DNA of 64,000 nucleotides, from positions 124,001-188,000 of the forward strand of contig NIVC01001630.1 in the NCBI GenBank assembly GCA_002269645.1. The letters are read 5' to 3'. Shown piece after piece: positions 1 through 64,000 of the stretch. The stretch's first letter is position 1. Every line of letters begins with the position of its first letter. A program made the translations under genes and the position numbers. This DNA is from Macrostomum lignano (Eukaryota). The notes below the pieces were generated by a model. The model was given only the letters and a program-made list of their open reading frames with translations. It did not search any database and was not told the origin of the DNA.

Positions 1-2335
1 TTTGACATGGTGGCTCTTTAACGTTCGACATGGTGGCTCTTTAATGTTAGACATGGTGGCTCTTTAATGTTTTACATGGTGGCTCTTTTATGTTCGACAT
101 GGTGGCTCTTTAACGTTCGACATGGTGGCTCTTTAATGTTCGACATGGAGTCACATATATGTTGGACATGGTGGCTCTTTAATGTTGGACATGGTGGCTC
201 TTTAAATTTTTTTCATGGTGGCTTTTAAATGTTTGACATGGTGGCTCTTTATTATTTGACATGGTGGCTCTTTAATGTTTGACATGGTGGTTCTTTAATG
301 TTCGACATGGTGGCTCTTTAATGTTCGACGTGGTGGCTCTTTAATGTTTGACATGGTGGCTCTTTAATGTTTGACATTGTAGCTCTTAAATGTTCGACAT
401 GGTGGTTCTTTTACGTTTGACATGGTGGCTCTTTAATGTTTGACATTGTAGCTCTTAAATGTTCGACATGGTGGTTCTTTTACGTTTGACATGGTGGCTC
501 TTTAATTTTCGACATGTTGGCTCTTTTATGTTTGACATGGTAGCTCTTTAATTTTCGACAAAGTGGCTCTTTAATGTTTGACATGGTGGCTCGTTAATGT
601 TTGACATGGTAGCTCTTTAATGTTCGATGTGGTGGCTCTTTAATGTTCGACAGAGTGGCTCTTTAATGTTTGACATGGTAGCTTTTTAATTTTCGACATG
701 TCGGCTCTTTTATGTTTGACATGGTGGCTCTTTAATGTTTGATATGGTGGCTCTTTTTTGTTTTACATGGTGGGTCTTTAATGTTCGACATGATGGCTCT
801 TTAATGTTTGACATGGTGGCTCTTTAATGTTTGACCTGGTGGCACTTTACTGTCTGCAATGATGGCTCTTTAATGTTTGACATGGAGTCACGTATACGCT
901 TGACATGGTGACTCGTTAATGTTGGACATGGTGGCTTTTTAATGTTCGACATGGTGACACTTTAATGTCTGAAATGATGGCTCTTTAATGTTTGACATGG
1001 AGTCACGTATACGCTTGACATGGTGACTCGTTAATGTTTGTCATGGTGGCTCTTTAACGTTCGACATGGTGGCTCTTTAATGTTAGACATGGTGGCTCTT
1101 TAATGTTTTACATCTTGGCTCTTTTATGTTCGACATGGTGGCTCCTTAACGTTCGACATGGTGGCTCTTTAATGTTCGACATGGAGTCACATATATGTTG
1201 GACATGGTGGCTCTTTAATGTTAGACATGGTGGCTCTTTAAATTTTTTTCATGGTGGCTCTTAAATGTTTGACATGGTGGCTCTTTATTATTTGACATGG
1301 TGGCTCTTTAATGTTTGACATGGTGGTTCTTTAATGTTCAACATGGTGGCTCTTTAATGTTCGACGTGGTGGCTCTTTAATGTTCGACAGAGTGGCTCCT
1401 TTATGTTTGACATGGTGGCTCTTTAATTTTCGACATGTTGGCTCTTTTATGTTTGACATGGTAGCTCTTTAATTTTCGACAAAGTGGCTCTTTAATGTTT
1501 GACATGGAGTCACGTATACGCTTGACATGGTGACTCGTTAATGTTGGACATGGTGGCTTTTTAATGTTCGACATGGTGACACTTTAATGTCTGAAATGAT
1601 GGCTCTTTAATGTTTGACATGGAGTCACGTATACGCTTGACATGGTGACTCGTTAATGTTTGTCATGGTGGCTCTTTAACGTTCGACATGGTGGCTCTTT
1701 AATGTTAGACATGGTGGCTCTTTAATGTTTTACATCTTGGCTCTTTTATGTTCGACATGGTGGCTCCTTAACGTTCGACATGGTGGCTCTTTAATGTTCG
1801 ACATGGAGTCACATATATGTTGGACATGGTGGCTCTTTAATGTTAGACATGGTGGCTCTTTAAATTTTTTTCATGGTGGCTCTTAATTGTTTGACATGGT
1901 GGCTCTTTATTATTTGACATGGTGGCTCTTTAATGTTTGACATGGTGGTTCTTTAATGTTCAACATGGTGGCTCTTTAATGTTCGACGTGGTGGCTCTTT
2001 AATGTTCGACATGTTGGCTCTTTTATGTTTGACATGGTAGCTCTTTAATTTTCGACAAAGTGGCTCTTTAATGTTTGACATGGTGGCTCGTTAATGTTTG
2101 ACATGGTGGCTCTTTTATGTTTGACATGATGGCTCTTTAATGTTTGACATGGTGGCTCTTTAATGTTTGACATGGTGGCTCTTTAATGTTTGACATGGTG
2201 GCTCTTTAACGTTTGGCATGGTGGCTCTTTTATGTTCAACATGGTGGCTCTAATGTTTGACATGGTGGCTCTTTTATGTTTGGCATGGTGGCTCTTTAAT
2301 GTTCGACATGGTGGCTCTTCTATGTTTGACATTGC
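1..2335. repeat. 23-bp minisatellite (TTTGACATGGTGGCTCTTTAATG)n
   Basis: Period of 23 read directly (GACATGG at 4, 27, ...). It is the reverse complement of the array at 36785-39370. Confidence 0.95.
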
Positions 2336-2935
2336 GCTTCTTTTATGTTTAGCATTTTGTGTTTTTAAGGTGTTTTAATAAAAAAATCTTTTGCAGTACT
2401 AAGATTCGAACCCAGGTCGCCACATTAGCAGTCAGTCTTCTCGCATCTAGGCTATCTGTTTTTAATTTGAGACCATGAATTGTGGCCCTTATAACTCAAT
2501 TCTTACAGCAAGTCAATTGAAGTAAAAAGTTATGACATAATCAATTTTTCAGTCAGCCAGTATCAGTCTCAATTTAAGTTAGCAATATGGTTACGCAATT
2601 TTAATCAAGTCGTGTGTGCATTTCTTCGACACTGTTTTCTACTTGTTGTGATGCAATCTTTATCACAATCGGAATCCAGCCAGTCAGTTTTTTCTCTAGC
2701 ATTCTTACAATGCATTTCAAGTCGAAAATTTTGCTTGACCTTTGCAAAAAAGCATGTTTTTCGAGTATTTAATCCCTTTATCATAGAGCAATTTCTTAGC
2801 CAAGATGCATGTACCGTCCCAGGAAAATTTCTGATCGAATGGTGCAAGTTTGAAGAAAATCGGTTGAGCCATTTTTTTCTGAAATCTATCGCATACCTAC
2901 CTACCCACAGACAACTTATTTTTAGTATATAAGGA
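1..2935 (-). mobile_element. Non-autonomous Helitron-like element copy H0 (5' part; runs off the left edge)
   Basis: The minus strand begins TCCTTATATACTAAAAATAAG at about 2935. The next ~600 bp align by eye with 36182-36780, 40007-40600 and 46957-47610, followed by the same 23-bp array as copy H1. Confidence 0.75.
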
Positions 2936-3333
2936 AGGAAGGAAGGAATATAGGATGTGGAATGAAGTTTGGTAAAATATGCCTAAGAACTTCCCTTGCT
3001 TCGCCTACCACAATACCTTATGTTTCCTATTGGTATTTTTAAGGAAGGCTTATGTTTGTTTTAGGAAGGAAGGAAGGAATGTTTTATCTTTTAGAGAGCG
3101 TGGTCTTTTAAAACTTAAAATGTTTTCCTGATCTTTCTATAAAAGCAACCCACTGAGAGGGTGAATCTTTGTTCTATTTTTAGCACAATTGTTATATGGT
3201 ACTATTTTTGCTGATACTATTTTTAGCACAATAGAACTTAATAATACTGTTCAATTTTGGCTTCATTCATCTGTATTAGTTATTCCAATTTCAATTGCAG
3301 TTTATCTAACAGCTTAGCAAAAAATTAGTCAGC

Positions 3334-3509
3334 ATGTCCCAGCTGCTATCAACAGCAGATTCATGCGCCCGCGCTGTTGCTGGTCTGGCTGATTTGGCTG
3401 AGGAGTTCTCTGCCAGCATGCGGCAGGAATATCTGGATTGTGTGGCTTCCACCCCGGCTGCGTCAGCACGATCGTGGCCTGACCAGTCAGCTTTGGTTGC
3501 TAGAATACG
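3334..3509 (+). CDS. IAP exon 1 (MSQLLSTADS...ARI)
   Basis: ATG at 3334; phase-2 donor CG|GTGGGT matches the exon 2 acceptor. No domain support within this exon. Confidence 0.6.
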
Positions 3510-6500
3510 GTGGGTTTATACTTGTACTTTTATCCTCATGATGACCGATGCTTCGGCGTCACTTCAAGACTTTCAGTGTCTTGCTTCAGTGTCTCTTCAT
3601 GACTGCTTCAGTGTCACTTCATGACTGCTTCAGTGTCTGTTCATGTCTGCTTCAGTGTCTCTTCATGACTGCTTCAGTGTCACTTCATGACTGCTTCAGT
3701 GTCACTTCATGACTGCTTCAGTGTCACTTCATGACTGCTTCAGTGTCTGTTCATGACTGCTTCAGTGTCTGTTCTTGACTGCTTCAGTGTCTCTTCATGA
3801 CTGCTTCAGTGTCACTTCATGACTGCTTCAGTGTCACTTCATGACTGCTTTAGTGTCACTTCATGACTGCTTCAGTGTCACTTCATGACTGCTTCAGTGT
3901 CACTTCATGACTGCTTCAGTGTCACTTCATGACTGCTTCAGTGTCTGTTCATGACTGCTTCACTGTCTGTTCTTGACTGCTTCAGTGTCTCTTCATGACT
4001 GCTTCAGTGTCTCTTCATGACTGCTTCAGTGTCTCTTCATGACTGCTTCAGTGTCTCTTCATGACTGCTTCAGTGTCTCTTCATGACTGCTTCAGTGTCT
4101 GTTCATGACTGCTTCAGTATTTGTTCATGAATGCGTCAATGTCTACTCATGACTGCTTCAGTGTCTACTCATGACTGCTTCAGTGTCTACTCACATGAAT
4201 GCTTCAGAGTCTACTCATGAATGCTTCAGTGTCTACTCATGAATGCTTCAGTGTCTACTCATGAATGCTTCAGTGTCTACTCATGAATGCTTCAGTGTCT
4301 ACTCACATGAATGCTTCAGTGTCTACTCACATGAATGCTTCAGTGTCTACTCATGACTGCTTCAGTGTCTACTCATGACTGCTTCAGTGTCTACTCATGA
4401 CTGCTTCAGTGTCTACTCATGACTGCTTCAGTGTCTACTCATGGATGCTTCAGTGTCTCTTCATGACTGCTTCAGTGTCTCTTCATGACTGCTTCATTGT
4501 CTCTTAAACTGCAATGCCATATTCAGTTACTGATGATTCAGTTACTATCGTCAGCGTCAGACCGGAACCCGGCAAGTGGAGTATTTAGATTACCGAACTC
4601 ACTTATCTGACTACTCAGACTCAGCCGCACCTGTCAATCAAATCGATATGCGTCTGGAACTGAACAGACGGGCCAGCTTTGCCTATTATCAAACCGAACA
4701 GAATGGAGTGCTGCTGGATCAGCTGGCAGCATGCGGCTTTTATTGCTGTCAAACTGGCTTGATTAATGATACTACTGCCATGTTTAAATGTGCATTCTGT
4801 CTGGGCATTATCACTAGCGATCGTATTGATTCGAATACTAGCAATTGGAATACTGTTTGGCAGTTGCATCGGGCTCTGTACTCGCTGTGTCCATTTGTAA
4901 TTGGAATGCAGGTTTGCTCTGGGTTTTTTTGGGGGGATACTTATATCTGCCGATATGTTTCGGGGTCAAGAAAGGGAGAAGGTGTCAAGGAAGGGAGAGC
5001 GGAGACGGGGTCAGGGAAGGGAGAGGGGTCAGGGAAGGGAGAGGGGGTCAGGGAAGGGAGAGGGGTCAGGGAAGGGAGAGGGGGTCAGGGAAGGGAGAGG
5101 GGGTCAAGGAAGGGAGAGAGGGTCAGGGAAGGGAGAGGGGGTCAGGGAAGGGAGAGGGGGTCAGGGAAGGGAGAGGGGGTCAGGGAAGGGAGAGGGGGTC
5201 AGGGAAGGGAGAGGGGGTCAGTGAAGGGAGAAGGGGTCAGTGAAGGGAGAGGGGGTCAGTGAAGGGAGAGGGGGTCAGGAAAAGAGAGTGTCAGGATGAG
5301 AGAGGCTGAGTATCCTAAATGAATTTATATCAGGTCTTACAGCCTCTCAATGTTTCTACCAAACCCGCCCACTCAATCAATCAGGTTGGCAACGTGCCAA
5401 TTTCTCCATCGGACACCAGCTGCTCAACTCCAGTCCAGTGCACCGAGTCAAACCGCCCACCAGACGCTGTCCATCAGCCATTGTGGTGCACCCAGAATGG
5501 GCGAGAATTTCATCTAACACCAGATTATAGTTTAGCATTGCCGCCGCCCTCTGGAAGAAGTTTACAGGCCATTGCTTTTGCTAAATCCGACGCCGCTACT
5601 CGTAGTAGTAGTTGGAGTAGTTGCGAATCTCTATCGCTCGAATCTTGCCCTCCAGTGTCTCCTAGTAGAGCCAGACAAGCTTGCCGCGAGGAAGCTGAAG
5701 ATGCAGCTTCAATTAGAAATCTGCCTCGAGTGTCGGACTTTAAGAATCGACTCAGTCAGCTGCGATGCGACGAAGATATTGACGCATTCGACTCTTGCTG
5801 GTGCTGGAATCGCAGACTGACAGCCTGGGAGTTGGCTAGTGCTGGATTTCTTCCTGTCAATAATGGAATTGATCGGGTGGAGTGCTACTGCTGCGATTTG
5901 GAATTGAGACTTGACTGGACTGAGCTGGCTTCGCCGTGTGATGCCTGGGTTCAGCACGCCAGGTGGTCACCGAGGTGCGCTCATGTGCTGGGCAAGCGTG
6001 GCGTTGAATTTGTGCTCGCTGTACAAGCTAGAATGCCTGCCTTTGTTGGGGTGAGTTGCGGAGTTCTTAGTGCAGATAAAGCGACTTTTTTAAAAAAAAA
6101 AGAAGAAAAAAAAGAGACTGGGGGAGACTGGAAGAGTTAGGAGGAGAGACGTGTAGAGATGAAGGGAGAGACAGGTAGAGACACTGGAAGAGACAGGTAA
6201 AGACAAGGGAAGAGACAGGTAGAGACACTGGAAGAGACAGGTAAAGACAAGGGAAGAGACAGGTAAAGACAAGGGAAGAGACAGGTAAAGACAAGGGAAG
6301 AGACAGACAGGTAAAGACACTGGAAGAGACAGGTAAAGACAAGGGAAGAGACAGGTAAAGACAAGGGAAGAGACAGGTAAAGACAAGGGAAGAGACAGAC
6401 AGGTAAAGACACTGGAAGAGACAGGTAAAGACAAGGGAAGAGACAGGTAAAGACAAGGGAAGAGACAGGTAAAGACAAGGGAAGAGACAGACAGGTAGAG

Positions 6501-7404
6501 ACAAGGGAAGAGACAGGTAAAGACAAGGAAGAGACAGGTAAAGACAAGGGGAGAGACAGGGAAAGATAAGGGGAGAGACAGGTGAAGATAAGGAGAGAGA
6601 CAGGTGAAGATAAGGAGAGAGACAGGTGAAGATAAGGAGAGAGACAGGTGAAGATAAGAAGAGAGACAGGTGAAGATAAGGAGAGAGACAGGTGAAGATA
6701 AGGAGAGAGACAGGTGAAGATAAGGAGAGAGACAGGTGAAGATAAGGAGAGAGACAGGTGAAGATAAGGAGAGAGACAGGTGAAGATAAGGAGAGAGACA
6801 GGTGAAGATGCCGATATGCCCGCAGGTGCCGCTGCCGCAGGCGATGGCACAGCAGCCCCGAACCGGACTCTTCAACCGGAGTTCTTCCACATCTTCGATG
6901 CCATCCGCGGTGTCCCACCTTCGACTACGTCAGTCGACCGGGACGGTGACACCTCTAGAGATTCGCAGTCGCGCCGAGCTGCCCTCTGTTATTAATCTGT
7001 CCCGGTTGCTAGGCAATCCGAGTCGCTCCGAGTCTACCGTTGCCATGGAGATGCGTCTGCGTCTGGTTGGTGACGACTATCCCGAGGCGGGCGCCGGGAC
7101 CGCCAGCCTCCTGGAAGCCGCTTGGCGTCAGCGCGATCTGATGCAGCTGGAGTCTCTGGACAGGCCCGAACAGCTTCTGCAGCTCGCGATGGCCAGGCTT
7201 GCTGCTGCTGCTGCTGCTTCTCAGTTGAGTCAGCCAGCTGCCTCAGACTCGTGTCGCCTGTGCTCAAACCGGCTGGCCTGCGTGGCTTACCTGCCCTGCG
7301 GCCACGTGGCCTGCTGCAGGCTCTGCTCCAAAGGGGACTCGGCTAGAATCTGCCCCGTCTGTCGGCTGGGAGTCTGCACCAGAATGCTGGTGACCGCCTG
7401 GTAG
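3334..7404 (+). CDS. Inhibitor of apoptosis (IAP/BIRC family) protein, BIR-BIR-RING, ~613 aa; exons 3334-3509, 4542-4911, 5334-6050, 6826-7404
   Basis: GT-AG introns with compatible phases (2,0,0); CDS is 1842 nt. BIR1: RRASF..LAACGFY..CAFC..H-x6-C. BIR2: LASAGF..DRVECYCC..HARWSPRC. C-terminal IAP-type RING: CRLC..YLPCGHVACCRLC..CPVCR. Confidence 0.88.
3575..4505. repeat. 22-bp minisatellite (CATGACTGCTTCAGTGTCACTT)n filling IAP intron 1
   Basis: Direct reading. Confidence 0.95.
4542..4911 (+). CDS. IAP exon 2 (BIR1)
   Basis: Acceptor TACTGATGATTCAG|T, BIR motif, donor CAG|GTTTGC. Confidence 0.85.
5005..5285. repeat. 18-19-bp G-rich minisatellite (GGGGTCAGGGAAGGGAGA)n in IAP intron 2
   Basis: Direct reading. 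Confidence 0.95.
5334..6050 (+). CDS. IAP exon 3 (Ser/Pro-rich linker + BIR2)
   Basis: Acceptor ATATCAG|GTC, donor GGG|GTGAGT, 717 nt in phase 0. Confidence 0.88.
6140..6805. repeat. Two adjacent 22-bp purine-rich minisatellites (GGAAGAGACAGGTAAAGACAAG; GGAGAGAGACAGGTGAAGATAA) in IAP intron 3
   Basis: Direct reading. Confidence 0.95.
6826..7404 (+). CDS. IAP exon 4 (RING finger, stop)
   Basis: Acceptor CCCGCAG|GTG, C3HC4 RING, TAG at 7402-7404. Confidence 0.88.
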   Translation: MPLPQAMAQQPRTGLFNRSSSTSSMPSAVSHLRLRQSTGTVTPLEIRSRAELPSVINLSRLLGNPSRSESTVAMEMRLRLVGDDYPEAGAGTASLLEAAWRQRDLMQLESLDRPEQLLQLAMARLAAAAAASQLSQPAASDSCRLCSNRLACVAYLPCGHVACCRLCSKGDSARICPVCRLGVCTRMLVTAW

Positions 7405-7454
7405 GGTGGACTGCGGCCACATGGGTTTAATTATTTTTGGGTCACTGTGACCTC

Positions 7455-8127
7455 TCCCAGATCCCCAGTTGCTGGGCCACCAGCCTCCCAAATCCTCAGT
7501 TGCTGGGCCACCAGCCTCCCAGATCCTCAGTTGCTGGGCCACCAGCCTCCCAGATCCTCAGTTGCTGGGCCAGCAGCCTCCCAAGTCCTCAGTTGCTGGG
7601 CCACCAGCCTCCCAGATCCTCAGTTGCTGGGCCACCAGCCTCCCAGATCCTCAATTGCTGGGCCAGCCTCCCAGATCCTCAGTTGCTGGGCCACCAGCCT
7701 CCCAGATCCTCAGTTGCTGGGCCAACAGCCTCCCAAGTCCTCAGTTGCTGGGCCACCAGCCTCCCAGATCCTCAGTTGCTGGGCCACCAGCCTCCCAGAT
7801 CCTCAATTGCTGGGCCAGCCTCCCAGATCCTCAATTGCTGGGCCAGCCTCCCAGATCCTCAGTTGCTGGGCCAGCCTCCCAGATCCTCAGTTGCTGGGCC
7901 AGCCTCCCAGATCCTCAGTTGCTGGGCCACCAGCCTCCCAGATCCTCAGTTGCTGGGCCACCAGCCTCCCAGATCCTCGGTTGCTGGGCCACCAGCCTCC
8001 CAGATCCTCAGTTGCTGGGCCAGCCTCCCAGATCCTCAGTTGCTGGGCCAGCCTCCCAGATCCTCAGTTGCTGGGCCACCAGCCTCCCAGATCCTCAGTT
8101 GCTGGGCCAGCCTCCCAGATCCTCAGT
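7455..8127. repeat. 27-31-bp minisatellite (CTCAGTTGCTGGGCCACCAGCCTCCCAGATC)n downstream of the IAP stop
   Basis: Direct reading. An AATAAA near 8349 suggests it lies in the 3' UTR or a UTR intron. Confidence 0.9.
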
Positions 8128-10454
8128 TTCAGATTTCAGATTGTAAAGGACAAAGACTTAAAAAGTTTGCATTTTACATTTTTTAACATGCTGAAGTTTT
8201 TTTCGCCAGTGCCTTCATCTGTCTTTTGGTGCGAATTTAATTGTGTGCAGGATGTAAATTTTTATTGAAATGTCTGTACAAAAATATAATTTTATATTCT
8301 ATTTTTGTTATAATTCATGTTTTATATATGATACAATATATATATATAAATAAATTAGCAGTTTTTGCTAGTGATATTTTTTGAAAGTTTCTCAAGCTTC
8401 AATGAATTGAAGAAGTAACTTAATTGATGATAATATATTTTTGTAAACTCTTTTTATTTTTGTGCAGTGTTAATGGGGAAATGAAATCCAGCAATAAAAA
8501 AATCCTATTAGAACACAGTAGTGCATTGCCATTTACTCAACACTTTCCAATGCACAACTAAGTTAGGACGTGAAGCTGAGCTCAAAACTTAGGCAAATCA
8601 CACATCGCACCTAAAAATCATTTTAAAATTGCATGGCACAGCTCAACTAATTGATGTTATGAATCGATTTCATCAATCCCCCCGTTACATATTTTGTTAC
8701 ACAGTCAGTTAAGAATGTTAAAATACGAGCCGTATACGACGCATAATTTTTTAAACGAAAATCCTTAAGAATATCAATAGAGCTATAAGAAAGGCATGTC
8801 ATCAAATCAAAAGATAAATATTGCATATTCGATTCGTCTGCCTCTTATCAAAAGCAAAAACATTTTAGTGCTGAAAATATGAAAAGCTATATGAATTTTC
8901 CAAAAAATGACAGTTTCCTCGTCCAGCTTTAATAATCCTTGAATGGAAGATAATTGATGATAGATCAATTTGACTTCGAGATTAATATGTATTAACTAGC
9001 CGTACATAATAGCTCGTACTATACAGTATATGACAAAAGGTTCAAGCAAATTCTCTTTCAATACTCTGTGAAGTCAACCGAAGTTGCATGGACTTCTAGA
9101 TAGTTGCACATTGTTGATTTCATGTACAGGTAATCAGTTCGTTCAGTACTGTTAAATTCATAATCATAGCTTGGAAAAGTCAAGAGGTCTATATGATACA
9201 TGTATTTGAGGGTAATGAGTGTGTAATTGTGCGTATGCATTTTTACACAGTCTGCAGCACTCAGACTTGAACGGTGTCATATAATAAAATATGTTGGGGG
9301 TAGAGAGGTCGGTACATGTACTGTAGTACTGTGGAATTTCCTCCAAATACAGTGTGGTCAGTGCTTTCTGGCAGTTAAATAAAATTTTCTATTGTTTTCA
9401 CAGCTATAAATGTGCATGCACAGAAACACATTCTGACAGTGCCCAAAATAGAAATTCAAGTACAGTTTTAAGGTTTTTATTCATGAAAGTACAATACCAA
9501 AGTGCAAGGGGTGTGGCAGAAGTTATTCGTCAAGCGTATGGACGCCTCTTAATTTCATTTAGTTTTAAGGAGTGCTATTTTTAGAAGCCGTGGAAGCCGT
9601 GGACTCAACGTTTCCTAGAACAGGGAAAACCTTTTTTACCTTTAGGACCAGCTAGAGAACCCAGCGCATGACTGCGGGCCAGATGATGGAAGAGAGGAGA
9701 GAGAGTAGAGAAGAGATAAGAGACGAGAGGAGAGGAGAGAAGAGAGAGGAGATGACAGTATAGAAGAAGAGAGGAGAGTGGAGAAGGGAAATGTGAGAGA
9801 AGGGAGGGGAGAGGAAAGATGAGGGAGGAGAAAATAGAGATAAGAGATAAGAGAAGAGAAGAGAGCAGAAGAGGACGGGATTGCTATTCTGAAGTTTCGA
9901 AGGACCCGGACGGAGGGCCGGATAGAGAGGCATAGCGGGCCGGAGTTTCCGCCACCCCCTGGTCTAGAATGATGGAATTCGGACTGAATGCAAACTTTAG
10001 CCTGAATGGCCCGTTTTTCCAAAGATTTTGTCTTGCGAGCTCACATGATAAAAATGAGACAACAAGAAATGAAATGGGTGATTTTTATCAAACAGTTGCA
10101 CTCTATTCTCCAATGGACCAACCTTTGACTTTCTTCTCCAGGCTTCCAGCTGCCAAGCTGCATCAATTCACTCATCGGCTTCGCTACTCACAAACTGTTA
10201 ATTTGCTGTTAGAAAACACAGATATTGAACGACAATTTATAAGATAGGATCCGTGGCATAAGAATCAACCTTCGCATCATTTATATCCTTTGCAGCTGAC
10301 GACATTGTGACACCGTCATCCAGTCATTCCATTAACTATAAAACTTTCATTCGAAGGGTAAGTGCTCAAAGTTACTCAAGTTACTAGCAATCCAGCCCGT
10401 TCGGGGAGTGCAAAAAGAAAAATGAAAATATTGCTAATATATTAAAGAATAGAC

Positions 10455-10742
10455 CAATGCTTCCAGTAAGCATTGGCATCTCAGCGATTCCCCCAGCTGT
10501 ACGCCTTGACAATAACATCTTAGCAATGCTCCCAGTAAGCCTTGACATCTCAACAATCCCACCATAAGCCTTGACATCATAGAAATTCCCCATAAGCCTT
10601 GACATCCCAGCAATTCCCCATAAGCCTTGGCATCTCAGCAATTCCCTAATAAGCCTTGACATCTCAACGATTCCCCCAGCTGTAAGCCTTGACATCTTAG
10701 CAATTCCCCCAGCTGTAAGCCTTGACATCTCAGCAATTCGCT
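10455..10742. repeat. Degenerate minisatellite (AAGCCTTGACATCTCAGCAATTCCCC)n
   Basis: Direct reading. Reverse-complement relatives (GAGATGTCAAGGCT) occur at 45940-46860. Confidence 0.85.
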
Positions 10743-11675
10743 TCAAAAGCGAAAAGGCCCAAAAAGATTCGCTTCACACTCTTCTCTTGCTACTCTTCAG
10801 GAGGCGATTTCGTAAAATAGAAATTGGAAATCGCATCGATCAAGTTTAGGCCCAAATGAAGTTTCCTAAGTAGTATTATGCATCAACGCCAGTATTTGCC
10901 AACCTCTATATAATTGTGAAGCAGAATGAGAACCTAATTAAATGAGATGAGAGAGAATAAGAGGCTCACAGCAGGTAATTGATCACTTTTAAAGCCTTCA
11001 GGTTCACCTGAAATTCTTATTTTCCTCATTAACCCTGATTGAAAATTACAGTGAATGATAGAGATGCCATTTTGTGATGAATCTTGTCACATTGTCGGTT
11101 AAGTAGTGGCGTCCGATAAACTTGAGAATCTACCACTTTTACGTTCACATAAAAATCTTCATTTTTTCATTTCGCTAGACTTGTGCGCACTTGTAGATTT
11201 TAGCACAGAATAGGGCCCAGACCGCCGTTTCACAAATGCTTCCATGAGCTTTACATACTTTTGCATATTGACTTTTTTCGGAACTGATTTAATCGTTGGG
11301 TCTGTAATTTTCTCAACAATCTAAATTTCTGACGAGTCGAAATGAATAGAATAGCCTGGGTTAATAGAGCATGATCCTGTCGCTTTTTATTACTCTAGTA
11401 AAAGTTAGCCTCACTAGCCTCACTAGAAAGCATAAAATCTCTTGGAAAGCAGGCCTCAAACCTGCCAGTGACTATACTAGCGCATCATTGCCTTCAAATT
11501 TTGCTCAAAATATTCTCTTTAACAGTTGAATTATTCCACTCCACTGTTTTTTCCAGATTGCCGGCATTTTGCTGAAATTGGCTGAAAATGAGCATCGTTA
11601 TAGAGTGAGTGTCCTACACAGCAATTATATCCTCTTTTCTCTTCAATAAGAATCTCTCCAACATTTTCTCCTATA

Positions 11676-13002
11676 AGGTGCACGACAATATGACTGCAGC
11701 AATTTGACTGCCGACAATATGACTGCGGCAATTTGACTGCCGACAATATGACTGCGGCAATTTGACTGCCGACAATATGACTGCGGCAATTTGACTGCCG
11801 ACAATACTCGCATGACTGCCGGAAAATGATGCTCCTAAAGTTTAGCACTCTGTAACCCTTTTTAAGTCTATGCATGTAGTGAAATATTGTATTTAGAATG
11901 ATGCCGAACAGAATACATAACCTTTATAATACAACAAGCTGTTGAAACCCGCGGAGTTTGAAGCCGGGGAGTTCGAATCACAGGAACTATTTTGCATGTA
12001 TTCTAAAATCTGAGGTTAAACTCTAACAAAAAATTATTAGTTAGGACAGAGTTGAACATAAAATAGAGTATACACTCGTTTAAAATTAGGATTGTTGGCT
12101 GGGGTGCTGCGCAGAATGTCAGGAAAACTCTGGCCTCTACCTCTGCTTCTCCCTATGTCCCTTGCATCCTTTGAAACTTCTACCTTCTCTTCTGTTTTCT
12201 CACTTCTCTTTCGTCTCTCGTCTCTTCTCTCTCGTCAGTGATCTCTAATTTCTCTCTCCTCTCTTCTCACTCCTCTTATCTTCTATCTTTTCTCTTATCC
12301 CCTCTCGCCTCTCCTCTCTTCTAACAGTCTATTTATTCTCCTTTTCACTCTCATCTGGCCCGCAGCCATGAGCTGGATTCTTTATCTGGCCTTTGAGGTT
12401 AAAGTGTACCAATCCCTGCTTCGAAAGCCAGTTTGTGGGACGTAGTACTATCATTGTTGTTATCATTTCTCATGCTTTAATCACATCATCTTTCTGGCCA
12501 ATTAGCAGCCCTGAGAGGAGTTGTGTACTCCAGCTCCACCGCAGTTTGCAGCAGTCTAACAACCAAGGAAATACGCATTCTTAAGGAGGCCATTTAAACT
12601 TTAAGGTAGCTTCGTGTGAAACTTGATGTTAAAATTTTCATGGAGTAACGAACTACTACTGGATTGCATTGTAATCCGTTATTCATTAATTTTTGCTCGG
12701 CAGTCATTTTGCTGGCAGTCATTTTGCTGGCAGTCATTTTGCTGGCAGTCATTTTGCTGGCAGTCATTTTGCTGGCAGTCATTTTGCTGGCAGTCATTTT
12801 GCTGGCAGTCATTTTGCTGGCAGTCATTTTGCTGGCAGTCATTTTGCTGGCAGTCATTTTGCTGGCAGTCATTTTGCTGGCAGTCAAATTGCCGCAAGCA
12901 TATTGTCGGCAGTCAAATTGCCGCAGTCATATTGTCGGCAGTCAAATGCTCGGCAGTCAAATTGACCGCGGTAAAATTGTGGCAATCAATTGTCGTAGAC
13001 CC
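11676..13002. mobile_element. Non-autonomous TIR DNA transposon, Mutator-like (9-bp TSD)
   Basis: Perfect 9-bp direct repeat TCTCCTATA at 11667-11675 and 13003-13011. Imperfect TIRs AGGTGCACGACAAT / GGGTCTACGACAAT (rc). Inverted subterminal 29-bp and 15-bp tandem repeats at 11688-11822 and 12700-12960. Confidence 0.75.
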
Positions 13003-13146
13003 TCTCCTATAGTCTTCTTGCAAAAGCTTGTTGACTGATCATTCTTCTCAAATTTCGGTCAACTAGTGAGATCCTGGGAAAAACCGAATTGCATTTGATT
13101 TGCATTTTTCCATTTTCTTTATTCATTCTCTTTGAAAAGCACAAGT

Positions 13147-13606
13147 ATGCAGGATGGTCAACGAAGACTAAAATTCGCTTTTAAGTTCACGTACTTTCCC
13201 TAACTAGAACAGCTATCGGGAACTGAACTGCGTAAATTTACGGATGTATTTGATTTGCTTTAGTAAATGTACGGTCGTAATTTTCTATCTTAATCAATCA
13301 CCTATAATAATAAACTAATTCTGCAGTTATAGGTCGGAAAAAAATATTCTGTATGAGGATGTTCAACATCGCTTGAGCCCTCTTCTAAGTCTGCAAGTAT
13401 GCCCAGGCGAGCATGCGAAGGGCGAGACAAACAATATTGAGTGCGTGCTGCGCGTCTTCGAACGAACGAGTATGAGCGAACTTAAAGATGGATTTTCAGT
13501 TCGCGTAATCGGCTGTAACTTTCAATTTGATATAGTTAAAAATATGTCAACAGGCTGGTACGAATTTCATTTGGCCAGGACTGCGTTGGGTGTCGCTGAA
13601 TTTTAA
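13147..13606 (+). CDS. Orphan tandem-family gene copy 1 (divergent; exons 13147-13190, 13327-13606)
   Basis: ATG exon ending in phase 2; acceptor TTCTGCAG|T as in the paralogs; exon 2 (GEHAKGETNNIECVLR..YEFHLAR) aligns to the other copies. The stop falls just before the paralogous donor CC|GTAAGT. Confidence 0.55.
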
Positions 13607-14949
13607 TTGCTACCGTAAGTTTTTCTGTAGATTGCTTATAAAGCATACGCATTATTATTTTATTTTGATATCGTTTACCTAAATACTCGTAGTATTGAAA
13701 ATCCATTGGCAGATCCAGATTCTTCCCCTTTGGAGCGAATGCAGGAAGCATTGGGTCCGGATTGTTTCTGATGAGTTTTGAATCTTGGATTGTGTTCACA
13801 TGAGGGCAGATATCGTGGCAGAGGACTTCTAGTTCTTTGATCTTGTTAGAGATTCCGTTTGCATTCCATTGAAGGACTTTGAGTTCGATATCACTAGCCG
13901 GTTGGTATTAACGATGATAGTCCAGTAGGTTGATGTGGAGGCTGCTTGCGCGTGCCAGAATTGCTAGCCGCCTCATTAACGTTTGTATTTTTTTAGCAGG
14001 GTCGGATTTGCGATTTTCAACAAAAAGTTTTCGAATAGGTTTTAGGTAGAATGCTGCATTTGGCTGACACAGCGCTTCTAGGCGCTTTATTTCTAGGCTG
14101 AAATGTCCATGATTTTATATTGAATATGAGTTAAAACGATGAATTGATTTTCTAGTTTCAATACGAGCTATACAAGCGCTTTCTTATAGAACCACCTGGA
14201 TGAAAAACGCTTTATCCCTACCCTTAGCTATCATTTTTTGCTCTAAGGCCTAGACAAAAAACCTGACAAGAAGCAGCCCAACCTACCCCGCAAATTTTGC
14301 TTGAACTTTCTCTTTTGCTTCTTTGATTTAAAAAATCTAACAAGTAATTGTTTAAATAGTAATGATAGGAAGTTAGGAAAACCAAATTAGGTTTACCATT
14401 TTTATTCCTTTGGTTTATTTCCGCAGGGTTCAGCGGCGGTGCCTCCAGCAGCGTCGCCTACTCTACTCCAGCCTATCGATGTTGTCATCCTTCTGACTAA
14501 CGTGAGAGGTTGTTGGTTTCTCACGTCGTAGACGGTTTCTAAGCTGTCCTGCAGCCAGTTGGTCAATAAGTAGTTTAAGTAGTAGTTTTAGACAACTAAG
14601 TAGTTTAATAATTGTCTATCCATTAAGATGCGTTATTTCTCTGTACACCTGACATTATTCCGAGTTTTGCGTAGTTTATGTTGACATAGAAATAAAATTA
14701 GAAGTATTGTCAATATTAGGTAAATCAAATAGAAATATTACGTTCATGTTATTTGAATTAATTCACGCATTAGGGCAGATAGTCAACCAGTTGCTTTTAT
14801 CCTACTAGTCGTAGTTCAGCCATGCGAATTTTTTTACCAATCAAACTGTATTAACACGGTGCAATCAGTTTTTATCTCGTCTTGTTAATCACTACCCTAC
14901 AAAGTGAGAGTCACAGAGAATCTACCGTTAGAGTCAGCCATCCATGCCA

Positions 14950-15038
14950 GCCATGGATTTCAGCAGGTTTTGAGCCCTCCATGGTCAGGAATTTGATCAC
15001 TGCCCTGTACTCAATCTTCAGATCTTGAGAATTGCCAT
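14950..15038 (-). mobile_element. mariner-type transposase N-terminal relic
   Basis: Minus-strand frame reads KIEYRAVIKFLTMEGSKPAEIH, typical of the mariner N-terminal HTH. The ATG at 15038 is out of frame. Confidence 0.6.
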
Positions 15039-15556
15039 AGGTAACTGGAATATTAAGGCGCTATGGAACTTAAGTAATGCTTACAGACCTGAAATTTTTT
15101 TCAAAGACTATTAACGTAGATCATTGTGCTAGAGCATCAATTTTCAGCGCTTTGTGACCATGTGATCTTGGTCGGGCTCAGAACTTTTCGCTACTCGTTG
15201 AATATGTTAGTCACATTAATTTACTGTAACAATTATATTTCATACGTCTAGAATTTTTATTAAAAAATTAAGCGTCACCCTAGTCATTTTTTCAAGCAAA
15301 GAACTTTGATTTTTTATTAATTATTTCTTTTTAAGTACTTCATACAACTTAGTCCAAATAAGTACAACTTTACATAAAATAATTATCCAGCACCAACAAT
15401 TATTGCCATTGCACACTCTCGTAGTTTGCTTCTTTGCAAATATACGCGGCTTAACAATCTTATCAGTCTTCTCAAGGCACTACACCGTTTTTTAAAGAAA
15501 TTAATTTTGTCGCGAGTTTATTTCTAGCTTAAAGTTATTCAGTTGGCTGATTTGAC

Positions 15557-15903
15557 CTGACTCCGGTCTGACTCCGGTCTGACTCCGGTCTGACTCCGGT
15601 CTGACTCCGGTCTGACTCCGGTCTGACTCCGGTCTGACTCCGGTCTGACTCCGGTCTGACTCCGGTCTGACTCCGGTCTGAGTCCGGTCTGACTACGGTC
15701 TGACTCCGGTCTGACTCCGGTCTGACTCCGGTCTGACTCCGGTCTGACTCCGGTCTGACTACGGTCTGACTCCGGTCTGACTCCGGTCTGACTCCAGTCT
15801 GACTCCAGTCTGACTCCAGTCTGACTCCAGTCTGACTCCAGTCTGACTCCAGTCTGACTCCAGTCTGACTCCAGTCTGACTCCAGTCTGACTCCAGTCTG
15901 ACT
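15557..15903. repeat. 11-bp tandem repeat (CTGACTCCGGT / CTGACTCCAGT)n
   Basis: Direct reading. The variant switches from G to A midway. Confidence 0.95.
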
Positions 15904-16805
15904 ATCACGAGATCGAGTTGGATCGCTACTACCGTCGTGTCGCGAAGGGACCCACGAAAGTGTCTGCTAATGTTGACGAAAAACTGTTGTCAGAATCGAT
16001 ACAGTGTGTGAGAGCTCTACAATAGCATTCTCATAACTGCTGTGCATTTTTTTTATAATCTATCATAACTATTTTATCTGTTTGACTAATTGAGTCGATG
16101 TGTATTCTGAAAGTTCATTTGGGATTTGCTGCATTTCACAAAGCAAATAAACTTCGGAATGAATTTTGAACGTCTTTGACTTCTTCTTTATAACCGTTAT
16201 AGAGTTAGCTAATTATTAAACTTCAACTTATGCATGTAACTCTCCAAACTCTTTAGTGATAATTGCTCACAATCCCCAGTTCTTACTCGCTGTCAACTAG
16301 TCTTATCCACTGAGTTTAGGACCTCACCTGTGACCGCACATAGAAGTTCTATATGAATCAGTGCTGAACTTTCGTACATAACGATTAGAGGTTCGCTTCA
16401 CACTCTTCTCTTGCTACTCTTCAGTAGGCGATCTCCTATAAAAGACAAATTGGAAATCGCATTGAAAACTTAGACCCGAATGACGTTTCCTAAGTAGTCA
16501 TACACACCAGTATTCGCCGGTCTCTCAATAATCGTGAGCTACGATGAGAAAATAATTACATATGATAAGAAGTGATTAGTCGCATCGGATATTAGCCAAC
16601 TCTCTAGAGGTTTCCAAGAGGTTGAGAGCCTTAACTTTACATAAAATCTCCCTTTCTTATTTACCCTCACCAATAAAGTGCCTTCGGGTCTGGGGGATTT
16701 CGTCAATGAAGGCGTTAATTCTTTTAAATACGTTGAAGTTCACATCCTCTCAGCTGTTATAAACCGTTAAAACTAATTTCAGCACTGGATACCGGTATAT
16801 CTGCA

Positions 16806-17814
16806 ATGCCAAACGATATCTCCTCACCAGTCTATAACTCGTTGGACCTGTCCGCTGGGAACGTCAAACGGCCAAGGTAAGATTTGCTACGATCTGATAG
16901 CTGTCCAGTCGCCCTGTAATATTACATGTATATGTATGCAGTAAAACTGAAAGATGTTAGGATGTTAAGATACTTTGACTTCAATAACTTTCTGCTTAAA
17001 TATTTACTGTACTCGTATAGTCAGAAATGCGAAAAATTAACTATGCGCCTCGTCCCACAAAATATACTTGTGATTTAGTTAGCATAGAATCATGATTTTC
17101 AACAGTGTCGACAGATGTTGGGCGGCCCGAGGATTCTTATTTAACGCCCACAAAGCATGGCTTCATTATTGGTATTTTAACCTAGGTAGACATTCGTGCT
17201 TAACTACTAAGTTTCTGAAAATTTCATTAGGATGATAGCGAGCAGCATAGATGTGCCTCACTGCACGAATCAAAAAAGAAGTTTTTTTTCAATTTACCTA
17301 CGAATTTTACATAATATTGCTTAAAGTTGGGCAATCAATTTTACTATCTTACATCTTAATATATGCATATGCTAATCCAATAAAATAATTCTGCAGTTTC
17401 GATAAAGTCCTAGAAGCTGATACTTTGCGGCAGCTCGAATGGGTGGGTGTTCCTGGAGCCCATTACTGTGGCAAATTCGATGATATCAAGCCAACTCTAG
17501 AACTTATTAGACTGCCCAACGAACAAAAAGGAATTGATGATGGTATGCCGCTTCGTGAGCAAATCAATAACTGTCTACTAAAGATTGAGAAATGTAACGC
17601 TGGTTACAAAATACACGTAGCCAGGGCGGTCTTTGAAGAAACATTCGGTAATCCGTAAGTTTTACCAGATCTACGTACTACTAGTCATGAATAGTGGTAT
17701 ATTCATTATTTGAATTGCACAGACATTGCCAATATTATTTAAGATTTACTAAATATTTCAAAAATAATATTCCATTGCAGATTGGAGGAGCTACCTTGTG
17801 GCTGCATTATTTAA
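16806..17814 (+). CDS. Orphan tandem-family gene copy 2, intact, 120 aa; exons 16806-16876, 17397-17654, 17781-17814
   Basis: Donors AG|GTAAGA and CC|GTAAGT, acceptors TTCTGCAG and CCATTGCAG, phases 2/2, 363 nt open. Protein: MPNDISSPVYNSLDLSAGNVKRPSFDKVLEAD...FGNPLEELPCGCII*. Confidence 0.75.
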
Positions 17815-18589
17815 ATGGGACACGGACCCGGACAGTTCCTATCCAGTGTACTTTGTTGTTGCTGGTTGTTGTTGAGATCTGAGAGCTTATGACGATGCAC
17901 ATTGCGTGTGTCCGACCCAGTTTCAATCGGAACTCCGGGAGCTCTACCGGAATGTCCTTCCATGGAATTTATTTTTTCATCTTTTTGCAAATTCCTTGGA
18001 ATTGCATTTGTGTTTAAATGTTATTATTCAACAAAAATAAACACAATGCATGCATTTTTGGAATTACTTTTTTCATTGACTCTTTATTTTGGCGGGTATA
18101 GAAAACTGTATGATTTATAACTTTAAGTTTCCAATCTCTAGTGGTAACTTTAGGACTTACATACTTTGAGTTTAATTCAAAAGTTAAGTGGTCTTTATTC
18201 AAAGCTATTAAAGTTAGTATCAGTTGGTATTATCCACTGAGCTGAGGACATCACCTGCAACCACTGACTGGAGTTTTTTTGGCACACACGATGAGAGATT
18301 CGCTTTACACTCTTCTCTCGATACTCTCAATAGGCAAGCTAAAATAAAGTAGCAACTAGAGAAGTTAATATTTGGGAAGTACGAGCTTACTATTAATATT
18401 GCTTTAAAGTGCTAAATCTCCCATTTCAGCAGTCATGGCACCTAGTAACGAATAACCGACGTCACCCGTCACCGAAACAGCGCGTTTTTGGCAACACAGG
18501 TGCTGCAGCCAACATTATTGAGGATTCATAAATCGACTTCATGACTATTTTGAAGGTGGCTCTTCAAGCCTTCTTCAAGTACGCGGTTC

Positions 18590-20570
18590 AGGCGCTCCAC
18601 TCCGGAATTCTTGAGGGTGGTAGAACGGAGTCTGACGATGATGGATGCCATACGCCTTTAGGAAGTCGTTGAACTCCTGGGAGATGAACTGGGGTCCTCC
18701 ATCGGTGGTGATTACGCGCGGAATGCCCCAGCGACAAAACAGCGCTATGAGACTCTTGATGATAGTCGCAGACGTCGCCGAAGAGAGGCAGATCAGTTCG
18801 GGCCACTTTGAATGCAGGTCGTGCACACCGAGGATGAAGCGGCAGTTCTGTGGTGCACCCTCATGCAGCTCTCCGAACAAGTCGATCTGCAGCTCTGTCC
18901 ACGGCTCCTTCGGCCACTTGATCGGGGTCAGCACTGTCTGGTGCGGCTTGAAGCTCTTCTCACTGATGATGCACGCAGAGCAGCTGCTGACGAACCTCTC
19001 GATGTCGCCGTCCATTTTGAGCCACCACTCGGTGTCTCGGCAGTGATGCTTGGTTCTGCTGACTCCCTTGTGACCTTGATGCGCTAAGTCGAGCACTCGC
19101 TGACGCAGTTCTTCCGGTATAACGGCGCGAGCTCCCATGGCCAAGCACCTGCCGTTGCTCCAGACAGTCAGATCGTTCCTTACACTCCAGTAAGGCAGCA
19201 GGCGCTCGTCGAGCTTTTTCTTGTCTGGCCAACCGGAAACTGTGAACTCTGCGACTCGTGCCAGGAGCTCTTCCTTTGAAGTTGCTTCCGCCATTTCGTC
19301 CTCGGTGACCACGGTCAGCGTCCGTCTCGGCCAGGAGCACTCTCTGGACTTCCAGATCGTCAGTTGCATCGCCTTCCGCCGGCTCGGCCGTGACCTAGCA
19401 GCGCACGGCGTTCTTGGCATCCGGGACGTACTTGACGGTGAAGGAGTAATTTAACAAACGATCGTTCGTTCGTTAACCAGCGATCCAGTCTGAGTGGCCT
19501 GTGTCCGCATCCAGATGCTGACAGCAGCGTGGTGAGAGCCTGGTGGTCGATGTGGAGCTCAAACAGTCGGCCGTAGAGGAAGAAGTTCCAGCGCTCGCAG
19601 GCGAAAATGCAGGCTAGGGCTTCCCTCTCGCTTGCGGAGTAGCGGCGCTCCGTAGCACTCAGCGACCGGCTCGCAAAGGCAACCGGGCGCCATTGACCAT
19701 CGGAGTCTTGCTGGAGAAGCATCGCACCGAGAGCTGATGCTGAGCTGTCGCAGTTGACGATGATTGGCTGATCTGGGTCGAAAAACTTGAGGCAAGGTGG
19801 CTTGCACACTCCTGTCTTCAGCTGCTCAAAAGCCTGCTGGCACTCGCTCGTCCACTTCCACGGCTCGTCCTTCCTCAGCAGTTTCATGAGGGGCTCTGCC
19901 GTACTGGGGAGGTTAAAATGAAGTTTCCGAAGTACTTTACGACGCCTAGAAACGCAGCCACTTCCTTGGTGCTCGTTGGCGGCTGTACCTTCTCGATAGC
20001 TTCGACATGTGACTGCAACGGGCGGACTCCAAGCGCTCAGCTCATAGCCTAGGAAGTTGATCTTTTCCTGACGCCAGGTGCACTTGGCCGTATTGATGGT
20101 CACGTTGTGCGTCATAAAAGCTTGCAGCACCTTGTTACAGGCGCTTGTCGTGTTCTTCTCTTGATGCCGCGTGCACTACGATGTCATCAATAAAGTGCAC
20201 TGCGCCTTTGATACCACTGAGGATCTTGGCCATCACCTTCTGGAGCGCAGCCGGTGCAGTACTCAGGCCGAAGCACACCCTCCGATTCCGATATAGGCCT
20301 CACTCCGTCACGAACGTCGTCAGATTTCTGCAGTACTCGGCCAACTCCAGTTGCAGGTAAGACGAATTCAGGTCCAACTTGGAGAAGCATCGTGACCCGG
20401 CAAACTCGGCGGAGAGCTATTCAAAGGTCGGAAGTGGGTATCTGTCCGGTATGATGCTCTTATTTGGGCGTCTCAGGTCGTTGTAGATCCGGATCGAGCC
20501 ATTCGCCTTTGGCACCACAACTAGGTTTGACACCCAATCTGACGCGTCGACCTCCTTAATGATACCTTGC
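18590..20570 (-). mobile_element. Degenerate Ty3/Gypsy pol fragment (RT, RNase H, integrase), no LTRs
   Basis: RT WVSNLVVVPKANGSIR..FIDDIVV; RNase H CDSSASALGA..VAFASRSL; integrase HQGHKG..CSAC, IDLFG, TTDGGPQFISQEF. In-frame stops and frameshifts are present and both ends are truncated. Confidence 0.95.
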
Positions 20571-20571
20571 A

Positions 20572-21566
20572 GAAGAATTCGAGTATCCAGAAGAGTTCGA
20601 GTAAGTGTTCACAGAAGCTGTTCATTTCAAGTCACTAATTGAATCATGATATCACCATTAACTGGTTAAAATCTCGGATATAAAATACTTCTATATATTT
20701 ATATACTTATCACACACACCTTGCAACTCTGACCTCCTGGTAGTAGTAGTATGATATAAGGGGCTGAGTCATCCAAGCGAGCTGGCGCGCAATGCGCCTG
20801 AGCAATAAGGGTGGCGCAGCCCCTTATATCATACTACTACTAACAGTCTCGACAGATGTTGGGCGGCCAGAGGATTCTTAAATTAACGCACACAAAGCAT
20901 GGCTTCATTATTGGTATTTTAACCTAGGTTCATGCTTAACTACTAAGTTTCTGATAATTTCATTAGACCGATAGCTATCAGCATAGATGTGCCTCACTGC
21001 AACAATCAAAAAAAGTTTTTTTCAATTTACCTAAGAATTTTACATAATATTGCTTAAAGTTGGGCAATCAATTTTACTATCTTACATCGTAATATATGGA
21101 TATGCCGATCCAATAAAATAATTCTGCAGCTTCTAGGAAGTCCTACAAGCTGATACTTTGCGGCAGCTCGAATGGCTGGATGTTCCTGGAGCCCATTACT
21201 GTGGAAAATTCGATGATATCAAGCCAATTCTAAAACTGATCAAACTGTCTGAAGAGATAAAAAATGGCATTGATAATGGCATGTCGTTACGTACTCGAAT
21301 CAACAATTTTCAACTTAAAATTGAGAAATGCAACGATCGTTACAAAATCCACGTAGCCAGGGTGCTCGGCGGAGTCAGCTTTGCTAATCCGTAAGTTTTA
21401 CCAGATCTACATACTAGTCATGAATATTCATTATTGGAGTAGCACAGACATTGCCAATAGTATTTAAGATTTAATAAATATTTAAATATTCCTTTTCAGA
21501 TTGACCCAGCTACCGTGTGGTTGCGCCATTAAAACATGCAACCAAGTTTCTGTTAGACAGAAATAA
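20572..21566 (+). pseudogene. Orphan tandem-family copy 3, pseudogene; remnant exon 1 to 20600, exon 2 21130-21390, exon 3 21500-21566
   Basis: The first exon (..EEFEYPEEF) is cut off by the Gypsy fragment. There is an in-frame TAG at the start of exon 2 (C TTC TAG GAA). The rest is close to copy 2. Confidence 0.75.
20741..20842. repeat. 102-bp hairpin / mini-MITE with perfect 26-bp inverted repeats
   Basis: TAGTAGTAGTATGATATAAGGGGCTG (20741-20766) is the exact reverse complement of 20817-20842. Confidence 0.85.
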
Positions 21567-21684
21567 AAAATAACCGATCGAATGGTTAATGTTTTGGAAG
21601 TCCAATTTTTCTTTGAATTATTTTTGGCGCGAATAGAAAGTTTTAAATTATTATAGCTCTAAATTAAGCGCGTATCTTCCTCTC

Positions 21685-21939
21685 CAGGGGCGTCCCCATC
21701 CATTATGGTAGGGGGCCACAAAGCCAAGCATTCCACATGACTAAATTTCAATATTGTTTTAAGGAATCGGTGTTGTTAACACTCATTATAGCGCCGCAGG
21801 CACTCATTTTTGCGCCACATTCAGGCACGAATTTTGGCGTTCTGAAGCAAATTTACTGATTACCATATCGGGTCACAAAGTGGGGCGGAGGAACAAATCA
21901 TTATCATGCCCCATAGCTTTTGCAGGAGCGACGCCCCTG
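21685..21939. mobile_element. hAT-like MITE (255 bp)
   Basis: TIR CAGGGGCGTC...GACGCCCCTG. Degenerate 8-bp flanks TTCCTCTC / TCAATCTC. Absent at paralogous positions (~16240, ~24600). Confidence 0.55.
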
Positions 21940-24900
21940 TCAATCTCCAAACTGTTTAGTGGTAAAAATGATTATGCATATTTTAAGTTCTATTCAAAAG
22001 TTTAGTGGTCTGGTTAATCAAAGTTACTAAATTCACTATCAATTTCTATAAGAAACATGAACCACTTAGTGTGGTAAAACCTGGATTTTGAATTCCTCAA
22101 AGTCCTCAGTTCTTACTCGCTGTCAACTGGTATTATCCGCTGAGCTGTTTTTTGTACACACGATAAGAGATTCGCTTCACTCTCTTCTCTTGGTACTCTC
22201 AGTAGGCAGCTATAATAAAGTATAAATTAGAGGATCGTTCGTGTTTGGGAAGTGCAAGCATACCAATTAATTCGAAATACGAAATCTCCCATTTCAGCGG
22301 TCATGTCACCTACTCACGAATGATTGACGTCACTCTGTCGCCGACACATCGAGTTTGCGACATCACAGACGCTGCAAGTCTGCAACCTGTAATTGAAGTT
22401 AATTTGGCGATATATAAGTCTTGCGTTCTAGACACACAATGCAGTAGTGCATTTTAAGTGAATTATTTTTAATATTTTTTATCGCATTCGTTGAGTATGG
22501 ATTTTCAGCACGAAATGAGCCACTTTCCTGTACTATACATACTACTGCCAGTAGCCATGGAAGTTTATTCTACCATTTTCTTCCCTGCCTTCCCCATTTT
22601 TTCCTTCCCTCTCCCCCATCTCTTTTTATCCTTTGTCTACCCCTAGTCTACGGTAGCAAAATAAAGAGCATACATACCAGTCATGAATATCCGTTGTTTG
22701 AGTTGTTACCAACTATTACCAACTATTATACAAATATACAAATATTACCAGCAATAGGAATGTAATCCAATATACTAAAATGGTTAGTAAGTGTCTGTGG
22801 TTACAGGAGGGATAGCATATTGCCTAAGCTGTTAGAGTATAATACAGTTAGTGTGTGATAGATACACGTAGCAACATAGCGAGCCAATTGATAAGATAAG
22901 ATATGCGGCATGATAAATCAACCTTTGCATAATTTACTATCCTTTGCAGATGACGACAAGGTGGCGCCGTCATCCGGTCATACCTTTAACTGGAACTTTC
23001 ATTAAAAAGGCAGGTGGTCAAAGTTACTAAAGTTACTAGCAGTTACTGTACTATTAGATACGTGAACTCCTAAGTGTATCCAAATCTCAAAAATTCCTCA
23101 CAATCAAAAAATCTTATAAAATAGAAATTGGAAATCGCATAGAAAAATCCGGGTCCGGATGAGGTTTATTAAGTAGTCCTATGCATGCACACCAGTATTT
23201 GCCGGCCTCCCACTAATGGTGAAGCAGCATGAGAAGCTAATTGGGAATTAAGACAAGAGCAATAAATTTGAAGTGCAAAATTTCCCATTTCAGAAAACAA
23301 GTCACCTACTGTGGTCACGAATGGCCGACGTCACTCTGTCACGATCGACACTGTGCGTGCTCGACATCACAGGCGATGCAAGCAGCATTGAAGTAGAGAG
23401 GATACAGACTTCTGGGTCACCGGGCGAGCCACCATCCACCTATTGGGCTCTCCGGCCAAGGAACCACCCCTGCGGACACCGGCACTTGCGGATTTCCCTG
23501 CGCGACACCGCAGCACCAGGTTAGCGAAAGTGGCGGCAACGCCTCCTCGCTGCATCCGGATGCCCGGATCCCCTGAAGCTGAGTCAAGTAAGTCAATGCC
23601 ATTGATGCATTCAATCCTACTTGCGACAACCAGATTGAGACCTCCAGCTATGACAGCCCCATCTATGAAGCTCTCAACGCAAGGTAGTCTTTGCTTTCAA
23701 GGCCGCTTGAAGATCCAACTCTTACAGTAATGGACCTCGGCGTGCGATCAGACGGGAGGCAGATGGCGTCTTGCACCCTTGTCAATGCGATACGGCAACG
23801 CAATCTGACTTACTCGAAATGTGAAAATCTAACTTTATTCAGCGAATAGCACAATAAGTCAAGCAGACAAAATTATCAGCTGAATTTAAACTTCAATTAA
23901 TTTTTATTATTTACTTAGACTTAACAGAATCGCGATTTGTATAAGAGCTCAGCTCAAATATCAGGAATTCCATTGGGTATTACTCCTATATGTTAACTCT
24001 GCTTTTATCCCTGACGCTTTTCACAGGAACAATGCCAACTGCATGAATCTGCGCCGTCCAGATTTCTTCAAGACGAAGATGACCGTGAGTTTCTAATGCA
24101 AGGCCTGCGCGAGGGATTTTGCCTGATCACCGAAACTCGTTCCGCCAATCCGATGTCGAGAATTATGTATGGCTCATGCAAGCTGCATGAACGAGAGCAA
24201 GGTCGAGAAGCAGATCTACTGCTACCGTCGCGCCGCAAAGAGACCCACGAAAGTGTCTGTCAGTGTAGAAACATTTGACGAAAAACTGTAAGAGTTGTAA
24301 GAATCGATCCACTTTTCAGATAAAAATAGTTACAATACAGCTGTGCTGGGTGAGAGATCTTAGTACGATGACATGCTCGAAACTTCTGTGCATTTAGTTA
24401 GAATAGTAAAGCCTCGCTATTTCATCTGGGAGACAATGTGTACAGTATTTTGGAACTACATTCAGGCTTTGCTGATTTTTACAAAGCAAATAAACTGCAG
24501 AATGAATTTTGGAACGTCTTTGACTTCTTCTTTTCGGCGGATATAGCTCGTAGATAGAGTTAGCTAATTATTAAACTTTAACTTACGCGTGTGACTCTCC
24601 AAACTCTTTAGTGATAATTGCTCACAATCCTCAGCTCTTACTCGCTGTCAACTAGTCTTATATGCACTGAGTTTAGGACCTCACCTGTGACCACACACAA
24701 GTTCTAATTTGACTATCGGTGTAGAACTTTTCGTACACACGATTAGAGATTCGCTTCACTCTTGCTACTCTTCAGTAGGCGATTTCCTAAGATAGAAATC
24801 GGAAGTCGCATTGAAAAACTCGGTCCTTAATGAAGTTTCCTATGTATAGTTCTATGCATGCACACCAGTATTAGCCGGCCTCTCAATCGCTAATGGTGAA

Positions 24901-25208
24901 CCAGGGGGAGAAACTAATTAGATATGAAAAGAAATAAATAGTGGCATCCTATTGTCGCCAACTCTATAGGTCACCGCTTCCATTTAAGAGCCTTAAGTTT
25001 ACATAAAATCCCCTTTTCTCATTTATCCCCACCAAAATAGCCCCTAGGGACTGTGGGATTTCGTCAATGAAGGCGTTTCTTTTTTCTTTAGAAGAGAATT
25101 TTTCGCGTTGGTTCTATTTTTACTTGTTGCTTATAAAATGCTTTGGAGTTCACTTCCTCTCCTGATATGAGCAGTTAAAACTAATTTCAGCACTGCCGCA
25201 TAACAGCA

Positions 25209-26194
25209 ATGCCAAATGATACCTCCTCGCCAGTGTACAACTGGTTGGAATTGTACTATGGGAACGTCCAACAACCAAGGTAAGATTTTCTATGACCTGA
25301 TGGCTATCCAGTCGCCCTAGAATTACATGTATATTTATGCAGTAAAACTGAAAGATGTTAAGATGTTAAGATACTTTGACCTCGATAACATTCTACTTAA
25401 TTATCTATAGTCAGAAATGAGAAAATTACCGATGCGCCTCGTCCCACAAAACATATTTGTGGTTTAGTTAGCATAGAATCAGAGTAAAGATTTTCAATAG
25501 TCTCGACAGACGTTGGGCGGCCCGAGGATTTTTAATTAACGCCCACGAAGCATGGTTTTATTATTGGTATTTTACCATAGGCATTCATGCTTAACTACTA
25601 AGTTTCTGATAATTTCATTATGTCGATCGCGATCAGCATAGATGTGTCACACACTGCACCAATCAAAAATAACGTTTTTTTCAATTAAACTACTAAGAAT
25701 TTTATATAAGATTGCTTAAAATTTGCCAATCAATTTTACTATCTTACATCTTAATACATGGATATGCCGATCCAATAAATATTTCTGCAGCTTCGAGGAA
25801 GTCCTGGCTTCTGATACTGAGCGTAAGCTGAAACGGCAGGATTGTCCTGGAGCCCATTACTGTGGCAAATTAAATGATATCACGCAACTTCTAAACGTTA
25901 TTGGTCTGCCGAACGAAAAAATTGGCTATGGTAGGCCACTACGGTTGCTAACAAACGATTTTCAACTGACCATTAAAAAGATTGCTGATGGGTATGAAAT
26001 CCACCTTGCTAAGGCCGTATATGGCCGAACGTTTTCAGAATGGTAAGTTTTACTGGAGCTACATTACTAGTCTAATAAATATTTATTATTTGAATTGCAC
26101 AGATATTGCCAATAGTATTTAAGATGTACTAAATATAAAAAAAATAATATTCCATTTCAGATCGGTCACGCTTCCTTGCGGTTGCGCTATGTAG
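25209..26194 (+). CDS. Orphan tandem-family gene copy 4; exons 25209-25279, 25791-26042, 26161-26194
   Basis: Same exon structure as copy 2: MPNDTSSPVYNWLELYYGNVQQPSFEEVLASD...YGRTFSE. The junction TG|A forms TGA after 107 aa; the in-frame tail is SVTLPCGCAM*. Confidence 0.7.
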
Positions 26195-28385
26195 ATTGAC
26201 TCGTACCCGGACAGTTCCTGTTGAGATCTGAGAGCTAATGACGATGCACATTGCGTGTGTCTGACCCAGTTTCGATCGGATCTCCGGGAGCTCTACCGGA
26301 ATGTCTTCCATGGAATTTATTTATCCATCTTTTTGCACATTCCATGGAAATGCATTGCATTCGTGTTGTTGCTGTATTCTACAGAAATAAACACAAATAA
26401 TTTTTTGAAAGAATTATTTTTCGTTGACTCTTCATTTTGGCGGGTATAGAAAATTGTTTGATTTATAACTTTAATCTCTTTCCAATCTCTGAAGTGGTAA
26501 CTATGAAAATAGGACTATCAATAGGACTTACATACTTACTTTTGATTTAAAAGTTTAGCGGTCTTTAGTCGAAGCTACTAAAGTTAGTGTCAGCTGGTCT
26601 TATCCACTGAGCTGAGGACCTCACTAACTACCTATGCAGAAATTGTGGAGATTCCCTTCACACTCTTCTCTCGCTACTCTCAGTAGGCAAGCTAAAATAA
26701 TTAGAAACTAAGGAAATTAATTTTTGGGAAGTACGAGCTTACTATAAATATTGTTTTAAAGTGCGTAATCTCCCATTTTCAGCGTTCGTCACCCATGCAG
26801 TCACGAGTCACGAATGACCGACGTCACTCCGTCACCGAAACAGTGCGTTTTCGACAACACAGGCGCTGTAACCAACTTGATGACTGTTTTGGAGACATAA
26901 AGCTTCCGTTTTAAACACACAATGCAACAGTGCATTTTAAGTGCATTAATTCTTTTATGATTTCTTATCGCAATTCAATGAGGACTGAATTTCGAGCCCC
27001 TTTCCCTCTACTGTACATACTACTGCCAGTAGCGATGGCATTTTCTTCCACCATTTTCTTCCCATTTCTTCCCCATTTTTCCGTTGTCTACGGTAGCAAA
27101 ACAAATAGCATATACATACTATTCATGAATATCTGTTGTTTGAGTTGCACAAATATTGCCAACAATAATAATGTAAATAAGATTGTCTAAATATTGAACG
27201 GTAATTATTTCATTGTACTGACAGCATATTGCCCAATCTACATATGCTTTGCTGTTAGAGTAGAATTCCCCATTTTGCCGATTTCATACTGCATCAAATG
27301 TCTTACACTTGCTTTTGCTGGACCTCTTTTTCTTCAGCTGTGCTTAGTTTATTTATTTATTCTTTATTATCTTTTATCTTTAAGCTTCCGGATGGTCAGC
27401 AGAGCTGACTATGTACCAACAGCCTTTACTGCTGGTAATCTTTTAGAGTCTATGGTAAAAGAAAAGTTATGTGCTGCACAGTAGCCGTTCCTGCCGAGCA
27501 TGGTCAGCAGCGCTGATCATACGAAAAATGGGTGAAAAAAGTCCTACATATCTGCAATGGAATGCAGCGACTCGGTTTCAGTATTCTCTGTGATGACATC
27601 ATCAGTCTCAGAATTTCCATGCAAAATTTCTATGGTTGTAGCTGATTTACTTTTCAATAAACTGATATAACTGATATACTCTTATTAAGGAGGTGCAGTG
27701 CTTTCTCTTTCAAAAATGCCTGTTTGCAGAATTTAAAGTGAACTGTAGTGTCTATTGCTAGATATCGAGTGTACGCACTGCATAATCTATTCAGAGAGCA
27801 TTAAGTGAAATGTACATTTTGAGACTGCTTTTTTCGACCCTAGATTTGTCCAAGCCAAGTATAAATGCTCCATTCTCGGCTAGAAAGGCTTTGCACAGCG
27901 GCGCATTAAGATTCTAGCTATAGTCTATGGTCAGCTCAGCTGGAACGGAGCTTTTGCATTTCTAGCTCCGGCGCGAAAAGGATCCTTCAGTATGCTTAAC
28001 TCATGTCATTCACTCACTCATTTTTTTTCTCCCATTGCCTTTATTCGTCCCTATTTAAAAATACCGTTTTTAATTAACTACTGTGGAATTGAGTAAATCA
28101 AAATATTCAGTATGTGACAAGGGCCCTCCTTCGCCCTTGCCGCCTCTTTGCCTTCCTTTCTTGGCGTCGTTTGCTAAAGATCGAAAATTTTAATGCCAGA
28201 AGTCACGAGAGTCGGCTTTGGGCCGCTTTTAAGCATATGCAAAACACTTAGCAAACTAGATGCATTAAATTTATTGCGTATTGTATAATTTTGCCTCAAT
28301 TAATAGATATTTATTTTCGTTTCCAACTATTCTACATTCCCAGCTTTTATCAAAAAATAATAAAAGCTGGCTGATTGGCTGAATT

Positions 28386-29929
28386 ATGTATCCAGACGAG
28401 TTCGAGTATCCAGACGAGTTCGAGTATCCAGAAGAGTTCGAGTATCCAGAAGAGTTCGAGTATCCAGAAGAGTTCGAGTATCCAGAAGAGTTCGAGTAAG
28501 TGTTCACATAAGCTGTCATTTCAAGTCACTAATTATATCCCCATTAACTAGCTGATAACTAGCTATCAGCATAGATGTGTCACACTGCACCAATCAAAAA
28601 TGAAGTTTTTTTTTTCAATTAAACTACTACGAAGTTTATATAAGATTGTCACGTTATTTGATGTTGGCCGTGACCCTTAAAAGGGCCGTTTTAGTCCCAA
28701 AATAAGTTGAAGTCAACTTAGGCGAAGTGGATGGTGTAGCGGAGCACTTGGCGATAAAGGCAGGAACTGCCGTAGTTGTCTTTATTGTTAATATCAGTAT
28801 TAAGTTTGGTTGTTACTGGCAATAAACAGACTATAGCTTTCTGGGCACTGGCGGCTGCAACAATGGGTTCTTTTAAGATAAATTGGATGTGAGTTCAAGC
28901 GACAGACGAGTGAGGTAATGGCGACGTAACGTGATGATCAATGGCAATGAGTACAGAAGAGGCAGTGAGACGTAGTAGGCAGATGAGCAGTGGCGAAGTT
29001 GGCGTCAGTCGTGGCGTGACGCAAGGAGGCTCGAGGCAGCCAGACAGAGAGAAGGAAAACAAGGCCGTAAAAACACACACAAGGCCAAGGACAGGCCGGG
29101 AGGAAGAGAGAAGCACAGATAAGGAGTGCCCGCCGCCAGGCGGGGGTTTAATAAAGGAGCGCAGAGGGGGGGTAGCGCGAAGCACGAGTGATTTCATTGG
29201 CTGGCGAGAGAACTTAAAATTATCAATCGTGCCAATTTTATACGGTCGCGAGAGAGGATAGCAAAATATACAGTGAATTAGAAATTGCCACAAAATCGTT
29301 GGCCATTACTACAAGTAAACGTCGCAATAAACGAATGGAAAAGTTTAGTTGAAACGGTGAAACTGAAGGGTTGAATGACTATGGAGAACAGCAGTCCAAC
29401 GGCCCTTTTCGGGACCACCTTAAACTGACAACGTCACAAGATTGCTTAAAATTTGCCAATCAATTTTACTATCTTACATCTTAATACATGGATATGCCGA
29501 TCCAATTAAATATTTCTGCAGCTTCGAGGAAGTCCTGGCTTATGATACTGAGCGTGAGCTGAAACAGCTGGATGATATTGGAGACCATTACTGTGGCAAA
29601 TTAAATGATATCACGCAACTTCTAAACACTATTGGTCTGCCGAACGAAAAAAATGGCATTGATAAACTTGTGCCACTACGGTTGCTAACAAAGAATTTTC
29701 AACTGAACAATAAAAATATTGATGATGGGTATGAAATCCACCTGGCTAGGGCCGTATATGGCCTAACGTTTTCAGACTGGTAAGTTTTACTGGATCTAAA
29801 TTACTAGTCTAATGAATATTTATTATTTGAATTGCACAGATATTGCCAATAGTATTTAAGATGTACTAAATATAAAAAATAATATTCCATTTCAGATCGG
29901 TCACGCTTCCTTGCGGTTGTGCCATGTAG
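28386..29929 (+). CDS. Orphan tandem-family gene copy 5 with a (YPE/DEFE)x6 first exon; exons 28386-28495, 29522-29779, 29896-29929
   Basis: ATG plus six 18-bp units ending GA|GTAAGT (phase 2), spliced to C TTC GAG GAA. Exons 2-3 are close to copy 4, including the TG|A junction. Confidence 0.7.
28647..29438. mobile_element. Solo LTR (792 bp) in intron 1 of gene copy 5
   Basis: TG...CA ends (TGTCACG...CGTCACA) and a 4-bp TSD AGAT (28643-46, 29439-42). The empty site ATAAGATTGC is seen in the paralog at ~25706-25715. Confidence 0.85.
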
Positions 29930-32173
29930 ATTGACTCGGACCCGGACAGTTCCTGTTGAGATCTGAGAGCTTATGACGATACACATTGTGTGTGTCCGAC
30001 CCAGATTCGATCGGATCTCCAGGAACTGTACCGGGGTCAAATAAACGTCAAGTCAATGAATTTTTGGAACGTTTATTTTTCTTTGACTTCTTTTTGGCGT
30101 GCATAGAAAGTGTTATTAAGTTAACTTTAACTCTCTTTCCAATATCTGTAGTGGCAACTAGGACTAAAATATTTTAAGTTTGATTGAAAATTTTAGTGGT
30201 ATTTAGTCAAAGTTACTAAAGTTACTTAAGTTTCTATTAGAAACATGAACCACTTAGTGTGTCCAAACCTGCAGTTGGAATTCCTCAAAGTCCTCAGTTC
30301 TTACTCACTGTCAACTGGTCTTATTTGCTAAGCTTTGGACTTCACCTGCAACCACCAACTACTGGTGCAGAGTTTTTTGTACACACGATAAGAGATTTGC
30401 TTCACACTCTTCTCTCGCTACCCTCAGTGGGCAAGCTGAGACTAGACTAAAGTAGAAACTAGAGCAAAAATATTTTTGAAGTGCGAAATCTACTATTTCA
30501 GAGGCTAAGTCACCAATAGTCACGAATGACTGACGTCACTTCGTCGCTCAGAACGGACACTGAGGATTCGTGAATCTTCTACTACATGACTATTTTGGAG
30601 ATATAAGGCCTCCGTTCTAGACACACAATGCAACAGTGCATTTTAATGCATTCATTTAAATGCTTCTTTATTGCATTTCACGAGTACTGACTTTCAGCAC
30701 GAGATGAGCCCCTTCCCCTGTACTATACATACTACTGCCAGTAGCAATTGCATTTTCTTCCACCTCTGTCTTTCCCATTTTTTCTTCCCTCTCTTCTCAT
30801 ATTTTATCTACCCTAGTCTACGGTAGCAAAATAAAGAGTATACACACTAGTCATGAATATCCATTGTTTGCGTGGCATAAACATTACCAACAATAGGAAT
30901 GTAAATAAGATTGTCTAAATATTCAACGACAATATTCTATTTTGCCGTTACAGTATAATACAGATAGAGTGTGATAGATATCGAGATAGCGAGATAATTG
31001 ATATTAGATAAGATCTGTGACATGAAAATGTAAATCATCCTTCGCATCATTTACTTATCCTTCTCGGAAATCGCATTGAAGAACTGATCTGAGGCTTGAA
31101 TGAAGTTTTCTAAGTAGTGCTATGCATGCACACTAGTATTTGCTGGCCTCTCATAATGCTGAAGCAGGATGAGACACTATATTTAGGAATTAAGAGCGAT
31201 TAATTTGAAGTGCGAAATTTCCCATTTCAGAAATCAAGTCACCTATAGTCACGAATGGCCGACGTCGCTCCATCACAGGACGCACTGGGCTTGACATCAC
31301 AGGCTTTGCAACTTCTGTATTGAAGTAGAGAATTCAGACTTCCTGGTCATCTGGTCTGACGTGTGACTACAAAATCATCTTCAATGAGGAATGCAGTTCC
31401 TGTTCATTCCCCACTAAGACTCGCGAATATCCCCTTTGACATTTTATTGGTACAGACCACTAGACAAACTGTGAGTCCAATCCAATCTTACAAGCGTATT
31501 TACTTATTCAATCAATCGGATCCCAAGCGTCAAAATAAAGAAAAGGAAACCCAACTTAGCACCAGTAACATCACCAAAGCATTAAACTTTCCAACTGGAC
31601 TCACCTGCCTACCGGGCCAACTTGAAACTAAGATGAGATTCACGCTAACAGAGTGCCATGAGGCCGAAATCCCAAATCGTCGAACGCCTACTTATTGTCC
31701 ACAAACAAAAATATATAACTAGAAATGGATTGGATGGATGCTAATTTTTACTGAATAGAAATTAAGATTTCATTTAAACATCTCGTCATCATGAATTGAT
31801 ATTTTTGAGCAGTGAAAGTACATCGCTGTTTATGAACATGCTACAGAATTTTTTTTCTATTTTTTGTAGCAGACTTTTGTCTGAAAGAATTGATCAATTG
31901 GCTCTCTATGTTCACTCGGTACTCTTTGATTGTTTTGATAGTTTTTGTAATATTTGCGTTAGCTTTCTGGTCACAATTTAGCAACGACATTCAAGCTTTC
32001 AAATGCATTCATTGATCAGATTTGTCTTTTGTCCCTTTTGTTTTGTTTCGGTATGTTCCACCTTTCCTTTGCGCCCACAAATTGGATTTTTTTTCTATTT
32101 TAACAATCTGCAACACCCTCCTCTTTTACATTTGGATGTAAGGTTAACAGCAACCTTGGTTGACCGGGTTGCT

Positions 32174-32402
32174 TTCATAAGCTCGAAATTTCACAACCTC
32201 GAAATTTCACAACCTCGAAAACCATTCTAGCAGCCACTTTCACAAACCCGAAATTGCACAACCTCGAAAATGTACTGTCTATCTTAGTGTCTTAGTGTCT
32301 TAGTTTCTGTCTGCCTGTCTGTCTGTCTGTCTGTCTGTCTATCTGTTTGTCTGTCTGAGCTTAACCCACAGTTTCGAGGATATAAAATTTCGAGCTTGTG
32401 AA
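32174..32402. mobile_element. Small MITE-like inverted-repeat element with internal (CTGT)n
   Basis: TTCATAAGCTCGAAATTT versus rc TTCACAAGCTCGAAATTT. No TSD resolved. Confidence 0.45.
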
Positions 32403-33322
32403 GTCGGCTGAAGTCCCAATGTTCAGGATAGTCGGCAGCAATGTCACAGTATCAGGAGCTTCTACGGATGTACTTTTGCGTACTTTCTCGCAAATGTACT
32501 TTTGCGGATGAACTCTGCCGTGCATTTGGCGTGCAACCTCAAACACCCTGGGTCGCTAGTTTAGCATATGAGGGCTTGGCCACTCTGTCACACTACAAGC
32601 TATCCTTCTCAACTGAGGCGAATGGTTCTATTAAATTGAGGCCGGGCGACTGTACATATCGGTGCCAGGACCCGAAACCGGCGCCAGCATAGCGCGCGCG
32701 ACGAATTACAGTATTATAGAGCAGACAATTTTTTGTTCCTCATATTGCCTTTTGTAACAAAATAGAACTTTTAAATATGCTTCCATCATTTTAATGACCG
32801 GTTCTTTGTCCTCTCAATCTCAATCCTCTTAAGAAGTGTCTTGTATCATAATCGCAATTTTATTGCTTGAGAATGAAATTAGCTCTTCTATTTTTCATAT
32901 AATTTCATTCAGCTCCAGTTACGAGCGTACCTAGGATAGATACCAGTATATCAAATTGTCTGGGTACAGGGAGCCAAAATCATCTTTTTATTTTAGACCC
33001 CATTTCCCAGCCGCTGTCTCTCGATCGCCCCAACATCCATGCCGCCTCTCGGTCTCTAAACCTCTGACTTTCTGTGCAGTCTCGCGCCCCTGTCTCAATG
33101 TAATCTCTTCCTCTGTGCTCTAGCAACAAAAACTGAGAACAGTTCTTCAATTTAATGTGCTTTGCGTTGCTCTTACGGTGAATCAAAAATGTAGTTCTTT
33201 TGTCAATAAGCATATTTATATGATCAGGATTCTGGAAATTTCTGACTTATTCACTCAACAGCTAAAGTGAAGAGTTGCGTAGCTACTCTGGGGTAACGAA
33301 AGCTTCGGGGAGGGGCCGGTCC

Positions 33323-33978
33323 GGTCTACTCCCGATTGGCCGCATTCTCGATTGCCCGAATCTCGATTGTCCAAATCCCGACTGGCCGAATCATGACTGG
33401 CCGAATCATGACTGACCGAATCATGACTGGCCGAATCCCGACTGGCCGAATCATGACTGGCCGAATCCCGACTGGCCGAATCCCGACTGGACGAATCCCG
33501 ACTGGCCGAATCCCGATTGACCGAATCCCGACTGGCCGAATCTCGATTGTCCAAATCCCGACTGGCCGAATCATGACTGGCCGAATCCCGACTGGCCGAA
33601 TCATGACTGGCCGAATCCCGACTGGCCGAATCCCGACTGACCGAATCATGACTGGCCGAATCCCGACTGACCGAATCATGACTGGCCGAATCCTGACTGG
33701 CCGAATTCCGATTCGTCGATTTCATACTGAATCAAATCCCTTAGACTTGCTAGTGCTGGGCCGCTCTTTCTTCAGCTTTGCTAAGTTCCTTTTTACTAAT
33801 TTACTAATTATTATTCTTTATATCCTTCACTATGCTTCACTCATGTCGCCTAGTTGGGGAGGGGGGCAGTTGAGCTATGCATTGTTATTTGCGTTATGCA
33901 TGTATTCGCATCGATAGCAAGCAACAACCAAGTATCAGGCATTCGATGCAGTATGAATTCGGCGAATCGGGAGTAGAC
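33323..33978. mobile_element. Non-autonomous TIR element with an internal 15-bp minisatellite (TCCCGACTGGCCGAA)n
   Basis: TIR GTCTACTCCCGATT...AATCGGGAGTAGAC. Degenerate 9-bp flanks GGCCGGTCC / GGCTGGCCC. Array at ~33335-33715. Confidence 0.6.
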
Positions 33979-34481
33979 GGCTGGCCCTCTTCGCTGTGCT
34001 TTCTCTCTACTCTTTCTCGCGGAGGGTGGGCGCTTGAGCCGCCCCACCATCCCTTTAGGGGGATTTTTGTGCCGCGCTGGGCTGCTCAGGCCCGGCTGCC
34101 CTGTCTCGCCCTTGCACGCTCATTTTTTCTCCCTTTGCCTCTATTCGTCCTTGTATTTAATCACCGTTTTCAATTACTGTCTTTTTGAGTGCATTAAAAT
34201 AAATTCGGTTTGTCACAGGAGCCCTTCTTTGCCCTTGCCGCGCCTTCGCCTTCCTTTCTTGGCGTCGTTCGCTAATGAAAAAGTTTAGTCCCAAAACCAC
34301 GAGAGTCAGCTCCAAGCCCGCTTTGAAGCACATGCAAAAACACTCGACAAACTAGATGCATTAAATGTATTGCGTATTGTAATTTTGCCTCAATGAATAG
34401 ATATTTAGATATTTAGACATATAGATAATTTATTTAGATTTCCAACTATTCTACTTTTCCAGCTAGATATCTGGCTGAACA

Positions 34482-35004
34482 ATGCACCAGGAAGAGAACA
34501 ATTATCAAGAGGAGTACAAGTACGTGTTCACGTAAGCTGTCCTTTTCAAGACACTTATTGTAACTTAGCACTTATTTATTATATCGACATTCATTGGCTA
34601 ACATCTTGCATATAAACTGTGGCACTTATTTCTTGCACAGCTGTTTAAAACTTTCCTTAGTGCTGTATAATGTCGCCAGATTAATTAAAGAACTATTAAT
34701 GTATTTTAACTGCCTAATTATTTAGGTAATGATGAAATTAAATTTCAGGCTTAAAGAAAATCTGGAACAACTGTTATGGCGTTCATCATCAATTGAAGAA
34801 CAACATAGTGACGTAGGCGCCCGTTATTTGATCAAAAATGCCGATATCAACATGGTCCTCTGCGTACTTAACTCTATGGACGACAAGGCTGCACGCAGTC
34901 GGCTTGAATCCGGCTTGTCGTTGTCCACTGAGGGCGATAAATTTAAACTTATGACCAAAAAACCGAAAGTAAGAATAGTGAACATAAGAATATTTATGAG
35001 ATAA
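34482..35004 (+). CDS. Orphan tandem-family gene copy 6 (divergent; exons 34482-34519, 34749-35004)
   Basis: MHQEENNYQEEY exon, phase-2 donor GTACGT, acceptor AATTTCAG|G. Exon 2 GARYLIKNADINMVL.. is distantly similar to GAHYCGKFDDIKPTL. The upstream region is homologous to that of copy 5. Confidence 0.5.
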
Positions 35005-36784
35005 AAATTGTTAGAACTGTACTCGGTGCCATCTTTTAAAGATCACAAGCATGAAATGCTTTTTTGAATAAACTAGAATGTTTTGGAAGGATTTGTCTTT
35101 GACTTCTTTTGGTGTTAACTTATTCAGACTATAACTTAAGCGTGTACTGTATCACCCTCCCAAATCTTTAGTGATAGTTCCTCTCAATCCTCAGTTCTTA
35201 GTCGCAGTTGACTGGTCTTTTATTCGCTGAGCTGAGGACCTCACCTGTGACCGCACACAGAAATTCTATTTGACTATCGGTGCAGAACTTTTTGTACACA
35301 CGATTAGAAGTTCGCTTCACTCTCTTCTCTTGCTACTCTTCAGTAGGAAATCTCCCAAAATAGAAATTAGGAATCAAATTGAAGAACTTAGACTTGAATA
35401 TAGCTTCCTACGTAGGAAACTAATACATATATAATACAAGTTTTTGCTGGCCTCCCACTATTGGTGAAACAGGATGAGAAACTATTTGAGAATTAAAAGC
35501 GATTAACTTGAATAGCAAAATTTCTCATTTCAGCGCGCGATACTAATAAAAATGACCGAAGTCACAGACCTACCGCTAATTATAGAGCAACCGGAAGTCG
35601 CAGTCCCACCGATGGATATCATCGATATCATAGGCACCACAACTAGCAGTGAAGTAAAGGATTAGACTGTTTATTTATGACGAAAACTGTTATTTAATGC
35701 CCCGAATCCCAAACCTCAGCAAGAGGTATCCGCATTATTTACCAGCATACGCTCATATTTGGTTGACGTAAAGCTCTTGGTTTCGACCATCGACGATAAA
35801 AAGTCCACATACCTTCCCGTCAATTATTAAATTCCGTGCTCGCACTTTCCAGTAGCTTCAAAAATTCTATATTATGTAGCAATATTTGCTTTAGCTTTCT
35901 AATCAAACTTGAGCAATGCATTTAAGCAATTAACCTGCTAACAAAATCTTGAATGCATTGATCTATTGGTCAGATTTGTTTTATGTCTCTTTTGCTTTGT
36001 TCTGCATCTTCCATCTTTCCTGTGCGCCCAAATTTACAATTTTTTTATTCGAACAACCTACGACACATGTCACTTTCAAGTATTGAAAGTTTAGTTCAAA
36101 ATTTATAGTTTCAAGCAATAGAATTGTGTAATCATGATTTCTAAATATACTAAATCTCTAAGGTTTGTATGCTTGCTTGAATCTAATATACTAAAAATGA
36201 AATGCTTGGTTGCTTGCTTGTAATTGATTTTCTCCCGAACGGCTCAACCGATTTTCTTCAAACTTGCACCATTCGATCAGAAATTTTCCTGGGACGGTAC
36301 ATGCATCTTGGCTAAGAAATTGCTCAATGTTAAAGGGATTAAATATTCGAAAAACATGCTTTTTTGCAAAGGTCAAGCAAACTTTTCGACTTGAAATGCA
36401 TTGTAAGAATGCTAGAGAAAAAACTGACTGACTGAATTCCGATTGTGATTAAGATTGCATCACAACAAGTTGAAAACAGTGCCGAAGAAATGCACACACG
36501 ACTTGATTGAAATTGCGTAACCATATTGCTAACTTAAATTGAGACTGATACTGGCTGACTGAGAAATTGATTATGTCATAACTTTTTACTCCAATTGACT
36601 TGCTGTAAGAATTGAATTATAAGGGCCACAATTTATGTTCTCCAATTGAAAAAGATAGCCCAGATACGAACAGACTGGAATGCTAATGTAGCGACTTGGG
36701 TTCGAATCTTAGTAGGGCAAAAAAGATTTTTTTTTATTAAAACACCTTAAAAACACAAAACTTCTAAACATAAAAGAAGCGCAA

Positions 36785-39370
36785 TGTCAAACATAGAAGA
36801 GCCACCATGTCGAACATAAAAGAGCTAACATATCGAATATTAAAGAGCCACCATGTCAAACCTAAACGAGCCACCATGTCTAATATTTAAGAGGCACCAT
36901 ATAAAACATATAAGTGACTTTATGTCAAACATAAAAGAGCCACCATTTCTAACATTAAACAGCCACCATTTCGAACATTAAAGAGCCACCATGTCGAAAA
37001 TAAAAGAGTCACTATTTCGAACATCAAAGAGCCACTATGTCAAACATTTAGGAGCCACTTTTTCGAACATTAAAGAGCCACCATGTCAAACATAAAAGAG
37101 CCAACATGTCAAACATAAAAGAGCCAACATGTCAAACATAAAAGAGCCAACATGTCAAACATAAAGAGCCACCATGTCAAACATTTAAGAGCCACCATGT
37201 CAAACATATATGTGACTTTGTGTTAAACATTAAAGAGCCACCATTTCGAACATTAAAGAGCCACCATGTCAAACATGAAAGAGCTATAACATGAAGAATA
37301 TTAAAGAGCCACCATGTCGAACATAAAAGAGCTGCCATGTAAAATAACAAAGAGCTACCAAGTTAAACATAAAAGAGCCACCATGTAAAACATTAAAGAG
37401 CCACCATGTGAAACATTAAAGAGCCACATTGTCAAACCTAGAAGAGCCACCATGTCGAACATAACAGAGCTACCATGTCAAACATTAAAGAGCCACCATG
37501 TCAAACATTCAAAAGTTACATTGTCAAACATTGAAGAGCCACTATGTCAAACATTTAGGAGCCACTTTGTCGAACATTAAAGAGCCAACATGTCAGACAT
37601 TAAAAAAGCCACCGTATCAAATAAAAAGAGTTAACATGTAGAACAAAAAGAGCCACCATTTCGAACATAAAAGAGCCAACATGTCAAACATAAAGAGCCA
37701 CCATGTCAAACATTTAAGAGCCACCATGTCAAACATATATGTGACTTTATGTCAAACATTAAAGAGCCACCATTTCGGACATAACAGAGCTACCATGTAA
37801 AACATTAAAGAGCCACCATGTCAAACATTAAAGAGCCACCATGTCGAACATAAAAGAGCCACCATGTCAAACCTAAAAGAGCCACCATGTCGAAAATAAA
37901 AGAGCCACTATTTCGAACATTAAAGAGCCACCATTTCGAACATTAAAGAGCCACCATGTCGACCATAAAAGAGCCACTATTTCGAACATTAAATATCCAC
38001 CATGTCAAACATAAAAGAGCCAACATGTCAAACATAAAAGAGCCAACATGTCAAACATAAAGAGCCACCATGTCGAAAATGAAAGAGCCACTATTTCGAA
38101 CATTAAAGAGCCACCATTTCGAACATTAAAGAGCCACCATGTCGACCATAAAAGAGCCACCATGTCAAACATGAAAGAGCTATAACATGAAGAATATTAA
38201 AGAGCCACCATGTCGAACATTAAAGAGCCACCATGTCGAACATTTAAGAGCCACCATGTTAAACCTAAAAGAGCCACCATGTTAAACCTAAAAGAGCCAC
38301 CATGTTAAACCTAAAAGAGCCACCATGTTAAACCTAAAAGAGCCACCATGTCAAACCTAAAAGAGCCACCATTTCGAACATATAAGTGACTTTATGTCAA
38401 ACATTAAAGAGCCACCATGTCAAACATTAAAGAGCCACCATGTAAAACAAAAGAGCCACCATTTCGAACATTAAAGAGCCACCATGTCAAACATTTAAGA
38501 GCCACCATGTTAAACATAAAAGAGCCACTATGTTGAACATTAAACAGCCATCATGTCAAACCTAAAAGATCCACAATTTCGAACACTTAAGAGCCACAAT
38601 GTAGAATATTAAAGAGCTACCATGTCAAACATTTAAGAGCCACCATGTCAAACATTTAAGAGCCACCACGTAAAACATTAAAGAGCCACCATTTGAAACA
38701 TTAAAGAGTCACCATGTCAAACATTTAAGAGCCACCATGTCAAACCTAAAAGAGCCACCATGTCAAACCTAAAAGAGCCACCATGTCGAACATAAAAGAG
38801 CCACCATGTCAAACCTAAAAGAGCCACCATGTCGAACATAAAAGAGCTATACCATGAAAAAAATTAAAGAGCCACTATCTCGAACATTAAAGAGCCACCA
38901 TGTCAAACATTTAAGAGCCACCATGTCAAACATTTAAGAGCCACCATGTCAAACCTAAAAGAGCCACCATGTCAAACCTAAAAGAGCCACCATGTCAAAC
39001 CTAAAAGAGCCACCATGTCGAACATAAAAGAGCTATACCATGAAAAACATTAAAGAGCCACTTTCTCGAACATTAAGGAGCCACCATGTCAAACATTTAA
39101 AAGCCACCTTGTCAAACATTAAATAGCCACTTTGTCGAACATTAAAGAGTCACTGTGTCAAACATAAAAGAGCCACTGTTTCAAACATAAAAGAGCCACC
39201 AGGTTAAACATTAAAGAGCCACCATGTCAAACAATAAAGAGGCACCATGTCAAACATAAAAGAGCCACCATGTCTGACATTAAAAGCCATCGTTTCAAAC
39301 ATAAAACAGTTGCCATGTAGAACTTAAAACAGCCACCATGTCAAACATAAAATTTACACAATTTCAAACA
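36785..39370. repeat. 23-bp minisatellite (AAAGAGCCACCATGTCAAACATT)n inside H1
   Basis: Direct reading. Confidence 0.95.
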
Positions 39371-39435
39371 TAAAAGTAAGCGAATTTTAAAGGAGCCACT
39401 ATAATGCTAAGGAAATTATCGCACTAGCTACTTAT

Positions 39436-39870
39436 TGTCTGGTGGATGCTTGCTATTTGGGGATGCTATCTATGTAGGGGATGCTTGCTATCTGGCGGAT
39501 GCTTGCTATCTGGGGGATGCTTGCTATCTGGGGGATGCTTGCTATCTGGGGGTTGCTTGTAATCTGGAAGATGCCTGCTATCTGGCGGATGCTTGCTATC
39601 TGGGGGATGCTTGCTATCTGGGGATGCTTGCTATCTGGGGGATGCTTGCTATCTGGGGATGCTTGCTATCTGGGGGTTGCTTGTAATCTGGAAGATGCTT
39701 GCTATCTGGCGGATGCTTGCTATCTGGAAGATGCTTGCTATCTGGCGGATGCTTGCTATCTGGGGATGCTTGCTATCTGGGGGATGCTTGCTATCTGGGG
39801 GATGCTTGCTATCTGGGGGTTGCTTGTAATCTGGAAGATGCTTGCTATCTGGGGGATGCTTGCTGTCTTG
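39436..39870. repeat. 17-18-bp minisatellite (GGGGATGCTTGCTATCTG)n inside H1
   Basis: Direct reading. A related array occurs in H3. Confidence 0.9.
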
Positions 39871-40006
39871 GGATGATTTCTTTTTGCTTCCTTTGAGTAT
39901 TTTGTCTGTTTTTTTTTGTGAAGGCCTTTTTTGGCTATCTTTTTGTTACTTGTAGAGAACAGAGGTTCTATACAGATGTCCCCCAACGGGGGGCGAAGAT
40001 TGCTAG

Positions 40007-43000
40007 TCCTATATACTAAAAATGAGTTGTTTGTTTGTACGCAATCGATTAGAGAAAAAATGGCTGGACCGATTTTCTTCAAACTTGCACTGTTCGATCA
40101 GAAATTTTCCTGGGACGGTACATGCATCTTGGCTAAGAAATTGCTCCATGTTAAAGCGATTAAATATTCGAAAAACATGCTTTTTTGCAAAGGTCAAGCA
40201 AACTTTTCGACTTGAAATGCATTGTAAGAATGCTAGAGAAAAAACTGACTGGTTGAATTCTGATTCTGAAATGGATTACATCATAACTGAATTGTAACTC
40301 CGACTTGAATTGCGTCACAGTATTGAAAATGCAGTGTGGAAGCGTAGCACCAGACTTGATTTAGATTGCGCAACAATATTGTTAACTGATACTGACTGAC
40401 TGAGAAATTGATTATGTAATAACTGCCTCGTGTGATTTACTCTATGCTTGGAGTTTTGAAACTTATAATTATAAGTGCTGAATTCATGTTATCAAAACGA
40501 TGAGAGCTAGCCTAGAGGTAAACAGACTGAACTGCTAAATACAGAAACGATGGTTCGAATTTTTAGAGAGTAGAGTTTTTTTAATTAAAGCTCTTTAACG
40601 CCAAGAAAACTAAAAAAATCATAAAAGCGTCATGTAAAAAATCATAGAAGCGTCATGTAAAAAATCGTGGAAGTGTCATGTAAAAAATCGTGGAAGCATC
40701 ATGTAAAAAGCATAGAAGCGTCATGTAAAAAATCATAGAAGCGTCATGTAAACAATCATAGAAGCGTCATGCAAACAATCATAGAAGCGTCATGTAAACA
40801 ATCATAGAAGCGTCATGTAAACAATCATAGAAGCATCGTGTAAACAATCATAGAAGCGTCATGTAAACAATCATAGAAGCGTCATGCAAACAATCATAGA
40901 AGCGTCATGTAAACAATCATAGAAGCGTCATGTAAACAATCATAAAAGCATCGTGTAAACAATCATAGAAGCGTCATGTAAAATATCGTAAGAGCGTAAT
41001 ATAAAAATCATAGAAGCGTCATTTAAAAAATCATAGAGGCGTCATATAAAATCAAAAAAACGTCATGTAAAAAATCATAGAAGCGTCATGTAAAAATCAT
41101 AGAGGTGTCATGTAAAAATCATTGAAGCGTCCTGCAGAAATCGTAGAAGCGTCATGAAATAATCATAGAAGCGTCATGTAAAAAATCATAGAAGCGTCAT
41201 GTAAAAAATCATAGAAGCGTCATGTAAAAAATCATAGAAGCATCGTGTAAACAATCATAGAAGCGTCATGTAAAAAATCATAGAAGCGTCATGTAAAAAT
41301 CATAGAAGCGTCATATAAAAAATCATAGAAGCGTCATGTAAACAATCATAGAAGCGTCATGTAAAAATCATAGAAGCGTCATGTAAAAATCATAGAAGCG
41401 TCATGTAAAAAATCAAAGAAGCGTCATATAAAAATCAAAAAACGTCATGTAAAAAATCATAGAAGCGTCATGTAAAAATCATAGAGGTGTCATGTAAAAA
41501 TCATTGAAGCGTCCTGCAGAAATCGTAGAAGCGTCATGAAATAATCATAGAAGCGTCATGTAAAAAATCATAGAAGCGTCATGTAAAAAATCATAGAAGC
41601 GTCATGTAAAAAATCATAGAAGCATCGTGTAAACAATCATAGAAGCATCATGTAAAAATCATAGAAGCGTCATGTAAAAAATCATAGAAGCGTCATATAA
41701 AAATCATAGAAGCGTCATGTAAACAATCATAGAAGCGTCATGTAAAAATCATAGAAGCGTCATGTAAAAATCATAGAAGCGTCATGTAAAAAATCATAGA
41801 AGCGTCATGTAAAAAATCATAGAAGCATCGTGTAAACAATCATAGAAGCGTCATGTAAAAATCATAGAAGCGTCATGTAAAAAATCATAGAAGCGTCATC
41901 TAAAACATCATAAAAGCGTCATGTAAAAAATCGTAGAAGCGTCATTTAAAAAATCATAGAAGTGTCATGTAAAAAATCGTGGAAGCATCATGTAAAAAGC
42001 ATAGAAGTGTCATGTAAAAAATCATAGAAGCGTCATGTAAACAATCATAGAAGCGTCATGTAAAAAATCGTGGAAGCATCATGTAAAAAGCATAGAAGTG
42101 TCATGTAAAAAATCATAGAAGCGTCATGTAAACAATCATAGAAGCGTCATGCAAACAATCATAGAAGCGTCATGTAAACAATCATAGAAGCTTCTTGTAA
42201 AAAATCGTAGAAGCGTCATGAAAAAATCATTAAAGCGTCATGTAAAAATCATAGAAAAGTCATATAAAAATCAAAAAAACGTCATGTAAAAAATCATAGA
42301 AGCGTCATGTAAAAATCATAGAGGTGTCATGTAAAAATCATTGAAGCGTCCTGCAGAAATCGTAGAAGCGTCATGAAATAATCATAGAAGCGTCATGTAA
42401 AAAATCATAGAAGCGTCATGTAAAAAATCATAGAAGCGTCATGTAAAAAATCATAGAAGCATCGTGTAAACAATCATAGAAGCGTCATGTAAAAATGTGT
42501 TATTCATGTTATCAAAACGATGAGAGCTAGCCTAGAGGTAAACAGACTGAACTGCTAAATGCAGAAACGATGGTTCGAATTTTTAGAGAGTAGAGTTTTT
42601 TTAATTAAAGCTCTTTAACGCCAAGAAAACTACAAAAATCATAAAAGCGTCATGTAAAAAATCATAGAAGCGTCATGTAAAAAATCGTGGAAGTGTCATG
42701 TAAAAAATCGTGGAAGCATCATGTAAAAAGCATAGAAGCGTCATGTAAAAAATCATAGAAGCGTCATGTAAACAATCATAGAAGCGTCATGTAAACAATC
42801 ATAGAAGCATCGTGTAAACAATCATAGAAGCGTCATGTAAACAATCATAGAAGCTTCATGCAAACAATCATAGAAGCGTCATGTAAACAATCATAGAAGC
42901 GTCATGTAAACAATCATAAAAGCATCGTGTAAACAATCATAGAAGCGTCATGTAAAATATCGTAAGAGCGTAATATAAAAATCATAGAAGCGTCATTTAA

Positions 43001-46000
43001 AAAATCATAGAGGCGTCATATAAAAATCAAAAAAACGTCATGTAAAAAATCATAGAAGCGTCATGTAAAAATCATAGAGGTGTCATGTAAAAATCATTGA
43101 AGCGTCCTGCAGAAATCGTAGAAGCGTCATGAAATAATCATAGAAGCGTCATGTAAAAAATCATAAAAGCGTCATGTAAAAAATCATAGAAGCGTCATGT
43201 AAAAAATCATAGAAGCATCGTGTAAACAATCATAGAAGCGTCATGTAAAAAATCATAGAAGCGTCATGTAAAAAATCATAGAAGCGTCATATAAAAATCA
43301 TAGAAGCGTCATGTAAACAATCATAGAAGCGTCATGTAAAAATCATAGAAGCGTCATGTAAAAATCATAGAAGCGTCATGTAAAAAATCAAAGAAGCGTC
43401 ATGTAAACAATCATAGAAGCGTCATATAAAAATCAAAAAAACGTCATGTAAAAAATCATAGAAGCGTCATGTAAAAATCATAGAGGTGTCATGTAAAAAT
43501 CATTGAAGCGTCCTGCAGAAATCGTAGAAGCGTCATGAAATAATCATAGAAGCGTCATGTAAAAAATCATAGAAGCGTCATGTAAAAAATTATAGAAGCG
43601 TCATGTAAAAAATCATAGAAGCATCGTGTAAACAATCATAGAAGCGTCATGTAAAAAATCATAGAAGCGTCATGTAAAAAATCATAGAAGCGTCATATAA
43701 ACAATCATAGAAGCGTCATGTAAACAATCATAGAAGCGTCATGTAAAAATCATAGAAGCGTCATGTAAAAATCATAGAAGCGTCATGTAAAAAATCATAG
43801 AAGCGTCATGTAAAAAATCATAGAAGCATCGTGTAAACAATCATAGAAGCGTCATGTAAAAATCATAGAAGCGTCATGTAAAAATCATTGAAGCGTCCTG
43901 CAGAAATCGTAGAAGCGTCATGAAATAATCATAGACGCGTCATGTAAAAAATCATAGAAGCGTCATGTAAAAAATCATAGAAGCATCGTGTAAACAATCA
44001 TAGAAGTGTCATGTAAAAAATCATAGAAGCGTCATGTAAAAAATCATAGAAGCGTCATATAAACAATCATAGAAGCGTCATGTAAACAATCATAGAAGCG
44101 TCATGTAAAAATCATAGAAGCGTCATGTAAAAATCATAGAAGCGTCATGTAAAAAATCATAGAAGCGTCATGAAAAAAATCATAGAAGCATCGTGTAAAC
44201 AATCATAGAAGCGTCATGTAAAAAATCATAGAAGCGTCATATAAACAATCATAGAAGCGTCATGTAAACAATCATAGAAGCGCCATGTAAACAATCATAG
44301 AAGCATCGTGTAAACAATCATAGAAGCGTCATGTAAAAATCATAGAAGCGTCATGTAAAAAATCATAGAAGCGTCATCTAAAACATCATAAAAGCGTCAT
44401 GTAAAAAATCGTAGAAGCGTCATTTAAAAAATCATAGAAGTGTCATGTAAAAAATCTTGGAAGCATCATGTAAAAAGCATAGAAGTGTCATGTAAAAAAT
44501 CATAGAAGCGTCATGTAAACAATCATAGAAGCGTCATGTAAAAAATCGTGGAAGCATCATGTAAAAAGCATAGAAGTGTCATGTAAAAAATCATAGAAGC
44601 GTCATGTAAACAATCATAGAAGCGTCATGCAAACAATCATAGAAGCGTCATGTAAACAATCATAGAAGCTTCTTGTAAAAAATCGTAGAAGCGTCATGAA
44701 AAAATCATTAAAGCGTCATGTAAAAATCATAGAAGAGTCATGTAAAAAATCGTAAGAGCGTAATATAAAAATCATAGAAGCGTCATTTAAAGAATCATAG
44801 AGGCGTCATATAAAAATCAAAAAAACGTCATTTAAAAATCATAGAAGCGTCATGTAAACAATCATAGAAGCTTCATGTAAACAATCATAGAAGCGTCATG
44901 TAAAAAATCATAGAAGCGTCATGTAAACAATCATGGAAGCGTCATGTAAACAATCATAGAAGCGTAATGTAAAAATCATAGTAGCGTCATGTAAAAAATC
45001 ATAGAAGCGTCATGTAAAAAGCATAGAAGCGTCATATAAACAATCATAGAAGCGTCATGCAAACAATCATAGAAGCGTCATGTAAAAATCATAGAAGCGT
45101 CATGTAAAAATCATTGAAGCGTCCTGCAGAAATCGTAGAAGCGTCATGAAATAATCATAGAAGCGTCATGTAAAAAATCATAGAAGCGTCATGTAAAAAA
45201 TCATAGAAGCATCGTGTAAACAATCATAGAAGTGTCATGTAAAAAATCATAGAAGCGTCATGTAAAAAATCATAGAAGCGTCATATAAACAATCATAGAA
45301 GCGTCATGTAAACAATCATAGAAGCGTCATGTAAAAATCATAGAAGCGTCATGTAAAAATCATAGAAGCGTCATGTAAAAAATCATAGAAGCGTCATGAA
45401 AAAAATCATAGAAGCATCGTGTAAACAATCATAGAAGCGTCATGTAAAAAATCATAGAAGCGTCATATAAACAATCATAGAAGCGTCATGTAAACAATCA
45501 TAGAAGCGCCATGTAAACAATCATAGAAGCGCCATGTAAAAATCATAGAAGAGTCATGTAAAAAATCATAGAAGCGTCATGTAAACAATCATAGAAGCGT
45601 CATGTAAAAATCATAAAAGCGTTATGTAAACAATCATAGAAGCGTCATTTAAAAAATCATAGAAGCGTCATTTTAAAAATCATAGAAGCGTCATATAAAC
45701 AATCATAGAAGCGTCATGTAAACAATCATAGAAGCGTCATGAAAAAATCATAGAAGCGTCATGTTAAAATCATAGAAGCGTCATGAAAAAATCATAGAAG
45801 CGTCATTTAAAAACTAATGAAAGTGTCATTTAAAAAATTAAGAAGCATCATAGTAGAATAAAAGAAGCGTCATGTCAGACATGAAAGGTGTCATGGAAAA
45901 ATTAAATGCAGCTATAATGCTGTGCTGGGGAGAAAAACTGAGACGTCAAGGCTCTCAGAGAATAACTGAGATTACGGGGGGGGGTTTCTGAGATGTCAAA

Positions 46001-46956
46001 GCAAAAGTCAGAAGCTAATTCAAAGTTCATGTACTTTACTCAATTTTTTTTATTGCATTCTTTGTTGGCTCGCCACGGGAGGCGCTGATAGAAGAAGAGT
46101 CATGTAAAAAATAAAAGTAGCACTATATATACATAAAAGAAAAGTCATGTCGAAGTTAAAAGATTCATTTGGGAATTGCTACGATGTCAAAGCTAGGTGG
46201 AAATCGTTATAGTGCTGTGATTCTTAAAGAAGGAATCACTAAAATGTCAAGGCTTAGGGGAGAAGAATTGCTGAGATTTCAAGGCTTTATGTTGGGTTAA
46301 AGTTAGGTTTAGGTCAGGTGTGGGTTGAGGGTTATATTTTATCGAGTTTCAAGGTTAGCAGGGGATTTTTCAGATTTCAAGGTTTATGGGCGCCATCGCT
46401 GACATGTTAAGGCTTACGGGGGGAATAGCTGAGATGTCAAGGCTCACGGGGGTATAAATGAGATTTCAAGGCTAAAGTCAGAAGCTACATGTAGTTTATT
46501 GAAAACTTTTTATTACATTATTTGATGCCTCCTCAGGGGAGGGATCGCTGATTAAAAAAGCGTAATGTAAAAAATAAAAGAAGCTTCATGTCGAAGTTAA
46601 GATATTCATTTGGGAATCCCTACGATGTCGAGGCTTGCAGGAATCGCTATAATGCTGTAGTAGTGCTATAATGACTCTTAGAGAGAATTACTGAAATTTC
46701 AATGCTTTAGGGTTAGGTTAGGGTTAGGGTTAGAAGGTTGACAGATATTTTTAGATTTCCAAGGCTTATTGGGGGCATGGCTGAGATGTCAAGGGGGGAA
46801 GTTGATATGTTAAAGCTTGTGGGGGGGAATTACTGACATGTCAAGGCTTACAAGGTTTGATAGGAGATTTTTTAAGATTTCAAGGATACATGTAGCTTAT
46901 TAAAAAAACGTGTATTGCATTTCTTTGGCTCCCCAACGGGGGGCGTAGATTGCTAG
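40007..46956 (+). mobile_element. Non-autonomous Helitron-like element H2
   Basis: 5' TCCTATATACTAAAAATG directly after the H1 CTAG; 3' CCCCAACGGGGGG hairpin and CTAG at 46953-46956. Confidence 0.85.
40615..45885. repeat. 22-23-bp minisatellite (AATCATAGAAGCGTCATGTAAAA)n inside H2, with an internal ~2020-bp duplication
   Basis: Direct reading. The unique segment starting at 40483 recurs at 42503. Confidence 0.95.
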
Positions 46957-47634
46957 TCCATATACTAAAAATGAAAATCTTGCTTGCTTGCTTGTACGAA
47001 ATCGATTTTCTCCTGAATGGCTGGACCGATTTTCTTCGAACTTGCACTGTTCGATCAGAAATTTGCCCGTGACGGTACATGCATCTTGGCTAAGAAATTG
47101 CTCGATGCTAAAGGGATTAAATATTCGAAAAACATGCTTTTTTGCAAAGGTCAAGCAGCTCTTTCGACTTGAAATGCATTGTAAGAATGCTAGAGAAAAA
47201 ACTGACTGGTTGAATTCTGATTCTGAAATAGATTGCATCATAACAATAGGCTTTTATTTATCGTCTCTGTACTGGCTGAATTTTGACACTGAATTGAATT
47301 ACGTCACAGTATCGAAAACGCAGTGTGGAAGCATAGCACAATACTTGATTTATCTTGCGTAACCATATTGCTAACTTTAATAGACACTGGTACTGACTTG
47401 CCTAAGAAATTGATTATGTCATAACTGCCTCGTGTAACTTTTACTCTATTGACTTGGTGTGAGTGTTGAATTATAAGTGCTACAAATTCATTTACAATTT
47501 CAATGAGAGCTAGCCTAGATGTGAACACACTGGACTGCTAATGCAGCAACCTGGGTTCGAATCTTAGTAGTGTATAAAAGAATAAAAGTAGCATAAATTT
47601 TTTATTGAAAGCTTTTATTAAAAAACTAATTAAA

Positions 47635-49100
47635 AAGACCTGGATTATGGATTAGAAGCCAAGAATTATTGTACTTGATAAACCAAGGATTATTGCACTG
47701 GATAAGCCAAGGATTATTGCACTCGATAAGCCAAGGATTATTGCACTCGATAAGCCAAGGATTACTGCGCTTGATAAACCAAGGATTATTGCACTTGATA
47801 GGCCAAGGATTACTGCACTTGATAAACCAAGGATTATTGCACTTGCTAAGCCAAGGATTATTGCACTCGATAAGCCAAGGATTACTGCGCTTGATAAACC
47901 AAGGATTATTGCACTTGATAGGCCAAGGATTACTGCACTTGATAAACCAAGGATTATTGCACTTGATAAGCCAAAGATTACTGCGCTTGATAAACCAAGG
48001 ATTATTGCACTTGATAAACCAAGGATTATTGCACTTGATAAGCCAAGGATTATTGCACTCGATAAGCCAAAGATTACTGCGCTTGATAAACCAAGGATTA
48101 TTGCACTTGATAAACCAAGGATTATTGCACTTGATAAGCCAAGGATTATTGCACTCGTTAAGCCAGGGATTACTGCACTTGATAAACCAAGGACTACTGC
48201 GCTTGATAAACAAAGGGTTACTGCACTTGATAAACCAAGGATTACTGCACTAGATTAACCAAGACTTACTGCACTTGATAAACCAAGGATTACTGCACTT
48301 GATAAGCCAAGGATTACTGCACTCGATAAACCAAGGATTATTGCACTTGATAGGCCAAGGATTACTGCACTTGATAAACCAAGCATTATTGCACTTGCTA
48401 AGCCAAGGATTATTGCACTCGATAAGCCAAGGATTACTGCGCTTGATAAACCAAGGATTATTGCACTTGATAGGCCAAGGATTACTGCACTTGATAAACC
48501 AAGGATTATTGCACTTGATAAGCCAAAGATTACTGCGCTTGATAAACCAAGGATTATTGCACTTGATAAACCAAGGATTATTGCACTTGATAAGCCAAGG
48601 ATTATTGCACTCGATAAACCCAGGATTACTGCACTTGATAAACCAAGGACTACTGCGCTTGATAAACAAAGGGTTACTGCACTTGATAAACCAAGGATTA
48701 CTGCACTTGATAAGCCAAGGATTTCTGCACTTGATAAACCAAGGATTACTGCACTTGATAAACCAAGGATTACTGCACTTGATAAACCAAGGATTACTGC
48801 ACTTGATTAACCAAGGATTATTGCACTTGATAAACCAAGGACTACTGCATTGGATAAACCAAGACTTACGGCACTTTATAAACCAAGGATTTCTGCACTT
48901 GATAAACCAAGGATTTCTGCACTTGATAAACCAAGACTTACTGCACTTGATAAACCAAGACTTACTGCACTTGATAAACCAAGGATTACTGCACTTGATA
49001 GACCAGAACTTACTTCACTTGATAAGCCAAGGATTACTGCACTTGATAAACCAATGATTACTGCGCTTGGCAAACAAAGGATTACTGCGCTTGATAAGCT
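47635..49100. repeat. 24-bp minisatellite (GATAAACCAAGGATTATTGCACTT)n inside H3
   Basis: Direct reading. Confidence 0.95.
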
Positions 49101-49159
49101 TGGCTATATGTATGGGATTCTTTCTATCTAGGGATGTTTGCTTTTTATGGATTCTTACT

Positions 49160-49825
49160 AACTGGGTTGATGCTTCTGCAATATTTGGGTGGTGTTTGGT
49201 ATCTGCAGGATGCTTGCTGTCTGGGTGGATGCTTGCTATCTGGGAGATGCTTGCTGTCTGGGTGGATGCTTCTACAATATCTGGGGGGTGCTTGGTATCT
49301 GCAGGATGCTTGCTGTCTGGGTGGATGCTTGCTATCTGGGGGATGCTTGCTGTCTGGGTGGATGCTTGCTATCTGGGGGATGCTTGCTGTCTGGGTGGAT
49401 GCTTCTACAATATTTGGGGGATGCTTGCTATCTAGCTGGATGCTTCTACAATATTTGGGGGATGCTTGTTATCTGCAGATGCTTGCTATTTGGGTGGATG
49501 CTTCTACAATATTTGGGAAATGCTTGCTGTCTGGGTGGATGCTTGCTATCTGCAGATGCTTGCTATCTGGGTGGATGCTTCTACAATATTTGGGGGATGC
49601 TTGCTATCTGGGTGGATGCTTCTACAATATTTGGGGGATGCTTGTTATCTGCAGATGCTTGCTATCTGGGTGGATGATTCTACAATATTTGGGAAATGCT
49701 TGCTGTCTGCAGGATGCTCGCTATCTGGGTGGATGCTTGCTACGAGTATTAGGGGATGCTTGCTATCTGCGGTTGCTTACTTTTGGAGGGGGTGCTTGCT
49801 ATCTGGAGGGATGCTTGCTGTCTTG
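49160..49825. repeat. GGATGCTTGCTATCT-type composite minisatellite inside H3
   Basis: Direct reading. Confidence 0.9.
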
Positions 49826-50546
49826 GGAATATTTTCTATTTAGGGGTAATGTCTGTTATCTTTGTGAAAGTTATATTTTGTTGTATATTTGTTAATTTTA
49901 GAAAAAAATAGATTCATAGCAAATATCATTGTCCGTGACAATTTTACATGAATAAGGTGATTTTTAAAAGTTAAGAAGGAATTGGTGTTTAAGAAAATGT
50001 GCTTTTTTAATTGTTTTCCATTAACTATTTTTGCTCCGTGCTTATTGGGCGCCCCGAAGGGGGGCCGCACTAGATTGCTAGTACAACTTCTAAAAGTCAT
50101 CCGTTACGGATAGTTTTGGCTTTGAATACTTTGGTATATTTTACCAATATACACAGCTAACAGCCAGTTCAACAAAGTCAGTATTTCATTATTGATAGCT
50201 ACTGCAGAAGAATCCAACAGTTAAAAATCCGAAAGCAAACCATATCTAAGAGTTTAATTGGCATCTGTAATTTGCATGTATCTTGATGGTAGCGCTCCGT
50301 AGGATTGGTACACTTTAGCTACTTTATCCCCTCTACTGAAGTTCTGTAGAAGAGCCGAAGACGCCAGAAGATTAATAGACTTATCAAGGACCACTAGAAG
50401 CTACCGTTACGATAAAACGGTAACTTATAGTTGTCCTCGATGATATGGTAAAGACTTCGGTCTGACTCCGATCTGAATCCGATCTGACTCCCATCTGAAT
50501 CCCATCTGAATCCCGGCAGAATTTGAATTTCCGCGTTGCCAGCTCC

Positions 50547-50877
50547 TTACGGGCAGGTGTCGTTTACCAATTTCAATGCTCTGGCGACCAGAGTATCACC
50601 TACATAGGTGAAAGTACCTGACACCTGTACGTGAGAAGTAGAGAACATAGGAAAAAGATGTCGGCCGTGCACGACCACCTGATGATATGCAAAGAATGCT
50701 GTGACAGCCAAATAGACAAAAACTTTTCCACCATCCATACGTGCTCAAATGAGTACAGACTAAAAGTGCTTGAGGCCCTGTATATAAAATCGCGTAAACC
50801 AATCCTAAATAAGCAACTTGCCAATCACGGTGCCAGTGCCCTCCTTAGATTATTCTAGGTGTACACTTGTGCTCATC

Positions 50878-50930
<53 letters not shown>

Positions 50931-51110
50931 ATTGCAACTCTTTGAGTGCTCCGTCGGACTGTGCAATCTACTGTTAATTTATATACATTTCTGACTTTTA
51001 TCGACCCGTTCTTAGTCTTAACTGTTAAATATACACGAATAAATAAATCGTTACTAATTTTAAGAGTCTGACGATGCCTGACGCGAGGCGAAACATGTCG
51101 CAAAACAAAA
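50547..51110 (+). mobile_element. Penelope-like retroelement 3' relic (GIY-YIG endonuclease, 50547-50858)
   Basis: LRAGVVYQFQC..TYIGEST*HLYVRSREH..LEALYIKSRKPILNKQ, with one CGA>TGA-type stop. The 3' region has (CT)n and CTGACGATG..CGAAAC, typical of PLE ends. Confidence 0.85.
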
Positions 51111-52518
51111 AATGATAGCGCTCACCTTCTTAATTCTACTTTTTCTCAGACGCGCAACTTTACCACAGATCTGAATCCAGTTTCCTTTCCTTTTTCAGTT
51201 TACTTCAAGGATTATTATTTGTGCAGATCTAGCCTAGTTCCTCCTGCCTAATATTTGCATTTAATTGTTAAAACTGCATGAAGTTCCGAGTGCTTGGTAG
51301 AGAATTTGAGGCAAAAAATAAAGAAAACAATTTTTTTGACAAATAAAAATCAGTTTTGGAAACTTAAAGCATAAAAGTACATACCATTGCTAACAATGCA
51401 TTTGTAAACTCATTGTCATTCACAAATAATGATAGGTGCGAAAATTTCTATACTGATTAATTTACAGAAGAGTGCAGCTTGTTGTACTCCAATCACCATT
51501 TTAGCTATAGCAGCACCCTATCAAAAGATTTTCTTAAAGCGCTCTATACACTTAAATGGCAGACAAAATCTAGTTTAAATGAATTGGAAAGCGGTGGCAG
51601 TTAGACTATAATAAGTCGAGCAATTTAAACAAATCAGATAGCAAAATAGCAGCGACGGGCATGCATGTACGAGTATATAAAGGAGTTCAACGTTGCGTTG
51701 TAAAAAAGATGGCAAAATTATTGTTCATACCAATGACGAAAGATGCAGCAATATTTAGTCACTGCAAAAAGCACATTTCCATATGGAACTTCGAGCAGAG
51801 AATAAATACACGTACGACAAATCAATGATTCGTACGAGATACTTGCTGTCATAATAGACTGAGAGCTGAGATTTCATTTTACAGAATTTTGTTAGTTTAA
51901 GCTAAAAAATTCGTTTCCAGTGAATCGGGAATCCTATAAATTTACTGGTAATCGTCAACAGATACTACTAATAACTCAGGTAGCTCGCGGCGCCACATCT
52001 CAACAAACGCATTTTAGGGGATGAGATAAAATCTTTCCTTTCAACTTGTCTACAGAGTTATCCATTACATATTGCTTCAAAATATTGTTTCTCTCAAACT
52101 CAGAAATCTTTGACTGTAGGATGCTAAGGTAATTAAAATTTCAAAAAAACAGCAGAAAGTACATTACACAGCTGAGCCACTACATTTAGATATTGTTGTC
52201 AGCAAGGAATGAGAACACTTTAAAGTAGAACATGTATGTTCTCAAGCATATATTATCATACTACTGATCTAAAAAGCAACTTAAGAAATGCACAATTCTC
52301 AATCAATAGAATTACATCAAGAAATCACTGACATCAGTATCACATCAAGATTCAATCAAAGTACAACAAACATGTACAATTACATATGTATGTAGATATG
52401 TCACTGAAGATTTTAAGTACTTTTTATGTCGAATTTAAAATACGACAAATTTTTCAAGGCATTTGCGAGATTCGAACAGACAGAAAGCCTAGAAAACCCA
52501 CAACCAGTACAAGGACTG

Positions 52519-52974
52519 TCAAACGTAGCTCTCGTCCAATCGAGAGCACGCCAGAAACGCTTCGGACAATCTCGGCCGAATCAACTGGACAACGTCCCGC
52601 TCTTCCAAATCCTCTGAGCCCACGCTGTCGTGAATCTGCCTCAGGGCGGCCAGCGCTGCCACCAGTACAGCGTCGGAATTGTTGCGCTCCTCCGGACGAC
52701 GACAGAGCTGCGCTAGTCGGTTCGCCCCGGCCAGCTCGACGACTATTTGGGCTGCGGATGCGTCACGAGCGAGACGGCCCAGCGCAATTGCCGCTTTCTG
52801 CTGGAGACGCTCGCAAGCCGATGATTTTACACCACTTGAGGACGAGCTGGCGTATCGGCAGCTGCCCATCGGCGACTCGGACAGGAAGTGTAGCAGCAGC
52901 TCGATGGCGTTGTGGCGCGTCAGGCTTTGGTGACACCACGCATACGCGGCCATGTTGGCGAGAACTGTGGCAAC
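52519..52974 (-). CDS. insc: insc terminal exon
   Basis: Acceptor CTCAAG|GTT, 456 nt including the stop. Confidence 0.92.
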   Translation of the reverse strand, partial: VATVLANMAAYAWCHQSLTRHNAIELLLHFLSESPMGSCRYASSSSSGVKSSACERLQQKAAIALGRLARDASAAQIVVELAGANRLAQLCRRPEERNNSDAVLVAALAALRQIHDSVGSEDLEERDVVQLIRPRLSEAFLACSRLDESYV

Positions 52975-55900
52975 CTTGAGGATCAAGCGACCAATAAAAT
53001 GTTTTTATCAAACATAGTCATGAATTGTTACTTGGAGTAGTTTCAACGAAAATCAAAATTTTATGCTATATATGCTGTCTTGCCTCAACATAGTTTAATT
53101 TCGTCTTCTCACAAAATAAACTTTGTGATGCATTACAGAGCTTTTAGACTAAATCGATACGTTTAATTGGATCGTCACAAGAAAAGCTTTTAAAATGGAT
53201 GCCAATGTGTTACAATTCGTAGCAATTTATAATGATGGAAAACATTTTGCGAATTTCATAGAAGTTCACGCGGGATAAAAAGCAAATTCCAAGAAATGAT
53301 TGAAAGGACAAATTGTTAGGAAATCGACGGTAACGAAAGACATTTGGCCGGTATATGTGCTGGCAGAAAGAAGTGGTCCATTCTTGGCTAGAAAAATATT
53401 GTTTAACTAACCACAAGGGAGTCAAGTGGACTGCAGCTTGGTGGAACCAGAAGCACAGTTTAACCATGGGTGAAGTTCAGATTCACTGTGCGATATTTGT
53501 CACATTCCTTGCGGCAACACCCCAAGTACCTTAAACGCGGCAGTCTGCTAAACCATAGCATATTGCTTTATGATCGAAAAGTTAGATAGGGGCTGCGGCA
53601 TTCTCGGTGGGCGTGTTAGGGGCTCGCGTTTCTCGTTAGTAGACGCGGAAGGAAGTGCATGCAGCCTATAGGATTTTCTATATTCCCCACCTCCCTGATC
53701 TGTCTGCCCAGACTTTGGCTTAGTCCTGGCGCCAGATGGTGCTTCTGTGGGTGGACCGCGGCGACCAAAAGTATTAATCAGGAGACTTGGTGATTTGGGT
53801 ATCACGCAAACAGATGGCAAGGAGGGTTGGTAGCTAAGGCCACAAGGTGGTGGACGGGAGACGAACTATTCATTATGGCTGTTCCCGGGCTCTCGATCCA
53901 CTGCACCAAAGCGTATCTCGAAGCATATTGGTAAATAATGAATCTTGCTTTCCTGTTTCTCTGCCGCTTCTTGTCTGGGGGTTGTATAACCGATGAATGA
54001 AGGGGTTGCAGAAGAATAAGTTTGACGATCCTAGTTAGCTATTTGGCTACTTTTCGACAGATAGCAGAGGCCGAGCGCTGCACGCCCAAGATGACAGGTA
54101 GTTCAGTTGCCAGGCCAATGTTCTGAAGATAGGATGGATGGCCCCACACGGTTTTTGTTGGCCCAGAGACTGGCCTAGCCTAAAGTACAATGTCATCTCC
54201 TGCAAGTAACCAGGCAATTGCCTGCCTGAAATGACTTGCAATAAAGTTCTCTTTTTATTCTATTGTACCTAGCTGAACTGGCCGTAAACTATAATTGCAA
54301 AGTCAACAAACACCAAGAACTTTCAACTTCAAAGATTACCGCGAGAGGTGAAGCACTTCAACCGGCACCAATCCAATTAGTCCTCACCTGATCCTTTGCA
54401 AACAGTGATGCAGCCTTGCTCAGCTGGCAGGCATCAACCAGCGCCCTCACAGTATTGTACTTGAGCATGTACTCAAAACTGGCCGGACTGATGAATGTTA
54501 TATTGGCAATGGCGGCCGATGCCAGCAGGAACACGTCGTGACAGTCGGCCTCTTTGCACAGCACTGCAGAATTGAATAACAACGTGTTCAACATAACGGG
54601 TTTGACGGTTGAAACTGTTCAACAACTGGAAAGTCGAGGCTGCTCTACACTGTTCGTCTTTAGGTAAAAAAACTTACAAGTCAACGACTTGACCAATGAT
54701 TCGGCGTGACTTGTCAAACAGCCCAGCAGATCCTTGCCCTTGCCGAGTATGTAGGGACTTGTGAGCTGGGCTACTACACCTGCTGCCTCTGCCCTGACCA
54801 GCTCTGAGTTCCCCAGTTCGCCCAGAATCCCGCTGACTGTGGCGAGGCCGTTCGACTGGAAAATGTGGGGAACGTTTGAGGAAGACTTGCAAAGACGTGA
54901 AGACAAGTAGTCTATAGATTAAGATAACAGGTCTAGATATAAAGATTACAGGTCTAGATATGAAGATAACAGGTCTAGATATGAAGATAATAGGTCTAGA
55001 TATGAAGATAACAGGTCTAGATATAAGATTTCAGTCTAGATATGACGATAACAGATCTAAATATGAAGATAATAGGTCTAGATATGAAGATTACAGGTTT
55101 AGATACGAAGATAACATGTTTAGATATGAAGAGAACAGGTCTAGATATAAAGATAACAGGTCTAGATATAAAGATAGCATGTCTAGATATAAAGATAGCA
55201 TGTCTAGATATGAAGATTACAGGTCTAGATATGAAGATAAAGGTCTAGATACAACGAAATCTAGTCACACAAGATAAAATGGAGGTCTAACGGTAAGAAC
55301 TGAACTATAACAAAAATATTCAAATCAAATTTGAAACAGAATGGCCTCTTCGATTTCGACGAAAGTTAATCCTAAAACCAAGAAGACTTAGTATGTCTAA
55401 TTTCGCTAATTTTCGATCAGCAATTCCTGATCGAAGAGGCCTGCTATCAGTTTTAACAAATTAAAAATATGCTAATTTGAGGGCCTATCCTTGAAGACTC
55501 CACAAACGACAAACAAATAATCTGATTAGGCAAGCCGGAAACGATGATCCCATGCAGCTCCAATCTATCAAATTGAAATCTACTCAAACCTGATCGAATC
55601 GCCTGATGGACTCTTCAACGCAGCAGACGCAGGACAGCACTCGCAGAGCCAGCGGCCAGAACTTGCGCTGAGTTCGGTCTGAGCACACTTGGAGCACAGT
55701 TTCTACCGCCTCGGCCTGAAGTTGGAGATTGTTTTAGAATACAAAAATGTCAACCTGGATTGGTTTTATTTTTGAGGATTTATTTCCCAGGAACCCGGGC
55801 TTTCTGAACCTTTTGTGTAAGACTAAACGGAAGTATGCCAGATTATTATTAATATTATTATTATTGGTCAAGGACCAATAACACCAATGGTGCTTTGGAA

Positions 55901-58900
55901 CTGGAACTGTGGAGCAAAGGGAGGGAAGGAGCTGCTGAAGTTCGACGCTGAAGCCCTGACCACGCAGATGTCTATGGACGACAACAGTCAGCAAGTCCAC
56001 CAATTGTTCTGCGAGTCCTAAGGTTGGATGGAACCTTGAAGGAGTCACCATGCAATGATCCTGGCAGCCTTCAGGTCGAACATGGTCCAATAAAGTAAGA
56101 TGGCACTCGCTGGCAGATCCCCATGCAATGGAACAATTCTCAAGGAGTGGTTGATATGCCCCTAATAGGCATGCCACACAAAATAAAGTTTCTCAAACCA
56201 TACAGTACGTATAGGGGCTGATAGTATAAATGTACAAAGTGTACTTCTTGGTTCTCCGGGGAGATTTTCGAATCGCAAAAGCCTCAATGCCAATAGTAAG
56301 GCGAAAGACGCCAGACAAGATGCTTCCCCAGGATCGCCCACCCTTCGATGACGACAGAAGAGGAAATGAGGTTTCTCTCTCTCTCCTGGCTCTTCTCCTC
56401 TCCTCTCCAGCCGCCCAAGTTCCCTGCTGACGGCTATTAAAAACCTGGGGGCAGTGATTTCCGATAATAGCCCGGGGTGTGCATCCCCTCCGTACCCTCT
56501 GGCCCGCTGTCCTCAGCTCTGACCCGAGCTCCCAGTCAGTTCAGTCACCTATTAACCGAGGTAGCTCTCACGTAGAAAACTATATACGTGTGAGAGTACA
56601 CTGTGGTGTATGTGAAACAGTCCCAGCCAGCACGATAATTAGCCTTCATAGGTGCTCAAGTATATATCCTATAGGAAAGTGCTGCCTAATGTTACAGGAT
56701 TAGCCAGGGGGCAGGGGGACATGTCCCCCCCAGTAAAAGCTATGAAGGGGACATGCCAATGCCTTCCCGCCCCCCTCCCCACCTTGTGACCCGTTGAGGA
56801 AACCAGTAGTTTTGCTTCAGGGCGCCAAAATGAATGCCTGTGGCGCTAAAATGAGTGCCTGCAGCGCCAAAATGAATGTCTGCGGCGCTAAAATGAGGGC
56901 CTGCGGCGCCAAAATGAATGCCTGTGGCGCCAAAATGAGTGTCTGCGGTGCTAAAATGAGTGCCTGTGGCGCCAAAATGAATGCCTGTGGCGCTAAAATG
57001 AGTGCCTGTGGCGCCAAAATGAGTGCCTGCGGCGCCGAAATGAGTGCCTGCGGCGCCAAACTGAGTGCCTGTGGCGCTAAAATGAGTGCCTGTGGCGCTA
57101 AAATGAGTGTCTGTGGCGCTAAAATGAGTGCCTGTGGCGCTAAAATGAGTGCCTGTGGCGCTAAAATGAGTGCCTGTGGCGCTAAAATGAGTGCCTGTGG
57201 CGCTAAAATGAGTGCCTGTGGCGCTAAAATGAGTGCCTGCGGCGCCAAAATGAATGGCTGCGGCGCCAAAATGAATGCCTGCGGCGCCAAAATGAATGGC
57301 TGCGGCGCTAAAATGAGTGCCTGCGGCGCCAAAATGAATGGCTGCGGCGCTAAAATGAGTGCCTGCGGCGCTAAAATGAGTGCCTGCGGCGCTAAAATGA
57401 GTGCCTGCTGCGCTAAAATGAGTGCCTGCGGTGCCAAAATAAGAGCCTGCAGCGCTAAAATGAGCGCTAGCAGCACCAATTTCAAAATAATCTAAATGCA
57501 GGAAGTTAGTCATGTACATGTAGAATTCTTGGTTTCGCCTCTCCCCACAAGCCTCTGCAGCGGTCTGTATGCATGTACATGAATGGGCTTGAATTAACTT
57601 GAATGCAATGTGAAAATGAACTGCACTAACTACTTACAGGATTGAATGATTCCAGAGTCGAGCTTGTCAAGAGAATATAAAGTATAAACCTCTCTCGAGG
57701 CTCTTCACTATAGCATGAGAACGTTTGGCTTCTTGAAGCTTTGAAGAGAGCTTTAGAAAAGATTGAGTGGCTGCGCCCAGTTCTCACCCCTCTCTCTCTA
57801 TTTCCCGTTTTTTACTCAGCAATCAATTTTATCTGACGGATTTAGAAGCAATAAAAAGCCGCCGTTGAATCTTAGGAAAATCGTTTGAAAAAGAATTTTT
57901 TAATTTCTTCGTCTTTTCAAAGTGTAAATCCGGATTTAATCAAGTCGGATTAACGACAACCGTTTTATAACAAGACGAAAGTTTGAAATAAAAATTATTT
58001 TAATTTAACTTGTCATGGCTAGTGGGACTCAGTCTAATTTTAACTAACGAAGACTAATGTCTATCAGACCTCTATCAGACCTCTATCGGATCTCTATCAG
58101 ATCTCTATCAGACCTCTATCAGACCTCTATCGGATGTCTATCAGATCTCTATCAGATCTCTATCAGACCTCTATCCGACCTCTATCGGATCTCTATCAGA
58201 CCTCTATCAGACCTCTATCGGATGTCTATCAGACCTCTATCAGATCTCTATCAGACCTCTATCCGACCTCTATCGGATCTCTATCAGACCTCTATCAGAC
58301 CTCTATCGGATGTCTTTCAGATCTCTATCAGATCTCTATCAGACCTCTATCCGACCTCTATCGGATCTCTATCAGACCTCTATCAGACCTCTATCCGATC
58401 TCTATCAGACCTCTATCAGACCTCTATCCGATCTATATCAGATCTCTATCAGACCTTTATCCTATCTCTATCAGACCTCTATCAGATCACTATCGGATCT
58501 ATATCAGATCTCTATCAGACCTTTATCCTATCTCTATCAGATCTCTATCAGATCACTATCGGATCTATATCAGATCTCTATCAGACCTTTATCCTATCTC
58601 TATCAGATCTCTATCAGGCCTCTATCAGACCTCTATCAGATCTCTATCCGATCTATATCAGATCTCTATCAGACCTTTATCCTATCTCTATCAGACCTCT
58701 ATCAGATCACTATCGGATCTATATCAGATCTCTATCAGACCTTTATCCTATCTCTATCAGATCTCTATCAGATCACTATCGGATCTATATCAGATCTCTA
58801 TCAGACCTTTATCCTATCTCTATCAGATCTCTATCAGATCACTATCGGATCTATATCAGATCTCTATCAGACCTTTATCCTATCTCTATCAGATCTCTAT

Positions 58901-59460
58901 CAGATCACTATCGGATCTATATCAGATCTCTATCAGACCTTTATCCTATCTCTATCAGATCTCTATCAGATCACTATCGGATCTATATCAGATCTCTATC
59001 AGACCTTTATCCTATCTCTATCAGATCTCTATCAGGCCTCTATCAGACCTCTATCAGATCTCTATCAGATCTTCAGCAGATCTCAATCAGATCTCTATCG
59101 GATTTCTATTAGACCTACATTTATCTATTAGATCTTTTTTAGATTTTTATCAGATTTTATTAGATCTCCTGTGCACCAATTCGATCAATACTTACAGTAT
59201 TTACCACCAACGCCCCCTCTTACTCTCTCACCTTAGCAACAAGGCAGCTGAGCCGTTCGCTCTTCATCGCCAGCCTCAGCAAGTCTCTCAGTGCCGCAGT
59301 GAAATTTGCCCCGGAAGTTTTGCACCGCACAGCGTTGACAACTCGCTCCAGAAGTTGCAGCTCCGCAGCGTCCAGCACCGCAGCGAAGGCCTCGGCTGCC
59401 TCAGCTAGGAGACGCAGCACAGCATCCACCGGTGGCAGGTGACCGTTCATCACCAGGAAT
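52519..59460 (-). CDS. insc: Inscuteable homolog, 5'-incomplete; exons 59460-59232, 55715-55590, 54855-54678, 54563-54388, 52974-52519
   Basis: GT-AG introns with compatible phases (0,0,1,0). Motifs LRVLSCVCCVEE, RAEAAGVVAQLTSP, VFLLASAAIANITF, ACERLQQKAA, RNNSDAVLVAALAALR and the C-terminus SRLDESYV match the INSC armadillo-like region as recalled from vertebrate INSC. Confidence 0.92.
54388..54563 (-). CDS. insc: insc exon
   Basis: TTCTGCAG|TG ... CAG|GTGAGG. Confidence 0.9.
54678..54855 (-). CDS. insc: insc exon
   Basis: TTTTCCAG|TCG ... T|GTAAGT. Confidence 0.9.
54911..55253. repeat. 21-bp minisatellite (TCTAGATATGAAGATAACAGG)n in an insc intron
   Basis: Direct reading. Confidence 0.95.
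55590..55715 (-). CDS. insc: insc exon (absent from the ORF track)
   Basis: CTTCAG|GCC ... CAG|GTTTGA; AEAVETVLQVCSDRTQRKFWPLALRVLSCVCCVEESIRRFDQ. Confidence 0.88.
55842..56177 (-). mobile_element. Non-LTR retrotransposon (CR1/Jockey-like) 3' relic
   Basis: YQPLLENCSIAWGSASECHLTLLDHV resembles the LINE RT C-terminus. An (AAT)n tail lies at 55842-55865. Confidence 0.65.
56821..57470. repeat. 21-bp minisatellite (GGCGCTAAAATGAGTGCCTGT)n
   Basis: Direct reading. Confidence 0.95.
58059..59110. repeat. 11-bp-based minisatellite (TCTATCAGACC/ATC)n with higher-order units
   Basis: Direct reading. Confidence 0.95.
59232..59460 (-). CDS. insc: insc exon
   Basis: CCCCCCAG|ATT ... AAG|GTGAGA; phase 0 into the next exon. 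Confidence 0.8.
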
Positions 59461-59564
59461 CTGGGGGGAGGGGTTTGGAGTTCGAGTTCGAGTCAATTAG
59501 CCATCAGCTTAAAGCTTAAAGGTTAGCTTAAAGTTGCTTCGGTCGGCACATTTATTGGCGCAAC

Positions 59565-62500
59565 TCCCTGCATCTCGATTCATCTCCCTGCATCTCGATT
59601 CCACTCCCTGCATCTCGATTCCACTCCCTGCATCTCGATTCATCTCCCTGCATCTCGATTCAACTCCCTGCATCTCGATTCAACTCCCTGCATCTCGATT
59701 CAACTCCCTGCATCTCGATTCAACAACTCCCTGCATCTCTATTCAACTCCCTGCATCTCGATTCAACTTCCTGCATCTCCCTGCATATTCCTGAATCTCA
59801 CTGAATCTCCCTAAATCTCCCTGCATCTCCCTGCATCTCCCTGCATCTCTCTGCATCTCCTTGCATCTCCCTGCATCTCCCTGCATCTCCTTGAATCTCC
59901 CTGCATCTCCCTGAATCTCACTGAATCTCCCTAAATCTCCCTGCATCTCCTTGCATCTCCCTGCATCTCCCTGCATCTCGATTCATCTCCCTGCATCTCG
60001 ATTCATCTCCCTGCATCTCGATTCAACTCCCTGCATCTCCCTGCATATCCCTGAATCTCACTGAATCTCCCTAAATCTCCCTGCATCTCCCTGAATCTCC
60101 CTGCATCTCCCTGCATCTCCTTGCATCTCCCTGCATCTCCCTGCATCTCCTTGCATCTCCCTGCATCTCCCTGCATCTCGATTCATCTCCCTGCATCTCG
60201 ATTCATCTCCCTGCATCTCGATTCCACTCCCTGCATCTCGATTCATCTCCCTGCATCTCGATTCATCTCCATGCATCTCGATTCAACTCCCTGCATCTCG
60301 ATTCAACTCCCTGCATCTCGATTCCACTCCCTGCATCTCGATTCATCTCCCTGCATCTCGATTCAACTCCCTGCATCTCGATTCAACTCCCTGCATCTCG
60401 ATTCCACTCCCTGCATCTCGATGCAACTCCCTGCATGTCCCTTCATCTCCCTGCATCTCCCTGCATCTCGATTCATCTCCCTGCATCTCGATTCATCTCC
60501 CTGCATCTCGATTCCACTCCCTGCATCTCGATTCAACTCCCTGTATCTCGATTCATCTTCCTGCATCTCGATTCAACAACTCCCTGCATCTCGATTCAAC
60601 TCCCTGCATCTCGATTCCACTCCCTGCATCTCGATTCATCTCCCTGCATCTCGATTCCACTCCCTGCATCTCGATTCAACTCCCTGCATCTCGATTCAAC
60701 TCCCTGCATGTCCCTTCATCTCCCTGCATCTCCCTGCATCTCGATTCATCTCCCTGCATCTCGATTCATCTCCCTGCATCTCGATTCAACTCCCTGCATC
60801 TCCCTGCATATCCCTGAATCTCACTGAATCTCCCTGCATCTCCCTGCATCTCCCTGAATCTCCCTGCATCTCCCTGCATCTCCTTGCATCTCTCTGCATC
60901 TCCCTGCATCTCCTTGCATCTCCCTGCATCTCCCTGCATCTCGATTCATCTCCCTGCATCTCGATTCATCTCCCTGCATCTCGATTCCACTCCCTGCATC
61001 TCGATTCATCTCCCTGCATCTCGATTCATCTCCATGCATCTCGATTCAACTCCCTGCATCTCGATTCAACTCCCTGCATCTCGATTCATCTCCCTGCATC
61101 TCGATTCCACTCCCTGCATCTCGATTCATCTCCCTGCATCTCGATTCAACTCCCTGCATCTCGATTCAACTCCCTGCATCTCGATTCAACTCCCTGCATC
61201 TCGATTCAACTCCCTGCATCTCGATTCAACTCCCTGCATGTCCCTTCATCTCCCTGCATCTCCCTGCATCTCGATTCATCTCCCTGCATCTCGATTCATC
61301 TCCCTGCATCTCGATTCCACTCCCTGCATCTCGATTCAACTCCCTGTATCTCGATTCATCTTCCTGCATCCCGATTCAACAACTCCCTGCATCTCGATTC
61401 AACTCCCTGCATCTCGATTCCACTCCCTGCATCTCGATTCATCTCCCTGCATCTCGATTCCACTCCCTGCATCTCGATTCATCTACCTGCATCTCGATTC
61501 ATCTCCCTGCATCTCGATTCCACTCCCTGCATCTCGATTCAACTCCCTGTATCTCGATTCATCTTCCTGCATCTCGATTCAACAACTCCCTGCATCTCGA
61601 TTCAACTCCCTGCATCTCGATTCCACTCCCTGCATCTCGATTCAACAACTCCCTGCATCTCGATTCAACTCCCTGCATCTCGATTCAACTCCCTGCATCT
61701 CGATTCAACTCCCTGCATCTCGATTCAACTCCCTGTATCTCGATTCATCTCCCTGCATCTCGATTCCACTCCCTGCATGTCCCTTCATCTCCCTGCATCT
61801 CCCTGCATCTCGATTCAACTCCCTGTATCTCGATTCATCTCCATGCATCTCGATTCAACTCCCTGCATCTCGATTCAACAACTCCCTGCATCTCGATTCA
61901 ACTCCCTGCATCTCGATTCAACTCCCTGCATCTCGATTCAACAACTCCCTGCATCTCTATTCAACTCCCTGCATCTCGATTCAACTTCCTGCATCTCCCT
62001 GCATATTCCTGAATCTCACTGAATCTCCCTAAATCTCCCTGCATCTCCCTGCATCTCCCTGCATCTCTCTGCATCTCCTTGCATCTCCCTGCATCTCCCT
62101 GCATCTCCTTGAATCTCCCTGCATCACCCTGAATCTCACTGAATCTCCCTAAATCTCCCTGCATCTCCTTGCATCTCCCTGCATCTCCCTGCATCTCGAT
62201 TCATCTCCCTGCATCTCGATTCATCTCCCTGCATCTCGATTCAACTCCCTGCATCTCCCTGCATATCCCTGAATCTCACTGAATCTCCCTAAATCTCCCT
62301 GCATCTCCCTGAATCTCCCTGCATCTCCCTGCATCTCCTTGCATCTCCCTGCATCTCCCTGCATCTCCCTGCATCTCCCTGCATCTCCCTGCATCTCCCT
62401 GCATCTCCCTGCATCTCCCTGCATCTCCCTGCATCTCCCTGCATCTCCCTGAATCTCCCTGCATCTCTCTGCATCTCCTTGCATCTCCCTGCATCTCCCT

Positions 62501-62990
62501 GCATCTCCTTGAATCTCCCTGCATCTCCCTGAATCTCACTGAATCTCCCTAAATCTCCCTGCATCTCCTTGCATCTCCCTGCATCTCCCTGCATCTCGAT
62601 TCATCTCCCTGCATCTCGATTCAACTCCCTGCATCTCCCTGCATATCCCTGAATCTCACTGAATCTCCCTAAATCTCCCTGCATCTCCCTGAATCTCCCT
62701 GCATCTCCCTGCATCTCCTTGCATCTCCCTGCATCTCCCTGCATCTCCTTGCATCTCCCTGCATCTCCCTGCATCTCCCTTTTTTTAAAACTCTCAAATC
62801 TCTATACACCTCTTTAACATCTTCCTAAGTCTCCCTGGCCTCCCTCCTCACATCTCCCTGCATCTCCCTGCATCTCCCTGCATCTCCCTGCATCTCCCTG
62901 CATCTCCCTGCATCTCCCTGCATCTCCCTGCATCTCTCTGCATCTCCCTGAATCTCCCTGCATCTCCATACATCTCCCTACATCTCCCTA
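59565..62990. repeat. 10/20-bp minisatellite (CTCCCTGCAT[CTCGATTCAA])n in an insc intron
   Basis: Direct reading. The block at ~59743 recurs 2218 bp later. Confidence 0.95.
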
Positions 62991-63864
62991 CATCTCCCTT
63001 TTTTTTAAAACTCTCAAATCTCTATACACCTCTTTAAAGTCTTCCTAAGTCTCCCTGGCCTCCCTCCTCACATCTGCCCGCATCTACCTTCATTATTCCG
63101 AACGATTCAACACTCACTTCATATTCAAATACATAAACAAAAACTTGCTTAAAAGATCAAAGTTAAAAAAGTCAAATAAAATTTCATTAGAATCCTCAAG
63201 CTTTAAAAAACTTGACCGAATCGCTTTGGCCAAGTCGCATGTGAGTCCGACGTTGCTGGGAATTAAAACACGCAACTGAAAACGCATAATTAAAAAAAAT
63301 TTCCCCCAGATTAACAAACAAACAAAGGGGGGATTTTTGCCCCCCCCCCTTTTCTTTCCAAGGAAAATTAGGGGAAATGCGACTGTCTCTACGCTCATCC
63401 CCAGAGGCACGAACCGTCGGGAGAGAGAGGGAGGGACAGAAGAAATCCAACTCAAATTAAAAATTTGATTCCCTCATAGAAATCCGCTTTCTAGCTAAGA
63501 ATTTGTTTTAATCTGGACCTGCGTCCCTCTCTGGAGATTCTTTTCCCTTCCGGTTGTAACAAAAAAAGGACCGCGTTCGAGAAATTGCAAATATACAAAC
63601 AATTTTTTTTCAATACTCTACTAGGACGGCAGTTTGTTTGGACTGGAAACCGGACAGAAATATCCCTCCCATGTGTTAGTAACAGGGTGAATGGGAAAGC
63701 ATGTTAAAGTTTAATTTACCCGGGCCTCAACTTCTATAGTCTCTCTTCACCCTGTTGGAAAGTAAAATGTTTTGAAATAATTTCAACGATGTTGCAAACA
63801 CTGAATGTAATGTCTGCTTATATGAAGTCTGCTTCACTTATCTGTGGAATTCTGTAAAGTGTGT

Positions 63865-64000
63865 TGGAAAGTCCGTAAAGTCGGCTGTAAAGTCTATACA
63901 GTCTGTAAAGTCGGTTCTAAAGTCTATACAGTCTGTAAAGTCGGTTGTAAAGTCTATACAGTCTGTAAAGTCGGCTGTAATGTCTATACAGTCTGTAAAC
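63865..64000. repeat. 30-bp tandem repeat (GTCTGTAAAGTCGGTTCTAAAGTCTATACA)n running off the right edge
   Basis: Direct reading. Confidence 0.85.

Follow-up and report, generated by a model that had tools for sequence, protein, structure and literature searches.

A tandem array of six small spliced genes in Macrostomum lignano with coding exons that diverge faster than their introns

What kind of genes are represented by six short open reading frames (ORFs) that follow one another on contig NIVC01001630.1 of Macrostomum lignano, and which processes have shaped them? The window analyzed is a 64-kb stretch of this contig, in which a first-pass annotation had described a rapidly evolving, lineage-specific, and “hidden” family under birth-and-death evolution. 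As an observation, the series of small spliced genes, six in tandem, was confirmed, and this interpretation of it was partly supported.

Six paralogues and the architecture of the repeat unit

The exon-2 starts at 13327, 17397, 21130, 25791, 29522, and 34749 were all exact and belong to paralogues on the same strand, which are arranged head-to-tail inside 22 kb. A phase-2 intron precedes exon 2 in six of the six copies, with an acceptor of the form ...(t)tctgcag or ...atttcag directly upstream of each start, where the family reading frame requires two bases of the upstream exon in every case. A profile of copies 2 to 5 plus one public paralogue was compared with every six-frame ORF in the window (1882 in total). 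It matched copies 2 to 5 with E values of 1e-44 to 1e-48, copy 1 significantly (E = 3.8e-5), and copy 6 marginally (E = 0.05, or 0.014 after addition of copy 1 to the profile), in agreement with the description of copies 1 and 6 as very divergent. No further family copy was found among these 1882 ORFs. The exon-2 ORFs, 77 to 113 amino acids (aa) long, are present in a plain ORF list, so that the family is not “invisible to an unspliced ORF track” as had been stated.

A full unit comprises about 2.5 kb, is repeated with a period of 3.7 to 5 kb, and contains in this order a TATA box, exon 1 (71 nt), a first phase-2 intron (about 515 nt), an exon 2 of about 255 nt coding for almost the entire protein, a second phase-2 intron (about 120 nt), an exon 3 of 11 codons, and a poly(A) signal. 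The phase-2 donor gtaagt and a short third exon (34 nt) are common to copies 2 to 5, as noted before. The complete set of TATA box, exon 1, introns, and poly(A) signal is present in copies 2 and 4 only, and exon-1 homologues were likewise found for no other copy; their units align over 2.65 kb with 76% identity. Copy 5 had also been counted as intact, but it possesses neither exon 1 nor a start codon. The splice junctions listed below are predictions, except for copy 6 (NCBI model) and the exon 1-2 junction of copy 4 (UniProt model).

13147..13190, + strand, putative exon 1 of copy 1, MQDGQRRLKFAFKF, donor AC/gtactt, phase 2, assigned by reading frame and phase only
13327..13606, + strand, exon 2 of copy 1, ORF open, divergent
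16199-16571, equivalent of the repeated element “repA” for copy 2
16758..16763, + strand, TATAAA of copy 2, about 45 nt upstream of the ATG
16806..16876, + strand, exon 1 of copy 2, MPNDISSPVYNSLDLSAGNVKRP + AG, donor AAG/gtaaga
17397..17654, + strand, exon 2 of copy 2, core domain, donor CC/gtaagt, phase 2
17781..17814, + strand, exon 3 of copy 2, in frame, (P)LEELPCGCII and stop
18036, AATAAA, poly(A) signal of copy 2
18578..20175, − strand, Ty3/gypsy-type retrotransposon pol fragment (RNase H, integrase) between copies 2 and 3
21130..21390, + strand, exon 2 of copy 3, second full codon TAG (21134-21136)
21500..21566, + strand, exon-3 homologue of copy 3, LTQLPCGCAI, then KTCNQVSVRQK and stop
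24554..24933, + strand, repA, about 380-bp repeated element upstream of copy 4
25132..25137, + strand, TATAAA of copy 4, about 75 nt upstream of the ATG
25209..25279, + strand, exon 1 of copy 4, MPNDTSSPVYNWLELYYGNVQQP + AG, identical to public model P0001
25791..26042, + strand, exon 2 of copy 4, donor TG/gtaagt
26161..26194, + strand, exon-3 homologue of copy 4, would read SVTLPCGCAM and stop
26386, AATAAA, poly(A) signal of copy 4
28649..29437, no strand, 789-bp insertion, unique in the window, within the remnant of intron 1 of copy 5
29522..29779, + strand, exon 2 of copy 5, ORF open
29896..29929, + strand, exon-3 homologue of copy 5, SVTLPCGCAM and stop, two synonymous differences from copy 4
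30040, AATAAA, poly(A) signal of copy 5
34482..34519, + strand, exon 1 of copy 6, MHQEENNYQEEY + AA, donor AA/gtacgt, identical to NCBI PAA65659.1
34749..35004, + strand, exon 2 of copy 6, most divergent of the six copies
35067, AATAAA, poly(A) signal of copy 6
10765-10943, 22091-23242, 30262-31179, and 35120-35499, further repA copies, whole or split

Some members end with the tail LPCGC(A/I)(I/M), which is encoded by its own micro-exon; LPCGC is kept between otherwise divergent paralogues, and in other members the tail is lost via stop codons. Among the copies of the window, only the copy 2 model retains the Cys-Gly-Cys tail, in a protein of 120 aa as claimed. In copies 4 and 5, the donor TG/gtaagt followed by A as the first base of exon 3 yields TGA, so that these proteins end at the exon 2/3 junction and the exon-3 peptide is out of frame. 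The predicted copy 4 protein is thus tail-less (107 aa), and its exon 3 is brought into frame only via non-homologous internal donors, as in public model P0001. Copy 5 is 92% identical to copy 4 across 0.6 kb. The copy 1 model (107 aa) has no tail because of a TAA three codons upstream of the conserved CC/gtaagt donor; its putative exon 1 shows no homology to those of the other copies, and neither a TATA box nor a public model was found for it. Copy 3 is a pseudogene, as proposed, with a TAG in exon 2 and no exon 1, and its exon 3 is read through since the usual stop codon was lost. The gypsy-type pol fragment, an insertion outside the repeat unit, occupies the expected site of the promoter and exon 1 of copy 3. 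Copy 6 contains a collinear match in a second frame, “NIYEIKIVRTVLGAIF” against the profile “dgYeiHlAravlgvtF”. This family-like C-terminal segment at 34977-35036 indicates that copy 6 underwent a frameshift relative to the family, near an A-run at about 34960-34975.

The predicted product is a soluble protein of 107 to 122 aa. As the first-pass annotation had stated, it has no recognized domain (no match in a Pfam scan) and no signal peptide (no hydrophobic N terminus); no transmembrane segment was found by Kyte-Doolittle hydropathy, with a maximum 15-residue mean of 1.29 or less. AlphaFold2 predicted, with moderate confidence, a compact fold of a helix plus a beta-alpha-alpha-beta-beta-beta core (pLDDT 73-85 across residues 41-100).

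No relatives outside M. lignano emerged when 5.8 billion proteins were searched with word seeds and 1.84 billion cluster representatives were scanned in full with HMMER. Only seven proteins matched, all from this species, so the term “lineage-specific” holds. Four of these seven public models derive from this array, and most are mis-spliced. “Hidden” does not apply: copies 2, 4, and 5 are already in UniProt, albeit mis-spliced and with automatic names that contradict each other, and copy 6 is in NCBI as PAA65659.1, “hypothetical protein BOX15_Mlig013240g1”, on NIVC01001630.1. It is the sole copy called within 10 kb by the NCBI annotation of the contig, and the identifier Mlig013240 was absent from the supplementary tables searched. 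In exon 2, P0001, P0005, and P0007 agree exactly with copies 4, 5, and 2, respectively; the copy 4 model is 100% identical to an M. lignano UniRef protein, and P0001 to P0003 share the predicted exon-1 methionine as start.

Divergence of exons and introns

Within the repeat unit, divergence is highest in exons 2 and 3, which is a new result and bears out “rapidly evolving”: in every pair compared, these exons diverged 2 to 3 times faster than the introns. Between copies 2 and 4, divergence was 19.7% in exon 1, 33.9% (86/254) in exon 2, and 33.3% in exon 3, compared to 20.5% upstream, 12.6% (63/501) in intron 1, 14.7% in intron 2, and 15.3% downstream (exons 2 and 3 versus introns, p = 1.5e-12). 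Even at four-fold sites of conserved codons, 14 of 22 differed, versus 13% in introns (p = 1e-7). Exons were also faster in copies 2 versus 3 (p = 0.002), 3 versus 5 (p = 9e-9), and 4 versus 5. In the last and youngest pair, 3 of 197 flanking intron sites were substituted, compared to 26 of 254 exon-2 sites (p = 1.4e-4).

Positive selection is indicated for this youngest pair. Copies 4 and 5 differ by 25 nonsynonymous and 2 synonymous changes (omega about 4), a value above 1 that rests on this single short pair, with p = 0.036 within the exon alone and with one member, copy 5, devoid of a start codon. Their differences are distributed 6/16/5 over the codon positions (p = 0.016), and 1 of 29 four-fold sites differs. 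A comparison of nonsynonymous sites with the pooled synonymous and intron sites gave p = 5e-6, with introns being an unsafe neutral yardstick if conversion homogenized them, as the older pairs suggest. In all old pairs pN was below pS, for example in copies 1 versus 4 (46/54 against 90/189, p = 4e-7) and 2 versus 4 (p = 0.03), and the ORFs of copies 1, 2, 4, and 5 are open despite saturated synonymous sites; both observations speak for genuine coding sequence.

Two copies of the array are complete, two are truncated at the 5' end (one of them also has a stop codon), one is frameshifted, and one is divergent and lacks the tail. This composition fits “birth-and-death” evolution, but this is not the sole process. 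Non-coding DNA far more alike than synonymous sites, together with mosaic paralogues, indicates that gene conversion (concerted evolution) acts beside diversification. The mosaics are paralogues from outside this array: P0003 is copy-4-like through column 27 and then copy-3-like, and P0004 switches the exon type at column 48/49. Both are gene models of a different assembly, with an odd insertion in P0004, so they may be assembly or model chimeras.

Explanations for the array

Taken as a whole, the array is probably a lineage-restricted family of three-exon intracellular proteins under diversifying selection, embedded in homogenized non-coding DNA. Alternatively, one or two once-useful genes may have been duplicated with all copies drifting since, and the fast evolution would reflect relaxed constraint. 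The stop codon and missing exon 1 of copy 3, the missing exon 1 of copy 5, the frameshift in copy 6, the loss of the tail in copies 1, 4, and 5, the annotation of copy 6 alone by NCBI, and the location in satellite-rich DNA would agree with such a decaying relic. Neutral decay, however, cannot produce exons 2 to 3 times faster than adjacent introns and does not explain 25 nonsynonymous versus 2 synonymous changes; old pairs show a pN significantly smaller than pS, 85-codon ORFs stayed open past synonymous saturation, and copies 2 and 4 retained TATA box, ATG, splice sites, and poly(A) signal. Decay is thus unlikely. The selected product could also be a small RNA or regulatory element in the introns or flanks, with the exons serving as a carrier under little constraint, similar to snoRNA host genes, since conservation of introns 1 and 2 and of the 3' flank is far above that of the exons and even above that of four-fold sites. 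Nevertheless, nowhere in the window did an Rfam family reach the gathering score, permissive scanning of the copy-4 unit gave only a chance match (E = 0.84), the fold of intron 1 was ordinary (z = −1.18), and a tRNA search was negative, while protein-level constraint in old pairs and the nonsynonymous excess in the young pair are marks of translated sequence. This renders a host gene very improbable.

Secreted effectors in an extracellular arms race, similar to venom or seminal-fluid proteins and with an overlooked signal-peptide exon, would resemble the three-finger toxin and phospholipase A2 families of snake venoms, in which accelerated evolution and “ASSET” segment switching are known (PMC2474615, PMC2711939, PMC6062510). 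The likeness extends to small three-exon/two-intron genes in tandem clusters, paralogues with highly similar introns and strikingly unlike exon segments, a nonsynonymous excess in recent pairs, and exchange of exon segments between paralogues; rapid evolution of reproduction-related genes in Macrostomum (PMC7336406) points in the same direction. Unlike these toxins, the array proteins have no signal peptide, disulfide-rich scaffold, or sequence or fold similarity to them, and the flatworm M. lignano is free-living and without a venom apparatus. A missed first exon is also at odds with the position of the TATA box in the two complete units, 45 to 75 nt upstream of the exon-1 ATG, with the hydrophilic exon-1 peptide (maximum 9-residue hydropathy 0.5 or less), and with the same methionine starting P0001 to P0003, so that secretion is a rather poor candidate. 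Least probable is a transposon, or part of one, spread by transposition. RepA accompanies the units, one spacer harbors a gypsy-type pol fragment, and inverted 29-bp repeats occur upstream of copy 1, but the copies are all head-to-tail on one strand within 22 kb and the individual units are not bounded by terminal repeats. Pfam detected transposon domains among 141 ORFs of at least 55 aa (8.2-36.7 kb) only in that single gypsy fragment, which interrupts one spacer.

Related proteins and a possible role of the family

The family resembles other Macrostomum-specific genes in being genus-restricted, without a recognizable domain, present in several genomic copies, and fast evolving. Such genes include the flatworm-specific Mlig-sperm1 family (PMC5816591) and the reproduction-related genes mentioned above, and gene presence/absence turnover is known in this genus (PMC10092323); no link of the array to any published gene was found. 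A Foldseek comparison of the moderately confident structure model gave no significant match. Roadblock/LC7-LAMTOR-longin type domains topped both Foldseek lists and share a length of about 100 aa and a mixed alpha/beta topology, but with E values of 0.06 or worse, a TM score of 0.43 or less, and an rmsd of 7-10 Å. There was no Pfam Robl_LC7 match even up to E = 10, and the likeness is a lead only and does not amount to membership. The tail is similar to lipidated C termini (CaaX, Rab CXC/CC, dual palmitoylation) in that two of its last five residues are cysteines, its final residues are hydrophobic, and its conserved sequence is encoded by its own micro-exon. Its cysteines at −5 and −3 are located neither at −4 (CaaX) nor terminally (CXC), so it is no canonical CaaX box or terminal CXC. 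There is no GTPase fold, and lipidation of the tail is putative.

For the preferred explanation of a diversifying intracellular family, unequal crossing-over would create and remove copies, and gene conversion would hold promoters, introns, and flanks similar. The coding exons would evade homogenization and gain amino acid changes by diversifying selection, and segments of exon 2 may be swapped between paralogues. The outcome would be a small repertoire of proteins with variable surfaces on a conserved scaffold of hydrophobic and glycine residues (L29, G44, I54, L58, the PGAHYCGK motif, and Y-x-I-H-x-A-R). As tentative proposals, tail-bearing isoforms may be tethered to membranes via cysteine lipidation and tail-less ones may be soluble, and the family might provide intracellular binding proteins in a genetic conflict, which could be reproductive or directed against parasites or selfish elements.

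The six-copy array and its surroundings

A profile HMM constructed from copies 2 to 5 of the tandem family and from P0003, one of the public M. lignano protein models P0001 to P0007, was run against all 1882 six-frame ORFs in the window. The exon-2 cores of copies 2 to 5 were recovered with E values of 1e-44 to 1e-48 and that of copy 1 with 3.8e-5; copy 6 reached 0.05, or 0.014 once copy 1 had been added to the profile, and was the top match besides copies 1 to 5. A seventh copy was not found among these ORFs. Immediately 3' of the copy-6 match, NIYEIKIVRTVLGAIF in another frame pairs collinearly with the family stretch "dgYeiHlAravlgvtF." Because this second-frame match is located directly downstream, copy 6 counts as a true, though frameshifted, relative, and because the frameshift is near a run of A residues, an assembly error may be responsible. 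All six copies belong to one M. lignano orphan family, as judged by a shared acceptor position and intron phase together with profile similarity in the exon-2 core. The first-pass annotation had proposed a tandem family that does exist, had placed it correctly, and was right in most of its description: the six exon-2 starts (13327, 17397, 21130, 25791, 29522, and 34749) were exact, each following a polypyrimidine-cag acceptor, and the phase-2 intron before exon 2 was present in six of six copies.

Predicted structures of the six copies
Copy 1, + strand: putative exon 1 and exon 2; exon 2 is open, with a TAA three codons 5' of the conserved CC/gtaagt donor
Copy 2, + strand: exons 16806-16876, 17397-17654, and 17781-17814; 120 aa, C terminus PLEELPCGCII
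Copy 3, + strand: exons 2 and 3, exon 1 missing; the second codon of exon 2 is TAG, and the normal stop has been lost
Copy 4, + strand: exons 25209-25279, 25791-26042, and 26161-26194; homologous donor TG/gtaagt, joined to A, yields TGA at the exon 2/3 junction; 107 aa, tail-less
Copy 5, + strand: exons 2 and 3 only; junction TGA as in copy 4, exon 1 absent everywhere
Copy 6, + strand: exons 34482-34519 and 34749-35004; 97 aa, identical to the NCBI model

The gene structures are given with confidence as predicted junctions. A TATAAA was located 45 to 75 nt 5' of the ATG in copies 2 and 4 and an AATAAA 60 to 220 nt 3' of the stop in copies 2, 4, 5, and 6, and the junction of exons 1 and 2 was present in the public gene models for copy 4 (P0001) and copy 6 (P0006). 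The copy-2 unit (16005-18513) and the copy-4 unit (24347-26876) were 76% identical across 2.65 kb of DNA alignment. Of this unit, copies 3 and 5 retain no more than the stretch running from the 3' part of intron 1 through both downstream exons and intron 2 into the downstream flank. Copy 3 had been correctly named a pseudogene. Among the three copies described as intact, copies 2 and 4 are complete units, copy 4 losing its tail at the junction TGA; copy 5 is not intact, lacking exon 1.

The spliced leader of M. lignano terminates in ATG (PMC8629364). Trans-splicing as a rescue of copies 3 and 5 was nevertheless rejected: the leader cannot provide them with a start codon because its ATG, joined to the exon-2 acceptor, would open the wrong frame and run into a stop 8 codons later. 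For copies 4 and 5, decoding of the junction TGA as selenocysteine was discarded because there was no SECIS element; the SECIS families gave no match in the window at gathering score and none in 24300-26900 at E values up to 1.

Other features in and around the array
4576-7404, + strand: IAP-like gene upstream of the array, with BIR domains in two ORFs (4576-5262, E 2e-4; 5319-6140, E 6e-7) and a C3HC4 RING finger ORF (6802-7404, E 9e-7); the ORFs are interspersed with minisatellites (repeat units of 19, 22/44, and 31 bp)
11683-11806 and 12879-12947: two blocks a short distance 5' of copy 1 and about 1 kb from each other, one of the 29-bp tandem unit CGACAATATGACTGCGGCAATTTGACTGC and one of the reverse complement
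18578-20175, - strand: truncated pol fragment of Ty3/gypsy type, its frames broken, with integrase and RT-RNase H domains, at the site expected for the promoter and exon 1 of copy 3
28649-29437: 789-bp insertion, unique in the window, splitting the intron-1 remnant of copy 5
24554-24933, 16199-16571, and 35120-35499: repeat of about 380 bp, also present in part at 10765-10943, 22091-23242, and 30262-31179
1-2350 and 36766-39352: 23-bp satellite TTTGACATGGTGGCTCTTTAATG on both array flanks, in opposite orientation
40613-45875: 232 copies of another 23-mer
59564-62999: 20-mer

Satellites and minisatellites make up more than 50% of the window. The two blocks of the 29-bp unit could be the terminal-inverted-repeat-like ends of a non-autonomous element. 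Within the 789-bp insertion, an ORF of 106 aa overlaps one of 132 aa on the other strand, and Pfam matched neither of them. The element of about 380 bp is positioned about 230 to 650 bp 5' of exon 1 in copies 2 and 4 and again 3' of copy 6, with split copies in other spacers; its core, ...CTCTTCTCTCGCTACTCTCAGTAGGC..., is common to a second element 3' of copies 2 to 5, and it may be promoter-associated or mobile.

Divergence of exons and introns

Divergence between copy 2 and copy 4 by segment
Upstream: 20.5%
Exon 1: 19.7%
Intron 1: 12.6% (63/501)
Exon 2: 33.9% (86/254)
Intron 2: 14.7%
Exon 3: 33.3%
Downstream: 15.3%

Exons 2 and 3 were the most divergent segments of the entire alignment of the copy-2 and copy-4 units, with 34% for both exons together compared to 13 to 15% for the introns (P = 1.5e-12), the introns being a possibly biased neutral standard. 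The excess extended beyond replacement sites: at the four-fold sites of codons with conserved amino acids, 14 of 22 positions differed, compared to 13% in the introns (P = 1e-7). Exons were also more divergent than introns between copies 2 and 3, 3 and 5, and 4 and 5, so that the rapid evolution proposed beforehand was borne out in all four pairs compared. Exon-biased divergence is a firm observation. The introns of copies 2 to 5 were nearly equidistant (8 to 16%, and 1.5% between copies 4 and 5), and the exons fell into two deep types, copies 2 and 3 versus copies 4 and 5. Intron 1 (25280-25790, 16877-17396, and 20842-21129) was 87 to 90% identical among copies 2, 3, and 4, with the exons far less conserved; this conservation is attributed to gene conversion, and a regulatory role may exist.

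In the old pairs, pN was smaller than pS (P = 4e-7 for copies 1 and 4, P = 0.03 for copies 2 and 4) and the ORFs were still open, which argues that the coding sequence is translated and constrained. Copies 4 and 5, which form the youngest pair, showed the reverse of this pattern: they differed by 3 substitutions in 197 intron sites flanking exon 2, versus 26 in 254 exon-2 sites. With an Nd of 25 and an Sd of 2, omega was 3.96 in this one pair of 84 codons, and the nonsynonymous excess had a binomial P value of 0.036 against neutrality and of 5e-6 against synonymous plus intron sites. The differences were distributed 6/16/5 across the codon positions, with 1 of 29 four-fold sites changed, and alignment with the other paralogues placed derived changes on both lineages. 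UniProt models matched the exon sequences of both copies exactly, which makes a sequencing error behind these changes unlikely.

Neutral decay of all copies, for which the first-pass annotation had recommended dN/dS as a check, fails as an explanation, since the exons outpace the introns, the old pairs show constraint, and the youngest pair carries a nonsynonymous excess. A small-RNA host gene, with the selected product in the introns, would account for the conserved introns, yet it found no support: there was no Rfam match at gathering score and a best E value of 0.84 in a permissive scan, the fold of intron 1 was ordinary (z = -1.18), and the coding signatures reside in the exons. The possibility that the unit is part of a known transposon, also raised beforehand, or that the family is a transposon passenger gene, was not supported either. 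A Pfam scan of all 141 ORFs of at least 55 aa between 8.2 and 36.7 kb yielded transposon domains only in the single gypsy fragment, which lies in one spacer, the remaining Pfam matches being translation artefacts of minisatellites; transposase, RT, and integrase together with terminal repeats in each unit were not found in the window, and the copies are strictly tandem within it.

The predicted protein and its public records

As the first-pass annotation had stated, there was no recognized domain and no signal peptide. In hmmscan against Pfam-A, neither the full-length models (E values up to 10) nor the exon-2 peptides (E values up to 1) matched a family, and a hydrophobic N terminus or a membrane segment was not found in the predicted proteins. 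The exon-1 peptide is hydrophilic, and each protein contains just 2 to 5 Cys residues without a conserved scaffold. Relatives beyond M. lignano were found neither in 5.8 billion proteins searched by word seeding with single-sequence and profile queries nor in 1.84 billion representatives scanned in full with HMMER. The only non-family HMMER match, a 1633-aa armadillo-repeat protein (E = 3e-4), rests on a repeated "DGAHAVIEA" stretch and was dismissed as spurious. The family can confidently be called an orphan within these databases, which do not visibly include other Macrostomum species, and its proposed lineage specificity stands to that extent.

A search of PDB sequences with the family profile gave no relative, the only chance match being ribosomal protein L35 (E = 0.8). 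The two AlphaFold2 models had pLDDT values of 53 (model 1) and 65 (model 2, from a nine-sequence family alignment). Model 2, of moderate quality, reached 73 to 85 at residues 41 to 100 and indicates a long helix followed by a beta-alpha-alpha-beta-beta-beta order. Foldseek, suggested as a check, did not deliver a match: nothing was significant in PDB and BFVD, with best E values of 0.057 (model 1), 0.27 (model 2), and 0.09. The Roadblock/LC7-LAMTOR fold at the top of these lists was judged by a Foldseek E value below 1e-3 with a TM score above 0.5, or a Pfam Robl_LC7 match, and was rejected with E values of at least 0.057, TM scores of 0.43 or less, and no such Pfam match. GAHYCGK was not accepted as a Walker-A motif, because F or L instead of S or T follows GK, copies 1 and 6 do not retain the motif, and it was modelled as a strand.

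In copy 2, P0003, and P0004, the conserved tail LPCGC(A/I)(I/M) is encoded by a third exon of eleven codons. Stop codons have removed this tail by different routes, one in copy 1 and another in copies 4 and 5. A CaaX box consists of a Cys four residues from the C terminus, two aliphatic residues, and X. The tails PCGCII, PCGCAI, and PCGCAM have Gly at -4 and Cys at -5 and -3 and are therefore not CaaX boxes, and Rab-type CXC or CC geranylgeranylation was rejected because two residues follow CGC and no Ras/Rab Pfam match existed. The two Cys residues among the last five suggest, as a lead, lipidation or metal or redox chemistry.

The family, described beforehand as hidden, was already in the databases, albeit in garbled form, and appears to be undescribed; Mlig013240 was not found in the literature and supplementary material searched. 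Its members are UniRef A0A1I8GW93, A0A1I8JIP3, A0A1I8JGH6, A0A1I8JI04, A0A1I8I0D1, and A0A1I8H404 and NCBI PAA65659.1, the copy-6 model "hypothetical protein BOX15_Mlig013240g1" on contig NIVC01001630.1 of GCA_002269645.1, where the window takes up roughly positions 124001-188000. The NCBI annotation consulted has no other call up to 10 kb away in both directions, although copies 4 and 5 fall in this range. In UniProt, copy 4 corresponds to P0001, copy 5 to the fragment P0005, and copy 2 to P0007, and P0002 to P0004 are paralogues from other loci. The exon-3 frame is entered from three different internal donors in P0001, P0002, and P0005, and exon 3 is read out of frame in P0007; these are probably predictor artefacts. 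The automatic UniRef names "Peptidase A1," "CCG," "Glutaredoxin," "TGF_BETA_2," "Guanylate cyclase," and "Envelope-like" were rejected as mutually contradictory for near-identical proteins and without Pfam support. Six unrelated names on P0001 to P0005 and P0007 suggest that automatic naming went systematically wrong in that proteome. An annotation problem is exposed here: UniProt contains six wrongly named, mis-spliced fragments, and the NCBI annotation of the contig lacks most copies.

Processes shaping the array and a possible role

P0003 and P0004, gene models from another assembly, are mosaics with a copy-4-type N-terminal and a copy-3-type C-terminal part and with different breakpoints. 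The simplest account of the tandem family would be the action of four processes: unequal crossing-over may have made and truncated copies, gene conversion may have homogenized the noncoding DNA, selection may have kept or driven the exons apart, and paralogues may swap exon segments. The "birth-and-death" evolution of the first-pass annotation is retained for the making and truncation of copies, with conversion and segment exchange added.

Snake-venom three-finger toxin and PLA2 genes also have similar introns and switched exon segments (PMC2474615, PMC2711939, PMC6062510). As in toxin-like families with accelerated evolution, paralogous exons of the M. lignano family are more divergent than introns and dN/dS exceeds 1 in recent paralogues, here in copies 4 and 5 only. 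Unlike the venom families, the M. lignano protein is without a signal peptide or disulfide scaffold. A secreted effector whose signal-peptide exon had been missed is unlikely, since the position of the TATA box and the shared Met speak against such an exon. A venom-like signature, with exons older and more varied than introns, segment exchange, and omega above 1, is unusual in a protein without a secretion signal and therefore points to an intracellular arms race. With moderate to low confidence, the product may act inside the cell as a binding protein in a genetic conflict of some kind, some isoforms being tethered and others soluble.

It is conceivable, albeit very improbable, that the array serves as a germline diversification cassette for an intracellular, partly membrane-tethered recognition protein. 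The complete, promoter-bearing copies 2 and 4 would then alternate with copies 3 and 5, which have no promoter or exon 1 and, rather than serving as genes, would be retained to supply exon-2 segments for conversion into expressed units. The logic would resemble that of antigenic-variation archives or of chicken immunoglobulin genes with their 5'-truncated pseudo-V donors. If true, this would explain the mosaic paralogues, the homogenized noncoding DNA beside diverse exons, and the nonsynonymous-biased pattern in a copy without a start codon.

An orphan tandem family is an ordinary kind of finding; the detail is interesting, and the exon-focused diversification signature is clear and somewhat unusual. 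Its practical value would be modest unless expression and phenotype data assign a role to the family. M. lignano is a transgenic, RNAi-amenable model, which makes the family testable in practice, and tandem orphan families under diversifying selection often encode lineage-specific biology such as reproduction, immunity, or genetic conflict.
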